In this document: positions 1-64,000 of the stretch, piece after piece
Layout: the number at the start of each line of letters is the position of its first letter
Position numbering within the stretch: the first letter of the stretch is position 1
Source of the DNA: Verrucomicrobiota bacterium
Lineage (GTDB): Bacteria > Verrucomicrobiota > Verrucomicrobiia > Chthoniobacterales > Chthoniobacteraceae
NCBI GenBank assembly: GCA_026398235.1
Contig: JAPLTE010000040.1
Location: forward strand, 578 to 64,577
Direction of reading: 5' to 3'
Length of the DNA stretch: 64,000 nt
The notes under the pieces: model-generated
Seen by the model: only the letters and a program-made list of their open reading frames with translations
The model's database searches: none
What the model was told of the DNA's origin: nothing
Made by a program: the position numbers and the translations under genes

Positions 1-1501
1 GCATGCGGAACGCCAAGGCTTTGGCTTGGCGCAGGGTGGCCGTTCGGCGGGCGATCCCATCCCCGAGCCTGGCGCGCCGCCAGTGCCAGCCGCCCAGCGC
101 CAGCAGAGCCGAAAAAGGCAGGAGTTGGAACAGCCAGAAATTGCGCGTGCGCCAGACAGGATCGAATGAGACCCCCCAGGAAGCGGCATCGACGCGGATA
201 TATTGGATCTCATTCGGCTTCGGGGTCGGCATTGCGGTGGGCGCAGCGGATGGAGTTGCGGCGATAGCTGCAGGCGATGGCGTGGGGGTGGCAGCCGGGG
301 CATCCTCCATCAAAAGCGCAATGCGCTCCCCGGTGAGCGTTTCGTATTTTTCGGTGGACGGATTAAAAAACGAAAACAGCACGGCAGGCAGTTCGGTTTT
401 TGCGGTTTCGGGGATCGCCGCGATTTCAAACGTTTTGGTTCCGGAAATACCCGCTTCGTCATCGGCCTGGAATTTTCCGCTGGGCGGGTAAATGTGCCAG
501 CCGGGCTCCTCGGCAATCGCGGGAGCGTTCATGCGGTCGAAGCTGCCAACCCCCTTCACCGCAACGGTGATCGTCACCGGGTCGCCCGCTTTCAAACGCA
601 CCGGCGCGGCTTTGGTTTCCAAGGTGAATTGCCCGACAGCTCCCGAAAAATGAGCGGGTTTGCCTTCTGTGGGAAGCGGCTTGATTTCCATTTCAAGCGG
701 GTCCGGGCGGATCGTTACTTGCTGTTGCGTCTGGAAAAAACCATTGGAAAAGGGGTCGCCGAAGAATTGGTCGATTGGGGACATGCGCGGCATGCGGGGC
801 CGCTTGGAAGGCAGGACTGCCAGCGTATGGATTTCCGCGGAGATGGGCAGTTTTCCCGCTTTCACCGGGGTGATCGCGGTTTTAAAAATAACAAGCGTAT
901 ACTCGCGGCCGTCTTTGTGGATTTGGCGCTGCTGAGGTTTGCTGGTTTTTTGCACTGTGAAGCCGTCTCCTGAAATGGCGGGCAACTGCTCCAACTGACA
1001 CTGGACGCGTGAGTCGACATACAAGCGCAATTCCGCCGGGAGTGCCTCGCCTACGTAAGCCGAAGATTTCGGGAGCACCCACTCTGCATATGCAAATTTG
1101 TTTTCCTGCGCCCCTGCACTGCCCCCACCGGGAGAGCTGGAGACCGTCAATTGAAGCGGCTGGGTCCAAATTTTTTTGCCGCTTACTTCAATGGAAACCG
1201 CAGGAATCGTGAACGTCCCTTCTTTTTGCGCCAGCACGGTGTAGGTGTGCTTCACGCTGCGGCTGACGTCAAAATTGTTCATCTGAATCTGCGTTGATGC
1301 GCCGTTGTATTGGAAATCCAACCCCGGCACGCGCAGTTGGGGAGCAGCCGCTTTCTGGGTGCCCTGAACGGTGATCTCAAGTTCCACCGGCTCGCCCACG
1401 GCGGTCGTGGCGCTGGAAAGCGAGGCCGAAACCGAAGCCTCCTCGGCTCGTGCCGTGGTGTGGCAGACGGAAATCAGCAGGCAGAGGAAAAGAAGTCTCA
1501 C
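1..1501 (-). CDS. batD: BatD-like oxygen-tolerance protein (partial; 3' end beyond window edge)
   Basis: The minus-strand frame is open from the window edge up to 1501. It is absent from the ORF track because no stop lies inside the window. My translation gives signal peptide MRLLFLCLLISVCHTTARA, then ...VGEPVELEITVQG...FTIPAVSIEVSGK...GAVGQFTLETKA...FWLFQLLPF (TM). It sits directly downstream of batA/batB as in Bat operons. Start GTG 1501 is preferred; the alternative ATG 1597 overlaps the batB stop as ATGA. Confidence 0.75.
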   Translation of the reverse strand, partial: MRLLFLCLLISVCHTTARAEEASVSASLSSATTAVGEPVELEITVQGTQKAAAPQLRVPGLDFQYNGASTQIQMNNFDVSRSVKHTYTVLAQKEGTFTIPAVSIEVSGKKIWTQPLQLTVSSSPGGGSAGAQENKFAYAEWVLPKSSAYVGEALPAELRLYVDSRVQCQLEQLPAISGDGFTVQKTSKPQQRQIHKDGREYTLVIFKTAITPVKAGKLPISAEIHTLAVLPSKRPRMPRMSPIDQFFGDPFSNGFFQTQQQVTIRPDPLEMEIKPLPTEGKPAHFSGAVGQFTLETKAAPVRLKAGDPVTITVAVKGVGSFDRMNAPAIAEEPGWHIYPPSGKFQADDEAGISGTKTFEIAAIPETAKTELPAVLFSFFNPSTEKYETLTGERIALLMEDAPAATPTPSPAAIAATPSAAPTAMPTPKPNEIQYIRVDAASWGVSFDPVWRTRNFWLFQLLPFSALLALGGWHWRRARLGDGIARRTATLRQAKALAFRM

Positions 1502-1572
1502 GCAAAGACGCAAAGACGCAAAGGGTTCTGCCGCGGCGGCCCTGTTTTTGCGGCTTTGCGGCTTTGCGTGAG
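1497..1572. repeat. Imperfect 23-bp inverted repeat whose arms are tandem heptamers (CGCAAAG x3)
   Basis: Left arm is CTCACGCAAAGACGCAAAGACGC (1497-1519). The reverse complement of the right arm (1550-1572) is CTCACGCAAAGCCGCAAAGCCGC, with 2 mismatches. The loop is about 30 nt. A T-run (TTTTTT) follows on the + strand. Confidence 0.8.
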
Positions 1573-1596
1573 TTTTTTCTGAGTTTGTGAAATTCA

Positions 1597-3747
1597 TCAC
1601 CAATTTCTTGAGACAGGAGCGGCGCTCCTTTGTTCATGTTTAAACGGCTGGCCGTCTTCCCCTTTCAGGGAATCGAGGAGCGCGCGCGCCTGGCTGGGAG
1701 ACATTTCGCCAGGTTTCACCGGAACTTCGGCCTGTGCGTCTTGTTTCTCATCGGGCTTAGATTCGTTTGCCTTGATCTCGCCGGAAAGTTTTTTCTCATC
1801 GGTGGGGGGCGCTTGGGACTGCTCACCCTTGGATTGCTGATTCTTGGATTGCTGGTCCTTGGATTGCTGGTCCTTGGATTGCTGGTCCCTGGATTGCTGA
1901 TCCTTGGATTGCTGATCCTTGGATTGCTGGTCCTTGGATTGCTGATCCCTGGATTGCTGGTCCTTGGATTGCTGGTCCTTGGATGGCTGGTCCTTGGATT
2001 GCTGGTCCTTGGATTGCTGATCCTTGGATTGCTGATCCTTGGATTGCTGATCCTTGGATTGCTGATCCTTGGATTGCTGATCCTTGGATTGCTGATCCTT
2101 GGATTGCTGATCCTTGGATGGTTGGTCCTTGGATTGTTGGTCCTTGGATGGTTGGTCCTTGGATTGTTGGTCCTTGGATGGCTGATCCTTGGATTGCTGG
2201 TCCTTGTCGTCCTGACTATTATCCGGTTGGTTATCCTTGCTGCTGGGCGGCGGAGTAGGCGTTGGCTTTGGTTTTTCCAATTCTTTTTTAGCTATTGCGA
2301 GATTGAGTTTGGCGTCTTTATTTGAAGTTTCCAACTTGAGCGCTTCCTCAAGATGCTGCGTCGAATTCTTGAGATCCGCCTCGCGCTCCTTCGCTTGTTT
2401 GGACTCATCGCGACTCAGGGCCCGTTTGAGCAAGGTGGTGCCTAGATTCTGCTCCACTTTGGCTCGCAGTTTGGGATCACTCTCCGCAAGCGCCCTTCCG
2501 AAAGCCTCAGCCGCCGCATCGAGATTTCCCAGAGCATAATCAGTGACCCCTTTGTCGAATTCAAGGGCAGGTAAACCGGGCCGACGTTGGAGCGCTGTTT
2601 CATATTGTTGCCGCGCTTCATCGTAGCGGCCCTGCTTGTAAAGCTCCTCGCTGGTTGCCGCGCTTGCCGGATGCGGAATCCCGGTCGCCAGTGCAAAGAC
2701 CCATGCCAGTGCTGTGCCGGTTGGCAGTTTGCGGCGGCGCTCGTTCATCAAAACCGAGACCATGAGCAATGCGATTCCCAAGCCGAGCGGCCATTGATAA
2801 CGTTCGATGGGACGGTGCGACATCCGCGCATCGATCTCTTCCTCCTTCATTCTGCCGAGCCCTTCTGCAACCAGTCGGTGCATGTCGGCGGGGCCGTTTT
2901 GCAGCCGCAAATAAAATCCGCCGGTCGCTTCGGCGATGCCGGTGAGCGCTTTTTCGTCGAGGCGCGATTTTACAAATTGTCCATCCGGCCCTTTTACAAA
3001 CTGCGTGCCGCCGTTCTCGCCGGAAACGGGAATGAGCGAACCGTCTGGCGAGCCAATGCCCACGGTAAAGATGCGCATCGTGCCTGCTGCTTTGCGGGCG
3101 ACCTCAAGCGCATCGGTGCCGAGGTCTTCGCCATCGGTGAAGAGCACCAGGCAGCGGCTCTCGCTTTCCCCTTTGCCGAAAGCCTCCGTTGCCGTGCGAA
3201 TCGCCTCGGCGATGCTCGTGCCCCCGAGCGGAATTATTTCTGTATCCAGTTCGCCAAGCGCGGAAAAAACGGCGCTGTAGTCCACGGTAAGCGGCGCTTG
3301 CAGGAATGCGGAACCGGCGAATGCCACGAGCCCAAGACGGTCGCCTTCGAGGGCGTTGATCAGATCTTGCGCTGCGAATTTCGCGCGTTCCAACCGGTTT
3401 GGCGCGACATCGTTGGCCAGCATGGATCGGGAGGTGTCCACGGCGATCAGCACGTCCCGACCTTTGCGTCGGGCTTCTTCCACCGTGTAGCCATAGCGCG
3501 GCTGGGCCAGCGCAAAGGCAAAACAGGCGAGCGCTCCCAAAGCCAGCACGAAACGCAATCGGCGCTTCACGAGGCTGACGCTGCCCGCCAGAACCGGTTG
3601 CAACCGCGCGGCCACGAGACGTTGCAGCAATTGAACGCGGCGACGCTCTCCCCAGGCGAAAAGGGCGGCGATCAAGGGCAAAACCGCAAGGGCGCAAAAC
3701 CACAACGGAGCGCCCCAGGTGAGGGGATGAGACAGCAAAGCGTTCAC
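1597..3747 (-). CDS. batB: BatB-like von Willebrand factor A protein fused to BatC-like TPR region and a long pentapeptide-repeat tail
   Basis: N-terminal TM segments are followed by a VWA core (DVLIAVDTSRSM...LVLFTDGED). A TPR-like segment (EELYKQGRYDEARQQYETAL...) and a (Q/P)SKDQ repeat array come next. GTG 3747 overlaps the batA stop (GTGA). The track ORF start at 3822 would overlap batA by 79 nt. Confidence 0.85.
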   Translation of the reverse strand: MNALLSHPLTWGAPLWFCALAVLPLIAALFAWGERRRVQLLQRLVAARLQPVLAGSVSLVKRRLRFVLALGALACFAFALAQPRYGYTVEEARRKGRDVLIAVDTSRSMLANDVAPNRLERAKFAAQDLINALEGDRLGLVAFAGSAFLQAPLTVDYSAVFSALGELDTEIIPLGGTSIAEAIRTATEAFGKGESESRCLVLFTDGEDLGTDALEVARKAAGTMRIFTVGIGSPDGSLIPVSGENGGTQFVKGPDGQFVKSRLDEKALTGIAEATGGFYLRLQNGPADMHRLVAEGLGRMKEEEIDARMSHRPIERYQWPLGLGIALLMVSVLMNERRRKLPTGTALAWVFALATGIPHPASAATSEELYKQGRYDEARQQYETALQRRPGLPALEFDKGVTDYALGNLDAAAEAFGRALAESDPKLRAKVEQNLGTTLLKRALSRDESKQAKEREADLKNSTQHLEEALKLETSNKDAKLNLAIAKKELEKPKPTPTPPPSSKDNQPDNSQDDKDQQSKDQPSKDQQSKDQPSKDQQSKDQPSKDQQSKDQQSKDQQSKDQQSKDQQSKDQQSKDQQSKDQQSKDQPSKDQQSKDQQSRDQQSKDQQSKDQQSKDQQSRDQQSKDQQSKDQQSKNQQSKGEQSQAPPTDEKKLSGEIKANESKPDEKQDAQAEVPVKPGEMSPSQARALLDSLKGEDGQPFKHEQRSAAPVSRNW
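1827..2205 (-). repeat. About 25 contiguous copies of a 15-bp unit (CCTTGGATTGCTGRT on + strand) inside batB
   Basis: Directly visible tandem array. It encodes DQQSK/DQPSK pentapeptides in the batB frame. Variants are single-base changes (G/A, C/T). Confidence 0.92.
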
Positions 3748-4769
3748 GGCAGCTTCCTCCAAACGGTTTGTGCAAGCAGCATCTGCACCAAAAGCAGGCC
3801 GGTGCCCGCACCCAGGAACCACGGAAAAAGATCCCGGTACTGACGGTATTGTTTCATTTCAAACGACGATTTTTCCAACGCGTCGATCTGTTTGTAAATC
3901 TGCTCCAGCGAATGCGTGTCGGTCGCGCGGAAGAACTGGCCGTTGCCGATGGCGGCGATCTGTTTGAGGGCTTCAGCGTCGAGTGGCGGCACCTGTTGGT
4001 ACATCATTCGCCCGAATGGATCGCGCTGTCCCGAGGGCATCTGTGCCATCCCATCGCTACCCGCCCCAATCGTGTAAATGCGTGCTCCGATGGCCCGCGC
4101 CGCCTCTGCCGCAGTCGTCGGCGAAATTTTGCCCGCGTTGTTATCGCCGTCCGTCAAAAGAATAATGACGCGGCTCTTGGCGTTTTTGTCGCCCCGAAGC
4201 CGATTTGCCGCTGAGGCAATCGCAGAGCCAATGGCCGTGCCGTCTTCCACCAGGCCGATGCGCACCCGGTCCATGTTTTGCAGCAGCCACGGGTGATCCA
4301 GTGTAAGTGGGCTTACGAGATAAGGCCGTCCGGCAAAGGCCACGATGCCCAGTCGGTCATTGGGGCGCTGCTCGATGAATTGCTCGGTCACCTTTTTAAC
4401 CACGGTGATCCGACTCGCCGGTTGGTTGCCGACCGTGAAATCCTCCGCCTTCATTGATCCCGAAACGTCCAGCAAGAGCATGATATCAATGCCGCTCGCC
4501 TCCACTTGGCTCATTGTTTTCCCCTTTTGCGGGCGGGCCAACGCAAGGAGAAGCAACGCCAGTGCCAGGAAAAGCAGGCCTGAGAGGAAATTCCCCGCGC
4601 GGCTTTGCACCCGCTGGCCCAGGGTGCGTAGGGATTCTGTTGAGGAAAAAATCACCGCGGGCGCGCCACCCCGGTGCCCTCGCAAATACGCCAGCAGCGG
4701 GACGAGGAACAACAGCAGCAAAAGCCACGGATTGGCAAAGGTGATGCCTAAGTCGTCGAAGGGGTTCAC
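3744..4769 (-). CDS. batA: BatA-like VWA domain membrane protein
   Basis: N-terminus FANPWLLLLLFLVPLLAY is typical of BatA. VWA MIDAS-type motif LLLDVSGSM is present, followed by ILLTDGDNN. The gene is start/stop coupled with its neighbours. Confidence 0.87.
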   Translation of the reverse strand: MNPFDDLGITFANPWLLLLLFLVPLLAYLRGHRGGAPAVIFSSTESLRTLGQRVQSRAGNFLSGLLFLALALLLLALARPQKGKTMSQVEASGIDIMLLLDVSGSMKAEDFTVGNQPASRITVVKKVTEQFIEQRPNDRLGIVAFAGRPYLVSPLTLDHPWLLQNMDRVRIGLVEDGTAIGSAIASAANRLRGDKNAKSRVIILLTDGDNNAGKISPTTAAEAARAIGARIYTIGAGSDGMAQMPSGQRDPFGRMMYQQVPPLDAEALKQIAAIGNGQFFRATDTHSLEQIYKQIDALEKSSFEMKQYRQYRDLFPWFLGAGTGLLLVQMLLAQTVWRKLP

Positions 4770-5368
4770 GCGGGCACGCCTCCTTCCACGAACCGCCGGG
4801 CTTGCTCCAGCAAATGTTCGCTCTCTTGCGCGCTGGCCTGGACGCGGGCGAATTTGATCAAGTCGGCCTTTTCTAAAAATGCCGCCAACAGAGCTTTGTC
4901 CGCTTCAGTGAAGCGCGGGGTTGCCGCCGCAGAAGCCAGGAATTCGGGCGAAGTCTGTTGGGTGGCCCGCACGCGGAATTCACGTGATATGAAAAGGCGC
5001 AACACGTTGGAAACCTCAATGCTGAACGGGTAGGGTTCGATCTGCTCGATGCGGCTGCGCAAACCCGCCAACTCCGCCAGCGCCCATTCGCGCGGGGTGG
5101 GAGGCGGCGGTTGTGGCCGGTTTTTGATGTGCCGCACCACAGCCCAAATGATAGCAGTTAGAACGATCGCCGCGCCCACTGCGACGCTCACAACCATCCA
5201 CATCGGATATGGAAATACAGGTATGGGGGGAGCGATGGGAGCGAGTTCTGGCGTTGGCGAGGGGACGGGTTGCCCTTGTTGGGGAAGAACAATTTGGGCG
5301 AGAAGCAAAGAGACGCAGAGAGCACTGCTCCCCGTTTCCGTGTCTCCCTGTCTTCCTGTCCTCTTCAT
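4766..5368 (-). CDS. DUF4381-like single-pass membrane protein of MoxR/Bat operons
   Basis: 200 aa with a Pro-rich N-terminal part, one TM (WMVVSVAVGAAIVLTAIIWAV) and a C-terminal helical domain. The position between the DUF58 and BatA genes is the usual one. ATGA overlap with the DUF58 stop. Confidence 0.6.
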   Translation of the reverse strand: MKRTGRQGDTETGSSALCVSLLLAQIVLPQQGQPVPSPTPELAPIAPPIPVFPYPMWMVVSVAVGAAIVLTAIIWAVVRHIKNRPQPPPPTPREWALAELAGLRSRIEQIEPYPFSIEVSNVLRLFISREFRVRATQQTSPEFLASAAATPRFTEADKALLAAFLEKADLIKFARVQASAQESEHLLEQARRFVEGGVPA

Positions 5369-6246
5369 CGCATCCTCCTTTCGCGGGTGCGGAAAAATTC
5401 CCGCAGCGCCGGAAGATAATCTGCGTCAGTGGTAAGCGCAATGGAGTCGATTCGTTTGCGCCGGAACGCACGTGCCCATTCCTCGCGCTGGCGTTCCACC
5501 AAATGTCCATAGGCGGCCCGCACCGAAGCGTCTCCGGTGTTCACCTCTATCTGCTCGCCGGTTTCGGCGTCTTCAAAAACGACCATGCCGGCATCGGGGA
5601 GGGCGCTCTCGCGCGGATCGAGCACCGGCAGGGCGATGAGATCGTGCCTGCGTGCGGTGATCCCGAGCTCGCGGTCGAAAAGGCGCGTTTGGAAGTCGGA
5701 CAGCAAAAAGACCACCGCCTTGCGCGTGAGCACGCGGTTCAAGTAATGAAGCGCCTGGGCAGGCGCTGTGCACCGCCCGCGTGGTTCGAAAAAGAGAATC
5801 TCCCGAATAAGCCGCAGCGTGTGGATGCGCCCTTTTTTAGGCGGAATAAACAGTTCGACGTGATCGGAAAAAAGCAGCAAGCCGACTTTGTCGTTGTTGC
5901 GGATGGCGCTGAAAGCGATCACGCAGGCGACTTCTGCGGCGAGTTCGCGTTTGGAGAGATTGACGCTTCCAAACGCGCCCGAGGCGCTCACATCCACAAC
6001 CAGCATGACAGTCAGCTCGCGTTCCTCAGTGAACTTTTTTACATACGGATGTCCCAGCCGCGCGGTGACATTCCAGTCGATAGTGCGGACTTCGTCGCCG
6101 GGTTGGTATTCGCGCACCTCCTCGAAATTCATTCCCCGGCCTTTGAACACGCTGCGGTACTGGCCCGCAAAGGCCGCCTCGACCAGCCCTCGGGTCTTGA
6201 GCTCCAGCCGCCGGATTTTGGATAGGATGCGCTTGGCGTCCTGCAT
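5365..6246 (-). CDS. DUF58 domain protein (MoxR-associated, VWA-like)
   Basis: KIRRLELKTRGLV...FKGRGMNFEEVREYQPGDEVRTIDWNVTAR...VDVSASG are typical DUF58 motifs. ATG 6246 (MQDAKRIL) is preferred over the upstream ATG 6324. Confidence 0.85.
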   Translation of the reverse strand: MQDAKRILSKIRRLELKTRGLVEAAFAGQYRSVFKGRGMNFEEVREYQPGDEVRTIDWNVTARLGHPYVKKFTEERELTVMLVVDVSASGAFGSVNLSKRELAAEVACVIAFSAIRNNDKVGLLLFSDHVELFIPPKKGRIHTLRLIREILFFEPRGRCTAPAQALHYLNRVLTRKAVVFLLSDFQTRLFDRELGITARRHDLIALPVLDPRESALPDAGMVVFEDAETGEQIEVNTGDASVRAAYGHLVERQREEWARAFRRKRIDSIALTTDADYLPALREFFRTRERRMR

Positions 6247-6333
6247 GGTGCACTCAGGTGAAAAATGACTCAGGAAATCAGGAAAACTGGATTTGAAAAT
6301 TACCCAGCGCCTCTCCGTTTCCACGTTTTAGGT

Positions 6334-7323
6334 TTACGGCACTGGCAGCCCGGCGAAGATGCGCTCGATGATTTTCTCGCTGGTGACTTCCTCGGCTTCG
6401 GCTTCGTAGCTGACGATGATGCGGTGGCGCAGCACGTCGAGGCCGATGCTCTTCACATCCTGAGGCGTCACATAGCCGCGGCCTTGCAGGAAAGCGCGGG
6501 CGCGGGCGGCGAGGGTGAGGGCGATGGTGGCGCGCGGCGAAGCTCCATAGCGGATCATCCCCTCCAGCGGCAGTTTGTAGCTGGCCGGCTCGCGCGTGGC
6601 GAAAACGACATCAACGATATAATCCTTCACCCGGTCATCGACATAGATTTCGTTCACGACGGAACGGGATTGGACGATGTGACAAGGATCGACCAGCGGC
6701 GTCACGTCGAGCTTGGGTGAGCTGGTGGCCATCAGGTCCAGAATTTGACGCTCCTCGGCCTTGCTCGGATAACCGACACGCAGCTTGAGCATGAAGCGGT
6801 CGAGTTGGGCTTCGGGAAGTTGGTATGTGCCTTCTTGTTCGAGAGGGTTTTGCGTGGCGAGAACCAGGAACGGGTCGGCCAATTTATGGGTTTGCTCCCC
6901 GATGGTCACTTGCCGCTCCTGCATTGCTTCGAGCAGCGCGCTTTGGACCTTGGCCGGGGCGCGATTGATTTCGTCCGCGAGGATCAGGTTCGAGAAGAGC
7001 GGCCCGTGCTTCACGGTGAACTCGCCCGAGCGGGGATTATAAATAAGGGTGCCAATCAAGTCCGCGGGCAACAGGTCCGGCGTGAATTGGATGCGCTGGA
7101 AACCGGTCTGGATCGCGTTGGCGAGGGTTTTGACGGTGAGGGTCTTGGCCAGGCCCGGGACGCCTTCGAGGAGGACGTGCCCGTTGGTGAGCAGGCCTGT
7201 GAGCAGGCCGTCCACCAAATATTTCTGGCCCACCACCACGCGGGCCACTTCCGCTTGCAATGGGGCAATCCACCGGCCCGCGTGCCGGACTTCTGCCGTG
7301 ATTTCTTCAGTCGTTTTCGTCAT
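6334..7323 (-). CDS. moxR: MoxR-family AAA+ ATPase
   Basis: Walker A LLEGVPGLAKT and Walker B ILADEINRA. RFMLKLRVGYP and the C-terminal GASPRATIAL segment are typical of MoxR. Confidence 0.95.
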   Translation of the reverse strand: MTKTTEEITAEVRHAGRWIAPLQAEVARVVVGQKYLVDGLLTGLLTNGHVLLEGVPGLAKTLTVKTLANAIQTGFQRIQFTPDLLPADLIGTLIYNPRSGEFTVKHGPLFSNLILADEINRAPAKVQSALLEAMQERQVTIGEQTHKLADPFLVLATQNPLEQEGTYQLPEAQLDRFMLKLRVGYPSKAEERQILDLMATSSPKLDVTPLVDPCHIVQSRSVVNEIYVDDRVKDYIVDVVFATREPASYKLPLEGMIRYGASPRATIALTLAARARAFLQGRGYVTPQDVKSIGLDVLRHRIIVSYEAEAEEVTSEKIIERIFAGLPVP

Positions 7324-7397
7324 GTGCGTTCAAGGTAATGCCTGCCGCAGGAGTGCGGACACATTTCAGACACCCAGAGCGCCAGGACGTTCAAAAA

Positions 7398-8084
7398 TCA
7401 GGACGGCTCGGTCGCGACAATGTCTTGCAACAGACGGCGCGCTTCGGCAACGGCGGCGGTGCGGCTTTCGACATTCAATTTCCCGAAAATGTGCTCGATG
7501 TGCTTGGCTACCGTGCGCGGGGAGCTCTCTAAAATCGTGGCGATGTCGCTGTTGGATTTGCCTTGGGCGACCCAAACCATCACCTCCGCTTCGCGCTTGG
7601 TCAGCCCCACGGCTTGGAGGCGGGGTTGGGTGAACGGCCCCACGTCCGCTTTGTCCTGCACGGCCTCCAGTGCTCCGCTGAGCTCGGTGATTTTCTGCCG
7701 CGCCTGGTTTTGCATCCGGTGTTGGCAGACGGCAACCGCGATGGCGGATTTCAGTTGCACTGCGCTGAAAGGTTTAACAAGGAAAGCCTGGATATTCAGC
7801 TCCTTGGTGCTTTCCAAAGCTTCGGTATCGGTGCGCCCCGTGCTGATAATAATCGGGACACTCTGTTCTTCGAGGATCTTGCCAGCGGCCACGATGCCGT
7901 TCATTCCGGGCAGATCGATGTCCATGATGACGAGCTTGGGTTTGAGTTCCCGGGCGAGTTTCACTGCCTGCATCCCATCCGAGGCAACAGCCACCACTTT
8001 GTGGCCGAGAGATTTTAACACGGTCGTCAGGTAACGGGCGACGTCAGAGTCGTCCTCTGTCAGGAGAATGGAGAGGTCAGGCAT
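7398..8084 (-). CDS. Response regulator, REC + LuxR/FixJ-type HTH
   Basis: REC domain (ILLTEDDSDV...VIMDIDLPGMNG...LVKPF). C-terminal LTKREAEVMVWVAQGKSNSDIATILESSPRTVAKHIEHIFGKL. Confidence 0.9.
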   Translation of the reverse strand: MPDLSILLTEDDSDVARYLTTVLKSLGHKVVAVASDGMQAVKLARELKPKLVIMDIDLPGMNGIVAAGKILEEQSVPIIISTGRTDTEALESTKELNIQAFLVKPFSAVQLKSAIAVAVCQHRMQNQARQKITELSGALEAVQDKADVGPFTQPRLQAVGLTKREAEVMVWVAQGKSNSDIATILESSPRTVAKHIEHIFGKLNVESRTAAVAEARRLLQDIVATEPS

Positions 8085-9345
8085 CGAGGAGTTTACGGAT
8101 GTTTTGAATCAAAGCGCCGCGGGGAATCGGCTTGGGCAGAAAAACTTCTACCATGGTTTTGTTCGGGGGTTCGACAGCGTAACCGGAGGTTAAAATAATT
8201 TTTATCTCCGGCCAACGCTGACGCATGATCTCAGCCATTCTGATTCCTCCCAATAATGGCATAACCATATCAGCGATGACGAGACGAATTTCATTTTTCC
8301 TCTCAAGAACGCCCAAGGCTTCGTCCCCATTGGCTGCACAAATCGCCTGATAACCGAGTTGGGAAACCATTGTGGCCAACGTTTTTCGCGCCGGGCCATC
8401 ATCTTCGACGATTAAAATGTTTTCCCCTTTGCCAAAGGAGACCTCTGGGAGCGGCTTTGCCTCCGGTTCTTGCGGAGGGGGAATCTGGCGCAGGAAAGCC
8501 TCGAAGGTGCTCCCTTGGCCGGGAGTGCTCTCGACGAGGATTTTGCCGCCACTTTGCTCAACGATCTCCGAGCTGAGGAAAAGCCCCAGGCCAAGATTGC
8601 AGCTGGGGGGTTTGCTCGTGAAACTTGGTTCAAAGATCCGACGGATGAGATCTTTGGGTATTCCCACACCGGTGTCGCTGACCGCGAGGCGGAGATAAGA
8701 GCCCGGTGCCAACCCTTCTTGGGCAGGGCGACTGCCGGGTGCCACTACGGCATCCCTGAGTTCAATGCAAAGACGCCCGCCCTGAGGCATCGCCTCGCAG
8801 GCGTTCAGCACGAGGTTGCTTAAAAGCGTTTCAATTTGGCGCGGGTCCGCCATGACCCACCCGCTCTCTTCCTCCAATTCTGTGACGAGTTCGATGTTTT
8901 CGGGGGCCATCCGGCGCAGCATTTTATGGAAGTCGCGCACCAGTTTCTCCACGCGGAGTTCCCGAGGGGCGCTGACCGTGGCGCGGCTGAAATTCAGGAG
9001 TTGCGCGGTGAGCGTCTTGGCCCGCTCGACAGCCCCCATCATCTCGGTGAGATACTGTTGTAACGGGTTGCCCGGATCGATCCCCATCTGAAGAATCTCC
9101 GTGTACCCATGGAAAATCGAGAGCAGGTTATTGTAGTCGTGGGCCACTCCTCCTACGAGCGCGCTAAAGACCTGCATTTTTTGGATTTGATGAAAAAGCG
9201 CCCCGGGTGACTCCGAAGGAGTCGCAGGGGAGGAGATGGAGGGGGGGCTTTTCATTCTTTGCCAGGCAAAGCCGGGCAGACCCCATCTCTCGCACAACAG
9301 GCATGTAGTGGAAAGCCTGATTTTTTTCATTTTGGGAAAATTCAA
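8077..9345 (-). CDS. Hybrid histidine kinase (HisKA-HATPase_c-REC) with almost no sensor domain
   Basis: H-box GGVAHDYNNLLS, N-box LVLNACEAM and G-boxes DTGVGI / GLGLFLS. C-terminal REC (ILIVEDDGP...VIADMVMP...LPKP). 8-nt overlap with the downstream regulator. The true start is uncertain (several Met within the first 55 aa). Confidence 0.82.
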   Translation of the reverse strand: MNFPKMKKIRLSTTCLLCERWGLPGFAWQRMKSPPSISSPATPSESPGALFHQIQKMQVFSALVGGVAHDYNNLLSIFHGYTEILQMGIDPGNPLQQYLTEMMGAVERAKTLTAQLLNFSRATVSAPRELRVEKLVRDFHKMLRRMAPENIELVTELEEESGWVMADPRQIETLLSNLVLNACEAMPQGGRLCIELRDAVVAPGSRPAQEGLAPGSYLRLAVSDTGVGIPKDLIRRIFEPSFTSKPPSCNLGLGLFLSSEIVEQSGGKILVESTPGQGSTFEAFLRQIPPPQEPEAKPLPEVSFGKGENILIVEDDGPARKTLATMVSQLGYQAICAANGDEALGVLERKNEIRLVIADMVMPLLGGIRMAEIMRQRWPEIKIILTSGYAVEPPNKTMVEVFLPKPIPRGALIQNIRKLLDA

Positions 9346-9433
9346 GGTCGCTCCCCGTTTTTTTCACTCCGCACTTGCCAAACCCGGTAAATGCAGGACT
9401 TAGTAAGTGCCTTGCGTTTACCTGCAAACCAAT

Positions 9434-9521
9434 GGAGGGGTGGTAGAGTGGTCTATTGCACCGGTCTTGAAAACCGGCATGCCGCAAGGCATCGTGGGTT
9501 CGAATCCCACCCCCTCCGCCA
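9434..9521 (+). tRNA. tRNA-Ser (anticodon UGA), CCA encoded
   Basis: Acceptor stem is GGAGGGG/CCCCTCC. Anticodon stem-loop is CCGGT-CTTGAAA-ACCGG (anticodon TGA). It has a long variable arm (CATGCCGCAAGGCATCG), a T arm GTGGG-TTCGAAT-CCCAC, discriminator G, then CCA. Confidence 0.9.
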
Positions 9522-9596
9522 CGCCGTGGAGATTGGGCTTCAGGAAGGGCCCTGGTTCCGTTCAAAAATGAGCTGCTCTGTTTTAACCCGCAATCT

Positions 9597-11399
9597 GTGA
9601 CCCCCACCGGCATGCCCTTTTCCATCCGGCTGAAAGTTTTGCTTGGCTTTGGACTGGCTATTCTGGCGGTGGGCATCATTGCGTTTTTGTCCATCCAGAG
9701 CACGCGCTTGTTTATCCGCACCGCAGAGTGGGTTTCCCGCACCCACCTCGTGCTGGAAACGCACGAATCGATGTTGCGGCATTTGATGGAAGCCGAAAGC
9801 GCCGCGCGCGGCTATCTCATCAGCGGCGATGAGTTGCTCCTGAATTCTTTCCAGCAAGCTGCGGCAGAGGGGATCAGCGATGCCGAGGCGCTCCGCTCGA
9901 TGCTGGCCGACCAACCAGGGCAACGCGCCCGGTTGGCCACCATTCAAAAACGGATGGAGCGCAAACTGCGCACCTTGCGGGATTTGATCGAGGGGCGCGG
10001 CGGAGATGCAAACGCCCGTTTTTCCGCAATGGGGCAGGAAGGTTCCATGCTCGAACTGCGCTCTTTGATGGCGGAGTTCGAACTGGAGGAAGAGCGCCTG
10101 CTGGGGGAGCGCGCGGGACTGACCCACCAGATCGGCAAAGAGACGATGGGGCGCATCCTTCTCGGCTCCGGTGCCACGGCCGCACTGCTCCTGGTAGCTC
10201 TCGCCCTCATCCTGCACGACATTGCGGCGCGCCGCCGCGCGGAAGCGTTGCTGGCCCAGGAACGCAACCTCCTGCGCAGCCTCATTGATGCGATCCCCGA
10301 CCACATCTTTGTCAAAGACCCCCAAGGCCGCTACGTGCTGGATAATGTCGCGCATCGGCGCTTCCTGAATCTTTCCGATCCCGACCAACTGGTGGGGCGC
10401 ACCGCTTCGGATTTTTTCCCCAAGGAGATCGCCGCAATCTACGACGCCGACGACCAGAGTGTGCTTTCCTCGGGCAATCCGATCTTGAACCGGGAGGAAC
10501 CCGCCGCGACCGCAGAAGGCAAAATGATCTGGCTTTCGACCACCAAAGTCCCCCTGCGCGACGTGACCGGGCAGCGGCTGATCGGCTTGGTGTGCGTGAA
10601 CTCGGATATCAGCGAACGCAAGCTGGCAGAGGAAAAAATGCGCGTTTTCGCCGCCCAGCTCGAGCGCAGCAATGGCGAGTTGAGAGATTTTGCCAGCGTC
10701 GCCTCACACGATCTGCAGGAGCCGCTGCGAAAGATTCAAGCCTTCGCGGATCGGCTCCGGCTCAAATGTGCCGACGCGCTGGAGGAACAGGGGCTTGATT
10801 ACTTGGAAAGGATTCAGAATGCGGCAGGGCGGATGCAGACGCTTATTCAGGATTTGTTGACGCTCTCCTATGTCACCAGCCGGGCCCAGCCGTTTGTGCA
10901 GGTCGATCTTGGCGAGGTGCTCCAAGGCGTCCTTTCCGACCTCGAAGTGCGAATCGAACAGGACGCGGCAAAGATCGAAGTCGGCCCCATGGCCACGATC
11001 GACGCCGATCCGGTGCAAATGCGCCAGCTATTCCAAAACCTCCTCAGCAACGCGCTCAAGTTCCACAAGCCGGGGCAGCCTCCGGAAGTGACGATCTCGG
11101 CCCGGGTGGTGCCCGCACCGGAGCAGGCGTTGGCGCCGGGAACCGGGCAGGGAGAGGAAATTTGCCAGATTGTGGTGGCCGACAACGGCATCGGTTTCGA
11201 CGAGCAATATGTGGAGCAGGTCTTTACGCTTTTCCAGCGCTTGCACAGCCGCGAGGAATACGAAGGCACAGGAATCGGCCTCGCCGTGTGCCGAAAAATT
11301 GCACATCGCCACGGTGGGAGTATTGTTGCTAAAAGCGAAAAAGGTCAGGGAGCGACTTTCATCATCAAACTTCCTGTCAAACAGATTACAAAGTCATGA
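9597..11399 (+). CDS. Sensor histidine kinase, CHASE3-TM-PAS-HisKA-HATPase_c
   Basis: N-terminal TM plus CHASE3-like segment (WVSRTHLVLETHESMLRHLMEAESAARGYLISGDE). PAS (SLIDAIPDHIFVKDPQGRYVL), H-box ASVASHDLQEPLR, then DNGIGF and GTGIGLA. Confidence 0.9.
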   Translation: MTPTGMPFSIRLKVLLGFGLAILAVGIIAFLSIQSTRLFIRTAEWVSRTHLVLETHESMLRHLMEAESAARGYLISGDELLLNSFQQAAAEGISDAEALRSMLADQPGQRARLATIQKRMERKLRTLRDLIEGRGGDANARFSAMGQEGSMLELRSLMAEFELEEERLLGERAGLTHQIGKETMGRILLGSGATAALLLVALALILHDIAARRRAEALLAQERNLLRSLIDAIPDHIFVKDPQGRYVLDNVAHRRFLNLSDPDQLVGRTASDFFPKEIAAIYDADDQSVLSSGNPILNREEPAATAEGKMIWLSTTKVPLRDVTGQRLIGLVCVNSDISERKLAEEKMRVFAAQLERSNGELRDFASVASHDLQEPLRKIQAFADRLRLKCADALEEQGLDYLERIQNAAGRMQTLIQDLLTLSYVTSRAQPFVQVDLGEVLQGVLSDLEVRIEQDAAKIEVGPMATIDADPVQMRQLFQNLLSNALKFHKPGQPPEVTISARVVPAPEQALAPGTGQGEEICQIVVADNGIGFDEQYVEQVFTLFQRLHSREEYEGTGIGLAVCRKIAHRHGGSIVAKSEKGQGATFIIKLPVKQITKS

Positions 11400-11851
11400 G
11401 CAAACACGGAAAAGCGATTACCATTTTAATGGCCGACGACGACGACGACGATCGCCGTTTGACGCGCGAGGCGCTCTTGGAAGGGCGGCTTGCCAACGAT
11501 TTGCGCTTCGTCGAGAACGGCGAGGAGCTCATGGATTACTTGCGCCACCAGGGCAATTACGCCGACACGGATGTCCCTCGCCCCGGATTGATTTTGCTGG
11601 ACTTGAACATGCCGCGCAAAGACGGGCGCACGGTGCTCAAAGAGATAAAGAGCGACCCGGAATTGCGCCAGATTCCCGTGGTGGTTTTGACGACCTCGCA
11701 CGCTGACGAAGATATTTTCAAATCGTATGATCTCGGGGTCAACTCCTACATCATAAAACCGGTCACCTTTGAGGCGTTGGTGGATATTCTCCAGACGCTG
11801 GAAAAATATTGGTTCGAGATCGTCGAATTGCCGCCCGAGAGCGGGTTATAG
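11396..11851 (+). CDS. Single-domain response regulator (receiver only)
   Basis: ILMADDDDDD...LILLDLNMPRKDG...VVVLTTS...YIIKP. ATGA overlap with the kinase stop. Confidence 0.9.
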   Translation: MSKHGKAITILMADDDDDDRRLTREALLEGRLANDLRFVENGEELMDYLRHQGNYADTDVPRPGLILLDLNMPRKDGRTVLKEIKSDPELRQIPVVVLTTSHADEDIFKSYDLGVNSYIIKPVTFEALVDILQTLEKYWFEIVELPPESGL

Positions 11852-11954
11852 GGAATCAGCCGCAAAAAGGCACAAAAAGCGCAAATAAATGAAGGGCTGA
11901 GTCCGTCGAAGGCATGACGGGTTGCCATTCCAAGAGCAACCGAGCGTCTTCTCT

Positions 11955-12563
11955 TTAATACCGCAACACCGGGGAATTGCGATAGCCGTATCGGAATGGG
12001 TCAGGCGTGATGGTGAGCGCAATCAACTCCGCCGTGTTCCGGAAATCAAACGGCAGCGGATAACCCAGGCCGGGTTTGTAGATCGAGCCATACGGAGACT
12101 TTTGGGTGCCTGCGGCCACGTCAAACTCATAGACGACCGCTCCGCGCTGGCAGAGATCGCGGATGCGGATGTGGAGATTGATGCAGGAGTCGCGCGGGCC
12201 CGTAACACATGGGTTCCACCATCCCGGTGAATACCCGCTTTGAACTTGTTGAAATTCGCCGTCCACCAGCCACCCCAGCGGGGCATACTCGTCAGGCTCC
12301 AAAACTCTGGACGGGGCGATTTTTGCGAGTTCTTCCTGAAGGTCGTTGGCGAATTCGACGGGGGCGAGCGCTTGGCGGATCGGCTTGGCGCCATCGTTCA
12401 CGCATGGGTCAAATGATGCGCATGCGATGCGAAACGGACGGATGTAGATGGCTTTGGGAGGAGGGGCATCGATCATCGCGCGATCCGTGTGCGTTACGCG
12501 GACGTCCGGGCTGGCGCATGAGGCCAGGGCAACCGAAAGGAGGGCGAGGCCGGCTGTTTTCAT
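11955..12563 (-). CDS. Putative lipoprotein, unknown function
   Basis: MKTAGLALLSVALASC is a lipobox signal peptide. Start ATG 12563 chosen because upstream ORF residues lack signal-peptide character. Confidence 0.6.
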   Translation of the reverse strand: MKTAGLALLSVALASCASPDVRVTHTDRAMIDAPPPKAIYIRPFRIACASFDPCVNDGAKPIRQALAPVEFANDLQEELAKIAPSRVLEPDEYAPLGWLVDGEFQQVQSGYSPGWWNPCVTGPRDSCINLHIRIRDLCQRGAVVYEFDVAAGTQKSPYGSIYKPGLGYPLPFDFRNTAELIALTITPDPFRYGYRNSPVLRY

Positions 12564-12768
12564 AATCCGTATCAATACCCGCCCCCCTGATTCGTTTCTG
12601 GCGGGCGAAAAAGGAGCGATCATGAGCATTCCAGTGCTCAAACAGGCAATGGCCTATGGGATTAGGAGGATTGCATCACCCGCTGCCGGGGAATTCCATG
12701 AATCCTGCCTTCGGCTGCGTTTTTTCATGGCATCCCTCAGACCGTTGTCGCTATCTTTCCTGTGAGAC

Positions 12769-14025
12769 ATGGAGTTTTTCCTTTTCGCGGCGCTTCTTGG
12801 CGCGTTCATTCTGATCTCCGCCTTTTTTTCGGCGATGGAGACTGCCTTTTTTTCTTTGCAGCCGGTTCAGATTCGCCGTCTCGAAAACACCGCGTTGGCG
12901 CAAACCGTGGAACGGTTGTTGGCGAATCCGCGCCGACTCCTGAGCGCACTTTTGCTGGGAGACGCCTGTGCCAACCTGCCGTTGATCCTTCTCTGCCTCT
13001 ATCTCCTGCGGGAAACGACCCGCACCGGCCCGCCGTTTTGGGTCAGCGCTCTCGGCATTTTCGCCTTGGTCGTTCTGTTTTGTGATCTGCTGCCCAAAGC
13101 GCTCGCTTTGCGGGCTCCGCTGCGGGTGGCGGCGTTCGGGGCGCGGGCGCTGGATTGGATGCTGCCGTGGCTCGATCCCGTTAGCAGACGCTTGCAAACC
13201 GCCAGTGAACGGGTCGCCGATGCGCTAACTCCCAAGGGGTTTGACACGCCCAAGCCTTTGGATGCCGAAGAGCTGGAAACCCTCATTGAACTAAGCGCGG
13301 AGGAAGGGGCGCTCCATCTGACCGAAAGCGAGATCATCCAGGAAGTCCTCAAGCTCGGCGACAAAACCGCCCGCGACTGCATGACGCCTCGCATCGACAT
13401 GTTCGCCATTCCGGACGACCTCACCAATGAGCAGGCGCTGGAGCAACTCCGCACCAAACGGTTCCGCCGGGTTCCCGTCTATGCCGATTCGCCGGACAAC
13501 ATTCTCGGGCTGCTCGACGTGAAGCGGTTCCTGCTGGCTCCTGAACTGCATTTCACCGAGCAGCTCACGCCCCCCAGTTATGTCTCGGAGACAATGAAGG
13601 CGCTCGACCTGCTGCGCAGCTTCCTGACGCACCCGCAGCGGCTCGCCATCGTGGTGGACGAGTTTGGTGGAACGGAAGGGATTGTGGCCCTGCCTGATGT
13701 GGTGGAGCAAATCATCTCGGATGCCATTCCCTCGGCCGACGAGGATCTCTATATTGAGAGCGCCGGGGGTGGGCGCCTCATTGTCGCAGGAAACGCCCGG
13801 TTGGACGACTTGAGCGAACACGTGGGGATCGATCTGGAGACGGAAGGGATCGACACCATCGGCGGTCTTCTTTTCAACCAACTCGGTTCGCTGCCTCGCC
13901 CCGGAGAGGTTGTGGTCATCAAGGGATTGCGGTTCATCATCCGGCGCGTCACCCGCAAACGCATTCACGAAATCATGGTGGAAATCCCGCCTGCGCTTGT
14001 TGCCAGCGAGGAGGAAAACGAATGA
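12769..14025 (+). CDS. CNNM/HlyC-CorC family transporter-associated protein (DUF21 + CBS pair + CorC_HlyC)
   Basis: N-terminal DUF21 TM region (SAFFSAMETAFFSL), a CBS pair (ARDCMTPRIDMF...), and a C-terminal CorC_HlyC-like domain (IDTIGGLLFNQLGSLPRPGE). Confidence 0.9.
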   Translation: MEFFLFAALLGAFILISAFFSAMETAFFSLQPVQIRRLENTALAQTVERLLANPRRLLSALLLGDACANLPLILLCLYLLRETTRTGPPFWVSALGIFALVVLFCDLLPKALALRAPLRVAAFGARALDWMLPWLDPVSRRLQTASERVADALTPKGFDTPKPLDAEELETLIELSAEEGALHLTESEIIQEVLKLGDKTARDCMTPRIDMFAIPDDLTNEQALEQLRTKRFRRVPVYADSPDNILGLLDVKRFLLAPELHFTEQLTPPSYVSETMKALDLLRSFLTHPQRLAIVVDEFGGTEGIVALPDVVEQIISDAIPSADEDLYIESAGGGRLIVAGNARLDDLSEHVGIDLETEGIDTIGGLLFNQLGSLPRPGEVVVIKGLRFIIRRVTRKRIHEIMVEIPPALVASEEENE

Positions 14026-14966
14026 TTTTTTGGCTGGCGATCGCGGGTTTGCTGCTCGTTTCGTTTGTCTTTTCCGGAATTGAGGCCGGGATTCTGAGCC
14101 TGAACCGCGTCCGGCTGCGCAATCGGGTCAAACATCGCGATCCCGCCGCCATGCGCCTCCAGAAGCTCCTGAAGGAACCGGAGCGTCTGCTGCTGACGGT
14201 CGTCATTGTCACGAACCTGGCGAATCTTTTCGCCATCACCCTCGCCACCGCGGAACTGGTGCGGCACTGGGGACACGCGGGGTATCTCATTGCGCTCCTC
14301 GTTTTTCTGCCGCTGTATCTCTTCGGCTTGGAACTCTTCCCGAAGTCTCTTTTCCGGCGCTTCCCGATGCGTGCCCTGGCTTCTTTGGCCGCCCCACTCC
14401 GCTTGGCCTATCTTGCGCTTGGCCCCGTGATGCGGATCGCGGCCGGGCTCGGCCGATGGCTCTTTCCGCCGGTCCCGGACGAATCGCGTAAATTATTCGC
14501 TGCCCGCGAGGATTTTAAATACGTCACGCTCGAAACCGAACGTGCCGGGGCGATCACCCCGACGGAACGCCGGTTGATTCACGGGATCGTCGATTTCCGC
14601 TCCGTCTGCGCGCGAGACTTGATGCAGCCGCTCCCGGATTTTCCGACCATTCACGAAGGGGCGACGATTGAAGAACTCATTGAGGCGAGCCGCGACGGCA
14701 GCCTGGAGCGCTTTCTCGTGGTTTCGGCAGGGGGCGAAATTCTCGGGATGGTCTCGTTATTTGAAGCGATCCTCGCGCGCGCACCCGGCGCAAAAATCAG
14801 TTCGCATATGCGTCGGATCGCCTCCGTTCCGGCCACCGAATCCGTGCTGAAAGTTTTGAGAAAATTGCGCACGGCCCGGACCCGGGTGGCGCTTGTGGTG
14901 GATGGCGAAACCCCGAAGGGATTGCTGTTCGCCGAAGATCTCTACCGGCGGTTGGTTTCGGGCTAG
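14022..14966 (+). CDS. DUF21 + CBS domain membrane protein (lacks CorC_HlyC domain)
   Basis: FSGIEAGILSLNRVRLR is DUF21-type. The CBS region is ARDLMQPLPDF.... ATGA overlap with the upstream paralogue. Confidence 0.85.
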   Translation: MIFWLAIAGLLLVSFVFSGIEAGILSLNRVRLRNRVKHRDPAAMRLQKLLKEPERLLLTVVIVTNLANLFAITLATAELVRHWGHAGYLIALLVFLPLYLFGLELFPKSLFRRFPMRALASLAAPLRLAYLALGPVMRIAAGLGRWLFPPVPDESRKLFAAREDFKYVTLETERAGAITPTERRLIHGIVDFRSVCARDLMQPLPDFPTIHEGATIEELIEASRDGSLERFLVVSAGGEILGMVSLFEAILARAPGAKISSHMRRIASVPATESVLKVLRKLRTARTRVALVVDGETPKGLLFAEDLYRRLVSG

Positions 14967-15020
14967 AACGGCGCATTCACGTCCGATGCACATCCCTGTC
15001 CCGTAAATTTTTGGTGAGGG

Positions 15021-15974
15021 ATGCGTTACAAAAATCCTGTTTATGGCCGATATTTCGCCGATCCGTTCGTCTGGCGGTTGGGTAACGAATATTTTGCGGT
15101 CGGCACAGGCCGGGAGGAAGCCGGTGGGGTCGATGAGGTGGCGGGCTGGGTCTTTCCGCTTCTGCATTCGCGCGATCTCGTGTATTGGGAGCGGGTGGGG
15201 GAGGCTTTGGAGCGGCCCGATCCTTCGCTGGGCAACACGTATTGGGCTCCCGAGGTGGCAGTGCACGGCGGGTGGCATTGGATGTACTATTCAATAGGGG
15301 TCGGCGACAAACGTCACCAGATCCGCGCCGCAGTGGCGGGCGATCCGCTGGGACCTTACCGCGATGTGGACGCGAATCCTTTGGTGGCTCCCAACGATCT
15401 GCCGTTTGCCATTGATCCGCATCCGTTCCGGGATGAAGACGGGGCGTGGTATCTGTTTTACGCGCGTGATTTTCTCGATTCCGCAGAGGGGGTCCGGGCG
15501 GGAACGGCGCTCATGGTGGATCGGCTTGAGCGTATGGATCGCGTCGCGGGCCAACCGCATGTCGTCGTCCGCGCCCGGCATGATTGGCAGCGCTTCATGG
15601 TGGACCGGCCCATGTATGGCGGCGTGTATGACTGGCACACATTGGAAGGGCCGTGTGTGGTGAAGCACGACGGGCGCTATTACTGTTTTTACAGCGCGGG
15701 CCGTTGGGAAAACGAAACCTATGGGGTCGACTACGCAGTGGCGGATCATGTGTTGGGGCCGTATTCCGACGCCGGGAACGAAGCCGGGCCGCGGGTGCTC
15801 AAGACGGTTCCCGGCAAAGTGCTCGGGCCGGGCCACAACAGCCTGGTGAAAGGGCCGGACGGGCACGATTACCTGGCCTATCATGCTTGGGATCCTGCAA
15901 TGTCGGGGCGGCGCTTGTGCATCGACCGGCTCCAGTGGACGAAGGATGGCCCGCGCTCGAAGGTGACGTTCTGA
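15021..15974 (+). CDS. Glycoside hydrolase family 43-like protein (no signal peptide)
   Basis: N-terminal NPVYGRYFADPFVW matches the GH43 NPxxxxxxADP signature. Repeated WAPE/W..Y beta-propeller-like segments. Confidence 0.72.
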   Translation: MRYKNPVYGRYFADPFVWRLGNEYFAVGTGREEAGGVDEVAGWVFPLLHSRDLVYWERVGEALERPDPSLGNTYWAPEVAVHGGWHWMYYSIGVGDKRHQIRAAVAGDPLGPYRDVDANPLVAPNDLPFAIDPHPFRDEDGAWYLFYARDFLDSAEGVRAGTALMVDRLERMDRVAGQPHVVVRARHDWQRFMVDRPMYGGVYDWHTLEGPCVVKHDGRYYCFYSAGRWENETYGVDYAVADHVLGPYSDAGNEAGPRVLKTVPGKVLGPGHNSLVKGPDGHDYLAYHAWDPAMSGRRLCIDRLQWTKDGPRSKVTF

Positions 15975-16016
15975 GGGCAATTGCGTCTTCGCGCCAATTC
16001 CGTTACCGTCCCCTGG

Positions 16017-18554
16017 ATGAACCGTCGCGATTTGCCGATTTTTGAACTCGAGAGCGCGCTCGTCGCTGCCCTGGCGCGCGATGCGCGGCTCGTGTTGCAG
16101 GCGCCGACCGGCTCGGGTAAATCGACGCAAGTCCCGCAGATGCTCCTGGACAATGGGCTCTTGGGCGAGGGGGAAGTGGTCGTGTTGCAACCGCGCCGAC
16201 TCGCCACACGGATGCTGGCGGCGCGCGTGGCGCAGGAACGCGGCTGCCGTTTGGGGGACGAGGTCGGTTTTCAAATCCGTTTCGATAAAGCGACCTCGGC
16301 CAAAACGCGCATCCGGTTTGTCACCGAAGGGGTGCTCTTGCGCCAGATGTTGAACGATCCGGGGCTGCGCGGCGTCTCGGCGATTCTCTTCGATGAATTC
16401 CACGAACGGCATCTTTATGGCGACATCACGCTGGCTCGTGCGCTCGATTTGCAGGCTGCGCGTCGGCCCGATCTGAAGCTCGTCGTGATGTCCGCCACCC
16501 TGGATACAGCGGGCCTGGAGCGCTACCTCGCGCCGTGTGCGATGCTTCAAAGCGAGGGCCGCACCTTTCCCGTGGAGATCCGCTATCTGCAACGGGCCGT
16601 GCGCCCGGAGCAAACGATGGTTTGGGATCTGGCGGCCGACGAACTGGAGCGGCTCGCTCCTTGCACCGAAGGGGATGTGCTTATTTTCATGCCGGGAGCG
16701 TACGAGATTTCGCGGACCATTGGAGCCATTCGCAATGCGCGCGTGGGCAGTCAATTTGTGGTGCTGCCGTTGCATGGGGAACTACCCGTGGCCGACCAGG
16801 ATGCCGCGGTTGCGCGGTATCCCAAGCGCAAGGTGATCGTCTCCACGAATGTGGCTGAGACTTCGCTGACGATTGATGGCGTGCGGGTCGTAATCGATGG
16901 CGGGCTTGCGCGCATCGCCCGGTTCGATCCGTATCGCGGGATCAACACACTGCTGGTCGAGAAGATTTCGCGTGCCTCCGCCGAACAACGTGCGGGCCGC
17001 GCGGGCCGCACCGCGCCCGGTGTGGCGCTGCGGCTTTGGACGGAGCGCGAACACCTCGAGCGCGCCGCGCAGGAGTTGCCCGAAGTAAAGCGCCTGGATC
17101 TTTCCGAAGTGGTCTTGACACTCAAAGCGAGCGGGGTGGATGACGTCGCGGCTTTTCGCTGGCTCGAAGCTCCGGAGCCACGTTCCCTGGAACGCGCGGA
17201 GACGCTGCTGCGCGACCTCGGGGCCTTGGACGATACCACCGGGAAAATCACCGAACTGGGCCGCAGGATGTTGGCGTTCCCGCTCCACCCCCGCTACGCG
17301 CGCATGTTGTTGGCGGCGGAGGAATACGGTTGCGTGCGCGAAGTGGCGCTTGTGGCGGCGCTCACGCAAGGGCGCAACCTGCTTCGGCGCTCCGATACCG
17401 CGATGGACGAAGCCCGTGAACGGGCGCTGGGCGAAGATCACGCTTCGGATTTGTTTTTGATCATGCGCGCCTGGCAGATGGCCAACGGCAACGGGGATAT
17501 CGCGCGTGCGCTGGGGGTCAACGCCATCGCCGCGCGCGAGGCGGGGCAACTCTGTGAACAGTTTTTAAAGATAGCAAAAGCCGAGGGACTCTCGATTTCC
17601 GACCGGACGGCACCGGAGCTTTCCACCGAGGAAGCCGTGTCCAAATGCGTGCTGGCGGGGTTCCCGGATCAACTTGCTGTGCGGCTCGACCAAGGCACGT
17701 TGCGTTGTGCGTTGGTCCATGGCCGCAAGGGGGTGCTGGCGCGCGAAAGCGTGGTGCGCGATGCCCCGCTTTTCGTCGCCGGTGAAGTGCGGGAGGTCAG
17801 CGGCAAAGACGGCGTGCAAACCTTGCTCTCGATGGCTACGGCCATCCGTGAAGAATGGCTGCGGGAGCTGTTTCCCGACGCGTTTTCCGAACATGTGGAG
17901 GTGTTTTACGAAAAGACCTTGCGCCGCGTGATGGCTCGCCGGGAATCGCGTTTTCGTGATCTCGTTCTCAAGAGCAGCCAGACCGATAAAGCGCCTCCGA
18001 GCGAGGCAGCCGCTTTGCTTGCCCGCGAAGTCCTCTCGGGAAACTGCCCGCTGGAGCATTGGGACCACGCCGTGGATCAATGGATCGTGCGGCTCAACCG
18101 GCTTCGCCAATGGATGCCCGAATTGGAACTGCCCGCGCTGGGTGCTGAGGATCGCGCCGCTTTGATTGAGCAACTCTGCTACGGCGCGGCAACTTACAAG
18201 GAAATCAAAGAGCGCGCGGTATGGCCGGTGGTCAAATCGTGGCTGAGTCCGCAGCAGGAAGGATTCCTCGAAAAGTATGCTCCCGAGCGGCTGGAAATGC
18301 CGAACGCTCGCAAATTCAAGATTGCCTATGATCCCATGGGCCCGCCCACCATTGCCGTGCGCATCCAGGATTTATATGGCGTGGAGCAGAGCCTTTTCAT
18401 TGCCGCCGGGCGTGTGCCGGTGACGATCCAAGTGCTTGCGCCCAATCACCGCCCCATTCAAGTGACGCAAAATCTGGCGACCTTCTGGCGCGAATCGTAT
18501 CCCAAAATCAAACAGGAATTGCAGCGGCGCTATCCGCGGCATGTTTGGCAGTAA
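16017..18554 (+). CDS. hrpB: ATP-dependent RNA helicase HrpB (DEAH box)
   Basis: APTGSGKST, FDEFHER (DEFH), SATL, TNVAETSLTIDGV, QRAGRAGR, and a C-terminal HrpB-specific domain. ATG 16017 (MNRRDLPIFE) preferred over TTG 15981. Confidence 0.95.
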   Translation: MNRRDLPIFELESALVAALARDARLVLQAPTGSGKSTQVPQMLLDNGLLGEGEVVVLQPRRLATRMLAARVAQERGCRLGDEVGFQIRFDKATSAKTRIRFVTEGVLLRQMLNDPGLRGVSAILFDEFHERHLYGDITLARALDLQAARRPDLKLVVMSATLDTAGLERYLAPCAMLQSEGRTFPVEIRYLQRAVRPEQTMVWDLAADELERLAPCTEGDVLIFMPGAYEISRTIGAIRNARVGSQFVVLPLHGELPVADQDAAVARYPKRKVIVSTNVAETSLTIDGVRVVIDGGLARIARFDPYRGINTLLVEKISRASAEQRAGRAGRTAPGVALRLWTEREHLERAAQELPEVKRLDLSEVVLTLKASGVDDVAAFRWLEAPEPRSLERAETLLRDLGALDDTTGKITELGRRMLAFPLHPRYARMLLAAEEYGCVREVALVAALTQGRNLLRRSDTAMDEARERALGEDHASDLFLIMRAWQMANGNGDIARALGVNAIAAREAGQLCEQFLKIAKAEGLSISDRTAPELSTEEAVSKCVLAGFPDQLAVRLDQGTLRCALVHGRKGVLARESVVRDAPLFVAGEVREVSGKDGVQTLLSMATAIREEWLRELFPDAFSEHVEVFYEKTLRRVMARRESRFRDLVLKSSQTDKAPPSEAAALLAREVLSGNCPLEHWDHAVDQWIVRLNRLRQWMPELELPALGAEDRAALIEQLCYGAATYKEIKERAVWPVVKSWLSPQQEGFLEKYAPERLEMPNARKFKIAYDPMGPPTIAVRIQDLYGVEQSLFIAAGRVPVTIQVLAPNHRPIQVTQNLATFWRESYPKIKQELQRRYPRHVWQ

Positions 18555-18560
18555 AAACGA

Positions 18561-19658
18561 CTACCTCAATGCCTCGACGGCTGCGCGGATTTCCTCCAGC
18601 GTGACGTCCTTGGAGACGAACGCTTCGCCGAGTCGGGGGCAGAGCACAAACCGGACCTGGCCTTGCGCAAATTTCTTATCGGTGCGCAGGGCGGCCATGA
18701 GCGACTCGGTGGAAATATCTTCCGGCAACCGCAATGGCAGTTGGAACCGGGCGAGGGCGTCGAGCAGGAGTTGACTTTCCTCAGGGGCGAGCCCGGCTTT
18801 GAGCACCGAAAGGCGGCACGCGGCCACGAGTCCCAAGCTGATCGCTTCTCCGTGCAGAAACCGCCCGTATCCGGCGGCATTCTCGATGCCGTGGCCGACG
18901 GTGTGTCCAAAATTGAGCAGCGCGCGCAATCCCTTGGTCTCGTGTTCGTCCTCGGTGACAATGGCAGCCTTGATCTCCACGTTGCGCCGAATGATGCGAG
19001 CCAGCGCGTCGGGGTCGAACTGGAGATTCGGCGTGCAGAGCGCCTCCAGCAGCGAGCGGTCGCGGATGGCGGCATGTTTGACGATCTCGGCGATCCCTTC
19101 ATTAAATTCGCGGGGCGGCAGCGTTTGCAGCGTGGTGACATCCGCCAGCACGAACCGGGGTTGGTGGAAAGCGCCGATGAGATTTTTGCCGTGCGTGGCG
19201 TTCACGCCGGTCTTGCCGCCCACAGCGCTATCGACTTGCGCAATGACTGTCGTGGGGATTTGCACAAACGGCACACCCCGGTAGTAAATGGCAGCGACGA
19301 AACCGGCCAGGTCTCCCACGACCCCGCCGCCCAAGGCGACGACCCACGATTTGCGGTCGAGCCCTGCGGCAATCATTTGGTCGCAGACCTTTTCCACGAC
19401 CTCCATGGCCTTGGAAACCTCGCCCGCAGGGACGGTGATGAGGGTGGGGGAGTAACCCCCTGCCTTCAAGCTGGCCAGAACCGCCTCGCTATAGAGCGGG
19501 GCGACATTGCTGTCGGTTACGACGGCGCAGCGCTGGCCGAGTTCCGAGCCGAGTTCGTTCGCCCGGGGGCCGAGTTGCGCCAGAATGCCAGCGCCGATGT
19601 GCACAGAGTAGGCGCGGTCGCCCAGCGGGACGGGAACGGAAGGGATTTCGGAGTTCAT
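18561..19658 (-). CDS. aroB: 3-dehydroquinate synthase
   Basis: GGGVVGDLAGFVAAIYYRGVPFVQIPTT...DSAVGGKTGVN...NFGHTVGHGIE. Confidence 0.95.
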   Translation of the reverse strand: MNSEIPSVPVPLGDRAYSVHIGAGILAQLGPRANELGSELGQRCAVVTDSNVAPLYSEAVLASLKAGGYSPTLITVPAGEVSKAMEVVEKVCDQMIAAGLDRKSWVVALGGGVVGDLAGFVAAIYYRGVPFVQIPTTVIAQVDSAVGGKTGVNATHGKNLIGAFHQPRFVLADVTTLQTLPPREFNEGIAEIVKHAAIRDRSLLEALCTPNLQFDPDALARIIRRNVEIKAAIVTEDEHETKGLRALLNFGHTVGHGIENAAGYGRFLHGEAISLGLVAACRLSVLKAGLAPEESQLLLDALARFQLPLRLPEDISTESLMAALRTDKKFAQGQVRFVLCPRLGEAFVSKDVTLEEIRAAVEALR

Positions 19659-19781
19659 GGGAAGCGCAAAAGCGAAAGATCAAGAAAAGCAGACCCAAAC
19701 CAAATTCCCAGCCGAAAATAGGAGGTACCACCTCCATTGGCTTGCCCTCAGCCCGTAGGAAGGCTAATCAATATCAAAACT

Positions 19782-20636
19782 ATGCCACTCACCCTCCTGA
19801 AAATTGCGTGTCCCGACCGGGTGGGCCTCTTGGCGCGACTCACCACTTTCGTTGCCTATCACGGCGGCAATCTGCTGGAAGTCAACCAGTTCACCGACCC
19901 GTTGAGTAAATGGTTTTTTGCCCGGTTGGCGATTGACACCCGCAGCCTCGCCCTGGACAGCGCTGCGTTGCACAAGGCGTTCGCCCCTCTGGCGGCGGAC
20001 CTGGAAGGGGAATGGACGATCCGCGAGACGAAGCAAAAGATGCGTGTCGTGATTCTGGTTTCCAAGCTGGACCATTGTTTGGCCGATCTGCTTTGGCGTT
20101 GGCGCTCGGGTGAACTGCCCATCGAAATCCCCCTCATCATTTCCAACCATGAGGAACTTAAATCGGTCGTGGAGCGCGAGGGGGTGCCCTTTGCGTATGT
20201 GCCGGTGACGCCCGAAACGAAACCGGCCGCTTTCGAGAAAATGGCGAGCTTGTTCTGCGAGGCGCGTGCCGATCTCCTCGTGCTCGCCCGCTATATGCAA
20301 ATCTTTCCCGGCGAACTCTGCAAGGAATGGCACGGGCGCCTCATTAACATCCACCATTCGTTTCTGCCGTCGTTTGCCGGGGCGAACCCGTACAAGCGGG
20401 CCTATGCACGGGGAGTCAAGCTCATCGGTGCCACCTGCCACTACGCTACCGCGGATTTGGATGCGGGCCCGATTATTGACCAAGAGGTGGTCCGCGTGGA
20501 GCATTTCCACACGCCTGAGGATTTGTTGCGCCTGGGCCGGGATTGCGAACGGATGGCGCTGGCGCGCGGCGTCCGCTATCATGTCGAAGACCGGGTGCTC
20601 ATCCACGGCAATCGCTCCATCGTGTTCAGGGATTGA
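19782..20636 (+). CDS. purU: Formyltetrahydrofolate deformylase
   Basis: ACT domain (LLKIACPDRVGLLARLT) plus formyltransferase core (INIHHSFLPSFAGANPY...GVKLIGATCHY). ATG 19782. Confidence 0.95.
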   Translation: MPLTLLKIACPDRVGLLARLTTFVAYHGGNLLEVNQFTDPLSKWFFARLAIDTRSLALDSAALHKAFAPLAADLEGEWTIRETKQKMRVVILVSKLDHCLADLLWRWRSGELPIEIPLIISNHEELKSVVEREGVPFAYVPVTPETKPAAFEKMASLFCEARADLLVLARYMQIFPGELCKEWHGRLINIHHSFLPSFAGANPYKRAYARGVKLIGATCHYATADLDAGPIIDQEVVRVEHFHTPEDLLRLGRDCERMALARGVRYHVEDRVLIHGNRSIVFRD

Positions 20637-21417
20637 TCGGCAAGGCCGCGATTTCCGGAATGGATGCGTTGCGCGGGCGCAGATCGGTGAGGAGTTCGAT
20701 TTTCCCATCAAAATTTTCCACCAGCGCCGAGCAGCTTTCCACCCAATCGCCGCAATTGTAGTAATCGACCTCTTCGATTTTACGAATGGCTGGCCAGTGA
20801 ATGTGCCCGCAGACGACCCCGGAAACGTGATCGGTTTCGGAGTAGCGCACAATGGATTTCTCAAACTCCCCGACAAAAGAGACCGCGTTTTTGACATTGC
20901 GCTTTACTGCCGAACTCAGCGACCAATAGCCAAGGCCGAGGTGCCTGCGCATCCAGTTAATCGGCTCGTTGAGTTTGAGCAGGAACTGGTAGCCGACATC
21001 CCCCACGAACGCCAGCCATTTGATGTTTTGCACCACGGTATCGAGCTCATGGCCGTGAATGACGAGCAGCCTGCGTCCGTCCGCCGTCTGGTGGATGGCG
21101 CGGCGCTCGATCTCCACCGCGCCGTAGTAGCCGATATATCCCGCAACGTATTCGTCGTGATTGCCAGGGATATACACCACCCGCGCCCCTTTGCGGCCGG
21201 CGCGCAGCAGCTTTTGGATGACGTCGTTGTGGGCCTGCGGCCAATAGATACCCCGGCGCATGGCCCAGATGTCGAGCAGGTCGCCGACGATATAGAGCGT
21301 TTCAAACTCATGGGTGCGCAGAAATTCCAAAAGCGCTTCGGCGGCACAGCCCTTGGTGCCAAGGTGAATGTCTGAAATCCACCCGCTGCGGTACTTTTTG
21401 ATCGGTTTGGAAAGCAT
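20626..21417 (-). CDS. LpxH-family metallophosphoesterase (UDP-2,3-diacylglucosamine diphosphatase-like)
   Basis: ISDIHLG, GDLLDIW, GNHDE, IHGHE and GHIH calcineurin-like motifs in LpxH order. The 3' end overlaps purU by 11 nt (convergent). Confidence 0.75.
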   Translation of the reverse strand: MLSKPIKKYRSGWISDIHLGTKGCAAEALLEFLRTHEFETLYIVGDLLDIWAMRRGIYWPQAHNDVIQKLLRAGRKGARVVYIPGNHDEYVAGYIGYYGAVEIERRAIHQTADGRRLLVIHGHELDTVVQNIKWLAFVGDVGYQFLLKLNEPINWMRRHLGLGYWSLSSAVKRNVKNAVSFVGEFEKSIVRYSETDHVSGVVCGHIHWPAIRKIEEVDYYNCGDWVESCSALVENFDGKIELLTDLRPRNASIPEIAALPINP

Positions 21418-21453
21418 TCCGGTAAACTTATCCGGGCATCATAGAAGCGTAAA

Positions 21454-21491
21454 GTGACAGTAGGGTGACGAGAATGTGACAATCCGGTGAC
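21454..21491. promoter_or_regulatory. Four GTGAC(R) motifs phased exactly 11 bp apart, 37-74 bp upstream of the LpxH-family gene start
   Basis: GTGAC begins at 21454, 21465, 21476 and 21487 (GTGACA, GTGACG, GTGACA, GTGACA). A regulatory role is inferred from the helical phasing and position only. Confidence 0.4.
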
Positions 21492-21612
21492 AATACGGCT
21501 CGGATCCGACTCTTGGATGACCCCTTTTTTCCGCAAAAAGAGGCCAGGGCCATTTGACAGAAGCGGTCCCTTGACCAACCGTTCCCTATGCTTGTTGAAG
21601 CCAATACCCCTG

Positions 21613-21664
21613 TCGAAAAAAAACGAAAGCGTACGATTGCTCAAATTCTGCGCGAAGCGTACGC
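21613..21664 (-). terminator. Candidate intrinsic terminator downstream of the EPS export genes
   Basis: On the minus strand, GCGTACG...CGTACGC form a 7-bp stem with a long loop, followed by TTTCGTTTTTTTTCG. The stem is weak and the T-run is strong. Confidence 0.35.
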
Positions 21665-21779
21665 CTGCCATTGTCGCGACCGGGCGACACGCGATGCCCT
21701 GCGGCGGTTGCTGAAGCGCTAGAGCCCCGTCCAGGGATCCTTTTCCCGGATCCCTGCGAGCCGGGAACCCTGCGCGCCA

Positions 21780-23816
21780 TTAGGCCACGTCGTTACAGAT
21801 CAGGCCCAGCACGTTGACTTGGCGCGCCGCAAGGAAATCGAGTGCCCGGCCTGCTTTGGCGGTCGAGGTTTGCCCGAAACGGATGACAAACAGCACCCCA
21901 TCGACAATGGGGGCGAAACTCAATGCGTCGACATTGTCCAAAATCGAGGCACTGTCGAAAATGATGTAGTCAAAATCGGGATAGATCTCTTTCAGGAAGG
22001 CTCCGAAATAGTGCTCGGCGGGGTAGGCGAGCGCTTCGCCACGCGGCAGCAGGAACAGGTTGTCGATGTTCGTTTGAACAACCGCTTCGGCCCAGCGCGT
22101 CTGTTGTTGGAGGACATTCAAGAGACCGATATCGGGCGAGGTTTCAAAAAGCTCGTGTAAATGGCCGCTGGTCAGGTTGCAGTCGATCAAGAGCGTTTTG
22201 GCTCCGGAAAAAGCGAGCGTAGCGGCGAGGTTGGCGGCAATCGCAGTTTTGCCTTCGCCAGGGGAGGCGCTGGTCACCATGAGCGCTTTGGGGCGCGCCC
22301 CTTCCACAGGGGTGAACAAGATGGATGAACGCAATGCTCTGAATGCCTCCAGAAGGGCATGGCGCGGATCATAAGGGACGAGCAGGGAAAGATCTCCCTC
22401 CATGTCATCCCGAGGAATTTGCCCGAGTACTGTATAATCCTGAAAATTCCCCCGGCATTCCACGAGCGAGCCGATGCGATCATCCGTTTTGTCGATGAGG
22501 AACAAGATGGCCAGACCCGCGAGAAGGCCTGTGGCAAAACCGCCGAACAAACTTTTGGCAAGGCTCGGCTTGGAGGAGATGGAAGGGGTTGCTCCTTCCA
22601 CCACCGTGAGCGGCTCCTGAGCGACGTTTTTGAACACATCCACGCTATGAAGTGTGGTGATGATTCTGTCGTATTGGTTTTTGTCGTGCTCGAGCTTGAG
22701 TTTGATGCGGTCCTGCTCGGCCAATCTTTGGCTGAGATCGGTCGCCTTGGCGCTCCATTCCCGGATCAAGGCCTGGAGATTCTGAATCTGGTATTCCAAG
22801 GATTGCTTGCGCATCTTGAGGACGTCCACGCTCTGCTGGCGGTAGTTGTCCATGCGATTTTCGGAGCTGCGAATTTCCTCCTCGATTTCAAGCACCTTCG
22901 GGTTTGCCGGGCGCATGCTCTTCAAAGCATCCGCATGCTTTTGCTTGAGCTCCATGATGACCTGCTTTTCCCGCTGGTACTCAATGATCGGCCCGTACGT
23001 GTTGTTGGAAAGGGAGGGGTCGAGGGTGCTGCTCATGGGGCTCCCGCCCCCTTTCGCCTTGCCCTGGGCATTTGTGAGCGTCGGCGATATTTGTTGCTCA
23101 CGCTCGATGTTTTGATCCAGGTTGAGGGTGTTGAGAAGGTTTAAGTTCGTCTTCAGCCCGGCGAGGTCGCGCTCCAATTGCGAAAGGTATTCGCCGGCGT
23201 TGTTGCCTTGGGCTTGCACGAACCCGTTCTTTTCCCGGAAAAGAAGCAGTTCCTGCTCGTCATCATTGGTTTCTTTTTCGAGCAGGATCAATTCATTGCG
23301 AAGGGTGGCGGTCATGCTGTCCGACTGGTCCACCCGCATTTCCCGCTTCATCGACATGTATTCCTGAATGGCGGCATCCAGGAACGCCTGCGTGTACAGG
23401 GGTTCGGGTCCCGTGGCGCGAAGGACAAGGAAGGAGGTACGCGGGGTCTGGTTTACATCCAAAGCGACGTTCACATGGAGCCAGTCCGGATGCTGGGTGT
23501 GGATTCTCGTTCGTGCGCGTTGGGCGACTTTTTCGCTCAACATCAACGCGAATTGGGTTCCGAGAAAGTCGCCCTGTTCTGTAACACGCGCGGTCCCTTC
23601 GATTTGGAATTGAGAGCTGATCACCATCCTTGCGGTGGAGATGTAGGAGGGGACGACGCGGATGCCGTTCCAGAAGGAGACAATCAGCCCCAAACTTACG
23701 GTGATTGCCGGAATCCACCAGAATTTCCGGAAGGTGATGGCATAGCGACTGGCGAAAACCTTGGCCTTCGCCAGGAGATCCGCCACCGAGAATTTGGTTG
23801 GGGTAGGGCTTGCCAT
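21780..23816 (-). CDS. Polysaccharide co-polymerase / BY-kinase-like protein (Wzc/GumC-like: Wzz domain + P-loop ATPase)
   Basis: N-terminal TM and Wzz-like region, long coiled coil, second TM, then Walker A SPGEGKT and the IIFDSASI (Walker B-like) motif. ATG 23816 (MASPTPTKF) avoids overlap with the upstream gene. Confidence 0.85.
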   Translation of the reverse strand: MASPTPTKFSVADLLAKAKVFASRYAITFRKFWWIPAITVSLGLIVSFWNGIRVVPSYISTARMVISSQFQIEGTARVTEQGDFLGTQFALMLSEKVAQRARTRIHTQHPDWLHVNVALDVNQTPRTSFLVLRATGPEPLYTQAFLDAAIQEYMSMKREMRVDQSDSMTATLRNELILLEKETNDDEQELLLFREKNGFVQAQGNNAGEYLSQLERDLAGLKTNLNLLNTLNLDQNIEREQQISPTLTNAQGKAKGGGSPMSSTLDPSLSNNTYGPIIEYQREKQVIMELKQKHADALKSMRPANPKVLEIEEEIRSSENRMDNYRQQSVDVLKMRKQSLEYQIQNLQALIREWSAKATDLSQRLAEQDRIKLKLEHDKNQYDRIITTLHSVDVFKNVAQEPLTVVEGATPSISSKPSLAKSLFGGFATGLLAGLAILFLIDKTDDRIGSLVECRGNFQDYTVLGQIPRDDMEGDLSLLVPYDPRHALLEAFRALRSSILFTPVEGARPKALMVTSASPGEGKTAIAANLAATLAFSGAKTLLIDCNLTSGHLHELFETSPDIGLLNVLQQQTRWAEAVVQTNIDNLFLLPRGEALAYPAEHYFGAFLKEIYPDFDYIIFDSASILDNVDALSFAPIVDGVLFVIRFGQTSTAKAGRALDFLAARQVNVLGLICNDVA

Positions 23817-23820
23817 GCGA

Positions 23821-26100
23821 TTAGAAATTGATCCAGCGTTCCGGTACCATGATGAGGTCGTCCGGTTCAATCAGAGGGTCTTTGTCCAATTCGGCTTTAT
23901 CAATGATCCGCTGCATATCCACCATGATGGTCTGGTACTCATCATGCCGAAGGATTTCATGGGGATAAGCGACCTCGAACAGTCGGCGATTGAGGCGCAC
24001 GACGGCTTTGTCCTGGGGATTGTAGGGAGCCTTTTTGATTTCCTGCGGGCAGGCATCTTCGAGCAGCAACCGGTTCAGGCGCACCAATTCGTCCCCTTCG
24101 GGGTTGAGCGTCAGTAACGCAAGGGATTCGGGGGAGATTTCCACTTTCTCAAAAGATTGAGGCGTATAGATCGAACCGGACCGCAGAATCGTGTTGAGTT
24201 TTGTCAGCAAGACTTCCATGAGACCGGCTTCCTGCTGCCGGGTGGCTGCGGCCGCGTTCTCCAGTGTCTTGCGTTCCTGCTCGTTAAATTGGTTCCAGAG
24301 GAAGAGGAAAAGCGGGTCGTTGTGGCTCTTGAGCTTGAGAACAAAGCCGGAGAGATCCAGGAAATCGTCGGTGGTGAACAGGCAGGTGTTGGACTGCGCC
24401 GCGACCGCAAGCGCGATTTCTGGCGGCAGTTTTACGCTTGCGAAGCGGGCTTCGGTGTAAGATGAGCCTTCCTTGAAAATCCGGTTGAACTCCTTGACGA
24501 TAGCCATGCGCTGTTGATCGGCATTGGCGCGGGGATCGGTCAGGATCTGCCGGGACGGGTAGGTGAGGTGTTCCCACACAAAGAGCGATAGGGCATCCTT
24601 GTGCTCGCGCAATTTATTCACAAGGCTGCGAAGCTTGAGGATATCCCCGGGCACCAGAAGATAGGTCTCGGCCGGGTTTTTGCGCAGCAGTTTGACTTTT
24701 CGTTTGTTAGCGAACTCCGAGAAGCCCCCGGCGTGCGCGATCACCTGGCTTACGGACAGGTTGCCGCCGGAAAGCATTTCCATCGTCTGAGGGTAATGCA
24801 CCTGCCCCATGACGGAAACTTTGCTGTTGGTGCGCTTGCTTTCGGGGACGACGACCAGGTCGTTTGGCTCCAGCGTGGGATCCTTGTCCAGCAGGCCTTT
24901 ATCCAGAATTTCCGCCACGTTGACGATGAATACCTGGTATTCGGGTAATCTGTTCCTGCGCAATTCCCGTGGATAGGCGTCTTCAAGCACACTCAGGGTG
25001 ATTGCGGCGAAGCGCTGGTCGTCATAGAGCAATTCGCCCTGGATGGCCTTGTTGAGTTCTTCGATCAATACAAATTTTTGTTGTTGCGGGGTGGATTTGG
25101 GATTGGTCAGCACCGCCAGGGATTCGGGGGCGAACCGCGATTTCAAAAGCTGCGAAAGCGGGTCCGGGTTGGCCCCGATTTTATTGGAAAGCGCGAAGGG
25201 ATTCAGAAAATCCTCCACCACAAACCAGGGGATCGTCACGTTTTTGCGCAGGAGCTTCACCTTCTCCTTGTCTGCGTACTCCGCAAAGCCTTGGGCGCGG
25301 GTGATGGCCTTGCTGACGGTCAGTTGCTCGTTTTCCTGAAGATCCATGCCTCCGGCAACACTGACCCTTCCCAATACATACACCTTGCTGTGGAAGCGTT
25401 TGACTTCGGGAATGATGATGGTGTCGTTGGGAAGCACCGCCGGATCTTTGTCGAGCAGCCCTTTGTCGATGATTTCGCCCACATTCACGATGGTCATCTC
25501 AATTTTCCCCTGCGCGCCTCTCCGGAACAGGCGCACATTTTCCTTGTCGGCAAAATCCGCAAACCCTTGGGCGCGGGCGATGGCCTTACTGAGGGTGAGT
25601 GTTTCACCTGCGGGAATATCCATGCCGCCGGGGAGGCGGGCCAGGCCCATAATGTACACTTTGCCAATCGAGCGCTCGCTATGGGTTTCCAGCCCGAGAA
25701 TAACGGTCGCCTTGTAATAGAATTCCTTTTCCAGGAGCGGCTTGATCTCCGAGGCGAGCTTTTTGCACGTTTTGCCTGTGGCGGTTATGTGCCCGATGAG
25801 GGGTACATCCAGGTCCCCCGCGTCATTGACAACCAGGGTAATAGCCGGCACCCGTTCTTCGGCAATGCGGTAGCTGAGTCGGTCGCCCTTGTCCAACTTT
25901 ACGGTGTCGTTGAGAATGTCGATATAAGCCTGGCTGGGCGTGGGGGAGGGAGTGGCCTGAGCCAACGGTTGCGCATGGATTTGCGCAGGGGTCATTTTGT
26001 CGGCGGGCAGCGGCGGAATAAGTTCGGTTTGAGCCCAAATGGTTGAAGAGCCAAGACAGATCCAAAGCGCGAAAGAGAGGGCGATTTTATGGATTTTCAT
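23821..26100 (-). CDS. Wza-family polysaccharide export protein with SLBB array interrupted by repeated inserts
   Basis: Signal peptide MKIHKIALSFALWICLGSSTIWA. Poly_export-like segment (KLDKGDRLSYRI...). Repeated SLBB ends (...IIDKGLLDKDPAVLPNDTIIIPE, ...ILDKGLLDKDPTLEPNDLVVVPE, ...IIDKAELDKDPLIEPDDLIMVPE). ATG 26100. Confidence 0.85.
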   Translation of the reverse strand: MKIHKIALSFALWICLGSSTIWAQTELIPPLPADKMTPAQIHAQPLAQATPSPTPSQAYIDILNDTVKLDKGDRLSYRIAEERVPAITLVVNDAGDLDVPLIGHITATGKTCKKLASEIKPLLEKEFYYKATVILGLETHSERSIGKVYIMGLARLPGGMDIPAGETLTLSKAIARAQGFADFADKENVRLFRRGAQGKIEMTIVNVGEIIDKGLLDKDPAVLPNDTIIIPEVKRFHSKVYVLGRVSVAGGMDLQENEQLTVSKAITRAQGFAEYADKEKVKLLRKNVTIPWFVVEDFLNPFALSNKIGANPDPLSQLLKSRFAPESLAVLTNPKSTPQQQKFVLIEELNKAIQGELLYDDQRFAAITLSVLEDAYPRELRRNRLPEYQVFIVNVAEILDKGLLDKDPTLEPNDLVVVPESKRTNSKVSVMGQVHYPQTMEMLSGGNLSVSQVIAHAGGFSEFANKRKVKLLRKNPAETYLLVPGDILKLRSLVNKLREHKDALSLFVWEHLTYPSRQILTDPRANADQQRMAIVKEFNRIFKEGSSYTEARFASVKLPPEIALAVAAQSNTCLFTTDDFLDLSGFVLKLKSHNDPLFLFLWNQFNEQERKTLENAAAATRQQEAGLMEVLLTKLNTILRSGSIYTPQSFEKVEISPESLALLTLNPEGDELVRLNRLLLEDACPQEIKKAPYNPQDKAVVRLNRRLFEVAYPHEILRHDEYQTIMVDMQRIIDKAELDKDPLIEPDDLIMVPERWINF

Positions 26101-26247
26101 CAGGGGCGGGAGATAGTTTGTTGGTAAACTACTACGGGTAAGGAGTGAAACATGATTGGGTTTGGCCGTCAATTGGCAAAAGCTTGCGTAAAAGGCGGCG
26201 GTTTGCCGCATGTGAGTCCGCCGAAAGAATGGAATAAGATGCATATT

Positions 26248-27543
26248 TTAAAATTGGTAATTCACAGCCCAAGTAATGGTGTTCTGCTTGTAGTTTTGAG
26301 CGGGATCATCCGCAACTTTTTCGATAAACCGATAGCCGAGGGTGGTGGACATTTTCCTTGAGAGCCGGTAGCTGGTGTTGAGCATGCAGCCGTATTGGCG
26401 GTAATGGAAGGAGCCGAAAATCATCCCCGCATTGGTGGTGTCTTCGGCAAAAAGCCCTGTGGAGATGCTGATATGGGAGTTGACCCGCCAGGTGGAGTTA
26501 TACCTCACATATTGCACTTGGGTTTGCAAACCGAGCAGGCTCAGAGCGACTTGGCGCCCAATGGAAAGGTTGTGGGTGTAATAGGTGTTGAGGCGGTTGG
26601 AGAGCGTGAGGTCATAATAATTCGTGCTCGAATCAATGCCCATGCTGCCCGCCCCCCCGGTTCCGGTGAATACGTTGCCGCTTTGGGTGCGCGTTATCCC
26701 GGAGGAGGCGATAAGACTTGTGTATTGCGTCAGACGCAGCGCTGCGGTTGGCCCATAGGAGAAAGCCGTGCTGTCTTGTTCAGGCGCCCCAGGAAAGCTG
26801 GTGGCTTGCGCGGAGGCCGAGAAGCCAATGTTGAGCAGGGAAAGCACCTGGCAGTTTGCCGAAAGGTGAGCCGAATCGGTTGTGCTATTGAGTCGGCTGG
26901 TGGTGAGGTTCTTCGTGGCGGCTGTGGTGCTTGTGTTGCCCAGGGTGGTGATGCTCAGGGCGTACAGGCTGCTGTGCGTATAGCCGAAATCCACTTTGGT
27001 TTTGCTGTTCACATTCCATTGGGCGTCCGCTCCAATGCTGTTCACAAACCGCCGGAACTGCGCGACGTTGCTCAGGGAGCCGTCTGTGGTGGGGTCGGAC
27101 TGCATGGAAAATCCATCATGGAGGCGGATTTTGAAATGCCCCGCGTGAATGATAAAGGAGAGTTCGGAATCCGGGGCGATGTTGATGTCCATCACCTGCT
27201 GGTTCAGTTCGGGGTGGAAGACGTATTCCCTAAAACCGAGATTCGCCGTCAGGCGCAGGTCGTTGCTGTTGGTTTCACTCAGGGGGAGAAATTGCAACTG
27301 CGTGGCCGCGGTGATGCCCAGGTTGGGGTAGATGGTCAGTTCCGGCTGGATCGGGGTGGTTTTGCCGTTGGAGAGATTGACGTTGTCGGTGTACTCGGTG
27401 GAGACCCCGGCAGTCAGGATGACGTAAACCGGCCCGGCTTTTACGTTGAAATACCGTTGGGGCCCCTCCGCCTGCCCCAGGGCGGTGGTGCCCAGGCACG
27501 CCATGCAAAGCGCAAGGAGAACGGCAAGTCTGATTACCGGCAT
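26248..27543 (-). CDS. Outer-membrane beta-barrel protein associated with EPS export
   Basis: Signal peptide (MPVIRLAVLLALCMACLGTTALGQA). Alternating-hydrophobic strand pattern rich in S/T/N/Y/G, and a C-terminal aromatic residue (...WAVNYQF). Confidence 0.75.
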   Translation of the reverse strand: MPVIRLAVLLALCMACLGTTALGQAEGPQRYFNVKAGPVYVILTAGVSTEYTDNVNLSNGKTTPIQPELTIYPNLGITAATQLQFLPLSETNSNDLRLTANLGFREYVFHPELNQQVMDINIAPDSELSFIIHAGHFKIRLHDGFSMQSDPTTDGSLSNVAQFRRFVNSIGADAQWNVNSKTKVDFGYTHSSLYALSITTLGNTSTTAATKNLTTSRLNSTTDSAHLSANCQVLSLLNIGFSASAQATSFPGAPEQDSTAFSYGPTAALRLTQYTSLIASSGITRTQSGNVFTGTGGAGSMGIDSSTNYYDLTLSNRLNTYYTHNLSIGRQVALSLLGLQTQVQYVRYNSTWRVNSHISISTGLFAEDTTNAGMIFGSFHYRQYGCMLNTSYRLSRKMSTTLGYRFIEKVADDPAQNYKQNTITWAVNYQF

Positions 27544-27671
27544 GGGTGTGCGTGGGATGTTTTCAAGCGGTTAAAGGCATCCCCCGGCAAAAACCATCAG
27601 GTTTGGGCCGACGGCGGCATCAGGGATAACGTCACGGCTGACTATAGCCGAGGCGGCCTTTCGCGCAATCA

Positions 27672-27699
27672 CAAAAACCCGCCGTTCCTCGCCCGGTTT
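27672..27699 (-). terminator. Weak candidate terminator after rhaA
   Basis: On the minus strand, AAACCGGGCG-aggaa-CGGCGGGTTT forms a stem with 2 mismatches, followed by TTTTTGTG. Confidence 0.3.
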
Positions 27700-27788
27700 C
27701 AGGCAATTACAAGCGGGCGGCACGACGGTGGACCGCCTTGGGATGGCGGCCACGGTTTCCCTCGGAGAGCGCGCTCGGATGCCCCTTC

Positions 27789-29039
27789 CTAGCGCTGGGA
27801 AAGCACCTGGCACTCGTAGGCTTTGACTTCGGCCAACCAGGCTGCGCCCACCGGCACATTCTGCCGTTTGCAATATTCGTCCCACACGGGGCCGAACGGA
27901 AGGCTCTTGGCCTCTTCCAGGAGCGCGAGCCGCGAAGTGTGGTCGCCCGCGTTTTCCGCCTGCCGCAAGGCGCTCGTCGGTTCCAGCAGGGCGAGCAAGA
28001 GGCATTTGATGGCGTTGCGGGTGCCGATGACCCATGCGGCGATGCGGTTGATGCTGGCGTCAAAGAAATCGAGCCCGATGTGGGTGCGGCCCAGGAAGTC
28101 GCCCCGCACGAGTTCTTCCATGATGCCGCGCGTGGCGTCATCGACGAGCACGACATGGTCGCTGTCCCACCGAACGCCCCGGCTGACGTGCAGGAGCAGT
28201 TCGGGCACGAACTGGAGCATGGAGGAGATTTTGTCCGAAAGGTTTTCGGTCGGGTGGAAGTGTCCCGCGTCCAAAGTGATGAGCTTCTGGTTTTTCACCG
28301 CGTAGCCCATATAGAACTCGTGCGAGCCGACGACGTATGATTCGGAGCCGATGCCGAACAGCTTGCTTTCGACCGCGTCGCGGTTGAAGGCCGGGTCGAT
28401 CGGTTCGGCAAAGATGGCGTCGAGCGAGGCTTCGAGGCGGGCACGGGGAGCTTTGCGGTCCACCGGCGTGTCTTTGTAGCCGTCGGGAATCCAGAAGTTT
28501 GTGATGCACGTTTTGCCGGTTTGCTTGCCCATGTCCGCGGCGATTTTGCGGCACGCGATGCCGTGCTCGATCCAGAATTGGCGCACTCCGGGGTCTTTGT
28601 GGGCGAGGGTGAAGCCGTCATTGGAGAGCGGGTGGGAGAAGTAGCTGGGGTTGAAGTCGAGGCCGAGGCCGCGCTCTTTGCACCAGTCGATCCAGACTTG
28701 GAATAAATCGGTGGTATACGCATTGCGCTCGACCTTTTTGCCATCGAGATCGGCATACAGGGCGTGCAGATTGAGCCGGTGTTTGCCGGGGATGAGCGCG
28801 AGGGCTTTATCCAGATCCTGCCGGAGTTGCCCGTTGGTGCGGGCTTTGCCGGGGTAGTTGCCGGTGGCCTGAATGCCGCCGCTGAGCGTCGCGTCCGGGT
28901 TTTCCGAACCGGCCACGTCGTCGCCCTGCCAGCAGTGGAGGGAGATCGGGATGCTTTGCAGCTTTTGGAGAGCGGCTTCGGTATTTACGCCGAGGGCGGC
29001 GTAGGCTTCTTGAGCGAGGGAATAGGCTGGTGTGCTCAT
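27789..29039 (-). CDS. rhaA: L-rhamnose isomerase
   Basis: Colinear with RhaA as I recall it from E. coli: [71 protein letters not shown]. Confidence 0.97.
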
Positions 29040-29079
29040 GTGCGGATCAAGGTTGGTTTTTATAAAACGTTCTAGAAGG

Positions 29080-30258
29080 CTAGTGGATGCCGAGGCCTTT
29101 CAGGTAGGTGCCCACGCCGATGATGATGGTGGAAAGAATAAGGGCCGCGATGCCGGAGCCGATGAGCCGGTGCGCTTTTTTGCTGGACCCTTTCCATTCG
29201 TGGAAAATCCATCCCCACATCGTGCTAAAAATAATAATGCTGGCCATGTGAAGCGTCCAACTGGCAAAGCCGAATTTGCCCATTTGCGTCTCGCCCATGG
29301 TGTAGAAGAAAAATTGGAAATACCAAGTGGCACCCGCAAGTGCGGAAAAGAGGTAGTTGCGCAGCCGGGGCACCTGCAATTCCGTATGAGTGGATGTGGC
29401 TACAGTGGCGACTCCGCCGCCGTGTTCGCCGCCGCCTTCACCGCCATGGTGGGCGTGTTCGGGACGGACTTCTGCGGCGAGGTACTGGTAACCCGTGCGG
29501 TTCTTGATGTTCAGGAGCACGCACCAGATGAAGTTGGTGGTAAAGCCACCGAGCAGCACCACAACCAACTTCGGCAGGCCCGTCCAAATTTCGGTGGTCC
29601 CGGCAAGTCCCGAGGCGTCGCCGATCGGCTTGCCAGCCGTGAGGGCGAAAGAGAAGCAGGCGCTCATGATGCCCGAGAAGGTCGCCACCAGAATGCCCTT
29701 GCTGAAGTTAAACTCCGCCACTGATTTCTTTTTCTCTTCCTCGGGCATCTCCTTTTCTTTGGTCAACCCGGCCATCGCAGCGATGGCAATGCCGAGTAAA
29801 CATACCCCTACGCCGGCGAGGGTGATCTGGCCGGGCGGGGTGGAGGCGATTTGCGCCAGCGTTTCAGGAACGGGAATGGTGCCGACAAAGGTCTTTAAAA
29901 ACGGCGGCAACAGCGTGCCGAACGCGGCGCAATATCCCAGCGCGATTCCCATGCCGAGCGACATTCCCAGATAGCGCATCGTAAGACCAAAGGTGAGCCC
30001 GCCCGCCCCCCACATCGCACCGAAAAAATAGGTCCACCAAAGGGTGGCCAACGATTGGCGGCTCAGAACCCCCAGCAAATCTTTCGTCATGAACCCGGCA
30101 AAAAACCAGGGACAGATAATCCAGGAAACAAAGCCACCGACCAGCCAATAGGTTTCCCAGGACCATTTGCGGACCTGCCGGTAGGGAACGTAAAATGAGC
30201 CGGAGGCCAAGCCGCCGAGCCAGTGAAAGAATACGCCAAGGAAGGGATTGGGGGTCAT
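29080..30258 (-). CDS. rhaT: L-rhamnose-proton symporter
   Basis: RhaT-type N-terminus ([30 protein letters not shown]), 10-TM DMT-like layout, adjacent to rhaA. Confidence 0.9.
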
Positions 30259-30305
30259 AAGGAGGGGGCTTTTACATCAGGGAGAAACCGAAAGAGGAGC
30301 GTTAT

Positions 30306-30579
30306 TAAGAAGCTGTCTAAAAATTAGAGCGGGGTGCGCAAGAGGGAGAAATGGGTTCTGAGAAGGCACGAGTGAGGAGCAGATCGGTTGATCTGTGACG
30401 AGCGAGGAACGCTCTCAGAGCCCGTTTATACCCTCTTGCCCGGAGGGTTGCGCATCTTTTGGCGCTGGCCTGCGTTGTGCGTCGGTCGCGTATCTGAAGA
30501 TATGCTCCCTCCGCACCGCCTTGGCCAACCCCAAAACCTGCTGCAACGCACCCCGCTCTAATTTTTAGACAGCTTCTTA
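30306..30579. repeat. 274-bp element bounded by perfect 33-bp terminal inverted repeats (MITE-like or long structured RNA)
   Basis: TAAGAAGCTGTCTAAAAATTAGAGCGGGGTGCG at 30306-30338 is the exact reverse complement of 30547-30579. The interior contains further short hairpins (CAGATCggttGATCTG, GAGCGaggaaCGCTC, CGGAGGG...CCCTCCG). Confidence 0.85.
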
Positions 30580-30631
30580 GAGCTTTTCCCCTCATTTGTA
30601 AATAGACGAACTGGCGCAACGCATATAAGAA

Positions 30632-31552
30632 ATGGCATGTATGAATGACCTTGCGTTCTACTTTCCAGACGGCGGGGCCTCCGAAATTTGGGGGGCTGCG
30701 GTCACTGCGTGCGGAAGGACGGGAGCGGTTCCCGGTGGCCCTTATCCTCCCAACCCGCGGCAACATCCCGGGGATCATCTTTTTTGGCTTCCCCAAGGGG
30801 GGCGCATTCTGGATTGCTATCAACTGCTTTACATTTCCTCCGGCAAGGGATGGTTTGAATCGACCGCCACGGGGAAAGTCGAAATGAAGGCCGGTTCGGC
30901 ATTCCTGCTTTTCCCCGAGGTTTGGCATCGCTATTCCCCAGACCCGGAGTCGGGTTGGACCGAGTATTTTATCGAACTGCGCGGGCCGAATTTGGAGCGG
31001 TTGCGGCAGGCCGGGGTGTTGCGGCCGCAAAATGCCGTGTTCCACCCCGGGCTGGATACCGAACTGGTCGAGGCTTTCCATGCGCTCCACCGCCTGGCCC
31101 GACAGGCGGGGGCCGGCGGAAGGGAGCAAATGGGCACGCTGGGAATGTACCTTCTGGCCCGGCTCATTTTTTCCAGCAGCGCCCGGGAACTGAGCCCGGA
31201 GGAAAAGGCGGTGCGGCAGACCGAATCGCGGATGCGGGAAAAACTGGGCGAAAGCTTCGACATGACCGAGCTGGCCCGGGAGTTTGGCGTCGGGTATGAC
31301 CGCTTCCGCCGCTTTTTTAAAGCGCTGACGGGCCTGCCGCCCAAGCATTATTACCGGAAACTGCAAATGCGGCGCGCGGAGGAGCTCCTGCTTCACACGG
31401 AACGCAACCTGGCGGAAATTGCGGAGGAACTCGGCTTTAACACCGCCTTTCACCTTTCAGCCGCTTTCAAGGAACACGCAGGGATCGCTCCGTCCCATTG
31501 GCGGGAGCGGCGCAGGGGAGTGGTGGATTTGCCCCAAGCTCTGCGTGATTGA
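30632..31552 (+). CDS. AraC-family transcriptional regulator (cupin-like sensor + HTH_18)
   Basis: The C-terminal dual HTH is DMTELAREFGVGYDRFRRFFKALTGLPPKHY...LAEIAEELGFNTAFHLSAAFKEHAGIAPSHWR. Confidence 0.9.
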   Translation: MACMNDLAFYFPDGGASEIWGAAVTACGRTGAVPGGPYPPNPRQHPGDHLFWLPQGGRILDCYQLLYISSGKGWFESTATGKVEMKAGSAFLLFPEVWHRYSPDPESGWTEYFIELRGPNLERLRQAGVLRPQNAVFHPGLDTELVEAFHALHRLARQAGAGGREQMGTLGMYLLARLIFSSSARELSPEEKAVRQTESRMREKLGESFDMTELAREFGVGYDRFRRFFKALTGLPPKHYYRKLQMRRAEELLLHTERNLAEIAEELGFNTAFHLSAAFKEHAGIAPSHWRERRRGVVDLPQALRD

Positions 31553-32445
31553 CCCCGCTCATAAATGTGTCAGAATGCGGGGCGTTGAAAGTCCCCCTGC
31601 ACATCGTCCTCGCCCGCCGGGAGCGCCTCGCGGCCATGCTTGCCCAGCATGGATACATGCCCGTGAGTGAATTGTGCTGCCGCCTCAAGGTTTCCGAGGC
31701 CACCGCGCGCCGGGATCTTGCGGCTCTCGCGGGGGAGAAGAAAATCAAGCGTACCTACGGGGGGGCGGTCTCGGAATTTGACAATCGCTTTCCCTCTTTT
31801 CTGGAGCGAACCGGGACCTCGCGCAGGGCGAAAACACAGATTGCGGCCGCTGCCCTTTCGTATCTTTCCCCAGGGTTGACGATCTTTCTGGATTCCGGCA
31901 CGACGATGTATGCCATTGCCGAGGCGTTCCGCGCCCAACCCGTGGTCCCGCTGACGGTCGTGACCTGCAACATTCCCGTCGGCGAAATGCTTGCCGCCAT
32001 TCCCGGGGTCCACGTTTTCCTTGTGGCGGGGCAGTTGCTCGCGCGGCAGTCCACCCTCCTTGGAGATGCGGCGGTGCGCAGCCTGCAATTCTGGCGCTTT
32101 GACGTGGCTTTTCTCTCCGCCGAGGGAATGGACCAGGCGGGGATCTGGAATTCCCAGCAGGCGATCGTTGCACAACAAAAAGTGACCCTCCAGCGGAGCA
32201 CGCGTTCGATTTTCTGTCTCGATGGAGGCAAACTCAATCGGCAGGCCCCGGACATCCTGCTGCCGTGGAGGGATGTGGATGTTCTGCTTACGGAAGTCCC
32301 TATGCAGAAGCTGATTGCATCGGGAATTGAAATCACTGCCAAGCAATATTGGCATGCTCCGGGAGGGGCGCAATCGTGTCCCCTGGAGCGGATCCAAGCC
32401 GGGGAACGCCCTGGGATTGAGGCGTTTCCCGTGGAGCTTCTATAA
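31549..32445 (+). CDS. DeoR-family transcriptional regulator
   Basis: RRERLAAMLAQHGYMPVSELCCRLKVSEATARRDLAALAGEKKIKRTYGGAV is the DeoR HTH. A DeoR C-terminal sugar-phosphate sensor domain follows (IFLDSGTT...). The start is uncertain: TTG 31549 overlaps the araC stop, and in-frame GTG/TTG codons lie at about 31567/31585. Confidence 0.85.
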   Translation: MTPLINVSECGALKVPLHIVLARRERLAAMLAQHGYMPVSELCCRLKVSEATARRDLAALAGEKKIKRTYGGAVSEFDNRFPSFLERTGTSRRAKTQIAAAALSYLSPGLTIFLDSGTTMYAIAEAFRAQPVVPLTVVTCNIPVGEMLAAIPGVHVFLVAGQLLARQSTLLGDAAVRSLQFWRFDVAFLSAEGMDQAGIWNSQQAIVAQQKVTLQRSTRSIFCLDGGKLNRQAPDILLPWRDVDVLLTEVPMQKLIASGIEITAKQYWHAPGGAQSCPLERIQAGERPGIEAFPVELL

Positions 32446-32451
32446 GGCACG

Positions 32452-32520
32452 AAAATTTTTTCCAAATTTTTTATTGACGAGTCAAAGGCTCCTGATATGA
32501 CTGAGGTCAATCATATAAAT
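32452..32520 (+). promoter_or_regulatory. Candidate promoter and paired operator half-site repeats upstream of the BMC operon
   Basis: AT-rich tract AAAATTTTTTCCAAATTTTTTA. TTGACG (32474-32479), a 16-nt spacer, then TATGAC (32496-32501). Two inverted repeats of the form TGAC-N-GTCAA: TTGACGAGTCAA (32474-32485) and TGACTGAGGTCAA (32498-32510). Confidence 0.4.
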
Positions 32521-32551
32521 CAGCCCCCCCATTTTCCTGTCCTGAACCCCC

Positions 32552-33229
32552 ATGAGCACCGCATCCCCTGTTGATCACCGTTCTTCTGTTGAGGCACTCG
32601 TTCGTGAGGCGCTTTACCGGCAGATGGGGAGAAAAGCGCCCGCCGGACCGGCTCCGGTCTTGCTGGTGAACAGTTCGGCTCGCCACATGCACATCTCCCC
32701 GGAGAATTTGGAAGTGCTCTTCGGCAAAGGGGCCGAATTGACGGTGCACAAGATGCTTTACCAGGAGGGGCAGTTCGCTTCTCAGCAGACGGTGACGATG
32801 ATTGGGCCACGCAAGCGGATTATCCCCAATTTGCGCATCCTCGGCCCCTGCCGCAACCTGACGCAGGTGGAGTTATCCATCACCGACTCCGTCCAGCTCG
32901 GCATTGATATTCCGATCCGCGCTTCGGGGAATATCGAGGGAACCCCCGGGTGCTACATTATGGGGCCCAAGGGGATGCTGGAAATGAAGAACGGCGTCAT
33001 CCGGGCCTGGCGGCATGTGCATATGTCTCCGGAGGATGCGAAGCATTACGGGGTCAAGCACATGGAAACCGTCACCCTCAAAGTGACCGCCAAGGATTGC
33101 ACCACCCGTTTTGACGATCTGCTGGTGCGGGTCGATCCTACTTTTAAGCTCGAAGTCCACATCGACACCGACGAAGCCAATGCCTGCGACTTGGAGCACG
33201 CTTCCAAGGTGGAAATTTTCAAATCGTAA
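32552..33229 (+). CDS. pduL: PduL-type phosphotransacylase with N-terminal encapsulation-peptide-like helix
   Basis: Duplicated PduL repeats (SARHMHISPENLEVLFG... and AWRHVHMSPEDAKHYG...). HIDTDEANA. N-terminal amphipathic SVEALVREALYRQM followed by a Pro/Ala/Gly linker. Confidence 0.93.
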   Translation: MSTASPVDHRSSVEALVREALYRQMGRKAPAGPAPVLLVNSSARHMHISPENLEVLFGKGAELTVHKMLYQEGQFASQQTVTMIGPRKRIIPNLRILGPCRNLTQVELSITDSVQLGIDIPIRASGNIEGTPGCYIMGPKGMLEMKNGVIRAWRHVHMSPEDAKHYGVKHMETVTLKVTAKDCTTRFDDLLVRVDPTFKLEVHIDTDEANACDLEHASKVEIFKS

Positions 33230-33271
33230 CCCCAAAAAATCTCGTAACATCCAACCCAAACGCAAAATAAT

Positions 33272-33541
33272 ATGAGCGAAGCAATCGGACTAATTGAAAC
33301 TCGCGGCTACGTGGGCCTGGTGGAAGCCAGTGACGCCATGGTCAAAGCGGCGAACGTTGAACTCGTCAAATCCATCCAGATCGGCGGCGGTCTCATCACC
33401 ACGGTTGTCCGTGGCGATGTAGGCAGTGTCAAAGCCGCCGTGGATGCCGGAAAACAATCCGCCACGCGCGTCGGCAACCTCGTTGCCTCCCACGTGATCG
33501 CCCGTCCCGCGCCGGAACTCCTGGCGTTCTTCACCGCCTAA
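33272..33541 (+). CDS. BMC-H shell protein (Pfam PF00936 type), copy 1
   Basis: AIGLIETRGYVGLVEASDAMVKAANVELV...GGGLITTVVRGDVGSVKAAVDAG...HVIARP. Confidence 0.95.
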   Translation: MSEAIGLIETRGYVGLVEASDAMVKAANVELVKSIQIGGGLITTVVRGDVGSVKAAVDAGKQSATRVGNLVASHVIARPAPELLAFFTA

Positions 33542-33568
33542 ACCTCACCCTTTTACCTACTAAATATT

Positions 33569-33871
33569 ATGGCAGGACAAGCACTCGGAACCATCGAAAC
33601 CAAAGGCCTCGTTGCGCAGTTTGAAGCGACCGACGCCATGTTGAAAGCCGCCAACGTCGAGTTGATCGGCTGGGACAAAATCGGATCGGGCAACGTCAGC
33701 GTCTTCATTCGTGGCGACGTGGCAGCCGTCAAGGCTGCCGTCGAAGCCGGAGCCACCGCAGCGAGCGCGCTCGGCGAAGTCGTTGCCGTTCACGTCATCC
33801 CTCGTCCGCACGACGACCTCGCCAAGCTCGGAAAGTTCATTTCCGGCAAGGTTGTCGCCAACGGCAAGTAA
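33569..33871 (+). CDS. BMC-H shell protein, copy 2 (short C-terminal extension)
   Basis: [57 protein letters not shown]...HVIPRPH, plus a tail [19 protein letters not shown]. Confidence 0.95.
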
Positions 33872-33896
33872 TTCGTCTCAACCGCCGAATTTTTTC

Positions 33897-35084
33897 GTGA
33901 AACCGAACCAAATCCTCGTTGCCAACATCGGCAGCACCTCGTTCAAGTTCCGCTTGATCGAGATGCCCGATGAGCGCGTGCTCGCCAAAGGCGGCATGGA
34001 GCGCATCGGCAGCGCGGATTCCACCTTCAAATACCAGCTCGGCAACGAGCCGGAGCAGAAGGGCGCGGCTGCGTTTCCGGATTATTCGGCGGCTATTGCG
34101 TTTGTGGAAAAAATCCTCGGCGGGTTTAAAAACCTGGCCGCGGTCGGCTTCAAGCCGGTGATGGCGCGTGGCATCTCGGGCACTCAACTGTTCGACGAGA
34201 AGGTGCTGCGCGCCATGGAAGAAGTGAATACCTTGCTTCCGGCCCACAATCCGCCTTACATCGCGGCGGTGCGCAGCTTCCACGCCTGCAACCCCGAGCT
34301 TCCCTGCATCGGCACCTTCGAGACGGCCTTCTATGATGAAGTGCCGCTGGAAAACCGGCGTTACCCGGTGCCGCTGGAATGGGAAAGTAAATATGGCATT
34401 CAGCGCCACGGCTTCCACGGGGCAAGCCACCGCTACGTCACCCAACGCGCTGCGGAATTGCGCGGCACCCAGGCGGGGCGGATGATTTCGTGCCATCTCG
34501 GCGGCAGCTCCTCCATTGCCTGTGTCCGCGACGGAGTCGCCATTAATTCGAGCTGGGGCATGACCCCGCAGAGTGGTCTGCCGCAGAACAACAGGGTGGG
34601 GGACTTCGATGTCTTCGCCCTTATCTATCTCGCCCGGGATCTCGGTCTCGGCATCGACGCGGTGGAGAAAGCGCTCACCACGCAATCGGGCCTCAAAGGG
34701 ATGTCCGGGTTGCCCTCGGGCGATGTGCGCGATCTCGTGGGCGCAGCCGAATCGGGCAATGCAAACGCCGTCACCGCGCTCCATATTTTCGCGGGCAGCA
34801 TCCGCAAATACATCGGCCAGTTCCTGGTCGAAATGAACGGCGCGGACGTTTTGATTTTCACTGCCGGCATCGGCGAAAACGAGGCTCCTTTGCGCGAACA
34901 AGTGTGCGCCAACCTCGACTTCTGCGGTCTCGAGCTCGACCTGGAGGCCAACCGCGCCACGAAGGCCGTCGAGGCTGTTATTTCCACGCCGCGCTCCAAG
35001 ATCGAAGTGCGCGTAATCCCCACCAATGAAGAAATCATCATCGCCCGCAACGCGTGGCAAAAACTCTCAAAAACCTCAGCTTAA
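33897..35084 (+). CDS. ackA: Acetate/propionate-family kinase
   Basis: [44 protein letters not shown] and RVIPTNEE are acetate kinase signature segments. GTG 33897 is in frame with the track ORF (33711) but avoids a 160-nt overlap with BMC-H copy 2. Confidence 0.92.
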
Positions 35085-35100
35085 CGCAACACCCATTATT

Positions 35101-35382
35101 ATGGCACAACAAGCAATCGGAATGATCGAAACCCGCGGCCTCACTGCACTCGTCGAAGCGACGGATGCGATGCTCAAGTCCGCCAACGTTGAACTCGTCG
35201 GCCCCATGGTCCAGGTCGGTAACGCCCTCGTGACCGTCGCAGTCACCGGCGATGTCGCCGCTGTGAAAGCCGCAACTGAAGCCGGCAAAATTGCCGCGCA
35301 ATCCCTCGGCGAAGTCGTGAGCGTCGCCGTTATCGCCCGTCCGCATGGCGATCTCACCGCCGTTCTTCCCAAGGCCAAATAA
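35101..35382 (+). CDS. BMC-H shell protein, copy 3
   Basis: [58 protein letters not shown]...AVIARPH. ATG 35101 (the track ORF start at 35026 lies inside ackA). Confidence 0.93.
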
Positions 35383-35388
35383 TAACAA

Positions 35389-35535
35389 AATTATGAATGA
35401 TGAATGAGGAATGATGAAACGCTGGCGCTTCCAATGAAGCTTTCTCTCAAAAGTTCATTATCCCCGCTGCCGCATTCCGAGTGTTCTTTTCAAAACAACA
35501 CATCATCCCGGCGAAGCGTTTCATAATTCATAATT
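35389..35535. repeat. Intercistronic inverted-repeat element, copy 1 (AT-rich heptamer-repeat arms, GATGAAACGCT...AGCGTTTCAT core)
   Basis: Left end is AATTATGAATGATGAATGAGGAATGATGAAACGCTGGCGC. Right end is GCGAAGCGTTTCATAATTCATAATT. The arms pair (GAATGATGAAACGCT / AGCGTTTCATAATTC, 1 mismatch). The element fills the gap between BMC-H3 and the first BMC-P gene. Confidence 0.8.
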
Positions 35536-35560
35536 TAAAATTTATAATTCAAAAAATCCC

Positions 35561-35869
35561 ATGATCCTCGCCCGCGTAGAAGGCAGCATCGTCGCGTCCA
35601 AGAAGAATGCAAAGATGACGGGGAGCAAGTTCCTCGTGGTCCGTCCCCTTGTGGTCGATTCTCCGGCAGCGCGCGAATTTCGTCCCGGCACGAGCACGCT
35701 CGTCGCCGTGGACACGCTCGGCGCGGGCGAAGGGGAAGTCGTCCTGGTGGTCCAGGGCAGCTCGGCCCGGCTGGCTGCCGACGACAAAAATTCACCCGTT
35801 GATGCGGTGGTGATCGGCATTGTCGACACCGTCGATCTCGGTAAAAACCTGCTCTATCGCGCGCACTGA
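35561..35869 (+). CDS. BMC-P pentamer shell protein (EutN/CcmL family), copy 1
   Basis: MILARVEGSIVASKKN...KFLVVRPL...LVAVDTLGAGEGEVVLVVQGSSAR...DAVVIGIVD is the typical EutN/CcmL pattern. Confidence 0.9.
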   Translation: MILARVEGSIVASKKNAKMTGSKFLVVRPLVVDSPAAREFRPGTSTLVAVDTLGAGEGEVVLVVQGSSARLAADDKNSPVDAVVIGIVDTVDLGKNLLYRAH

Positions 35870-35898
35870 CGCGCGTCCTCCAAATTAGAATCTGATCC

Positions 35899-37338
35899 AT
35901 GGCCACGATTGACGAGAATCTCGTTTCCAAAGTAGTGAGCGAAGTGCTCATCCGCTTGCAGTCCCAAAACGGAGCCGCCAGAACCGGCGGTTTCTCTCAC
36001 ACGCAGTATGGTGTGTATGAGAAGATGGAAGATGCCGTCGAAGCCGCGCACCGCTCGTTTTTGAAACTGACCGAACTCGGCTTTGGCGCCCGCAAAAAAG
36101 CGCTGGCCGTGATCCGTCATCTCTGCGTGGAAAAGGCTGAGGAGTGGGGCAAAATCGAGTTCGCCGAAACAAAGATCGGCCGCGAAGACCACAAAATCGG
36201 CAAGCTCAAGATTTGCGGCGACCTGGTTCCCGGCATCGAGTTTCTGGAGCGCAAGGCGTTCAGCGGAGACCACGGATTGACCGTCATTGACGCCGCGCCC
36301 TGGGGTGTCATCGGCGCCATCACTCCTTCCACCCACAGCGTTCCGACCCTCACGGGGAATGCGATCAACATGATCGCCGCCGGTAATACTGTCGTTTACA
36401 ACACGCACCCGAGCGCGGCCAAGTGTGCGGCGGTCGCCATTCGCGCCTATAACGAGGCGATCTGCAAAGAGACCGGCATCTCGGATATGCTGACCACCGT
36501 CATCAAGCCGACGCTGGAAACTTTCGACCAGATGGTGAGGCACCCCAAAGTGGCGCTGCTCTGCGTCACCGGCGGCCCCGCGGTCGTCAAGGCGGCAATG
36601 GCCAGTGGCAAACGTGCCGTTTGCGCCGGGCCCGGCAATCCCCCCGTCGTCGTGGACGAAACCGCCGATCTCGCAAATGCTGCGAAGTCCGTTATTCAAG
36701 GCGCATCCTTTGACAACAACCTGCTCTGCATCGGCGAAAAACAAGTGTTCGTCGTCGCTTCCGTGGCAGACAAATTCATCGAGGAAATGCGCAAGGCGGG
36801 TGCGGTGCAACTGACCCCGGCGCAGATCGAGGCGTTGACCAAAGTGGCATTTACTGTGACGCCGGGACAAGGCGGCGGTTGCGCTCACGCCCATGCGCAC
36901 AAGGATTTCATTGGCAAGAACGCCAACGTGCTCGCCAAAGCGGTGGGCCTGGATTTGCCTGATTCCGTGATGCTCCTCTTCGGCGAGACCACCGAGGACC
37001 ACCTCTTTGTTCAGGAAGAGCAGATGATGCCCTTCCTCCCTATCGTGCGCGTTCCCGACGCCGACGCTGCCATCGCGGCTGCCATCCGTACCGAGCACGG
37101 TTATCGGCACACCGGCATCATGCATTCGCAGAACATTCGCAACCTGACCAAGATGGCGCAGGAAATCGACACCACGCTCTTCATCAAGAACGGCCCGTCG
37201 ATGACCGGCCTCGGGCTCGGCGGCGAAGGCTTTTTGAGCTTCAGCATCGCCACGCCGACCGGCGAAGGCGTCACCACTCCCATGACCTTCACCCGCTCCC
37301 GCAGGTGCGTCATGGTGGAGAGCCTCAACATGTTTTAA
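35899..37338 (+). CDS. CoA-acylating aldehyde dehydrogenase (PduP/EutE-like) with N-terminal encapsulation-peptide-like helix
   Basis: ALDH fold with catalytic-Cys context FDNNLLCIGEKQVFV and no long C-terminal domain. N-terminal amphipathic ENLVSKVVSEVLIRL followed by a Gly/Ala/Gln-rich linker. Confidence 0.92.
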   Translation: MATIDENLVSKVVSEVLIRLQSQNGAARTGGFSHTQYGVYEKMEDAVEAAHRSFLKLTELGFGARKKALAVIRHLCVEKAEEWGKIEFAETKIGREDHKIGKLKICGDLVPGIEFLERKAFSGDHGLTVIDAAPWGVIGAITPSTHSVPTLTGNAINMIAAGNTVVYNTHPSAAKCAAVAIRAYNEAICKETGISDMLTTVIKPTLETFDQMVRHPKVALLCVTGGPAVVKAAMASGKRAVCAGPGNPPVVVDETADLANAAKSVIQGASFDNNLLCIGEKQVFVVASVADKFIEEMRKAGAVQLTPAQIEALTKVAFTVTPGQGGGCAHAHAHKDFIGKNANVLAKAVGLDLPDSVMLLFGETTEDHLFVQEEQMMPFLPIVRVPDADAAIAAAIRTEHGYRHTGIMHSQNIRNLTKMAQEIDTTLFIKNGPSMTGLGLGGEGFLSFSIATPTGEGVTTPMTFTRSRRCVMVESLNMF

Positions 37339-37508
37339 ATTATGAGGGATGAATTATGAATGATGAAACGCTGACGCACGGGCGATGCTCCATTTGTTTG
37401 CCGGCCCAAACTGCGTCGGAACTTATCTGCCAACCAAGACAAAACTTTGCGTTTAATAGAGTGCCCGAGTCTGCGAAGCGTTTCATAATTCATCATTCAT
37501 AATTCATC
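37338..37508. repeat. Intercistronic inverted-repeat element, copy 2 (same family as 35389-35535)
   Basis: The left 40 nt, AATTATGAGGGATGAATTATGAATGATGAAACGCTGACGC, matches 35 of 40 positions of copy 1. The right end GCGAAGCGTTTCATAATTCAT is identical over 21 nt. The interiors are unrelated. It is followed by CTTTTTCCCC and the next ATG. Confidence 0.8.
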
Positions 37509-37517
37509 TTTTTCCCC

Positions 37518-37781
37518 ATGCGAACCGCGATTATCCAAGGCTACGCTACGTCCACCGTGAAGCACAAAAGCTTCGAGGGGCAGCGCCTTTTGATCGCGGT
37601 TCCCGAGAGCCCGGACGTGGCTCCGCAAATCGTCATTGATACCCTCGGCGCGGCGATCGGTCAGCGCGTGTTGATCACCAGCGACGGCAGCGAAGCGCGC
37701 TTGATGTTGCACGATCCGTCGAGCCCCGCGCGTTGGGCCGTCTGCGGCATCATCGACCCGAAAGGCACCTCTCCATCCTAA
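37518..37781 (+). CDS. BMC-P pentamer shell protein (EutN/CcmL family), copy 2
   Basis: MRTAIIQGYATSTVKHKSFEGQRLLIAV...VIDTLGAAIGQRVLITSDGSEAR...AVCGIID. Confidence 0.85.
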   Translation: MRTAIIQGYATSTVKHKSFEGQRLLIAVPESPDVAPQIVIDTLGAAIGQRVLITSDGSEARLMLHDPSSPARWAVCGIIDPKGTSPS

Positions 37782-37806
37782 TACCCGAACACACGAAAAT
37801 GAACGA

Positions 37807-37892
37807 ATCTGGAACTCAGGAACTCAGGAAAAGGACAGCAGAATCTGCTGGGTCGTTTTCCTGTCTTGCTCCTGAGTTCCTGAGTTCCAGAT
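37807..37892. repeat. Perfect 23-bp inverted repeat built from tandem GGAACTCA octamers, intercistronic
   Basis: ATCTGGAACTCAGGAACTCAGGA (37807-37829) is the exact reverse complement of 37870-37892. The 40-nt interior contains its own CAGCAG-aat-CTGCTG hairpin. A T-rich tail (ATTTTCCGCTCTTCTTTT) follows. Confidence 0.88.
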
Positions 37893-37908
37893 TTTCCGCT
37901 CTTCTTTT

Positions 37909-38193
37909 ATGAGAATGGGAACTGTCATAGGCCGCGTGACCCTTTCGGTGAAGAACCCAAAATTCTTCGGTGAACGGTTGCTCCTCACTTTGCCTTGGAA
38001 ACGCGAGACCTTTGAGGGCAAGGAACTGTTCGACCCTTCCATCGTCGTTTTCGATCAACTCGGGGCGGGTGTTGGCGACAAGATCGCCATCAGCGAAGGC
38101 GCCGAAGCGGCCTGTCCCTTTCAGAAACCAACCCCTGTCGATGCGTACTGTGCAGCGCTCATCGACGCTCATTTTTATAATCAACAACCATGA
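37909..38193 (+). CDS. BMC-P pentamer shell protein (EutN/CcmL family), copy 3
   Basis: MRMGTVIGRVTLSVKNPKFFGERLLLTLP...VVFDQLGAGVGDKIAISEGAEA...AYCAALID. ATGA overlap with the downstream aldolase. Confidence 0.85.
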   Translation: MRMGTVIGRVTLSVKNPKFFGERLLLTLPWKRETFEGKELFDPSIVVFDQLGAGVGDKIAISEGAEAACPFQKPTPVDAYCAALIDAHFYNQQP

Positions 38194-39245
38194 AACTATT
38201 CGCCCAAAAAGAAGCTGAAGCGTTCGTCAAAACCGGCGCAAAAGAATTCCGGTACAATCGCGACATCCGCCTGACTCCGGGCGCGAAAGACATCTTCACC
38301 GAAGCTGACGTAAAGCTCGTTTTTGACGAGGGCGCTGCGGCTCCTGCTGCCGCCCCGGTTTCCGGCGGAGCCGCTTCCTCCGGAACTCCCGATGACGAGA
38401 AGCTCTGGAATACCGCCGAAGCGACAAAGCTCAAGCAACAAATCTGCGATATTGGACGCCGCATCTGGATGCGCGAATATTGCGACGGCAACGGCGGCAA
38501 CATCTCCTGCCGACTCGGAGCCGATCGCTACATCTGCACGCCCACCGGCGTGAGCAAAGGGTTCATGACGCCCGACATGCTTTGCATGGTCGATGGCAAT
38601 GGCAAGCAACTCGCGGGAACTTGGAAACGCACGAGCGAATTCCTCAGCCACGCGGCCATTTACAAGAGCACTCACGAGGCGTTCTCTGTCTGCCACGCGC
38701 ATCCGTGCTACGCAGGCGCATTCGCCGTGAAGGGGATGCAGCCGCCACCCCGCTTGATTCCTGAGTTGGAAGTGTTCGTCGGCACCGTGGCCTACGCTCC
38801 TTACATGACTCCCGGCAGCCCCGAAATGGCCGACGAAATCTTCAAGCGCGCCCCGAAGCACCAGTCGATCATCATGGGCAACCACGGCGTGATCACTTGG
38901 GGTAAATCCGTCGAGGATGCCTATTTCAAAATGGAGATCACCGACGCCTACTGCCGCACGATCATCCATGCGCAGTCGTTGCCCGGCGGCACGGCCATTC
39001 CCGCAGAAGGGATGAGCGACTTGATGAAGATCAAGCAGAGCATCGGTCTCCCCGACGATCGCTACGACTTGAAGCCCGCGCAACTCGCCGAGGTCGATCC
39101 TTGGGCCGAGGTTTGCGGACAGCACGGCTGCTCTTCGCCCGTCACACCTTGGAACCCGCAGTCGAATGTCGAAGCGGCTCCGGCGGAAATGGAAGCGCTT
39201 GTTCAAAAATTGACCGACGAAATCGTCAAAAACCTCTCCAAATAA
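38190..39245 (+). CDS. Class II aldolase (FucA/RhaD-like, PF00596 type) with N-terminal extension and C-terminal encapsulation-peptide-like helix
   Basis: Core: GNGGNISCRL, SEFLSHAAIY, VCHAHPCYAGAF (His-x-His), IMGNHGVITWG (third His). About 85 aa of extra N-terminal sequence with an Ala/Pro/Gly linker. C-terminal EMEALVQKLTDEIVKNLSK. Confidence 0.9.
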   Translation: MKLFAQKEAEAFVKTGAKEFRYNRDIRLTPGAKDIFTEADVKLVFDEGAAAPAAAPVSGGAASSGTPDDEKLWNTAEATKLKQQICDIGRRIWMREYCDGNGGNISCRLGADRYICTPTGVSKGFMTPDMLCMVDGNGKQLAGTWKRTSEFLSHAAIYKSTHEAFSVCHAHPCYAGAFAVKGMQPPPRLIPELEVFVGTVAYAPYMTPGSPEMADEIFKRAPKHQSIIMGNHGVITWGKSVEDAYFKMEITDAYCRTIIHAQSLPGGTAIPAEGMSDLMKIKQSIGLPDDRYDLKPAQLAEVDPWAEVCGQHGCSSPVTPWNPQSNVEAAPAEMEALVQKLTDEIVKNLSK

Positions 39246-39252
39246 TCTCTCT

Positions 39253-40176
39253 ATGAAAGTCGTTATCATCGGCGGTGGCGGACGCGTGGGATCCTGCGCG
39301 GCATTTGCCCTTCAATGTTCGGGAGTTGTCAAAGAGATCGTCATGCTCGACGCCAATCAAGCGGCGGCGGAAGGCGAAGCGCTCGACCTCCTCCATGGCG
39401 CTGCCTTCTGCGCCGACCAGAATATTTACGCTGGCACGTATGCCGACTGCGCGACCGCCGACGTGATCTGCATCACCGCCGGTCTGCGTCGCAAGCCGGA
39501 CGAATCCCGTCTGGATCTAATCAACCGCAACGTCACCCTCTTTAACGGCATTCTGGAAAGCGTCAAAGCGGCAGGGATGAAACGCGAGGCGATCATTCTC
39601 GTGGTTTCCAATCCGGTGGACATCCTCACGCAGCTCGCCGTGGAGCAACTCGGGTTGCCCGTCAACCAAGTGCTCGGTCTCGGCACTTTGCTCGATACGA
39701 GCCGCTTCTGTTCGCTCATCGCCAGCACCCTCAAGCTCGCCCCTTCGCAAGTGCGCGCCATGATCTTGGGTGAACACGGCGACACGATGGTGCCGATCTG
39801 GTCCTCCGCAACGGTGGACGGTTTTCCGCTGCTGAAATTCCCGGGCATCACCCCGATGTTCCAGAATCAGCTTTTTGAGCGCACGCAGAAGAGCGGCGCG
39901 GAAGTGATCTCCCGCAAGGGCGGCGCGGGTTACGCCGTCGGCGTTGCGATTCGCGAAGTCATCGACACGATCGCTTTGGACGGACGCCGCATCCTGCCTG
40001 TTTCAAGCCATATCAAAGGCGCATATGGCATCCGCGACATCTCCCTCAGCGTGCCGACGGTCGTGGGCCGCACAGGAGTGATCCAACATGTCGAAGTGGA
40101 GCTTTGGCCCAAGGAATTGCAAGGATTGCAGGCTTCCGCCAAGGCACTCAAAGATACCCGCGCAAAAGTCAAATAG
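39253..40176 (+). CDS. L-lactate/malate dehydrogenase family NAD-dependent dehydrogenase
   Basis: Rossmann motif KVVIIGGGGRVGS. Substrate loop ITAGLRRKPDESRLDL. VSNPVD. LDTSRF (Arg171 equivalent). LGEHGDT (catalytic His). Confidence 0.9.
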   Translation: MKVVIIGGGGRVGSCAAFALQCSGVVKEIVMLDANQAAAEGEALDLLHGAAFCADQNIYAGTYADCATADVICITAGLRRKPDESRLDLINRNVTLFNGILESVKAAGMKREAIILVVSNPVDILTQLAVEQLGLPVNQVLGLGTLLDTSRFCSLIASTLKLAPSQVRAMILGEHGDTMVPIWSSATVDGFPLLKFPGITPMFQNQLFERTQKSGAEVISRKGGAGYAVGVAIREVIDTIALDGRRILPVSSHIKGAYGIRDISLSVPTVVGRTGVIQHVEVELWPKELQGLQASAKALKDTRAKVK

Positions 40177-40196
40177 AGCAATCATTGTAAACGGCC

Positions 40197-41672
40197 ATGA
40201 GCGAACATCACTACATCGCGTGCGATTTGGGTGCAGACAGTGGCCGGGTGATTCTCGGCACGCTTCGGGAAGGGAAGATCACTTTGGAAGAGGTGCATCG
40301 CTTTTCCAACGGAGCCTCCAAAATCAACGGATCGTTGCGTTGGAATATCCTGCGCATTTTTGAGGAACTTAAAGCGGGTCTGCGCAAAGTCGCCGAGAAA
40401 AAGGTCAGCGCGGAAAGCCTCAGTGTGGACTCGTGGGGGGTTGATTACGTCCTCTTTAATCAACGCCAGCCGTTGCTTGCGCTGCCTTGGCATTACCGGG
40501 ATTCGCGCACCGATGTCCCCTATGCGGCCACGCGCCAAAGGGTGGGGGATGCGACCCTTTTTGAGCAGACAGGCCTCCAGTTTCTCTCTTTTAACACGCT
40601 CTTTCAATTGATCGACGATGTGGAGAACAACTCGGATGTGATTTCCATTGCCGACAGTTTCCTCAACATCGCGGATTATCTCAATTACCTGTTTAGCGGC
40701 GTGGCGCTTCAAGAGGAGAGCAACGCGAGTACCACGCAAATATACAATCCGAAAACGCGGAACTGGTCCAAAGAGCTGATCGCTGCGTGCCATTTGCCCG
40801 AACGGATTTTCCCGCAGATTGTCCCGTCAGGCACTCCGATCGGGAAACTGCTCCCTGCGATCCAGGAGGAAACGGGCCTTAACGAAATCCCCGTGGTGGC
40901 GACCTGTTCGCATGACACCGGCGCAGCCGTGGCCGCTGTTCCCGCTGAGGGCGAAGGCTGGGCTTACCTGAGTTCGGGAACCTGGTCGCTGGTTGGAGTG
41001 GAGCTTCCGGCTCCGCTCATCAACGAGCAAGTGCGCTGTTTTAATTTCACCAACGAAGCCGGTTACGGCGGCACCACGCGGTTTCTGAAAAACATCGTCG
41101 GGCTGTGGCTCTTGCAGGAGTCGCGGCGCGATTGGATTCGGCAGGGGATGGCTTTGAGCTTTGATGATCTGGACCGCCAGGCCGAAGCCGCCGAGCCGTT
41201 CCGTTCGCTGATCAATCCCAACGCGGCCTGCTTCCTCAAGCCCGACAATATGCCCGCGAAAATCGCCGCCTATTGCCGCGAAACCGGACAATTGGCCCCC
41301 GAAACTCCGGGCCAGGTGACGCGCTGTATTTTTGAAAGCCTCGCCCTCTCTTATCGGCAGATGCTGGCGCAAATCGAGCAGCTCACGGGGCAGACGATCA
41401 CTCGCCTGCACATCGTCGGCGGCGGCAGCAAGAGTTCGCTGCTCAACCAATATGCAGCCAACGGAACCGGACGGACCGTGTTTACCGGCCCCGTGGAGGC
41501 GACTGCTTGCGGCAACATTTTGATTCAGGCACTTGCCTTGGGGCATATCGACTCCTTGAAAGCTCTGCGCAAAACGGTTCGGGAATCGTTCGAAATCACT
41601 CCCTACCAGCCACAGGGAAGTGAACAATGGGCCGCAGCCTTTGAGCGCTTTTCCCAGCTCAATCTCGCCTAA
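40197..41672 (+). CDS. rhaB: Rhamnulokinase
   Basis: FGGY kinase fold. The N-terminus YIACDLGADSGRVILG...LEEVHRFSNG parallels E. coli RhaB (VAVDLGASSGRVML...LREIHRFNNG, from memory). HIVGGGSKSSLLNQ. Confidence 0.92.
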   Translation: MSEHHYIACDLGADSGRVILGTLREGKITLEEVHRFSNGASKINGSLRWNILRIFEELKAGLRKVAEKKVSAESLSVDSWGVDYVLFNQRQPLLALPWHYRDSRTDVPYAATRQRVGDATLFEQTGLQFLSFNTLFQLIDDVENNSDVISIADSFLNIADYLNYLFSGVALQEESNASTTQIYNPKTRNWSKELIAACHLPERIFPQIVPSGTPIGKLLPAIQEETGLNEIPVVATCSHDTGAAVAAVPAEGEGWAYLSSGTWSLVGVELPAPLINEQVRCFNFTNEAGYGGTTRFLKNIVGLWLLQESRRDWIRQGMALSFDDLDRQAEAAEPFRSLINPNAACFLKPDNMPAKIAAYCRETGQLAPETPGQVTRCIFESLALSYRQMLAQIEQLTGQTITRLHIVGGGSKSSLLNQYAANGTGRTVFTGPVEATACGNILIQALALGHIDSLKALRKTVRESFEITPYQPQGSEQWAAAFERFSQLNLA

Positions 41673-42964
41673 TGACTTTTTCCCTTCTCCACCCTCGCGA
41701 CCAGATCGTCGCGATTATGGCGCGCATCTACGGCCATGGCATGACCACCACCTCGGGCGGCAACATCTCCATCCGCGACGAGAACGGCGATGTCTGGATC
41801 ACCCCGGCCCGTGTGGACAAAGGGAGCCTTCGGGCAGCCGACATTGTGCGGATTTCCCCGGACGGATCGCTGGAGGGCAACCACCCGCCTTCGTCGGAAT
41901 ACCCGTTCCACCTGAGCATCTACAAAGCCCGCCCGGATATTGATGCGATCATCCACGCCCACCCGTGTGCGCTCGTCAGCTTCAGCATTTGCGGGCAGGT
42001 GCCCAACACCCGGATTTTCCCGGAAGCCTGGAATGTGTGCGGCAAACCGGGCCTTGCGCCTTATGCGTTGCCGGGGAGCCAAAAACTGGGCGAGAATATC
42101 GCTGCGGAATTTGCCGCCGGGGAACAACCCTACTGCGTCATATTGCAGAATCATGGAGTTGTGGTGGGAGCGGAGGATTTGACCGTTGCCTATCAACGCC
42201 TGGAGAGTCTTGAGTTTGCGGCGGAGACGATCATCAACGCCTGCGTTCTGGGGAAAGTGCATTATTTGGGCGACGAGCAGATCGCCCTTTCCAATCAGCC
42301 GCGCAACATCTTGCCCGAGCACCCACCGGAGCCGGCAACCGTCCGCGAACGGGAATTGCGCAAAGCAATTTGCGATTTCGTGCACCGCTCCCACGCCCAC
42401 CGCTTGATGACCAGCACCAAGGGGAGCTTTTCGGCTCGGATCGATGCCGAAAGTTTTCTCATCACTCCTTACAATGTGGATCGGCGCGACCTCGATCTGG
42501 CCGACCTTGTGGTTGTCCGCAACGGAACGCGCGCTGCGGGCCAGACCCCCAGCCGGGCCGTGGGACTCCATCGCGCCATCTATGATGCGCATCCCGAGAT
42601 CCACGCCATTGTCAACGCGCTGCCGGTGCACGCCGCCGCGTTTTGCGCGAGCGAATCGCCGTTTGACACCCGAACCATTCCTGAGAGCTACTTGTTTTTG
42701 AAGGATGTCGGCACCATTCCTTTCGAGCAGCAATACGGGAGTCTCCAGACGATCTCATCATTTATTGGACCCAAAAATCCTGTAGCTTTGCTTGAAAACA
42801 ACGGTGTTCTTGTCGCGAGCCGTTCCGTGCTCGACGCCTTTGACCGGCTGGAAGTGCTTGAGGCCACGGCGGCCGCCATTCTGCGCAGCCGCAGCCTCGG
42901 CGCAGTCACTCCGATGTCCGACGCGGTCATTCAGGAATTGACGGAAGCATTCCCCTCGATGTAA
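41672..42964 (+). CDS. Tandem class II aldolase/adducin-domain protein (intact N-domain, degenerate C-domain)
   Basis: Domain 1: SGGNISIRD, SSEYPFHLSIY, IIHAHPCALV, LQNHGVVVG. Domain 2 has the same fold pattern, but the corresponding positions read PSRAVGLHRAIY, IVNALPVHAA, LENNGVLVA. ATGA-type junction with the rhaB stop. Confidence 0.85.
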   Translation: MTFSLLHPRDQIVAIMARIYGHGMTTTSGGNISIRDENGDVWITPARVDKGSLRAADIVRISPDGSLEGNHPPSSEYPFHLSIYKARPDIDAIIHAHPCALVSFSICGQVPNTRIFPEAWNVCGKPGLAPYALPGSQKLGENIAAEFAAGEQPYCVILQNHGVVVGAEDLTVAYQRLESLEFAAETIINACVLGKVHYLGDEQIALSNQPRNILPEHPPEPATVRERELRKAICDFVHRSHAHRLMTSTKGSFSARIDAESFLITPYNVDRRDLDLADLVVVRNGTRAAGQTPSRAVGLHRAIYDAHPEIHAIVNALPVHAAAFCASESPFDTRTIPESYLFLKDVGTIPFEQQYGSLQTISSFIGPKNPVALLENNGVLVASRSVLDAFDRLEVLEATAAAILRSRSLGAVTPMSDAVIQELTEAFPSM

Positions 42965-42978
42965 TTCCCCTGCCCATT

Positions 42979-43695
42979 GTGAAAATCACGCTGTTCATCC
43001 CCTGTTTCATTGATGCTTGTTTCCCAAAAGCCGGGGTGAGTGCGGTCGAAATTCTGGAGCGCCTGGGGCACACGATCGATTACCCAAAAGAGCTCACCTG
43101 TTGCGGGCAACCGGCGTTTAACTCCGGGTATTGGGAGGAATCCCGCACCACGGCGATCAAAGTCTTGGAGCGCCTCAAGGCTACGGAAGTCGTGGTGATC
43201 GTCTCCGGTTCGTGCGGCGCGATGATCAAGAATTTTTACCCGGAACTTTTCGCGGGCACCGAGCACGAAGAAGCCGCCCGTACTCTCTCGGCCAAAGTGT
43301 ATGAGTTCTCCGATTTCCTTGTCACCAAACTGGGCGTCACGGACCTCGGCGCACAATTTCCTCACAAGGTGACCTTCCATGACGGCTGCCACGGTCTGCG
43401 CGAGCTCGGCATCAAGCAACAGCCGCGCAAACTGCTTTCGCACGTGCGCGGGCTTGAGTTGGTCGAGATGGGCGAGGTGGAAAGCTGCTGCGGTTTCGGC
43501 GGCACTTTCTCGGCCAAATTCCCGATGATCTCCACCGCGATGGGTGAAAATAAATGCGGCTCGGCGCTGGAGACCGGAGCGGAATACATTGTATCCAACG
43601 ATTCGAGCTGCCTCATGCACATCCAGGGGTTGCTCGATCGTGAGGGAAAACCGTTGCGCACCATTCACTTGGCCGAGGTGTTGAATCACCGTTAG
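42979..43695 (+). CDS. lutA: Lactate utilization protein A (Fe-S oxidoreductase, CCG domains)
   Basis: LFIPCFIDACFP...LTCCGQPAFNSG and HDGCHGLRE...ESCCGFGGTF are the duplicated CCG motifs. Confidence 0.92.
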   Translation: MKITLFIPCFIDACFPKAGVSAVEILERLGHTIDYPKELTCCGQPAFNSGYWEESRTTAIKVLERLKATEVVVIVSGSCGAMIKNFYPELFAGTEHEEAARTLSAKVYEFSDFLVTKLGVTDLGAQFPHKVTFHDGCHGLRELGIKQQPRKLLSHVRGLELVEMGEVESCCGFGGTFSAKFPMISTAMGENKCGSALETGAEYIVSNDSSCLMHIQGLLDREGKPLRTIHLAEVLNHR

Positions 43696-43705
43696 CCACC
43701 ACACC

Positions 43706-45106
43706 GTGAGCATGACTCCTGCCGCCTCTCAATTTAAGAAAAACGCGATTGCTCTGACTGCGGACCTGCGGCATCGCGCCTTGATCCGCACGGCGCTCAA
43801 AAAATACGAGGTCGTGCGCGATGACAAAGTTTCGCGATTCCAGAATTGGCAATCCGCGCGGCAGAGTGCAGCGGAAATCAAGTGGGACGCCGTAAACCAT
43901 CTCGACGCCCATTTGATCGAGTTTGCGCGGAACCTCGAAGCGCGCGGCACGCAGGTCCATTGGGCCAGCAACGCTGCGCAGGCGCGCGAAATCATCATCG
44001 GGATCATCCAGGAGCGCAAAGCCCATTCCATCATCAAATCCAAGGTGATGACCGGCGAGGAGATCCACCTCAACGAGGCACTGGAAAAAGCGGGATTTGA
44101 CGTGGTCGAGTCCGACCTCGGTGAATACATCGTCCAGCTCCGGCACGAACCACCCTACCATTTTGTTTTCCCCGCGATGCACCTCACGCGCGGCGAAATC
44201 AGCGATCTCTTTTCAAAGGAACTCGGCACCGCGTCCACCGACAGCCCGGAGGAGTTGACGATGATTGCCCGCCGGGTGTTGCGCGACAAATATATTGCGG
44301 CGGACATCGGCATCAGCGGCGCGAATTTTGGCATCGCGGAGACCGGAATGATTTCCATCACCGAGAACGAAGGCAACGCGCGGCTCACGTGCGCGCTGCC
44401 CAAGGTGCATATTGCGTTGATGGGGATCGAAAAGGTTTTGCCGAAGCTCGAAGACCTCGCCCTGTTCCTCCCGATGCTGGCAACAGCAGGAGCGGGCCAG
44501 GTGATGACAGGCTATAACACCCTGTATGGCGGACCGCGTCAGCCGGGCGAAGCGGACGGCCCCGAGGCGTTCCATGTCGTCCTGCTCGACAACAACCGGA
44601 CGCAGTTGCTGGCTGATCCCGAGCAGCGCGATGCCCTCCATTGCATCCGCTGCGGCGCTTGCCTCAACGTCTGTCCCATTTACAAGAACATCGGCGGCCA
44701 TGCCTACGGAGCCACTTATCAAGGGCCCATCGGAGCCGTGATCACCCCGCATTTGCGCGGGCTCCAGCAGTGGAAACATCTGAGCTTTGCCTCCTCGCTG
44801 TGCGGAGCGTGCACGCAGACCTGCCCGGTGAAGATCAACTTGCATCACCACCTGCTGCAAAGCCGGCGCAACGCCATCGCGCAAAAACCGGTCTGGTGGG
44901 AAAAGCCGCTTTTCCAAGGTCTGGCTTTCCTCTTTAATCACGCGGGGCTCTTCTCGCTGGGGATGAAGCTCGGGCGGATCGGACAGGTGTTTTATCCTTT
45001 GGTCAAAGGGACGCGGCTTGATCCCGCCAGCGCATGGACGAAGTCGCGCGAACTCCCCAAAATCGCTCCCCAAACCTTCCGCGAATGGTGGCAAACCCGA
45101 AAATGA
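43706..45106 (+). CDS. lutB: Lactate utilization protein B (4Fe-4S ferredoxin-type + LUD domain)
   Basis: LHCIRCGACLNVCPIY and SSLCGACTQTCPVKI cluster motifs, with an N-terminal LUD domain. GTG 43706 start. Confidence 0.93.
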   Translation: MSMTPAASQFKKNAIALTADLRHRALIRTALKKYEVVRDDKVSRFQNWQSARQSAAEIKWDAVNHLDAHLIEFARNLEARGTQVHWASNAAQAREIIIGIIQERKAHSIIKSKVMTGEEIHLNEALEKAGFDVVESDLGEYIVQLRHEPPYHFVFPAMHLTRGEISDLFSKELGTASTDSPEELTMIARRVLRDKYIAADIGISGANFGIAETGMISITENEGNARLTCALPKVHIALMGIEKVLPKLEDLALFLPMLATAGAGQVMTGYNTLYGGPRQPGEADGPEAFHVVLLDNNRTQLLADPEQRDALHCIRCGACLNVCPIYKNIGGHAYGATYQGPIGAVITPHLRGLQQWKHLSFASSLCGACTQTCPVKINLHHHLLQSRRNAIAQKPVWWEKPLFQGLAFLFNHAGLFSLGMKLGRIGQVFYPLVKGTRLDPASAWTKSRELPKIAPQTFREWWQTRK

Positions 45107-45792
45107 ACGAACGCGAAAACATCCTCGGCAGAATCCGCGAAGCTTTGAGCGTCCCCGCTCCCGTTCCTGGTGCGCATTCCGGCGAACCGCCCCACGCCGT
45201 CTCCGAGTGCGAAGCAGCCACCCATATCCCCGAGTGGTTGCCGCGCGTGGGGAGCACCTTTGAAGAACGCCTTGCCTTGTTTCGGACCAATGCCGCGGAA
45301 TTGAAAGCCGACTTTGTGCTGCTCGATTCGCCGGAGGAATTGATTGCCAAATTACGCGAGATCGCCGCTGCCGAGAGCTGGAAAAAAGTGGCGACCCATT
45401 CCAATGCATTAACCGATGGGGCTTGCGACGCTTTGGATTTGCCGGTCTTGCGCACGGATAACGGCTACGACCCGCGCGACATGGAAACGTGCGACGCGGG
45501 GATCAGCGCTTGCGACGCGCTCATCGCCCAAACCGGCAGCGTGCTCGTCACGAGCCAAAGCGCCGGGGGCCGCGCCTTGTCGGTCTTGCCGCCTCACCAC
45601 GTGGTCCTCGCCCGGCGCGAGCAACTCCTCGCGGATTTGCCCGCTGCCTTTGCTCTGCTTAAGACCAAATACGCCCCCGGCTACCCGAGTCTCATCTCTT
45701 TTATTACCGGGCCCAGCCGCACCGGCGACATTGAGCGCATCCTGGTTCTGGGCGCACACGGTCCAAAGAAGCTGACGATTCTTTGCGTCTAA
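45103..45792 (+). CDS. lutC: Lactate utilization protein C (LUD domain)
   Basis: MNERENILGRIREAL is a typical LutC start. ISACDALIAQTGSVLV and ITGPSRTGDIE are present. ATG 45103 overlaps the lutB stop (ATGA). Confidence 0.88.
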   Translation: MNERENILGRIREALSVPAPVPGAHSGEPPHAVSECEAATHIPEWLPRVGSTFEERLALFRTNAAELKADFVLLDSPEELIAKLREIAAAESWKKVATHSNALTDGACDALDLPVLRTDNGYDPRDMETCDAGISACDALIAQTGSVLVTSQSAGGRALSVLPPHHVVLARREQLLADLPAAFALLKTKYAPGYPSLISFITGPSRTGDIERILVLGAHGPKKLTILCV

Positions 45793-45894
45793 TCGCGCGC
45801 TGGTTTCCGCTGCGAAAGAGCATCTGGGAGACTCCGGATTACGCTCTCTTTCTGCTCGCATTCCGCCCCGGTTCGCTGACAAACTCGATTGCTT

Positions 45895-47079
45895 ATGCAA
45901 GTGCCTCTTCTCGACCTCAAGCTCCAATACCAGACCCTTCGCGACCAAATACGGGCGGAGGTGGATCAAATCATGGACTCCCAGATCTTCATCATGGGGC
46001 CCAAGGTGGAAGCCTTTGAGCGCGCGGTATGCGCATATACCGGCGCGGCGCATGCCATTGGCGTGACCTCCGGCACCGACGCGCTGCTCCTCGCCCTGAT
46101 GGGGCTTGGGATCGGCCCGGGCGACGCGGTTCTCACGACCCCATACACCTTTTTTGCAACCGCCGGGAGCATCGCCCGCGTGGGGGCCTCCGCCGTATTT
46201 ATCGACATTGATCCGCAGACCTACAATCTCTCCGTGCCCGCGCTGCGCAGCTACCTGGAGGGCTGCCGCAGGAACGCGGAGGGCAAGCTGGTGAGCCACT
46301 CGGGGCAGACGATCCGCGCGCTCATGCCGGTGCATTTGTATGGGCTTTGCTGCGCGATGGACGAGATCCAGGAAATCGCCGCGCAATATGGGCTTCCCGT
46401 CATCGAAGACTCCGCCCAGGCGCTTGGCGCGGACTACCCGTCGCGCAAGGGGACAGGCCACGCGGGGAGCATGGGCGACTTCGGTTGCTATAGTTTTTTC
46501 CCCTCCAAAAATCTCGGAGCCTTTGGCGACGCCGGGATGGTCGTCTGCAAAGATGCCGCAATGGCCGAAAAGCTGCGGGCGCTGCGCAATCATGGCGGCG
46601 AGCGACGCTATTTCCACAAAATGATCGGCGGGAATTTCCGGCTCGATGCATTGCAAGCGGCCGTGCTTTCGATCAAGTTGCCGCATCTGGATTCCTGGTC
46701 GGCCATGCGTCGCACCAACGCCGCGTTGTACCGCGAGGGATTTGCGCGGTCAGGCCTCGACAAAGTTTTAACGCTCCCTTCGGAGCCTTATGCAGCAAGC
46801 GGACTCCCCAATCATCATATTTTTAATCAGTTTGTTGTCCGCGCACCGCGCCGCGATGCCTTATGCGAGCACCTGGCGAAGGCGCAAATCGGCCACGCGA
46901 TTTATTACCCGTTGCCGCTGCACATGCAGGAATGTTTTGCGTATCTCGGCTACAAACAGGGCGATTTCCCCGAAGCCGAACGCGCCGCGCTGGAGACCAT
47001 CGCACTGCCGATCTTCCCTGAGTTGGTGCCCGAGCAAATCCAAGCGGTGGTGGAAGCGATTGCGGCTTTTTATTCCTAG
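45895..47079 (+). CDS. DegT/DnrJ/EryC1/StrS-family PLP-dependent sugar aminotransferase
   Basis: VPLLDLKLQYQ...IMGPKVEAFE...GVTSGTDAL...SFFPSKNLGAFGDAGMV (PLP-Lys context)...ALPIFPEL. Confidence 0.92.
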   Translation: MQVPLLDLKLQYQTLRDQIRAEVDQIMDSQIFIMGPKVEAFERAVCAYTGAAHAIGVTSGTDALLLALMGLGIGPGDAVLTTPYTFFATAGSIARVGASAVFIDIDPQTYNLSVPALRSYLEGCRRNAEGKLVSHSGQTIRALMPVHLYGLCCAMDEIQEIAAQYGLPVIEDSAQALGADYPSRKGTGHAGSMGDFGCYSFFPSKNLGAFGDAGMVVCKDAAMAEKLRALRNHGGERRYFHKMIGGNFRLDALQAAVLSIKLPHLDSWSAMRRTNAALYREGFARSGLDKVLTLPSEPYAASGLPNHHIFNQFVVRAPRRDALCEHLAKAQIGHAIYYPLPLHMQECFAYLGYKQGDFPEAERAALETIALPIFPELVPEQIQAVVEAIAAFYS

Positions 47080-47163
47080 GCGGAATCCATTGGCGGACGC
47101 GGCGAACCGCTCCCAGCCTTCCGCGCGGCGAGATGCGAATATTGGAAGCAAACCGCTACCAAT

Positions 47164-47562
47164 ATGAACAAATTATTTAGCATTGTAATGGCAGGAGTTT
47201 TGAGTGCAGGAACCGCTTTTGCCCAAGATTCCGATCCCGCGTCCGCTTGCTGCGCCATGATGCCTGGCATGATGCCTGGCATGATGCCTGGCATGATGGG
47301 AGCCCACAAGGGGGAGATGATGAAGTGGCATCAGGAAATGATGGAACGAATCAAAGCGCAGGACGCCGAGCTCGACAAGCTCGTCAGTGAGATGAATGCC
47401 GCCACTGGGGACAAAAAGGTCGATGCCCTTGCGGCCATCATTAACAAAATGATCGAGGAGCGCAAAATGTGGCATGCCCAAATGGAAGCGCGCCACAAGA
47501 AGATGATGGACTGGATGAAGAACAAAGGAAGCGAAACCCCCGCGCCTACAGCGACTCCCTAA
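47164..47562 (+). CDS. Small secreted Met/His-rich helical protein with (MPGM)x3 repeat
   Basis: Signal peptide MNKLFSIVMAGVLSAGTAFA. CC pair, then MMPGMMPGMMPGMMG encoded by a 12-bp x3 repeat (47257-47292). The remainder is helical, Met/Lys/Glu-rich. Confidence 0.7.
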   Translation: MNKLFSIVMAGVLSAGTAFAQDSDPASACCAMMPGMMPGMMPGMMGAHKGEMMKWHQEMMERIKAQDAELDKLVSEMNAATGDKKVDALAAIINKMIEERKMWHAQMEARHKKMMDWMKNKGSETPAPTATP

Positions 47563-47677
47563 CCCTCCAACTTCCGGCGAGCGGCAGCGCGTCTGTCGCT
47601 CGCCGCCCTGGTCTGGCACGGAATTTTCCCAGTTTACTCTTTCTCTTTGGCCGATTCCGTGAGTTTCTTTACTCACG

Positions 47678-48586
47678 ATGAATTCAGGTGTTCTGCGCAC
47701 TGCCAAACTGCTGGCCGCGATGGCCCTTGGCTTCGCCTTTCCGGCGGCGCATGTTTACGCCTGTTGCATCCCTTACGCGATGATGGTGATGCTCTGGCTG
47801 GCGTTCCTGGATATGCGGCCCGCCGGATTCCGCCGCCAGCATCTTTACCTGCTCGTGGCGAACTGGGCCGTCGGCTTGGCCGCTTGGGCCATTCTGCTGC
47901 CGTTTAACAGGCAGCTTGCTATTGCGGCGCTGCTCATCGGGTTAACGCCCACGGCTACCGCTTCCGCTGTGGTGACCGGCATGTTGGGCGGGCGCGTGGA
48001 GTTCGTCGCCGGTTCGGTGTTGCTGACGAATGTTGTCGCCGGGCTCCTCTTTCCTGTCGCGCTGCCGCTCCTGCTGGGATCGCATTTTGCAATGCAAACC
48101 GCCCCTTTTCTCAAACAGACCGCATATATCGTAGTGGCCCCGTTGCTGCTGGCACAAACGATCCGGGTGGGCGCTCCGGCGTGGACGCGATCGCTCCTGC
48201 GCTTCCGGCATTTTTCGTTCTACCTCTGGCTGGTCGCCTTGTTTCTGGTAACGGCCAACGCGAGCCATTTTTTGCGGGTGCAATGGCACGCGGGCGGAGG
48301 AATCCTGCAAATCGCCCAGATCGCGCTGCTGGCTTGGATTCTTTGCATCGTGAACTTTGTGTTGGGGTGGAAGCTGGGGGGAGAGGCGTTTGCCCGCGAA
48401 ACGAGCCAGAGTCTGGGCCAGAAAAACACCCTGTTCACCATTTGGATCTCCCTGACGTATGTGAACCCTTTGGTTGCGCTGGGGCCGACTTTTTATGTCC
48501 TTTGCCACAATAGCTATAATGCGTGGCAGTTGGCGCGGCAAACGCCGCCGAAGAGCCTTCGACAACCTAATCCGAAAACACTCTAG
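47678..48586 (+). CDS. Bile acid:sodium symporter (BASS)-like membrane transporter
   Basis: Polytopic (about 9-10 TM). GLTPTATASAVVTGMLGG and SLGQKNTLFTIWIS resemble the two BASS crossover-helix motifs. Assignment is by pattern only. Confidence 0.68.
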   Translation: MNSGVLRTAKLLAAMALGFAFPAAHVYACCIPYAMMVMLWLAFLDMRPAGFRRQHLYLLVANWAVGLAAWAILLPFNRQLAIAALLIGLTPTATASAVVTGMLGGRVEFVAGSVLLTNVVAGLLFPVALPLLLGSHFAMQTAPFLKQTAYIVVAPLLLAQTIRVGAPAWTRSLLRFRHFSFYLWLVALFLVTANASHFLRVQWHAGGGILQIAQIALLAWILCIVNFVLGWKLGGEAFARETSQSLGQKNTLFTIWISLTYVNPLVALGPTFYVLCHNSYNAWQLARQTPPKSLRQPNPKTL

Positions 48587-48591
48587 CAGAA

Positions 48592-48966
48592 CTACCAATT
48601 GCCCGTTCCATACGGCCCCCAAGGCCATGGCCGCTCGAAGTTGCGGCTGTCGATGTTGTAGCAGCGGTCATCGGCTGGGCGCACATACACAAAGACCATT
48701 TTGATCCGCGCGGGGGCATTCCGCACCACGGTGATTTCTCCCACCGGCGGCAATGGGGCGCAAGCCTCTCCCGTCCGGTGGATCACCGTGACCGTGGTGC
48801 TGCTCACCGCCCGTGTCGGGCAGGCAACCACTCTTGTCTTCGGACACGAGAGATCGACCTCCGTCTTCACATATTCCCCCACTGGAGGCGTGCACTGGCA
48901 GGCAGCCAGCAACGTCGCTCCGGTGCATGCGGCGATTCCTGCCGCGCGTTTGATTGCTTTTTCCAT
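48592..48966 (-). CDS. Small Cys-rich lipoprotein, unknown family (paralogue A)
   Basis: MEKAIKRAAGIAACTGATLLAAC is a lipobox. AGGAGGG lies 5 nt upstream of ATG 48966. The C-terminus is ...RPWPWGPYGTGNW. Confidence 0.6.
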   Translation of the reverse strand: MEKAIKRAAGIAACTGATLLAACQCTPPVGEYVKTEVDLSCPKTRVVACPTRAVSSTTVTVIHRTGEACAPLPPVGEITVVRNAPARIKMVFVYVRPADDRCYNIDSRNFERPWPWGPYGTGNW

Positions 48967-48983
48967 AATTCCCTCCTGTTGCG

Positions 48984-49238
48984 CTACTGCCAGGGAGGGT
49001 TGGCGGTGGTGGGCCCATACGGCCAGGTGCGTTGCCATCCGCTGATCATCGGGTTATAGGAGCCACCCGCTTCGACGACAGGGCTTTCGCCCACGGGGGA
49101 AAGACCGTCATCCCCCTCTCTTTCCCCAACCCGCACCGGCGGGGTTCCACACGTCTGACAAGTCGTAGAACATGCCCCAAGCAGGGCAGTCAGCCCAAAC
49201 GATAAAACCGCCATTCCTTTTAATCCCATGCTTCTCAT
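48984..49238 (-). CDS. Small Cys-rich lipoprotein, unknown family (paralogue B)
   Basis: MRSMGLKGMAVLSFGLTALLGAC is a lipobox, followed by STTCQTCGTPPV. The C-terminus is ...RTWPYGPTTANPPWQ. The start is ambiguous (49262, 49238 or 49229). Confidence 0.55.
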   Translation of the reverse strand: MRSMGLKGMAVLSFGLTALLGACSTTCQTCGTPPVRVGEREGDDGLSPVGESPVVEAGGSYNPMISGWQRTWPYGPTTANPPWQ

Positions 49239-49317
49239 AAAATTCCCCCCGGAAAAAATCACCCTTCATTGGGCGTTCGGGGAAATGAGAAAAAATGGCT
49301 GTGTGGGAAAAATGTGC

Positions 49318-50085
49318 CTACATTCGCCCTGTCCCCCAGCGGCGGTGGAGAAAATGTTCGATGGGCGAAAAAAGAAACTTATCCACCAGCAGTCCGATGA
49401 GGACGATGGCAAACATCACCCCGATCACCTGATCCATCGCGTTCAGGTCGCGCCCATATTCAAGCAGTTGCCCCAGGCCGAACCCGGTGAGGATGGTCAC
49501 AAAAATTTCCGCCGCCATCAGCGAACGCCACGCGAACGCCCAGCCTTGCTTCATCCCGGAGACGACGAACGGAGCCGAGGCGGGAAGAATCACGCGGGTC
49601 CAAGTGTAAAACTGCTTTGCTCCCATCGTGCGCGCGGCGCGGGCGAAGATCGGCGGGACATTGCGGATTCCGTTGTCGGTGGAAATGATAATCGACCAGA
49701 GCGAACCCATGACCACCACGAAAAGCATCGCTCCTTCGGTCTGGCCAAACCAGCGCAGCGCAAGCGGGACCCAGCAAACACTCGGCAGAGCTTGAAGCCC
49801 CAGGGCCAGCACCCCCACCGTATCTTCCATCAAACGGAACCGGGCGGTCAGCATCCCCACCGGAATGCCTATCAAAATTCCAATGCCATAGCCGGTCACA
49901 AGTCGCCGAAGCGTCACCAGCGTGGCTTGGAAAAGCGTGCCGTCGAATAGGGCCGTCTTCAGGTAATCCCAGACAGAAAGTGGATCCGGCAAAAGAATCG
50001 GCGACCATCGTTTGGTGAGCGCGAGAAGATGCCACCCCAAGAGGAGCGCGATAAAAAACAAACTGGAGGAAAGCAGGCGTTTCAT
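49318..50085 (-). CDS. ABC transporter permease, NitT/TauT (SsuC-like) family
   Basis: Six-TM BPD_transp_1 layout with an EAA-like loop (ARAARTMGAKQFYTWTRVILPAS). Confidence 0.9.
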   Translation of the reverse strand: MKRLLSSSLFFIALLLGWHLLALTKRWSPILLPDPLSVWDYLKTALFDGTLFQATLVTLRRLVTGYGIGILIGIPVGMLTARFRLMEDTVGVLALGLQALPSVCWVPLALRWFGQTEGAMLFVVVMGSLWSIIISTDNGIRNVPPIFARAARTMGAKQFYTWTRVILPASAPFVVSGMKQGWAFAWRSLMAAEIFVTILTGFGLGQLLEYGRDLNAMDQVIGVMFAIVLIGLLVDKFLFSPIEHFLHRRWGTGRM

Positions 50086-50897
50086 TCGGCTCCCAATTCG
50101 GTTTCAGGAGCATCCACATAACCCCGGAGGGCACGCGTGATGCGGCTTGCGTATTTTGCGAGTTCCACGGAGTTGATGTCGCGCGGATGCGGCAGATCGA
50201 TCTGAAATTCTTCGCGGACCCGCCCGGGATGGGGCGAGAACAGAATGACCCGGTTGCCCAGGCAAACTGCTTCGCGCACGTTGTGGGTCACGAAGACAAT
50301 CGTCTTGGCGCGTTCGGCCCAGATCCGCTGGATATCCCCGTAGAGCTGCTCGCGCGTGAGCGCATCGAGTGCTGCGAAGGGTTCATCCATCAGAAGCACG
50401 CGGGGATTGGGAGCCAGCGAACGCGCCAGCGCAACCCGCTGTTTCATGCCGCCGGAAAGTTCGTGAATATTGGAGTGGGCAAACGCTTCCAGCCCCACCA
50501 AGCGCAAGTAAAATCGGGCGACTTCGCAGCATTCCTTCTTGTTGAGATTCGGCTTGAGCTTCAGCCCAAAAAGAACATTTCCCATCACGTCCAGCCACGG
50601 GAACAGCGCCGGTTCCTGGAACATCACCATCCGATCCCGGCCCGGCTTGGTTACCGGTTTTCCATCCATCAACGTGAGTCCGTTGTCCGGGATTTCGAGC
50701 CCGGCAATGATATTTAAGAGGGTCGATTTTCCGCAGCCGCTCGGGCCCACAAGACAGACAAAATCCCCCTCATGGATATGGAAGGATATATGATCCAGTG
50801 CGCGCAATGTGCCATGGCTGGTCGTGAAATCTTTGGTCACTCCGTCGATGAGCAGCTTGGCCGGAGGCACCGCTTTGAGTTCGTCCTGAACAGACAT
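50082..50897 (-). CDS. ABC transporter ATP-binding protein (SsuB/TauB-like)
   Basis: Walker A GPSGCGKST, signature LSGGMKQRVALAR, Walker B LLMDEPF, H-loop FVTHN. Confidence 0.95.
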   Translation of the reverse strand: MSVQDELKAVPPAKLLIDGVTKDFTTSHGTLRALDHISFHIHEGDFVCLVGPSGCGKSTLLNIIAGLEIPDNGLTLMDGKPVTKPGRDRMVMFQEPALFPWLDVMGNVLFGLKLKPNLNKKECCEVARFYLRLVGLEAFAHSNIHELSGGMKQRVALARSLAPNPRVLLMDEPFAALDALTREQLYGDIQRIWAERAKTIVFVTHNVREAVCLGNRVILFSPHPGRVREEFQIDLPHPRDINSVELAKYASRITRALRGYVDAPETELGAE

Positions 50898-50907
50898 GGG
50901 GTAGATT

Positions 50908-51873
50908 CTAAGGCGTCTGCACCAACCTATGCAAATCCGGCACCTGGCGTAGAAAACCGGCTTTTTGGGCGTTCACCACAAAGGTATCGAGGCTTTCGAG
51001 CGAGACCTCTTTGGTGAGTTCGATCCGCGTCCAAGCCGAAGCGATCAATTCCGGCGAAATCTTCGACTTCGTCTCGGCGGACAACTCTGCCACCACCATC
51101 GCTTGCGCTTCCTGTGGGTGGGCTTTAATCCACTCGGTCAACTCTGCGTGCGCTTGCAACAGTTTGCGCAGCTGTTCGCGTTGCTCCCTTTGGTATCGAA
51201 CACTCGAGACCAGCACGGTGGTCACAGCATCCTTCTCCTCCAGGAAAATTTTTCCGCCCGCCTCTCGCACCAGGCGCGAAACCCATGGCTCGACGGTCCA
51301 TGCGGCATCGAGCTTCTTCTGCGCAAAAAGGGGGAGTTGATCGGGGTTGCGCGTGGGCAAAACCTGGGCGTCGCCCCCTGTCTGCGAAATCTTGAGCCCC
51401 TGGGCGGCAAGCCAGGCGCGGCACGCCACGTCTTGCGTATTGCCAAGTTGTGGAGTGGCGATGCGCTTGCCGCGGAAATCTGCCCCGGTCCGGATTCCCG
51501 AGTCGGGCTGGATCACCAGGGCCGCGCCGCCATTGGCAGCCCCGGCCACGATGCGGACCTCCTCCCCACGGGATTTAACAAAAGCATTGATCGCCGGGCT
51601 TGGCCCCACGTACGTCACGTCAATGGTGCGGGCGAACAACGCCTCCATCGCGCTGGGTCCCGCGTTATAAACATACCATTCGATCTTCACTCCGGGCCCC
51701 AGCCGCTCCTCGAACCACCCTTTGCCCTGCCGCGAAAGATGATGGGCCACCAAGGCCTGCACATGGGTCACATTAGGGAAATGGCCAAACCGGACAACGC
51801 TTTGCATCTGCGCGCAAGCGTTCCATGTCCAAAACAATACCGTCGCCGCCGCAAGAACGATTCGGGTTTTCAT
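50908..51873 (-). CDS. ABC transporter periplasmic substrate-binding protein (SsuA/NMT1-like)
   Basis: Signal peptide. The SsuA-like two-lobe pattern is present (RFGHFPNVTHVQ...GPSPAINA...IATPQLGNTQDV). Confidence 0.87.
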   Translation of the reverse strand: MKTRIVLAAATVLFWTWNACAQMQSVVRFGHFPNVTHVQALVAHHLSRQGKGWFEERLGPGVKIEWYVYNAGPSAMEALFARTIDVTYVGPSPAINAFVKSRGEEVRIVAGAANGGAALVIQPDSGIRTGADFRGKRIATPQLGNTQDVACRAWLAAQGLKISQTGGDAQVLPTRNPDQLPLFAQKKLDAAWTVEPWVSRLVREAGGKIFLEEKDAVTTVLVSSVRYQREQREQLRKLLQAHAELTEWIKAHPQEAQAMVVAELSAETKSKISPELIASAWTRIELTKEVSLESLDTFVVNAQKAGFLRQVPDLHRLVQTP

Positions 51874-51885
51874 AAGTTTGTTTGG

Positions 51886-52488
51886 TTAACGGATTTGCTT
51901 GCGGGTTGAGCCGGTTTTGGCGCGGCTTTTTACGCGGGGGCGGATTTTGCGCCGGGGGGCGCTACGGTCGGTTGCGGGCTGCGCTGCTATTTTCTTTTTG
52001 CGTGGCGCACGGCGCAGGACCATTTTCACGAAGGGAACCGCCGCTTTGTTGCGCCGGATTTTGCGCAGGGTCGCTTTCACCGTATCCGCCAACGTGACGC
52101 GATCGAGCACGCCGGTGGCGGCCCGATGCACTTCGGCCATCAACGCATGGACCCCGCAATGGGCTTCATCGGGGCAGGAGCACGGTTCGTAGCCGGACCG
52201 GCTTACGCAGGCAAGGGGAGCCAGGGGGCCATCCAGCAACCGTATGACATTGCCGAACAGAATTTCCGCAGCGGGAACTGCCAAAAAATACCCCCCTTGC
52301 TTGCCCCGCCTGCTTTGAATCCAGCCAGCCTCCCGGAGTTGCAGGAAGATTTGTTCCAGGAATTTCACCGGAAGATTTTCCTTTTGGGCAAGGTCGCCGA
52401 TTTGGACCAACGGGTGACCCAATGCCGAGGCTATCCCCAGATCAACAAGGGCGCGCAAAGCGTAGTGGCATCTTTTGGAAATCTTCAT
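51886..52488 (-). CDS. Rrf2-family transcriptional regulator with four-Cys cluster region and about 55-aa basic C-terminal tail
   Basis: MKISKRCHYALRALVDL...ENLPVKFLEQIFLQLREAGWIQSRRGKQGGY is the Rrf2 wHTH. CVSRSGYEPCSCPDEAHC follows. The tail is Lys/Arg-rich (RRAPRKKKIAAQ...RRKIRPRVKSRAK). ATG 52488. Confidence 0.9.
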   Translation of the reverse strand: MKISKRCHYALRALVDLGIASALGHPLVQIGDLAQKENLPVKFLEQIFLQLREAGWIQSRRGKQGGYFLAVPAAEILFGNVIRLLDGPLAPLACVSRSGYEPCSCPDEAHCGVHALMAEVHRAATGVLDRVTLADTVKATLRKIRRNKAAVPFVKMVLRRAPRKKKIAAQPATDRSAPRRKIRPRVKSRAKTGSTRKQIR

Positions 52489-52545
52489 CGTCCCTGCCTC
52501 AAGCCTATTGGAAGGGCTGGCCCGAAGCAATCTGAAACCGGAAGG

Positions 52546-53376
52546 CTACTCCGCTTTGATTTGGACCTGGATCCCGTAGAGCTTCCAATACGGGAATTCA
52601 AAAATGTACTGCAAGGCAAAGAAGGTCCGATAAGGCTTTGTTGCGTAATGCCCCGCCACATTCAGAATGCCCTCGCTGTTGATCTCTGGCGGGGTATCCC
52701 ATACGGGGTTGAGCTGCTTGATTTCACTGATATCCACCTTGGAATCGGTAAACGGCGCAAAAGCTGCCTTGAGTTGCTTTACGGTGAGATTATTCTGCCA
52801 CGCTAGGGCGACTTTCGAGTAGAACTCGTTAAAATCGCCTTTTTGCGCCGCCTCATTAAATAGCAGCAAGCTGCTTTTTGTGAGGTTTTGAAGGGCTTCG
52901 GGGGAGGGGAGTTCGTGGTTGGCGGAACTGTTAAAACCATCTCCCTTGCCCAAGAGGGAAAAACGGTCCTCTTCTTTATTTCCGATTTGGGTTGGGGTGC
53001 GCAGGGCGAAAACCCGCCAGGCGTTCCGTTCCTGGATCAAGGTCAAGTTCACCGGGACGGTCTTTCCGCTGGCGGATATGAATTCCCCCGATAATCTGAC
53101 GTCCCGCTCCTGGCGCTCATCTTTCAACCACGTGCAGAAAACCGTCCCAGAGCTCAAGCCGAGATCTTTGGCGGTGGCCTGAAAATTGCGAAAAGTCGTT
53201 TGTGCCTGAAAAGCAAAGGCGGTGCTTTCATAAGCTTCCTGAAAACGGGATTCGCCGATCTTTTGCAAAAAATCATTGGCCGCGCTGTGTGGATCGGGCA
53301 TCTGCTGGGGCGCTTTGCAGGCCGCCAGCAATAATGAGAAGGCGATGATCCAAACAAGGGGGAAATCTTTTCTCAT
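52546..53376 (-). CDS. Lipoprotein with two NTF2-like/DUF4864-like halves, unknown function
   Basis: MRKDFPLVWIIAFSLLLAAC is a lipobox. The two halves have similar secondary-structure-like patterns. The family call is by pattern only. Confidence 0.6.
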   Translation of the reverse strand: MRKDFPLVWIIAFSLLLAACKAPQQMPDPHSAANDFLQKIGESRFQEAYESTAFAFQAQTTFRNFQATAKDLGLSSGTVFCTWLKDERQERDVRLSGEFISASGKTVPVNLTLIQERNAWRVFALRTPTQIGNKEEDRFSLLGKGDGFNSSANHELPSPEALQNLTKSSLLLFNEAAQKGDFNEFYSKVALAWQNNLTVKQLKAAFAPFTDSKVDISEIKQLNPVWDTPPEINSEGILNVAGHYATKPYRTFFALQYIFEFPYWKLYGIQVQIKAE

Positions 53377-53380
53377 GGCG

Positions 53381-54325
53381 CTATTTGCTCCATTCCAACA
53401 TTCGTCGGATGGGGAGTTCGGCGCGCATCCGCAGCGGTTCGGGCAGGACGATCTCCGGTTGCAGCGTTTGCAGGCAGGAATGCAGTTTTTCCAAGGTATT
53501 GAGCTTCATGAAGCGGCACTCCGCACAGGGGCACTCGGGCGTCGGGCCGGCAAGAAAAGTTTTTCCCGGCAATTCCCGCCGCAGCCGATGCAGCATCCCT
53601 TCTTCGGTCACAATGATGAACGCCGAGGCCGGATGGTCGCGGCAGAAGCTGATCATTTTTTCCGTGGAGCAGACTTCATCCGCAAGCAGACGCACCGCAG
53701 GGCGGCATTCGGGGTGGGCGACCACTGGCGCGTCCGGGTATTGGTCGCGGATTTTTTCGATGCTTTTTGCGGTAAACTCCACGTGAACGTGGCAATGCCC
53801 CTTCCAAAGTTCCATCGGCCGCCCGGTTTGCTCCATCACCCAAGAGCCAAGGTTCTCATCCGGGACGAAAAGCAGATTGCGGTCTTTGGGTGAGGCGTTG
53901 ACGATTTTGACTGCGTTGCCGCTGGTGCAAATCACATCCGAGAGGGCCTTGACGGCAGCGCTGCAATTGATGTAGGCGATAACGTAATAGTTCTTATCGG
54001 CATGCGCCTTGAGATAAGCCTCCAATGCCGGGCCGGGGCAGGAATCCGCGAGCGAGCAACCGGCTTCCAAATCCGGCAAAATGACCGTCTTGGACGGATT
54101 CACGATCTTCGCCGTCTCCGCCATGAAATGCACTCCGCAGAAGGCGATCACCTGCGCATCGGTTTCAGCGGCTTTGTAGCTCAACCCGAGGGAATCGCCC
54201 ACGAAATCGGCCACTTCCTGGATTTCTTTGATCTGGTAATTGTGAGCGAGAATAACCGCGTTGCGCTCGCGTTTGAGTGCACGAATGTCTGCGATGAGAT
54301 CCAGTCCGGTTGCGGGCATAAACAA
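53381..54325 (-). CDS. nadA: Quinolinate synthase
   Basis: ILAHNYQ...VADFVGDS...FCGVHFMAETAKI...CSLADS...YINCSA...PDENLG...CHVH...AHPEC are NadA type-II motifs. Confidence 0.96.
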   Translation of the reverse strand: MFMPATGLDLIADIRALKRERNAVILAHNYQIKEIQEVADFVGDSLGLSYKAAETDAQVIAFCGVHFMAETAKIVNPSKTVILPDLEAGCSLADSCPGPALEAYLKAHADKNYYVIAYINCSAAVKALSDVICTSGNAVKIVNASPKDRNLLFVPDENLGSWVMEQTGRPMELWKGHCHVHVEFTAKSIEKIRDQYPDAPVVAHPECRPAVRLLADEVCSTEKMISFCRDHPASAFIIVTEEGMLHRLRRELPGKTFLAGPTPECPCAECRFMKLNTLEKLHSCLQTLQPEIVLPEPLRMRAELPIRRMLEWSK

Positions 54326-54349
54326 ATGTGCGAGATATCAGGGTCTTTT

Positions 54350-55051
54350 TCAACTTGAAAACCGCTCATGCTCCCGCCATTCCCGCGCGGTGAGCCCACG
54401 CACAAGCAGCGTGATTTCGCCCTTGGGCGGGTGCGCGGTGTAATGGGCCAGGAGTTCGACGGCGGGACCGATCCGGTATTCCTCAAAGGTTTTGGTCAAC
54501 TCGCGCGCCACGCAAAGGGGACGCTCTCCCAATAACCGCGTGGCGGCTTCCAACGTTTTGGTGAGACGATGCGGGCTTTCATAAAAGACGCTCGTTGCCT
54601 GGCGATTTGCGGCGGCTTCCAGTTCGCGCTCGCGCCCTCCGCTTTTGGGGGGCAGAAAACCGCCGTAATAAAAGGTATCCGCCGGGAATCCCGAGCCAAT
54701 GAGGGCTGTAATGACGGCGCTTGCCCCCGGAAGCACGCTGTAGGGCAGCTTTTCCGCAATGCACGCGGCGAGCAGGCGTCCGCCGGGATCGGATATGCCG
54801 GGCATCCCGGCATCGGAGATAATGGCGACGGTTTCGCCGCGCCGGAGCCGTTCCAATAATTCCTGGGTGCGCCGGGCCTCGTTGTGTTCGTGGTAGGAGA
54901 CCAGCGGCTTCTCGATTCCGAAATGCCGCAGGAGATGACCGGAATGCCGCGTGTCCTCCGCGCCGATCACATCTGCGCTTTTGAGCACCTCGAGCGCGCG
55001 CAAGGTAATATCGCCAAGGTTGCCGATCGGAGTGGGGACGAGAAAGAGCAT
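54350..55051 (-). CDS. rsmI: 16S rRNA (cytidine1402-2'-O)-methyltransferase
   Basis: LFLVPTPIGNLGDITLRALEVLKSADVIGAEDTR...SDAGMPGISDPG...ESPHRL. ATG 55051. Confidence 0.93.
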   Translation of the reverse strand: MLFLVPTPIGNLGDITLRALEVLKSADVIGAEDTRHSGHLLRHFGIEKPLVSYHEHNEARRTQELLERLRRGETVAIISDAGMPGISDPGGRLLAACIAEKLPYSVLPGASAVITALIGSGFPADTFYYGGFLPPKSGGRERELEAAANRQATSVFYESPHRLTKTLEAATRLLGERPLCVARELTKTFEEYRIGPAVELLAHYTAHPPKGEITLLVRGLTAREWREHERFSS

Positions 55052-55193
55052 GGGGGAAGTAAAAGGGATGGAGCGGAAAGTAAGAAGTGTATTTTTTGGC
55101 GCGTTCTTGTTCCTTGCTCTCCGCCAAAATCCCCGCCGCCTGCCATTTCCTAATATTTGCAAAAGATGGCAACAACTTCACGATGCAAGCATC

Positions 55194-55469
55194 GTGTTTA
55201 AGAGAGGGCAATCCGTCGAAAATCGCGACGTGCCGACACAAAAATCTCAGACCTGTTCCCTGCGTACGCAGTTCGGGAAAAATGTCGTCCGTTTGCGCAT
55301 CGCAAAGGGATTGACCCAAGAGAATTTGGCCGAAGCGGCAGGCATCTCTACCCGGTACACTCAGAGCATAGAGGCCGGGAAATATTTTCCAACCCTCCGC
55401 ACACTTTCCAAGCTTCGCAAAGCACTGGATACATCGTGGGACGAGATGCTGCGTGGGTGCGAGGGCTAA
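55194..55469 (+). CDS. Small XRE-family helix-turn-helix protein
   Basis: FGKNVVRLRIAKGLTQENLAEAAGISTRYTQSIEAGKYFPTLRTLSKLRKAL is an HTH_3 pattern. The start is uncertain (GTG 55194 or GTG 55230). The upstream part of the track ORF overlaps rsmI. Confidence 0.62.
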   Translation: MFKRGQSVENRDVPTQKSQTCSLRTQFGKNVVRLRIAKGLTQENLAEAAGISTRYTQSIEAGKYFPTLRTLSKLRKALDTSWDEMLRGCEG

Positions 55470-55497
55470 GAGGGCATTCCTTCTCCGATGTTGCGTA

Positions 55498-56250
55498 ATG
55501 CCTCGCTGCCCGATGCTTTTCCAAATTCCAAAGTTGCTTCGCGGCGCGGGGAGTGCGTTTCTCGACCTTCTTTACCCGCCGCATTGCACCCTCTGCTTGT
55601 GCAAGACTACCGCGGGGGAACATCTTTGCGCAACGTGCCGCAAAAAGGCGCCTGTGATCCGGGCCCCGTTTTGCGACACCTGTTCGCAGCCCTTCCCGGG
55701 ACAGATCGAAAGCGCGTTCCTTTGCCCCAATTGCAGGGAGCGCCATTTTGAATTCACCTGCGCGGTTGCCTGCTACCAAAGCCGGGACGGGGTGCGTGAG
55801 GTGGTGCACCGCTTCAAATACAACGGCAAAATCTATTTGCGCCACGTCCTGGTGGACTGGCTGGCGGAAACCTTAAAGGATCCGCGCCTCCAGACGCCAG
55901 CCTGCGACCGCATCGTGCCGGTGCCGCTCCATCCCACGCGCGAGCGGGAACGCGGCTTCAATCAGGCGCATATTCTGGCCGAGGGGCTTGCGCGCCGCAG
56001 CGGCATTCCGCTGGCGCATTGTCTCAAGCGCATCCGTTATACGACCACCCAGACGATTTTTGACCGCGAGGAACGCATGGAAAACTTGCGCGGAGCCTTC
56101 CAACTGCGGCAAAGTGCGCAAGTGCGCAATCTTCACCTTCTCTTGATCGACGACGTCCTGACTACCGGCTCCACCGTGGATGAATGCGCCCGCGTGCTCA
56201 GGGATGCGGGTGCGGCATCGGTGCGCGTCGCCACGGTTGCACGGGCATGA
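55498..56250 (+). CDS. comF: ComF-family protein (phosphoribosyltransferase domain)
   Basis: N-terminal Zn-finger-like CTLCLC...CATC...CDTC...CPNC. C-terminal PRT motif LLLIDDVLTTGST. Start is ATG 55498 or 55513. Confidence 0.85.
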   Translation: MPRCPMLFQIPKLLRGAGSAFLDLLYPPHCTLCLCKTTAGEHLCATCRKKAPVIRAPFCDTCSQPFPGQIESAFLCPNCRERHFEFTCAVACYQSRDGVREVVHRFKYNGKIYLRHVLVDWLAETLKDPRLQTPACDRIVPVPLHPTRERERGFNQAHILAEGLARRSGIPLAHCLKRIRYTTTQTIFDREERMENLRGAFQLRQSAQVRNLHLLLIDDVLTTGSTVDECARVLRDAGAASVRVATVARA

Positions 56251-57497
56251 CGTACGACGCATCCATTGCGTGGCTTTACTCTACGCAAACAGTAGGGATT
56301 AAGCTGGGGCTGGAAAACATCACCCGTTTGCTGGGTTGCCTGGGAGTGGATCCCGCGCCGCGGCCGGGCTCCGGCCCGGTTGTTTTCCACGTCGCAGGGA
56401 CCAATGGCAAGGGATCGGTTTGCGCCATGCTCGACGCGGTTTGTCGCGCAGCCGGGTTGCGCACGGCGCTCTTCACCTCGCCTCACCTGGTTTCATTTCG
56501 CGAAAGGATCCGGCTCGACGGCGTCCCGATGCCCGAGGCGGACATTGCGGCCGGGTTGACGCGCATCCGGGAGTGGATCGCCCCCTGGCCACAGCACCCG
56601 ACGTTTTTTGAGATCACCACCGCACTGGCGCTTGCATGGTTCCAGGAGCAACGCGCGGAGGTCCTCGTGCTGGAGACCGGGTTGGGTGGGCGGCTCGATG
56701 CCACCAACGCAGTCACCCCTGCCGTCGCGGTCCTTACAGCGTTGAGCTTTGACCATCGCCAATACCTCGGGGAGACGCTGGAGGAGATCGCCGCGCAAAA
56801 AGCCGGAATTTTGAAGCCCGGGGTTCCGGTGGTGAGTGTGCCGCAACCCCCGCCCGCCACCCGTGTGATCACCGAAACCGCAGCGCGGTTGGGATGCCCT
56901 CTTTCGTGGATCGCGGAACCTGCCCTGCATCCCGTGGCGTTACCCGGCAGCCATCAAAAAATCAACGCCGCACTGGCCATAGCCGCCTTGACCGCGACGC
57001 GCCTACCTGTTTGCCAAGAAGCCATTGAACAGGGGCTTGCAAAGGTGGTGTGGCCGGGCCGCTTTCAACGCATCGCGGGTGAGGGGGGCGGGGCTGTGAT
57101 TCTCGACGGGGCGCACAACGAGGCTGCCGCCAGCCGATTGGTCCAGACTTGGGGAGAATGTTATCCAGCAGAGCAGCCGGTGATTTTGTTGGGTATTTTG
57201 CGAGACAAAGAAGTGGCGGCCGTTTGTCGAGCACTCGCTCCGCTTGGTGCGGCCTTTGTCGTCGCCCCTGTGCACAGCGTCCGTTCCTGCACGGCTGAGG
57301 AACTCGCAAACGTGGTGCGCGAGGTGGCTCCTGGCGTGCCTTGTCACGTTGCGAGTTCCGTGAAAGAAGGGTTTGCATACGCACAAGCCCAAGCGCGGGA
57401 GGCCGGGTGCCGGGTGCTCGTCACCGGCTCACTATTCCTCATCGGCGAAACGCTCGCGCTTTTGGAAGGGGCAACGCCGGAGCCGAGCGCGCAATAA
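56247..57497 (+). CDS. folC: Folylpolyglutamate synthase / dihydrofolate synthase
   Basis: HVAGTNGKGS P-loop, FTSPHL, LETGLGGRLDATN, DGAHN. ATG 56247 overlaps the comF stop (ATGA). Confidence 0.93.
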   Translation: MTYDASIAWLYSTQTVGIKLGLENITRLLGCLGVDPAPRPGSGPVVFHVAGTNGKGSVCAMLDAVCRAAGLRTALFTSPHLVSFRERIRLDGVPMPEADIAAGLTRIREWIAPWPQHPTFFEITTALALAWFQEQRAEVLVLETGLGGRLDATNAVTPAVAVLTALSFDHRQYLGETLEEIAAQKAGILKPGVPVVSVPQPPPATRVITETAARLGCPLSWIAEPALHPVALPGSHQKINAALAIAALTATRLPVCQEAIEQGLAKVVWPGRFQRIAGEGGGAVILDGAHNEAAASRLVQTWGECYPAEQPVILLGILRDKEVAAVCRALAPLGAAFVVAPVHSVRSCTAEELANVVREVAPGVPCHVASSVKEGFAYAQAQAREAGCRVLVTGSLFLIGETLALLEGATPEPSAQ

Positions 57498-57519
57498 ATC
57501 GGGGCGTACAGGCTGAGGC

Positions 57520-57562
57520 AAAAAAAGAGCCGGAGATTGTGGCTTGCGCTCAACCTCCGGCT
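57520..57562 (-). terminator. Rho-independent terminator after lrp (hairpin also usable from the + strand after folC)
   Basis: AGCCGGAGaTTG (57528-57539) pairs with CAAcCTCCGGCT (57551-57562). On the minus strand the hairpin is followed by CTTTTTTTGCC. Confidence 0.6.
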
Positions 57563-57602
57563 GCTTCTCTGGGAACCCTTTCGGGTTAATTGTCTGGAAC
57601 TT

Positions 57603-58082
57603 TTAAGGCGAGACGGCGAGCCGCTGGGGCTTGCTCTCGCGGTGCAGTAGCATGCCGCTTTCTTTGTAGGCTTTCAGCCGGAAATGCGTGGCGGTTGAAA
57701 TCACCCCTTTGATGGTGCTCAGCCGCTCGGCGATGAACCGGGCGACGGATTGCAGATTCTTACCCTGCACGATGATGAGCAGGTCGTAACCGCCGCTCAT
57801 CAAGTAACAGCTTTGCACTTCCTCGAATTTTGAAATGCGGCTGGCGAGCCGGTCAAAGCCGCCCCCGCGTTCGGGGGTGATCTTGACTTCGATGACGGCT
57901 TCCACGGCCCCGTTGCCCGTTTTTTCGGGGTCGAAAAGGGCTTGATACCCCACAATAGTGCCGTCGCGCTCCAACGCTTCGAGGCGTTTTGCCGCTTCGG
58001 CTTCGCTTACGTTCAACGCCTTGGCCAGATCCCCGATGGGAGCCCGGCCATTGGTCTTAAGCAGTTCGAGCAACGGGTCCAT
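57603..58082 (-). CDS. Lrp/AsnC-family transcriptional regulator
   Basis: MDPLLELLKTNGRAPIGDLAKALNVSEAEAAKRLEALERDGTIVGY, plus an AsnC_trans_reg (RAM) domain. 159 aa from ATG 58082. The rest of the 333-aa track ORF overlaps pfk. Confidence 0.9.
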   Translation of the reverse strand: MDPLLELLKTNGRAPIGDLAKALNVSEAEAAKRLEALERDGTIVGYQALFDPEKTGNGAVEAVIEVKITPERGGGFDRLASRISKFEEVQSCYLMSGGYDLLIIVQGKNLQSVARFIAERLSTIKGVISTATHFRLKAYKESGMLLHRESKPQRLAVSP

Positions 58083-58087
58083 ATATG

Positions 58088-59161
58088 TTAATCGCCAAAG
58101 GTGATGCCGACGGCTCGCGCCATTTGTACCATCTGGCTGTCGGGTTTGACCAACCGGAGCCGATGGACGGCTTCGGAAATGGAAACTTCGGTGACTTGGA
58201 AGTTTTGGTAGCTGACCATGTGGCCGAATTTGCCTTCCATGATTAACTGCACCGCCTTGACTCCGAACTGGGTTCCCAGAATGCGGTCCTTGGTGGTGGG
58301 TGCGCCGCCGCGCTGGACATGCCCCAGCACACAGGTGCGGGTTTCCTTGCCGGTGCGCTTGGCGATTTCGCGGGCGACTTGCTCGCCCATGCCGCCGAGC
58401 TTGTATTCGCCCGAACCGGTGACGTGCAACATCTGGCGACCGTCCTTGGGGCGCGCGCCTTCGGCTACAACGACCTGGGTGCTGTGGAGGCCGGCCTTTT
58501 CGCGGCGAAGGATCGCTTCGGCCACCCGGTCGAGATCGAAGGGGATCTCGGGAATCAGAATGATGCTGGCACCCCCGGCAAAGCCGCCGTGAAGGGCAAT
58601 CCACCCGGCATGCCGCCCCATCACTTCCGTCACCATCACGCGCTTGTGGCTCGCGGCGGTGGTGTGCAGACGGTCGAGGGAATCGGAAACACAGGCCACG
58701 GCGGAATCAAATCCGAATGTCGTTGCGGTGGCTTCCAAGTCGTTGTCAATGGATTTGGGAACGCCCACAGTCTTAAAGCCTTCCTCGAAAAGTTGCAGCG
58801 ATGTGGTGAGTGAACCGTCGCCCCCAATACAGATGAGTGCTTCGACCCCGAGCTTGGCAAGGGTGGCGCGGGACTCTTCGATCACCGCAGGCGGAACGGC
58901 CATTTTATCGCCGGTGCCTACCTTGGCCACGAAATGGCCTTTGTTGGTGGTGCCCAGAATGGTGCCGCCGAGGGCCATGATGTTGGTGGTGTTTTTGCGG
59001 TCCAACACCATGTAATCCCCGCCATTGAGCAGGCCTTCATACCCGTCTTTAAAACCTAAGACCTCCCAGCCTTGGGCTGTGGCGGCGCGCACCGCGCCTC
59101 GTAATACTGCGTTGAGTCCGGGGCAATCGCCGCCGCTTGTAAGGATGCCGATTCGTTTCAT
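58088..59161 (-). CDS. pfkA: 6-phosphofructokinase
   Basis: RIGILTSGGDCPGLNAV, ICIGGDGS, GVPKSIDNDL, MGRHAGWIAL. Confidence 0.95.
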   Translation of the reverse strand: MKRIGILTSGGDCPGLNAVLRGAVRAATAQGWEVLGFKDGYEGLLNGGDYMVLDRKNTTNIMALGGTILGTTNKGHFVAKVGTGDKMAVPPAVIEESRATLAKLGVEALICIGGDGSLTTSLQLFEEGFKTVGVPKSIDNDLEATATTFGFDSAVACVSDSLDRLHTTAASHKRVMVTEVMGRHAGWIALHGGFAGGASIILIPEIPFDLDRVAEAILRREKAGLHSTQVVVAEGARPKDGRQMLHVTGSGEYKLGGMGEQVAREIAKRTGKETRTCVLGHVQRGGAPTTKDRILGTQFGVKAVQLIMEGKFGHMVSYQNFQVTEVSISEAVHRLRLVKPDSQMVQMARAVGITFGD

Positions 59162-59164
59162 ATT

Positions 59165-60091
59165 CTATTTTTCCAGAGGTCTCCCCATCGAGGCCCATTG
59201 ATCGTAAAGGTTCCAACCATTGTCAAGCAGCCGCTTCGCGTCATTGAACCGGTCGGTGGACCCGAGGACGACCACGATGAGCCTACGAGGGGTCACAGTG
59301 TAGGAGCCGTCTGGATTTTGGATCGATTCCGGCGGGCGTGCTGCCGAAATGATCAGGCACTCGCCTGCACGTGAGCTTTTGCCGGTTTTCACGCCATCGA
59401 TGGCGTTGATCCCGAGTAATTCATTGGTGTTGACCAAGTTGTATTCCGCCGTTTTGCCGTTGGGCAGGTGGCGCGCGATCCGGCGCTCTTTCTGCGAAAC
59501 GTAAAAGCGGAAGGAGGAACGCTTCAAGGCCGCGCAGGTAAGGGTAACGAGGTCGCGTGCGGTGGAGTAGGGGGATTCGTGCGCGGTGTCGAGTCCATGG
59601 GGATTGAGGAAAGTCGTCCGGGTCATGCCCAGACTGCGCGCGAGGGCATTCATTTGGGCTACAAACAGATCCATCGGTTTTGCGACACTTTGGGCATTGC
59701 GCTGGAGATCCCGCCCGACGTGGTCCGCCAGGGTATAGGCGGCAATATTATCGCTCTGGACCAACATGGCGTAGAGGAGGTCGCGGATGGAGACTTGGTC
59801 TCCCGGCTGGAATCCGATGGGGTTGGCCGGATCGATGGCGCTCACTCCAAGGGGGATCGTGGCGAGATTTCCCGCGTTTTGCTTGCTCATATCCAGCCAA
59901 TCGAGCACCACCATGGCGGTGGCAATTTTCGTCAGGCTGGCAATCGGGAGCTTCTTGTTAGGTCTCTGGGCATCGAGGAGGTGGCCCGTCGTGGCGTCGG
60001 CGATGGCAAAAGCGGCGGGCTCCTGTGCAAAAACAGGCTGAGCGGATGCGAGAAGGCAGGTAAGAAAAAAAGCCGCGAATCTTGGGTGCAT
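59165..60091 (-). CDS. D-alanyl-D-alanine carboxypeptidase (peptidase S11, PBP5/6-like)
   Basis: Signal peptide. SxxK (ASLTKIAT), SxN (QSDNIAA), KTG (GVKTGKS). Confidence 0.9.
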   Translation of the reverse strand: MHPRFAAFFLTCLLASAQPVFAQEPAAFAIADATTGHLLDAQRPNKKLPIASLTKIATAMVVLDWLDMSKQNAGNLATIPLGVSAIDPANPIGFQPGDQVSIRDLLYAMLVQSDNIAAYTLADHVGRDLQRNAQSVAKPMDLFVAQMNALARSLGMTRTTFLNPHGLDTAHESPYSTARDLVTLTCAALKRSSFRFYVSQKERRIARHLPNGKTAEYNLVNTNELLGINAIDGVKTGKSSRAGECLIISAARPPESIQNPDGSYTVTPRRLIVVVLGSTDRFNDAKRLLDNGWNLYDQWASMGRPLEK

Positions 60092-60223
60092 GGCGGAATG
60101 AAGTCAGGCAGGATGCACATACAGGGGAAGGTTGGCAATGCCGGAGTTCGCCAAATTTCAGCCAGTTGCTGCTATTCCTCTATCGAGGCGGCAGCGGATG
60201 GCGGTCGCCCTGAAATGCCGATC

Positions 60224-60670
60224 TTAGTCATCTTTGGGACTCATGGGCCGGGAGATCGATATTATGTCGATCGAGCCGAGAATAAACCCGGCGGCCAAAG
60301 CATTGGTGAGCGAAAGCAGCACGAGCACATTCACCCCTTCTCCTCGCAGGGAAGGGCAGCGCCCGCTGGCTTCAGAGATAAAAAGCAGCAAGCCCACATC
60401 GAAACAGATGAGGAAACCCGCGAGAACGAACCTCGCCCAATCATGCCGGAACCAGATGGCGGTCAGCAAAACCGTATCCCAGAAAAGGGCAATCCAGAGG
60501 GCCCCGCAGTAGAAGGGAGCCAGCGAGCCGATCAGAGGGACCACTAAACCGGCGGCGCAATTCATCAACAACAAACAAAAATAGATTGTAAGGACCCACA
60601 TTCTTCCGGCGAAACGACTGCCGCGCTGGCGCTGCCATGTTTTCGAGGGCTTGGAAAGGGCGGACAGCAT
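60224..60670 (-). CDS. Hypothetical 4-TM membrane protein
   Basis: Hydrophobic segments WVLTIYFCLLLMNCAAGLVV, FYCGALWIALFWDTVLLTAIW, FVLAGFLICFDVGLLLFI, VLVLLSLTNALAAGFILG. No recognisable motif. Start uncertain. Confidence 0.5.
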   Translation of the reverse strand: MLSALSKPSKTWQRQRGSRFAGRMWVLTIYFCLLLMNCAAGLVVPLIGSLAPFYCGALWIALFWDTVLLTAIWFRHDWARFVLAGFLICFDVGLLLFISEASGRCPSLRGEGVNVLVLLSLTNALAAGFILGSIDIISISRPMSPKDD

Positions 60671-60925
60671 GAAACAGTTTTTTTGAGCGCTATTTGAGAT
60701 CGATGCAGGCCAGTGCTTTCTGTTTGCGGACATACAGGGGCCGGGCGTTTCTCTGGGCAACGACAGCGCAGGTCGCAGAGCAAATCAGGGAAAACAGGAA
60801 AGGACGCATAAGGCTTATGCTTAATGGCCTTTCTCCTTGGAGAAAGCAAGACGAAGTTCTGCTCCCTTTGCGCGCTTGGGCTGACAGGCTCTTTCTTTGC
60901 AAAAGAGCCGCAGCTTTGCAGAGGA

Positions 60926-62689
60926 CTACTCCGCCAAGCTGATAAACAGATTGCGGCCCTTGAACTTGATGCCGTTCAGTTTCTCCAGCACACGCGGGGC
61001 ATGTTCCCGGCCCACATCGACGTACGTCGTCCTGGCGAGGAGGCGAATGGCGCCGATCGATTCTTTGGGGATTTTCGCTAATCCCGCAATGACCCCCACG
61101 ACGTCGCCCGGGCTGATTTCGTGATCCCGTCCGGTGTTCATGGACAGCCGGACCATGCCCGGCTCATGCGAGACTTTGCTTGGTTCGACTTCGGCGTTGC
61201 GATCCCGTTTGTTCCGCGCTTTTCCAATGCGTTCGCTTAGATCGCCCGATTCTGCCGCGACGGCTTCGGCGGGACGCTTTTTCTTTTTGAATGGGTCAAC
61301 GCGCGATTCGGGCGCGGAGTCTTGGCGTCGCTCGGGGCGCTCCTCGCGGCGCGGAATGGTCATATTGGCCACAGGTTCCCGTTCTGTGGCAGGCCGCGCT
61401 TTTTCGCCGCCCGCAAGGTGGATCAACGCGGAGGCAATATCCGTTGGAGTATGGCCCTGGTCCAAAAGCTGGTCGATCAATTCATCATGCCGCCGGTAAT
61501 CGCCGCCTTCGAGTGTGTCGCGGATCAGATCATAAAAGGCGCTCGTGCGCTTTTGCTCCACTTCATCGGCGGAAGGGACGCGCGCCCGATGGATTTTGCC
61601 CTTGGTGGCGCGCATGATGTTTTGAAGCTTCCAGATTTCGCGTCCGGCGACAAAGGTGATGGCCTTGCCACTGCGCCCGGCCCGCCCCGTGCGGCCGATG
61701 CGGTGCACATAATCCTCGCTGTCTTGCGGAAGATCGTAGTTAAAAACAACCTCGATATCGTCCACGTCCACGCCGCGCGCCGCGACATCGGTGGCGACGA
61801 GGAATTCCAGCCCGCGCTTGCGGAATTTGGCCATGACGCGCTCCCGCATCGCCTGGGACATATCGCCGTGGAGTTTATCGGCGGCGTACCCGCGCGCCGT
61901 GAGATGTTCGGTCAACTCATCGACCATCATTTTGGTGGCGCAAAAGATGAGGCCGAATTTGATATCCTCAATGTCGATCAAGCGGCAGAGCACCTCGACT
62001 TTCGCGCGCCGATCCAGTTCGTAATAAACCTGCTCGATATTGGGGACGGTGAGCGCCTGGTCCTGGATGCGAATGTTGACCGGGTTGCGCGTGAAACTCT
62101 TCACCAACTGCTGGATCGGGCCGGGAAGGGTGGCCGAGAACATCACGGTCTGCCGTTCCGGCGGCATTTTGCTTAAAACGTTTTTGATGTCGTCGATAAA
62201 CCCCATGTCGAGCATCCGGTCGGCTTCATCCAGGATGACCATCTTGATTTGGTCGAGCTTGAGCGTGCCGCGGTCCATGTGATCCATCACGCGGCCCGGC
62301 GTGCCGATGACAATGTGCGCGCCGCGCTGGAGTCCCTGGAACTGGCGCTCGTACGATTGCCCGCCGTAGATCGGCAGTTCGCGCACGCCGCGTTTAAAGA
62401 AGGCGAGCTTGGAGACCTCCTCGGCGACCTGCACGGCGAGTTCGCGCGTGGGGCAGAGGATCAGCACCTGTGTGGCGCGAATCGCCGGGTCCACCAGCTC
62501 AATGGCGGGCAGGGCGAACGCGGCGGTTTTGCCCGAGCCTGTCTGGGATTGGCCGAAAACATCTGCTCCCTTGAGGAGGACGGGAATGGCTTCCGATTGG
62601 ATGGGCGAAGCCTCCTCGTATCCGACTCTGGCAACCGCCTTTAGTAGTTCAGGCGATAACCCAAGCTCGGTGAAAAGTTTCTTTTGCAT
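60926..62689 (-). CDS. deaD: DEAD-box ATP-dependent RNA helicase (DeaD/CsdA-like with DbpA-type C-terminal RNA-binding domain)
   Basis: Q-motif, SQTGSGKT, PTRELA, DEAD (VILDEADRM), SAT, ARGVDV, HRIGRTGRAG. Basic linker, then C-terminal RLSMNTGRDHEISPGDVVGVIAG... Confidence 0.95.
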   Translation of the reverse strand: MQKKLFTELGLSPELLKAVARVGYEEASPIQSEAIPVLLKGADVFGQSQTGSGKTAAFALPAIELVDPAIRATQVLILCPTRELAVQVAEEVSKLAFFKRGVRELPIYGGQSYERQFQGLQRGAHIVIGTPGRVMDHMDRGTLKLDQIKMVILDEADRMLDMGFIDDIKNVLSKMPPERQTVMFSATLPGPIQQLVKSFTRNPVNIRIQDQALTVPNIEQVYYELDRRAKVEVLCRLIDIEDIKFGLIFCATKMMVDELTEHLTARGYAADKLHGDMSQAMRERVMAKFRKRGLEFLVATDVAARGVDVDDIEVVFNYDLPQDSEDYVHRIGRTGRAGRSGKAITFVAGREIWKLQNIMRATKGKIHRARVPSADEVEQKRTSAFYDLIRDTLEGGDYRRHDELIDQLLDQGHTPTDIASALIHLAGGEKARPATEREPVANMTIPRREERPERRQDSAPESRVDPFKKKKRPAEAVAAESGDLSERIGKARNKRDRNAEVEPSKVSHEPGMVRLSMNTGRDHEISPGDVVGVIAGLAKIPKESIGAIRLLARTTYVDVGREHAPRVLEKLNGIKFKGRNLFISLAE

Positions 62690-62774
62690 TCAGGCTTGTA
62701 CGCCGGGGAGAGATCAGATGCGAGGATTATCAGAGGGAGGACAAGCAATTTGGGTGGGCTCGTTTTCTGCCGGG

Positions 62775-64000
62775 TTACGCCTCCACCAGCTCCATTGCTT
62801 CTTCTGCTGTTTCCTCCCCCGCGTCCGCCGGTTTGCCCTGGCGATCTTTGGCGAGGAATGTGTAGACGGCTGGCACAACGAAAAGGGTGAATGCCGTGCC
62901 AATAATCATACCGGTGATCAGCACGAGGCCGATGCTGTTACGGCAACCGGCTCCGGGCCCTTTGGCGAACACCAGGGGCAAGTGGCCCACCACGGTCGCC
63001 GTGGTGGTCATCAAAATGGGGCGCAACCGCGTGCCTGCGGCCTCGATGACGGCTTCCCATTTCGTGCGACCCTGTTCCTGCAACGTGTTGGCAAATTCGA
63101 CAATCAGAATGCCGTTCTTGGCAATCAGACCCACCAAAGTGATCAGCCCGATCTGGCTGTAGATATTGAGCGAAGTAAACCCGATAAATGTGAATAGAAG
63201 CGCACCGGAGAGAGCCAGCGGCACCGAACCGATCAGGATGATGAACGGATCGCGGAAGCTGTTAAACTGTGCGGCCAAGACGAGGAAGATCAGGATGAAG
63301 GAGAGCAACATCGTGAACGTGAGCTTGTCGCCTTCGAGCCGAAGCTGGCGGGCGCTGCCTGCGTAGTCGATCGTGAACCCTTTGGGCAGGATTTTTTCGC
63401 CTTCAGTTTCGAGCAGTTTCAGGGCCGTGTTGAGCGCGACCCCCGGCTTGATCACTCCGTAAATGCGCGCGCTGTTGAGTTGCTGGAAGCGCCCGTAAGC
63501 ACGCGGCTCGGTGGTTTGCTTGATGTTGGCGAAGGTCGAAAGCTGCACGAGCTTTCCGCCCGGGCCGCTGACGTAAAGCTCCTTGAGTTGGTCTGTGGTG
63601 AGACGCTCGGTGCGCTTGACCTGGGGGATCACCTTGTAGCTACGCCCCTGGATGCTGAACCGGTTAATATAATTGCCGCCGAGCAGCGTGCCGAGGTCGG
63701 CCCCCACTTGTTGCAGGTTGAGCCCGAGCGAAGCGACTTTCTCCCGGTCGAACACGACTTCCGCCTGTGGCAGATCGTATTTGAGGTCGGTATCGGCAAA
63801 GAAAAAGAGGCCGCTCTGGAAGGCTTTCGCAATCAGTTTATTGGCGAACTCGATCAACTGCGCCGGTTCGGCGGTGGAGGAGATGACGATTTCCAGCGGG
63901 AACTGGCTGCCCCCAGGGAGCGGTTCAGGCGTCATGGTGAGCAGTTTGATTCCAGGCACCGTTGCGGCCTTGGCGCTGAGATCGCGCTCCATCCCTTGCG
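62775..64000 (-). CDS. RND efflux transporter permease (AcrB/Mdt-like), C-terminal part; 5' end beyond window
   Basis: Porter subdomain plus TM8-12 pattern (FRDPFIILIGSVPLALSGALL..., GLITLVGLIAKNGILIVEFA, RLRPILMTTTATVVGHLPL). The frame stays open to the window edge. Confidence 0.92.
   Translation of the reverse strand, partial: QGMERDLSAKAATVPGIKLLTMTPEPLPGGSQFPLEIVISSTAEPAQLIEFANKLIAKAFQSGLFFFADTDLKYDLPQAEVVFDREKVASLGLNLQQVGADLGTLLGGNYINRFSIQGRSYKVIPQVKRTERLTTDQLKELYVSGPGGKLVQLSTFANIKQTTEPRAYGRFQQLNSARIYGVIKPGVALNTALKLLETEGEKILPKGFTIDYAGSARQLRLEGDKLTFTMLLSFILIFLVLAAQFNSFRDPFIILIGSVPLALSGALLFTFIGFTSLNIYSQIGLITLVGLIAKNGILIVEFANTLQEQGRTKWEAVIEAAGTRLRPILMTTTATVVGHLPLVFAKGPGAGCRNSIGLVLITGMIIGTAFTLFVVPAVYTFLAKDRQGKPADAGEETAEEAMELVEA

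Follow-up and report, generated by a model that had tools for sequence, protein, structure and literature searches.

A probable complete L-rhamnose catabolic locus built around a canonical PVM-type metabolosome in an uncultured Verrucomicrobiota genome

Microcompartment loci of the PVM type are defined by an aldolase as signature enzyme, a DeoR regulator, an acetate kinase, a dehydrogenase of the LDH/MDH family, and many BMC-P genes (PMC4207490), and a BMC-P triplet has been described as well (PMC8217296). In the published pvmABDEGHIJKLMNO cluster of Planctopirus limnophila, PvmB is the phosphotransacylase, PvmG the kinase, and PvmJ the aldehyde dehydrogenase (PMC11958385, PMC13608581), while PvmA is a probable repressor (PMC11958385). 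C-terminal encapsulation peptides are known from BMC aldolases (PMC4594438), and lutABC-type genes are linked to rhamnose catabolism in non-BMC clusters of other phyla (PMC3870299).

We analyzed a 64-kb window from an uncultured Verrucomicrobiota genome, in which the locus lies at positions 27789-45792, limits that coincide exactly with the stops of rhaA and lutC. All 20 gene calls were borne out by Pfam and NCBIfam profile searches, and with them the enzyme and shell assignments made in an earlier note on this DNA. The minus strand carries rhaT-rhaA and the plus strand an 18-gene string in the order araC, deoR, pduL, H, H, ackA, H, P, ALDH, P, P, class II aldolase, LDH/MDH-family dehydrogenase, rhaB, tandem aldolase, and lutABC. 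Longer minus-strand ORFs overlying araC and deoR gave no Pfam family match and the real genes are on the plus strand, so the 18 co-directional genes run from araC to lutC. The tight spacing described in the note also holds, with 13 of the 17 junctions at ≤42 nt or overlapping; the four longer ones are deoR-pduL (106 nt), H3-P1 (178 nt), ALDH-P2 (179 nt), and P2-P3 (127 nt). Starts were refined for ackA (GTG, 33897), the third BMC-H gene (35101), and lutC (45103). The neighbors are unrelated (polysaccharide export upstream, a DegT aminotransferase downstream), and neither a mutarotase (rhaM) nor a rhamnosidase gene was found in the window.

On the minus strand, rhaA encodes an L-rhamnose isomerase of 416 aa (27789-29039; PF06134, 684 bits; NF002203, 688.8 with a cutoff of 572) and rhaT an L-rhamnose/H+ symporter of 392 aa (29080-30258; NF010024, 492.2 with a cutoff of 468; PF06379). 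All other genes are on the plus strand. The AraC-family regulator (306 aa, 30632-31552) has PF12833 (HTH_18, 2.3e-21) and PF02311 (cupin-type AraC_binding, 4.2e-15) domains; its closest named relatives in NCBIfam are RhaS and RhaR, with scores far under their cutoffs. The DeoR-family regulator, equivalent to PvmA (31549-32445; PF08220 and PF00455), has an uncertain start: the TTG at 31549 shares bases with the araC stop, and translation might instead begin further downstream, ahead of residue 22. Among the 80 related Verrucomicrobiota loci, most have a DeoR gene ahead of pduL. The 491-aa product of rhaB (40197-41672; FGGY_N and FGGY_C) is a probable rhamnulokinase: this is its best named match, under both curated cutoffs (TIGR02627, 508.6 bits versus 527.95; NF007925, 446.5 versus 639), and the score of 508.6 far exceeds that of the fuculokinase model (115.6).

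The 106-nt spacer upstream of pduL holds a candidate promoter and operator (32468-32520, plus strand), consisting of TTGACG, ca. 17 nt, and a GATATG that overlaps the palindrome ATATGA-N10-TCATAT. The layout (TTGAC, ca. 17 nt, TATGA...TCAT palindrome) recurs before pduL in the majority of related loci whose deoR is co-directional, and the conserved promoter parallels the published PpvmB promoter (PMC11958385).

The core begins with a PduL-type phosphotransacylase (PTAC) of 225 aa (32552-33229; PF06130, 239 bits; NF011652, 242 with a cutoff of 209). Its N-terminal ca. 35 aa contain, by inspection, an amphipathic stretch, SVEALVREALYRQM, that looks like an encapsulation peptide. Three BMC-H shell proteins, each with one PF00936 domain, follow at 33272-33541 (89 aa, 97 bits), 33569-33871 (100 aa, 97.8 bits), and 35101-35382 (93 aa; NF012018, 108.5 bits). 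Between the second and third lies ackA (33897-35084, 395 aa), the PvmG equivalent of the acetate/propionate kinase family (PF00871, 314.8 bits; TIGR00016, 299.9 with a cutoff of 293.4) and presumed lactyl-phosphate kinase. The three BMC-P vertex proteins (PF03319) are encoded at 35561-35869 (102 aa, 99 bits), 37518-37781 (87 aa, 69.6 bits), and 37909-38193 (94 aa, 59.9 bits); the third had no tblastn match to the other two at E ≤ 1e-3, which fits a BMC-P triplet whose members have diverged. No further BMC-domain ORF was found across the 64 kb, and a BMC-T or tandem-domain shell gene is absent from this window, as had been noticed earlier. The weight placed on this absence was not justified; the BMC-P triplet is an already described pattern (PMC8217296).

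The CoA-acylating aldehyde dehydrogenase, equivalent to PvmJ (35899-37338, 479 aa; NF011927, EutE/PduP-type, 618.5 with a cutoff of 403; PF00171), likewise has an amphipathic stretch at its N terminus. It has >548 relatives in genome contigs, the best of them 94% and 93% identical and from Verrucomicrobiota/Spartobacteria MAGs. The signature class II aldolase, equivalent to PvmN (38190-39245, 351 aa; PF00596, 148.9 bits, residues 83-257), has a conserved N-terminal module of ca. 45 aa and a C-terminal amphipathic peptide, each joined by a linker to the aldolase domain between them. Almost every related locus with a match extending that far keeps the motifs LTPGAKD (N-terminal) and EALVQKLTDEI (C-terminal).

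Three of the longer junctions are filled by palindromic elements. Element A (35383-35560, 178 nt, from the H3 stop to the P1 start) has arms of ca. 35 nt (35389-35423 and 35515-35549) and contains the strongest sigma70-like match found in the locus, TTCATA-17-TATAAT, at 35520-35548. It is absent from three related loci (L002, L003, and L004), where the junction reads TAAATG. In L109 and L122 the H3 and P1 proteins are 100% identical to those described here with just a few nucleotides between them, and therefore the element is missing there too. Element B (37339-37517, 179 nt, between the ALDH gene and P2) belongs to the same arm family, its arms being 88 to 89% identical to those of A, with other internal sequence; L003, L109, and L122 carry it in the orthologous position, and it is missing in L002 and L047, which have spacers of 5 to 7 nt. 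Element C fills the P2-P3 spacer (37782-37908, 127 nt) with a hairpin of 38-nt arms (37806-37843 and 37856-37893) made of GGAACTCA repeats, followed by a T-rich tail, and gave only sub-threshold miRNA-hairpin models in Rfam. It is found only here and in L047, and its insertion has changed the last ca. three codons of the upstream BMC-P 2 gene; in L002, L003, and L004, which lack it, the P2 stop overlaps the P3 start (ATGA). All three elements fold far better than dinucleotide shuffles (z = -4.7, -5.8, and -8.0 for A, B, and C), and one repeat family was also found at unrelated intergenic sites. Thus, the three structured repeats reported inside the operon are present and strongly folding, but they are not conserved operon features: near-identical relatives differ in having them, and close relatives have empty junctions. 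The pattern identifies them as recently acquired, strain-variable MITE/REP-like insertions rather than ancestral regulatory parts. A fourth element, of 274 nt, occupies the divergent rhaT/araC control region (30306-30579), where the repeat search showed a perfect inverted repeat with 33-nt arms (30306-30338 and 30547-30579) enclosing two internal hairpins (RNA fold of -165.7 kcal/mol, z = -13.1). The arm has only two copies in the window, both at this element, which is probably a recent palindromic insertion as well.

The LDH/MDH-family dehydrogenase, equivalent to PvmO (39253-40176, 307 aa; PF00056, Ldh_1_N, and PF02866, Ldh_1_C), scores slightly under both the LDH and MDH NCBIfam cutoffs, and no encapsulation peptide is visible in it. 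When it is aligned to 1A5Z and 1LDB, an Arg occupies the Gln102 position (GLRRKPDESR against G(V/A)(P/N)QKPGETR). This MDH-like specificity residue is real but no peculiarity of the locus, as the motif is invariant in 32 of 32 PVM-linked orthologues. Together with Arg102, every 2-oxoacid-binding residue is retained, a poor match to the published proposal that this enzyme reduces lactaldehyde.

Downstream of rhaB, a tandem class II aldolase-fold protein (41672-42964, 430 aa) has two PF00596 stretches. The metal site of the N-terminal domain is intact (SSE76, H95-A-H97, N-H161-G), while the C-terminal domain has PSR295, N315-A-L317, and N-N377-G at the equivalent places, without any of the zinc or catalytic residues. 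Both halves resemble FucA/YgbL in an AF2 model (pLDDT 92.8). The pseudo-domain noticed earlier is therefore degenerate indeed, but not an oddity of this locus, since it is one member of a large protein family found alongside rhaB both with and without a microcompartment. Proteins 100% identical to it and to the dehydrogenase are recorded in NCBI as "MAG: Verrucomicrobia bacterium." We interpret the tandem protein as a conserved RhaB partner in which one domain is catalytic and the other degenerate; it most likely acts outside the shell as an aldolase or epimerase directed at rhamnulose-1-P. The presence of this second aldolase-fold protein, which is coupled to rhaB and not encapsulated, also means that cleavage of rhamnulose-1-P may not take place within the shell.

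The string ends with lutA (42979-43695, 238 aa, two CCG domains; PF02754, 114.6 bits), lutB (43706-45106, 466 aa, LUD domain and 4Fe-4S clusters; TIGR00273, 453.5 with a cutoff of 444.8; PF02589, PF13183, PF11870), and lutC (45103-45792, 229 aa, LUD domain; PF02589, 101 bits), which shares its first 4 nt with the end of lutB. A lactate oxidation module is thus present, as claimed, but its linkage is hardly notable, since it recurs: lutABC or lutABC-like genes adjoin PVM loci of several other lineages (L015, L017, L018, L026, L027, L030, L037, and L075) and are also found in BMC-free rhamnose clusters (PMC3870299).

Taken as a whole, the locus is very likely a complete L-rhamnose catabolic unit built around a canonical PVM-type metabolosome. 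Gene identities come from the profiles, whereas the chemistry is taken from the PVM model as published and from what is established for these enzyme families. The probable transcription units are a divergent rhaT-rhaA, araC(-deoR), and a long operon that would start at the conserved promoter/operator, include the shell and core genes, and probably also cover rhaB, the tandem aldolase, and lutABC, assuming read-through across three strong hairpins. Rhamnose would be imported by RhaT, converted to rhamnulose by RhaA, and phosphorylated to rhamnulose-1-P by RhaB. With cleavage placed within a shell made up of three BMC-H and three BMC-P paralogues, the class II aldolase with its C-terminal encapsulation-type peptide would yield DHAP and L-lactaldehyde. 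The acylating ALDH would then form lactyl-CoA and NADH, PduL would produce lactyl-phosphate and recycle CoA, the acetate-kinase homologue would release L-lactate and ATP, and LutABC would oxidize lactate to pyruvate. NAD+ regeneration may fall to the LDH/MDH-family enzyme. This rhamnose-to-pyruvate route, already outlined in the earlier note, agrees with the profile searches, the synteny, and the published PVM model.

The PVM-type classification proposed earlier is supported, and the accompanying statement that the core is not new is correct. The core order pduL-H-H-ackA-H-P-ALDH-P-P-aldolase(-dehydrogenase) was identical in 80 of the 80 related Verrucomicrobiota loci retrieved and matches that of the P. 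limnophila pvm cluster (PMC11958385, PMC13608581), and therefore the locus belongs to a known kind, in agreement with the PVM literature (PMC4207490, PMC8217296, PMC6620236, PMC11958385). Judged from its sequence, it is a well-preserved, ordinary PVM microcompartment packaged with genes for rhamnose uptake and catabolism, the oddities of which are either family-wide traits or small mobile hairpin DNAs that inserted recently.

Open reading frames (ORFs) across 27789-45792 were listed and then searched against Pfam and NCBIfam profiles. The identities and coordinates of all the genes named in the earlier note were borne out, while the strand of the two regulators and some starts had to be corrected (start codons were refined for three genes). 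The minus strand carries rhaA (27789-29039) and rhaT (29080-30258). The 18 plus-strand genes begin with an AraC-family regulator (30632-31552), which scored far below the RhaS/RhaR cutoffs, and a DeoR-family regulator (31549-32445; PF08220 and PF00455). Longer minus-strand ORFs at this point (30317-31453, 31570-32397, and 31755-32510) matched no family and were ruled out, and both regulators were therefore assigned to the plus strand. They are followed by pduL, coding for a PduL-type phosphotransacylase (32552-33229; NF011652, 242 > 209), BMC-H 1 (33272-33541), BMC-H 2 (33569-33871), an acetate-kinase homologue with a GTG start (33897-35084; TIGR00016, 299.9 > 293.4), BMC-H 3 (35101-35382), BMC-P 1 (35561-35869), an EutE/PduP-type CoA-acylating aldehyde dehydrogenase (ALDH; 35899-37338; NF011927, 618.5 > 403), BMC-P 2 (37518-37781), BMC-P 3 (37909-38193) and, directly after the third BMC-P gene, a class II aldolase of 351 aa (38190-39245; PF00596, 148.9 bits). 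The string continues with a dehydrogenase of the LDH/MDH family (39253-40176; 307 aa), rhaB (40197-41672), a two-domain aldolase-fold protein of 430 aa (41672-42964, hereafter the tandem aldolase), lutA (42979-43695; CCG-domain subunit, PF02754 twice), lutB (43706-45106; LUD and 4Fe-4S subunit; TIGR00273, 453.5 > 444.8), and lutC (45103-45792; LUD subunit, PF02589), the last three being adjacent and having the domain make-up expected of a LutABC L-lactate oxidation set. The junctions are mostly short, as had been claimed, 13 out of 17 being ≤42 nt or overlapping.

Flanking genes have functions unrelated to the locus, GC content gave no signal of horizontal transfer (a flat 0.57 to 0.60 across the locus), and no mutarotase gene was found within the window. 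Directly upstream of rhaA lies a minus-strand capsule/exopolysaccharide export set (21780-27543), with a Wzc-like P-loop protein, a Wza-like Poly_export/SLBB protein, and a weak beta-barrel outer membrane protein, apparently unrelated to the locus.

Microcompartments of the Planctomycetes-Verrucomicrobia (PVM) type are defined by an aldolase signature enzyme, a DeoR regulator, an acetate kinase, an LDH/MDH-family dehydrogenase, and many BMC-P genes (PMC4207490). The dehydrogenase of the window carries the lactate/malate dehydrogenase Pfam domains (PF00056 and PF02866) and not those of an iron-type alcohol dehydrogenase, and its shell genes consist of three PF03319 (BMC-P) and three single-domain PF00936 (BMC-H) genes. 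No further BMC-domain ORF turned up anywhere in the 64 kb, in agreement with the earlier remark that a BMC-T gene is missing. BMC-P 1 and BMC-P 2 are 31% identical, and BMC-P 3 had no tblastn match to either at E ≤ 1e-3; a BMC-P triplet of divergent paralogues has been described before (PMC8217296).

Relatives of the ALDH are numerous (>548 in one-genome-per-species contigs, the best 94% and 93% identical), the closest being Verrucomicrobiota, Spartobacteria, or Chthoniobacterales MAGs, and two products of the window are identical to NCBI entries labeled “MAG: Verrucomicrobia bacterium.” The host thus belongs to one of the two phyla (Planctomycetota or Verrucomicrobiota) of this compartment type. 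When the 20 proteins were mapped by tblastn onto 80 retrieved loci, the order pduL-H-H-ackA-H-P-ALDH-P-P-aldolase was found in every locus of sufficient length, with the dehydrogenase as the terminal core gene in 32 of the 80. Since this composition and gene order match the published PVM type, of which 285 loci were cataloged in 2021 (PMC8217296), the core, judged by its sequence, is another PVM locus of an already described type, as the earlier note had itself conceded. Its assignment of the type and of the enzymes and its rhamnose-to-pyruvate route are likewise supported by the profile searches, the synteny, and the published PVM model. In Limisphaera, another Verrucomicrobial isolate, compartments were observed during growth on rhamnose (PMC13608581).

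Two side observations concern the retrieved loci. Three Limisphaerales-type ones (L058, L075, and L078) have extra minus-strand BMC-H-like genes (35 to 44% identity) upstream of a divergent deoR, and shell complements therefore vary between lineages. Typical Verrucomicrobial PVM or tandem-aldolase genes also occurred on MAG contigs labeled Acidobacteriia, Bifidobacteriaceae/Bifidobacterium, or Gloeobacteraceae (L065, L076, L080, and P0049), which is probably due to binning contamination.

The pathway that we propose takes the gene identities from this analysis and the chemistry from the published PVM model (PMC6620236, PMC4594438) and established enzyme families. RhaT would import rhamnose, which RhaA and RhaB would convert to rhamnulose-1-P; the signature aldolase of 351 aa, with its conserved, putatively amphipathic C-terminal peptide, is expected to cleave this to DHAP and L-lactaldehyde. 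The ALDH would then form lactyl-CoA, PduL lactyl-phosphate, and the kinase lactate plus ATP, leaving LutABC to oxidize lactate to pyruvate. It is true, as had been noted, that uptake, regulators, microcompartment, and lactate oxidation sit in one locus, but each of these modules recurs elsewhere. PVM operons have genes similar to lutABC at their side in Opitutales, Methylacidiphilales, and Limisphaerales-type loci, rhaB and the tandem aldolase stand beside a PVM operon in Luteolibacter, and the link of rhamnose regulons to lldEFG (= lutABC), with pyruvate as the end product, was published in 2013 (Rodionova et al., PMC3870299). Of the relatives, the closest ones alone, L002 and L003, show full consolidation.

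Within the plus-strand string, the region upstream of pduL (32468-32520) contains a promoter-like TTGAC, a gap of ~17 nt, and a TATGA overlapping the palindrome ATGA-N10-TCAT. Both hexamer-like elements and the palindrome are kept in most loci with a co-directional deoR (pduL upstream regions of L004-L052), and conservation of the site extends over PVM loci of Chthoniobacterales, Opitutales, and Methylacidiphilales; a divergent deoR, as in Limisphaerales-type loci, goes with another conserved motif, GGAAGATTTTGCAAGA. We consider the palindrome a candidate operator of the DeoR regulator (PvmA). There is a parallel in P. limnophila, with its PpvmB promoter and presumed DeoR repressor (PMC11958385). 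Given this promoter/operator-like site, the 18 genes probably form at least two transcription units.

The three structured repeats reported inside the operon are real (fold z = -4.7, -5.8, and -8.0), but they turned out to be recent strain-variable insertions, at junctions that are empty in relatives. Element A fills the spacer between BMC-H 3 and BMC-P 1 (35383-35560); in L002, L003, and L004, this junction is simply TAAATG, and contigs L109 and L122, in which the flanking BMC-H 3 and BMC-P 1 proteins are 100% identical to those of the window, have almost no spacer, so that A is missing there too. Element B, between the ALDH and BMC-P 2 genes (37339-37517), is common to L003, L109, and L122 and absent from L002 and L047. 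Apart from the window, only L047 has hairpin C, between BMC-P 2 and BMC-P 3, which on insertion altered the final codons of the BMC-P 2 gene.

Elements A and B have arms of ~35 nt that are 88 to 89% identical (core ATGAATKATGAAACGCT / AGCGTTTCATMATTCAT) and unrelated interiors. A metagenome scan with the 17-mer arm core as query gave 120 matches, mostly chance or unrelated; the full arm was present only in L109/L122 (orthologous site), L124, L145, L170, and L186. The arm family was found at six independent sites, among them L186 (~5170-5400), L124 (~600-660), L170 (~30-220), and L145 (~2500-2690), and at all six the same arm lies ~10 to 20 nt before a downstream ATG. Judged by eye from the flanking translations, three of the four further copies are located between glutamate-synthase genes, before an ATP-synthase beta-like gene, and before a UDP-glucose-dehydrogenase-like gene. 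Like MITEs, A and B have inverted repeats at their ends, exist in several genomic copies, and are present in some close relatives and absent from others; no target-site duplication was seen at the BMC-H 3/BMC-P 1 junction, the sole clean empty site. An Rfam search of 26000-47000 hit only eukaryotic miRNA-precursor models on hairpin C, far below gathering scores, which we rejected as hairpin artifacts. No described family matched the elements, with nothing above threshold in Rfam and nothing specific in a literature search.

A fourth element, of 274 nt, stands between rhaT and araC (30306-30579) and fills most of this divergent control region. Its two long hairpins form a Y shape closed by perfect 33-nt inverted repeats (-165.7 kcal/mol, z = -13.1). 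Another hairpin lies at 1497-1572, its 26-nt arms consisting of three GACGCAAA repeats, and arms of short tandem repeats are common to this hairpin, to hairpin C (GGAACTCA), and to an element of L004.

Intergenic palindromic mobile elements of bacteria include the Correia/NEMIS elements of Neisseria, REP/BIME, and MITEs. Like these, the elements of the window are short (127 to 274 nt), non-coding, and strictly intergenic, have long terminal inverted repeats, vary between close strains, occur at several sites, and could form long RNA hairpins, one of them with a promoter-like hexamer pair. Unlike them, the copies share their arms and not their internal sequence, and the clean site is without target-site duplication. 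They are most readily interpreted as generic MITE/REP-like elements of the phylum.

A functional role for the three spacers, as attenuators, RNase III sites, or portable promoters that lower or uncouple BMC-P expression, seems to us quite unlikely, although several findings point that way. All three lie directly upstream of a BMC-P gene, and the two junctions most often expanded to ≥90 nt across the 80 loci were BMC-H 3/BMC-P 1 (37%) and ALDH/BMC-P 2 (44%). Among the 140 intra-operon spacers of ≥90 nt in the PVM operons of these 80 genomes, 91 (65%) fold with z < -3. The right arm of A carries the best sigma70-like match in the locus, and the arm family keeps the same arm ~10 to 20 nt ahead of an ATG at all six sites. 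However, each insertion is missing in relatives whose flanking proteins are 93 to 100% identical, so none is required; the sequences differ between lineages, and the same arm family also precedes unrelated genes. Moreover, long inverted repeats are only 1.5-fold denser inside PVM operons than in their flanks (0.15 versus 0.10 per kb), about what the denser gene junctions predict, and an enrichment specific to PVM operons was accordingly rejected. In the window, three of the six long inverted repeats fall in the 7.6-kb core, numbers too small to conclude from. A regulatory side effect of the insertions is possible.

Three insertions within the operon, one of which changed the end of a BMC-P gene, might also be taken as the mark of a decaying or non-functional copy in an organism that builds no compartment. 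This is extremely improbable: none of the 20 reading frames is broken or shortened relative to its family models, the insertions keep strictly to intergenic positions, and the orthologues are strongly conserved. The elements are, under the MITE/REP-like reading, evidence of how fast the tightly coupled operons of this phylum gain structured spacers, and they provide natural with/without pairs for studying effects on shell-protein stoichiometry.

The MDH-like specificity residue attributed to the dehydrogenase proved genuine. Alignment to the LDH structures 1A5Z and 1LDB places an Arg at the position of Gln102, with the equivalents of R109, D168, R171, and H195 all kept. Residue 102 is the main discriminator between LDH and MDH, and a Q102R change reportedly turns an LDH into an MDH (Wilks et al., in 1988). 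Across 32 PVM-linked orthologues, GLRRKPDESR, LDTSR, and GEHGD vary little or not at all; the Arg102 motif itself is invariant in all 32 and is therefore a property of the family, not special to this locus. The protein narrowly missed both the MDH model NF004863 (276.2, cutoff 283) and the L-LDH model TIGR01771 (293.8, cutoff 303.55), and its PGAP name is only “lactate/malate dehydrogenase family protein.” To judge from these residues, the enzyme would fit an anionic 2-oxoacid better than lactaldehyde.

This raises the question of how NAD+ is regenerated. The published lactaldehyde-reductase role was assigned by elimination, the dehydrogenase being “the only gene... that could regenerate NAD+” (PMC4207490). 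Alternatively, a 2-oxoacid/2-hydroxyacid shuttle across the shell could replace the reduction of lactaldehyde to 1,2-propanediol: the Arg102 enzyme would form malate from oxaloacetate (or act on another anionic 2-oxoacid), and the malate would leave the shell and be reoxidized outside. Besides the residue pattern and its invariance, the dehydrogenase is the best conserved protein of the operon (82 to 87% identity versus ~75% for the ALDH) and is again the last gene of the PVM operon in two further long contigs that we examined. Still, we hold the shuttle to be unlikely, because the enzyme is overall nearer to LDHs than to MDHs (PDB and NCBIfam, below both cutoffs), shows no visible encapsulation peptide, and has no gene beside the operon in several PVM loci; direct published evidence for propanediol formation may also exist. 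Were the shuttle true, PVM compartments would pass reducing equivalents out through the shell, and aerobic Verrucomicrobia with LutABC could oxidize to pyruvate the whole of the lactaldehyde carbon, half of which would otherwise be lost as 1,2-propanediol.

The signature aldolase ends in EMEALVQKLTDEIVKNL, behind a Pro/Ser/Ala-rich linker. Related loci retain this motif, a candidate encapsulation peptide, in keeping with the C-terminal peptides described behind a poorly conserved linker on BMC aldolases (PMC4594438). At the other end, nearly all PVM aldolases retrieved carry a module of ~45 aa with an LTPGAKD/LTPSARD motif (residues 1 to 47, 38190-38330 in the window). Searches with the N-terminal 60 aa gave nothing meaningful in Pfam or PDB, and the literature consulted on PVM aldolases describes the C-terminal encapsulation peptide alone.

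The second aldolase of the locus, the tandem aldolase, had been said to contain a pseudo-domain. Compared with the metal and catalytic residues of E. coli FucA (E73, H92, H94, and H155), its C-domain has PSR, NAL, and NNG where the N-domain has SSE, HAH, and NHG. The C-domain is thus without the catalytic Glu and the three His ligands, which confirms the description; it is nevertheless highly conserved. In a predicted model (pLDDT 92.8), each half resembles FucA/YgbL, and a structure search gave single-domain FucA/YgbL-type matches only, with no solved structure spanning both halves. The family is large, with the best 120 matches listed at least 63% identical and the named organisms almost all Verrucomicrobial. 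Its gene usually adjoins rhaB, together with a PVM operon or with RhaEW, and sometimes stands alone. Four Verrucomicrobial BMC-free rhamnose clusters (L203-L205 and L209) have the order rhaA-rhaM-tandem aldolase-rhaB-rhaEW-lutABC. The idea that their RhaE domain is degenerate, leaving the tandem protein as the sole aldolase, was rejected, as HxH and QHG are kept; a RhaE aldolase domain that looks intact accordingly accompanies the tandem aldolase in these clusters.

The RhaB-coupled tandem aldolase is a candidate for an undescribed enzyme of rhamnose catabolism. It may be the tandem aldolase, and not the encapsulated one, that handles rhamnulose-1-P, by cytosolic cleavage or by C4 epimerization to fuculose-1-P. 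If so, the shell aldolase would in essence serve fuculose-1-P, and what reaches the compartment would be lactaldehyde or fuculose-1-P. The N-domain retains the Glu and the three His ligands, and L-ribulose-5-P 4-epimerase has the same fold. Its gene is translationally coupled to rhaB in the window (1-nt overlap) and adjoins rhaB in every rhamnose context examined, namely L002, L003, and L032, the Luteolibacter contigs L206/L207 (beside a PVM operon), and the BMC-free clusters, and the retrieved PVM loci with a fuculokinase-like kinase (33 to 36% identity to RhaB) show no tandem gene. Against this, the apparently intact RhaE domain means that a second rhamnulose-1-P aldolase is not obviously needed in the BMC-free clusters, some family members lie outside any rhamnose context, and without its compartment P. 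limnophila grows on neither fucose nor rhamnose (PMC4207490, PMC8217296). We therefore regard this division of labor as conceivable but rather unlikely, and keep the signature aldolase as the enzyme that would cleave rhamnulose-1-P.

The substrate of the Arg102 enzyme and the role of the tandem aldolase are both family-wide questions, cheap to test, and an answer to either would revise the textbook PVM scheme. The locus itself is a clean, fully linked reference, with uptake, two regulators, organelle, and lactate oxidation in one 18-kb block, well suited to rebuilding a PVM compartment in another host and useful for annotating freshwater and soil Verrucomicrobial MAGs, where deoxy-sugar turnover matters ecologically.

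Among known systems, the nearest is the PVM locus of Planctopirus (Planctomyces) limnophila, reportedly described by Erbilgin et al. in 2014 and classified in PMC4207490 and PMC8217296. Its pvmABDEGHIJKLMNO set equals the core of the window in inventory and order (DeoR-PduL-H-H-AckA-H-P-ALDH-P-P-aldolase-dehydrogenase), as judged from published descriptions. PvmA, PvmB, PvmG, and PvmJ stand where the order in the window would place them (PMC11958385, PMC13608581), PvmB being the phosphotransacylase, PvmG the kinase, and PvmJ the aldehyde dehydrogenase (PMC13608581). Both loci have the signature aldolase, the BMC-P triplet, and, as candidates in the window, a C-terminal encapsulation-type peptide on the aldolase and a promoter between the DeoR gene and pduL. 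However, the window comes from Verrucomicrobiota and not Planctomycetota, adds rhaT-rhaA, the AraC-family regulator, rhaB, the tandem aldolase-fold protein, and lutABC, and has recent palindromic insertions at three intergenic junctions.

Other Verrucomicrobiota PVM loci have the same core order, dehydrogenase motif, and N- and C-terminal extensions of the aldolase, and differ in what surrounds them. The rhaB-tandem aldolase-lutABC block is directly downstream only in L002 and L003, and partly in L025 and L032. In L004 (85% ALDH identity), rhaA is directly divergent from deoR, and rhaT, araC, and the downstream block are absent, while Opitutales loci have a fuculokinase-like gene and lutABC instead. 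Compared with rhaBAD-rhaT-rhaSR of E. coli, the functions of RhaT, RhaA, and RhaB are orthologous and an AraC-family regulator is present at both loci, but the window has no RhaD orthologue, cleavage would fall to FucA-like class II aldolases, and the fate of lactaldehyde is different. BMC-free rhamnose clusters (PMC3870299; L203-L205 and L209) follow the same logic, from rhamnose through rhamnulose-1-P, lactaldehyde, and lactate to pyruvate, and share rhaA, rhaB, the tandem aldolase-fold gene, and lutABC with the window; in them, lactaldehyde is oxidized by a soluble fused aldolase/dehydrogenase, RhaEW, without the CoA intermediates, ATP yield, or shell of the PVM route.

Follow-up and report, generated by a model that had tools for sequence, protein, structure and literature searches.

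Structured intercistronic repeats in a bacterial microcompartment operon are probably gene-less relics of an IVS-type cassette

Introduction

PF05635 and its rRNA intervening sequences (IVSs) have been a puzzle since the 1990s. In the 23S rRNA of Coxiella burnetii and Leptospira, an IVS with an S23p/PF05635 ORF is an insert that is closed by a long stem of inverted ends, is transcribed within its host RNA and is supposed to have been acquired horizontally; the Coxiella IVS, which carries a PF05635-family gene, is excised by RNase III at the stem (PMC4990558). The elements described here resemble the IVSs in these respects, and their full-length member encodes the same protein family. However, the host RNA is operon mRNA rather than rRNA, the family is multi-copy per genome, the copies in our window are ORF-less, and RNase III cleavage, shown in Coxiella, is putative here.

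Short mobile repeats offer further comparisons. Correia (CREE) elements of Neisseria are short, gene-less, multi-copy MITEs with inverted repeats at their ends; many are transcribed along with adjacent genes, their hairpins can be processed by RNase III, and they have conserved interiors and a TA target duplication. In contrast, the elements here have unrelated interiors, no duplication was seen, and their gene-bearing relative encodes a four-helix-bundle protein rather than a transposase. REP/REPIN-RAYT systems also consist of intergenic palindromes, with many gene-less copies and a single-copy cognate gene that has the repeats on both sides, but that gene is a Y1 HUH transposase and here it is PF05635. 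Integron attC sites likewise have conserved, imperfect inverted ends around a variable centre of about 50-140 nt; our elements are scattered in operon junctions, without integrase, cassette array or core sites.

Short heptamer arrays between bacterial genes were known previously without a link to any gene. In Xanthomonas, each genome has 70-75 inverted pairs of GGGAATC arrays (Rehm et al. 2015, PMC4692102), placed between co-directional ORFs, at most 50 bp from stop and start, and mostly transcribed (PMC4692102). Tandem heptamers in convergent inverted pairs between aligned ORFs are common to both systems, but the Xanthomonas unit is G-rich and read as a quadruplex former, with no gene family or mobility tied to it (PMC4692102), whereas the unit here is AT-rich and unable to form a quadruplex.

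Here we analyse two intercistronic repeats, copies 1 and 2, in a microcompartment (BMC) operon of a Verrucomicrobiota bacterium. We consider it likely (roughly 75%) that both derive from an IVS-type cassette as non-autonomous, MITE-like or decayed forms and are selfish insertions rather than microcompartment devices.

Two repeats with shared arms and unrelated interiors

The window is the whole 64,000-nt stretch of contig JAPLTE010000040.1 that was analysed. Its features at this locus are as follows.

35026..35382, + strand: BMC-H shell protein gene (BMC-H3), upstream of copy 1; PF00936, 80.7 bits; stop TAA at 35380-35382
35383..35560, + strand: copy 1, whole insertion of 178 nt by empty-site comparison, between the BMC-H3 stop and the BMC-P/EutN start
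35388..35428, + strand: copy 1 left arm, heptamers plus GAAACGCTGGCGC; nhmmer E 1.3e-12 (C39:35965-36005)
35429..35509, + strand: copy 1 interior, unique; blastn matches itself alone
35510..35550, - strand: copy 1 right arm, with degenerate outer heptamers; nhmmer E 8e-8 (C39:36087-36127)
35561..35869, + strand: BMC-P (EutN/CcmL) gene, downstream of copy 1; PF03319, 99 bits; ATG at 35561
35899..37338, + strand: aldehyde dehydrogenase gene, upstream of copy 2; PF00171, 110 bits; stop TAA at 37336-37338
37337..37512, + strand: copy 2, from the aldehyde dehydrogenase stop to the second BMC-P start; arms at nhmmer E 5.6e-11 and 4.5e-10
37518..37781, + strand: second BMC-P gene, downstream of copy 2; PF03319, 69.6 bits; ATG at 37518
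37806..37893, strand unassigned: third intercistronic hairpin, of another arm family (CTCAGGAA octamers), from the genome-wide scan

The architecture in the original prediction held up. The left ends of the two copies are identical at 35 of 40 positions (ATTATGAATGATGAATGAGGAATGATGAAACGCTGGCGC vs ATTATGAGGGATGAATTATGAATGATGAAACGCTGACGC), the right ends share the identical 21-mer GCGAAGCGTTTCATAATTCAT, and the arms of each copy are complementary to each other with the GAAT(G/T)AT heptamer as their unit. Both copies begin at or beside the upstream stop codon, with the next ATG 5-10 nt past their ends. For copy 1, its presence was upheld but its right end was not: the end had been placed at 35535, and the empty-site comparison extends the insertion from 35383 to 35560 (178 nt). 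The outer heptamers of this right arm are degenerate (TAAAATTTATAATTC).

In both copies, the inverted arms are about 40 nt long and consist of heptamers plus an inner GAAACGCTGGCGC clamp, the clamp pair of family arms being GAAACGCTGGCGC / GGCGAAGCGTTTC. Each arm has 4-5 GAATKAT units, and such tandem-repeat inverted arms are a feature of IVS-type cassettes. Copy 1 has the polarity of the operon: its left inner arm is of the GCTGGCGC type and its right one of the GCTTCGCC type. The arms would pair imperfectly, at roughly one mismatch to each heptamer. The predicted RNA folds have energies down to -44 and -60 kcal/mol (z -4.1 and -4.5), and 0 of 200 shuffles were as stable as either.

The interiors, about 82 nt in copy 1 and 94 nt in copy 2, contain no ORF; hence, we file the window copies as gene-less derivatives and not as cassettes. 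As had been claimed, the interiors are unrelated (local alignment score 7 vs a shuffle mean of 8.3), and a sequence search of the genome and all fetched loci found no donor for either. Two properties of the interiors weigh against a relic origin: unrelated interiors are unexpected from simple copy-and-paste of one MITE, and the copy 1 interior, about 82 nt, has no known source.

A paired arm family at stop-start junctions

The genome-wide search for further copies, which the original prediction had proposed, revealed 12 arms forming 6 convergent pairs in the 2.58-Mb genome. With an HMM of the arm, these 12 arms score E 8e-8 to 1e-12 and the next match in this genome has E of about 4; the arm-family search found no solo arms. 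Hence, given the pairing, the gap in E-values and the strong folds, the repeats are not due to chance. Besides the 6 paired copies in this genome, we found at least 4 in congener G001, 12 in G005 and 1 in G008. Searches of 6 other congeners and 31 genomes from other genera gave no such arms, save for a weak match with 2 mismatches in G015.

All 23 of 23 copies lie between co-directional genes with a stop codon at the arm. Across the family, one arm has the upstream stop at -10 to +6 nt, and 4-10 nt separate the second arm from the downstream start. Orientation of flanking genes was taken from GC3-based calls, except that the aldehyde dehydrogenase flank at 3 copies was set from Pfam calls. One copy, on C139, had been a candidate for a divergent promoter; this was ruled out, as both neighbours are on the minus strand. 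Arm polarity relative to the host genes is equal at 6 of 8 independent sites and so is not uniform. Several elements can share an operon: there are three hairpins in the BMC operon here, the third with a design like copies 1 and 2 and a different arm family; the atp operon of G005 has as many as four.

Filled and empty sites

The junction that holds copy 1 is empty in G001, G005, G009, G004 and metagenome contigs L149/L150, where GCCAAATAA runs directly into ATGATCCTC; the relatives read TAAATG and here 178 nt separate TAA from ATG. Copy 1 is, judged from these orthologous sites, a gain of this genome's own lineage into the TAA/ATG junction. For copy 2, the empty site is TAA-ACCCG-ATG in G001 and similar in G003 and G008; only one congener, G005, shares the insertion, with an orthologous copy whose interior is 96.7% identical. 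The third hairpin is an insertion specific to this genome, as G005, G001 and L149/L150 lack it and have a stop/start overlap of ATGA in its place. As sister genomes have the same junctions free of inserts, copies 1 and 2 are recent additions.

Filled and empty orthologous sites were also found at atpA-atpG, which is filled in G001 and G005 and empty in G000, and the site beside atpD is filled only in G005. On the tree ((G000,G005),G001), the atpA-atpG pattern requires precise loss, parallel gain or interspecies recombination. We saw no arm remnants at the empty sites of G001, G009 and G004, and no target-site duplication in four filled/empty comparisons, including BMC-H3-EutN1, Ald-EutN2 and atpA-atpG.

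A gene-bearing form with the same arms

The full-length family member is 500-530 nt long and lies, with the same arms, at the atpG-atpD junction of two congeners (G001 and G005). Between its arms it encodes a PF05635 '23S rRNA intervening-sequence protein' of the four-helix-bundle family (L031:9257-9694(-), 70.8 bits; G005:C276:4368-4676(-), 66.5 bits; cut-off 33.8). The gene is co-oriented with the atp operon, and in G001 an ATGA overlap joins its stop to the atpD start.

Short copies in the atp operon (L031:10686-10875 and L032:5657-5847) align with the 3' end of the long copy over 48-72 nt at 78-83% (E 1e-11 to 1e-12), and the first of them also matches, in the repeat listing, the 5'-leader end at 68% over about 70 nt. 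These short copies are internal-deletion derivatives in which both cassette ends were kept and the middle was lost. The C51 copy aligns with the cassette 5' leader (E 2e-11). Both window copies agree with the cassette in their arms and in left/right polarity. For copy 2, the first 29 nt of the interior are 86% like the 5' leader of the gene-bearing cassette (E 1e-6); copy 1 has in common with that cassette the arms, the polarity and only about 12 nt beyond the arm. The original prediction had not recognised a link to PF05635/IVS cassettes.

PF05635 genes are the only genes found between these arms; they are absent between the arms of both window copies, and none of the six copies in this genome is gene-bearing. 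The original prediction had suggested a REP/MITE-like element. Its MITE half gains strong support from a multi-copy arm family in four congeneric genomes, from filled and empty sites at base resolution and from gene-bearing along with gene-less copies. The copies are short, gene-less and multi-copy, have terminal inverted repeats and show insertion polymorphism; the MITE features that they lack are a target-site duplication and a transposase-encoding parent with the same ends. No recognisable recombinase for these elements was found.

The REP half fell. If the elements were of REP/REPIN type and moved by a RAYT (Y1 HUH transposase), or were common insertion-sequence MITEs, their palindromic, intergenic, multi-copy and gene-less form would fit, as would the four RAYT-like Y1 transposase genes in the genome. 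However, the REP hairpins on either side of each Y1 gene are its own, GC-rich and without relation to the GAATKAT arms. No arm adjoins any transposase, and among the 41 genomes searched, this one included, no Y1 or DDE transposase gene is bracketed by GAATKAT arms. With PF05635 as the sole gene type between the arms and without target duplication, we regard such an origin as highly improbable.

RNA-level evidence

As relics of a cassette, the elements would be co-transcribed with the operon genes and would form a long hairpin with imperfect pairing. With the insert looped out in this way, the upstream stop and the downstream start would be adjacent at the foot of the stem; for this reason, translationally coupled junctions can probably tolerate an insertion. 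In each of the three frames, the arms provide a TGA. The genome encodes RNase III, and this enzyme may, if the rRNA IVSs are a guide, cleave the hairpin and thereby separate one cistron from the next.

The same hairpins could instead, in line with a suggestion of the original prediction, be functional operon RNA devices, acting in processing/stability or translational coupling, that set the shell:enzyme ratio and are kept by selection whatever their origin. This reading draws on the strong predicted folds (z -4.1, -4.5), on the RNase III encoded in the genome and on the position of the elements exactly at cistron boundaries in operons whose products are needed in fixed ratios (BMC, atp). It also draws on the atpH-atpA copy, which supplies the atpH stop codon and is 93-100% identical among three species vs 79-90% for its flanks; hence, because this copy is more conserved than the flanking genes, co-opted function can occur. 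However, other copies compared between orthologous sites change more rapidly than the flanks (64-70% identity in the interior vs 85-93%), the interiors of copies 1 and 2 are unrelated, and the closest relatives, which have neither copy 1 nor the third hairpin, manage with TAAATG and ATGA junctions in the same operon.

Covariation, for which a check had been proposed, did not emerge: at the G/T position of the heptamer, 25 pairs between arms are matched and 26 mismatched, which is the shuffle expectation. Nor was there a strand-specific signal, as G-U-type (15) and A-C-type (13) mismatches are equal, a comparison that is uninformative. Hence, nothing shows selection on a one-strand RNA stem, and we consider a selected device to be unlikely for copies 1 and 2.

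The proposed partial terminator did not hold either: the region has 6 terminator-like sites vs 4.6 in shuffles, none at the base of a long hairpin, where the stem is AT-rich rather than a GC-rich stem with a U-run. The T-run noted after copy 2 proved not to be a feature common to the copies. The promoter scan was not above shuffles; it gave one promoter-like TTCATA-17-TATAAT, within the copy 1 right arm, vs 1.4 expected. A known Rfam RNA was rejected as the identity of the elements: none matched at the gathering threshold, and the sole match in the window was a tRNA at 9434-9518.

Cassettes with tandem-repeat arms

For the cassette class, this locus newly provides an arm family with many copies, derivatives that lack the gene, and filled and empty sites that are exact to the base. 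One arm family occurs in three sister species (6, 4 and 12 copies), with a gene-bearing copy beside many gene-less ones, and the lineage also shows internal-deletion intermediates and base-exact insertions between the stop and start of essential operons. For annotation, this is a warning that structured "regulatory" operon spacers may be recent selfish insertions. Our searches of the literature on PF05635, the IVS protein and GxxExxY found no account of such cassettes in operons.

More tentatively, cassettes with tandem-repeat arms may form a class of mobile elements without a canonical transposase; taken jointly, the steps that this entails are possible but on balance doubtful. The cassettes would carry PF05635 genes and, in the same genome, PDDEXK_3/GxxExxY genes, and the small encoded protein would recognise the heptamers or octamers of its own arms. 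Copies without a gene, among them copies 1 and 2, would be moved in trans, as MITEs or REPINs are, and the elements would target translationally coupled stop-start junctions; the hairpin would hold stop and start together, so that essential operons tolerate them. Some copies, e.g. that at atpH-atpA, would later have been co-opted by the host. We found no description of this class in the searchable literature.

The original prediction had also suggested protein-binding sites. The heptamer arrays might be DNA-level sites for the four-helix-bundle protein or a host regulator, with the inversion reflecting symmetric binding rather than an RNA hairpin. In keeping with this, the heptamer is conserved as a unit with its G/T position free and without covariation between arms, the heptamer type tracks the protein subfamily across phyla, and the unit differs between PF05635 genes of a single genome. 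However, this genome has six copies yet no cognate gene, the elements lie within operons and not in promoter regions, and shared ancestry confounds the association of unit with protein. We give binding sites very little weight as a replacement for the relic reading, with which they are in any case compatible.

Both other PF05635 genes of this genome have arms built of other units, as do 17-18 of 20 sampled PF05635 genes in the order. Periodic inverted arms (period 7 or 8) were found at 60 of 80 relatives of the cassette protein, from many phyla, vs 0 of 76 control windows, and the nearest protein relatives (46-61% identity, at least 8 phyla) have an xxATGAA unit in common.

Stop–start junctions of the BMC operon are filled by hairpin elements

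We found that the two gene-less hairpin elements of the BMC operon (copies 1 and 2) are identical at 35 of 40 positions at their left ends and have the 21-mer GCGAAGCGTTTCATAATTCAT in common at their right ends, and that their arms are mutually complementary, consisting of GAAT(G/T)AT heptamers (the GAATKAT family) plus an inner clamp. The two interiors gave a local alignment score of 7 vs. a shuffle mean of 8.3; hence, conserved ends around unrelated interiors, as claimed in the original prediction, were confirmed. The predicted RNA folds of the two copies are −44 and −60 kcal/mol (z −4.1 and −4.5), and neither element matched Rfam. A genome-wide scan for hairpins added a third one, of a different family. 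The genes flanking the two copies are BMC-H, BMC-P, aldehyde dehydrogenase and the second BMC-P.

Hairpin elements in the BMC operon (window positions)
35383–35560: copy 1, 178 nt by comparison with empty sites, between the TAA of BMC-H3 and the ATG of BMC-P (EutN)
Copy 2: between the aldehyde dehydrogenase (Ald) and the second BMC-P
37806–37893: third hairpin, with CTCAGGAA-octamer arms

Filled and empty junctions in the analysed genome (G000) and its congeners (other G numbers)
BMC-H3/BMC-P (copy 1): filled in G000 only; empty as TAAATG in G001, G005, G009 and G004, and as TAATG in G008 and G006; also empty in metagenome contigs L149 and L150
Ald/BMC-P (copy 2): filled in G000 and G005; empty in G001 (TAA-ACCCG-ATG), G003 and G008
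atpA/atpG: filled in G001 and G005; empty in G000 (TAA-TTTTCCAAA-ATG)
Site adjoining atpD: filled in G005 only; empty in G000

In each filled/empty case, the insert lies immediately 3' of the stop codon and the few original spacer bases remain beside the ATG; no target duplication was visible at the compared sites. L149 and L150, whose flanks are 95–97% identical to G000, look like the G005 population and are therefore not independent of it. By nucleotide identity, the species are related as ((G000,G005),G001). The atpA/atpG pattern is at odds with this tree, so precise loss, parallel gain or between-species recombination is needed there. One further junction is occupied by a GACGCGGA-type hairpin in G000 (C31:7381-7474) and by GAATKAT-type elements in G005 and G008 (L035:10753-10962 and L040:5579-5787).

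The third hairpin is missing from G005, G001 and L149/L150; there, the two BMC-P genes share an ATGA stop–start overlap. Since copy 1 and the third hairpin are dispensed with in the operons of the nearest relatives, these two are unlikely to be built-in regulatory devices of the operon; for older copies, a regulatory role is conceivable. The proposal that the elements are partial terminators found no support, as terminator and promoter scans gave chance levels only.

Arm family and gene-bearing form

A genome-wide search for further copies, suggested with the original prediction, was made in the G000 draft (2.58 Mb, 58.8% G+C), in which the window spans C39:578-64577. An arm HMM found exactly 12 arms in 6 convergent pairs (E 8e-8 to 1e-12), with no further match below E of about 4. 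In a pattern search of 40 relatives, arms occurred in three same-genus genomes only (G001, 4 copies; G005, 12; G008, 1), bar one weak 2-mismatch match in G015. All 23 of 23 copies are flanked by co-directional genes, with the upstream stop codon −10 to +6 nt from one arm and, as read from the sequences, the downstream start mostly 4–10 nt from the other.

Whole or partial elements are also tandemly duplicated locally (L034:5021-5405, from G005:C390; L033:5401-5734; L035:10753-10962). Because the L034 repeated unit takes in about 26 nt of flank, it suggests slippage or unequal exchange rather than transposition.

Two orthologous long copies at the atpG/atpD junction (532 nt in G001 and 500 nt in G005) contain an ORF matching PF05635 (23S_rRNA_IVP, the 23S rRNA intervening-sequence protein) at 70.8 and 66.5 bits, respectively (cut-off 33.8 bits), in the orientation of the atp operon. 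In G001, the stop codon of this ORF and the start of atpD share an ATGA; in G005, the ORF ends at a TAA within the arm, 17 nt upstream of the ATG. In G000, the same gap (C51:17565-17796) holds an arm-less small ORF of 68 aa that is Cys-rich (CxxC...CxxC).

Shorter copies retain different parts of this cassette. Those at the neighbouring atpA/atpG junction keep its 3' end (48–72 nt, 78–83%, E 1e-11 to 1e-12), with most of the PF05635 gene missing; the repeat listing additionally shows the copy in G001 matching the cassette over about 70 nt of its leader end (68%). The C51 copy of G000 keeps the entire 5' leader (E 2e-11), and copy 2 keeps 29 nt of it (86%, E 1e-6). Copy 1 resembles the cassette only in its arms, in about 12 further nucleotides and in the inner-clamp asymmetry (GCTGGCGC left, GCTTCGCC right). 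Clamp polarity agrees with operon direction in both window copies.

Hence, of the suggested REP/MITE-like nature, the MITE-like part is well supported: within one genus, the locus offers multiple copies of one arm family, derivatives that lack the gene and several filled/empty pairs resolved to the base. The REP part was rejected, since the four Y1 transposase genes of G000 each sit between GC-rich REPs of their own, a separate repeat system within this genome.

RAYT-like Y1 transposase genes of G000, each bracketed by GC-rich REP-type hairpins
C138:629-961
C19:1122-1457
C19:9344-9688
C47:1810-2151

Selection on arms and interiors

Between arms, the heptamer G/T position was paired in 25 and mismatched in 26 of 51 comparisons at independent sites, exactly the shuffle expectation, and mismatches of the G-U type (15) and A-C type (13) were equal. 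Hence, these counts give no sign that a perfect stem or a one-strand RNA is selected for; the stems have about one interruption in each heptamer.

Orthologous copies are not conserved to the same degree at all sites. Interiors at the atpA/atpG and gltD sites change faster than their flanks (64–70% vs. 85–93%). The gene-less atpH/atpA copy (G000:C51:14947-15147; orthologues L031:12407-12607 and L032:7383-7583), which supplies the atpH stop codon, is 93–100% identical across three species (flanks 79–90%), with a nearly invariant 3' half; from these identities, it looks co-opted (purifying selection) or recently exchanged. For copy 2, interior and flank are 96.7% vs. 97% identical between G000 and G005, a pair too close to discriminate.

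The elements are probably co-transcribed with their operons, and the hairpin would loop the insert out and place the stop codon beside the start, which would account for tolerance at coupled junctions. RNase III may cut the stems, since it is encoded in G000 and excises a Coxiella intervening sequence that carries the same gene family (PMC4990558).

The same design elsewhere

In G000, inverted short-tandem-repeat arrays (GTTGAGAG-type and GACGCGGA-type units) also bracket the other two PF05635 genes, and in a sample of 20 such genes from across the order, 17–18 have arms of this kind. Periodic inverted arms were present in 60 of 80 relatives of the G001 protein, which come from many phyla; the period was 7 in 40 cases and 8 in 20. 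Control windows displaced by 700 nt had such arms in 0 of 76. The closest proteins (46–61% identity), from Deltaproteobacteria, Chloroflexota, Aminicenantes, Acidobacteriota, Planctomycetota, Nitrospirota and others, carry arms with a related xxATGAA heptamer, so protein and arm unit travel together, although shared descent confounds formal testing. The GAATKAT family is an instance of a general design. In Xanthomonas, heptamer arrays that converge between aligned ORFs were reported without a gene link (Rehm et al. 2015, PMC4692102), and a full-text literature search found no account of such cassettes in operons.

Hairpins whose arms are tandem repeats numbered at least 62 in a scan of G000 and fell into at least 7 arm families; examples lie at C100:1153-1635 and C79:25863-26326. 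PDDEXK_3/GxxExxY nuclease-fold genes, scoring 124 and 125.5 bits, are carried by two long CTCAGGAA-armed elements. A further hairpin of the same design, with CGCAAAG-type units, lies at window 1497–1572, and nested within the CTCAGGAA-armed element at C98:482-1032 are about 25 CACGAAGG octamers in a tandem array.
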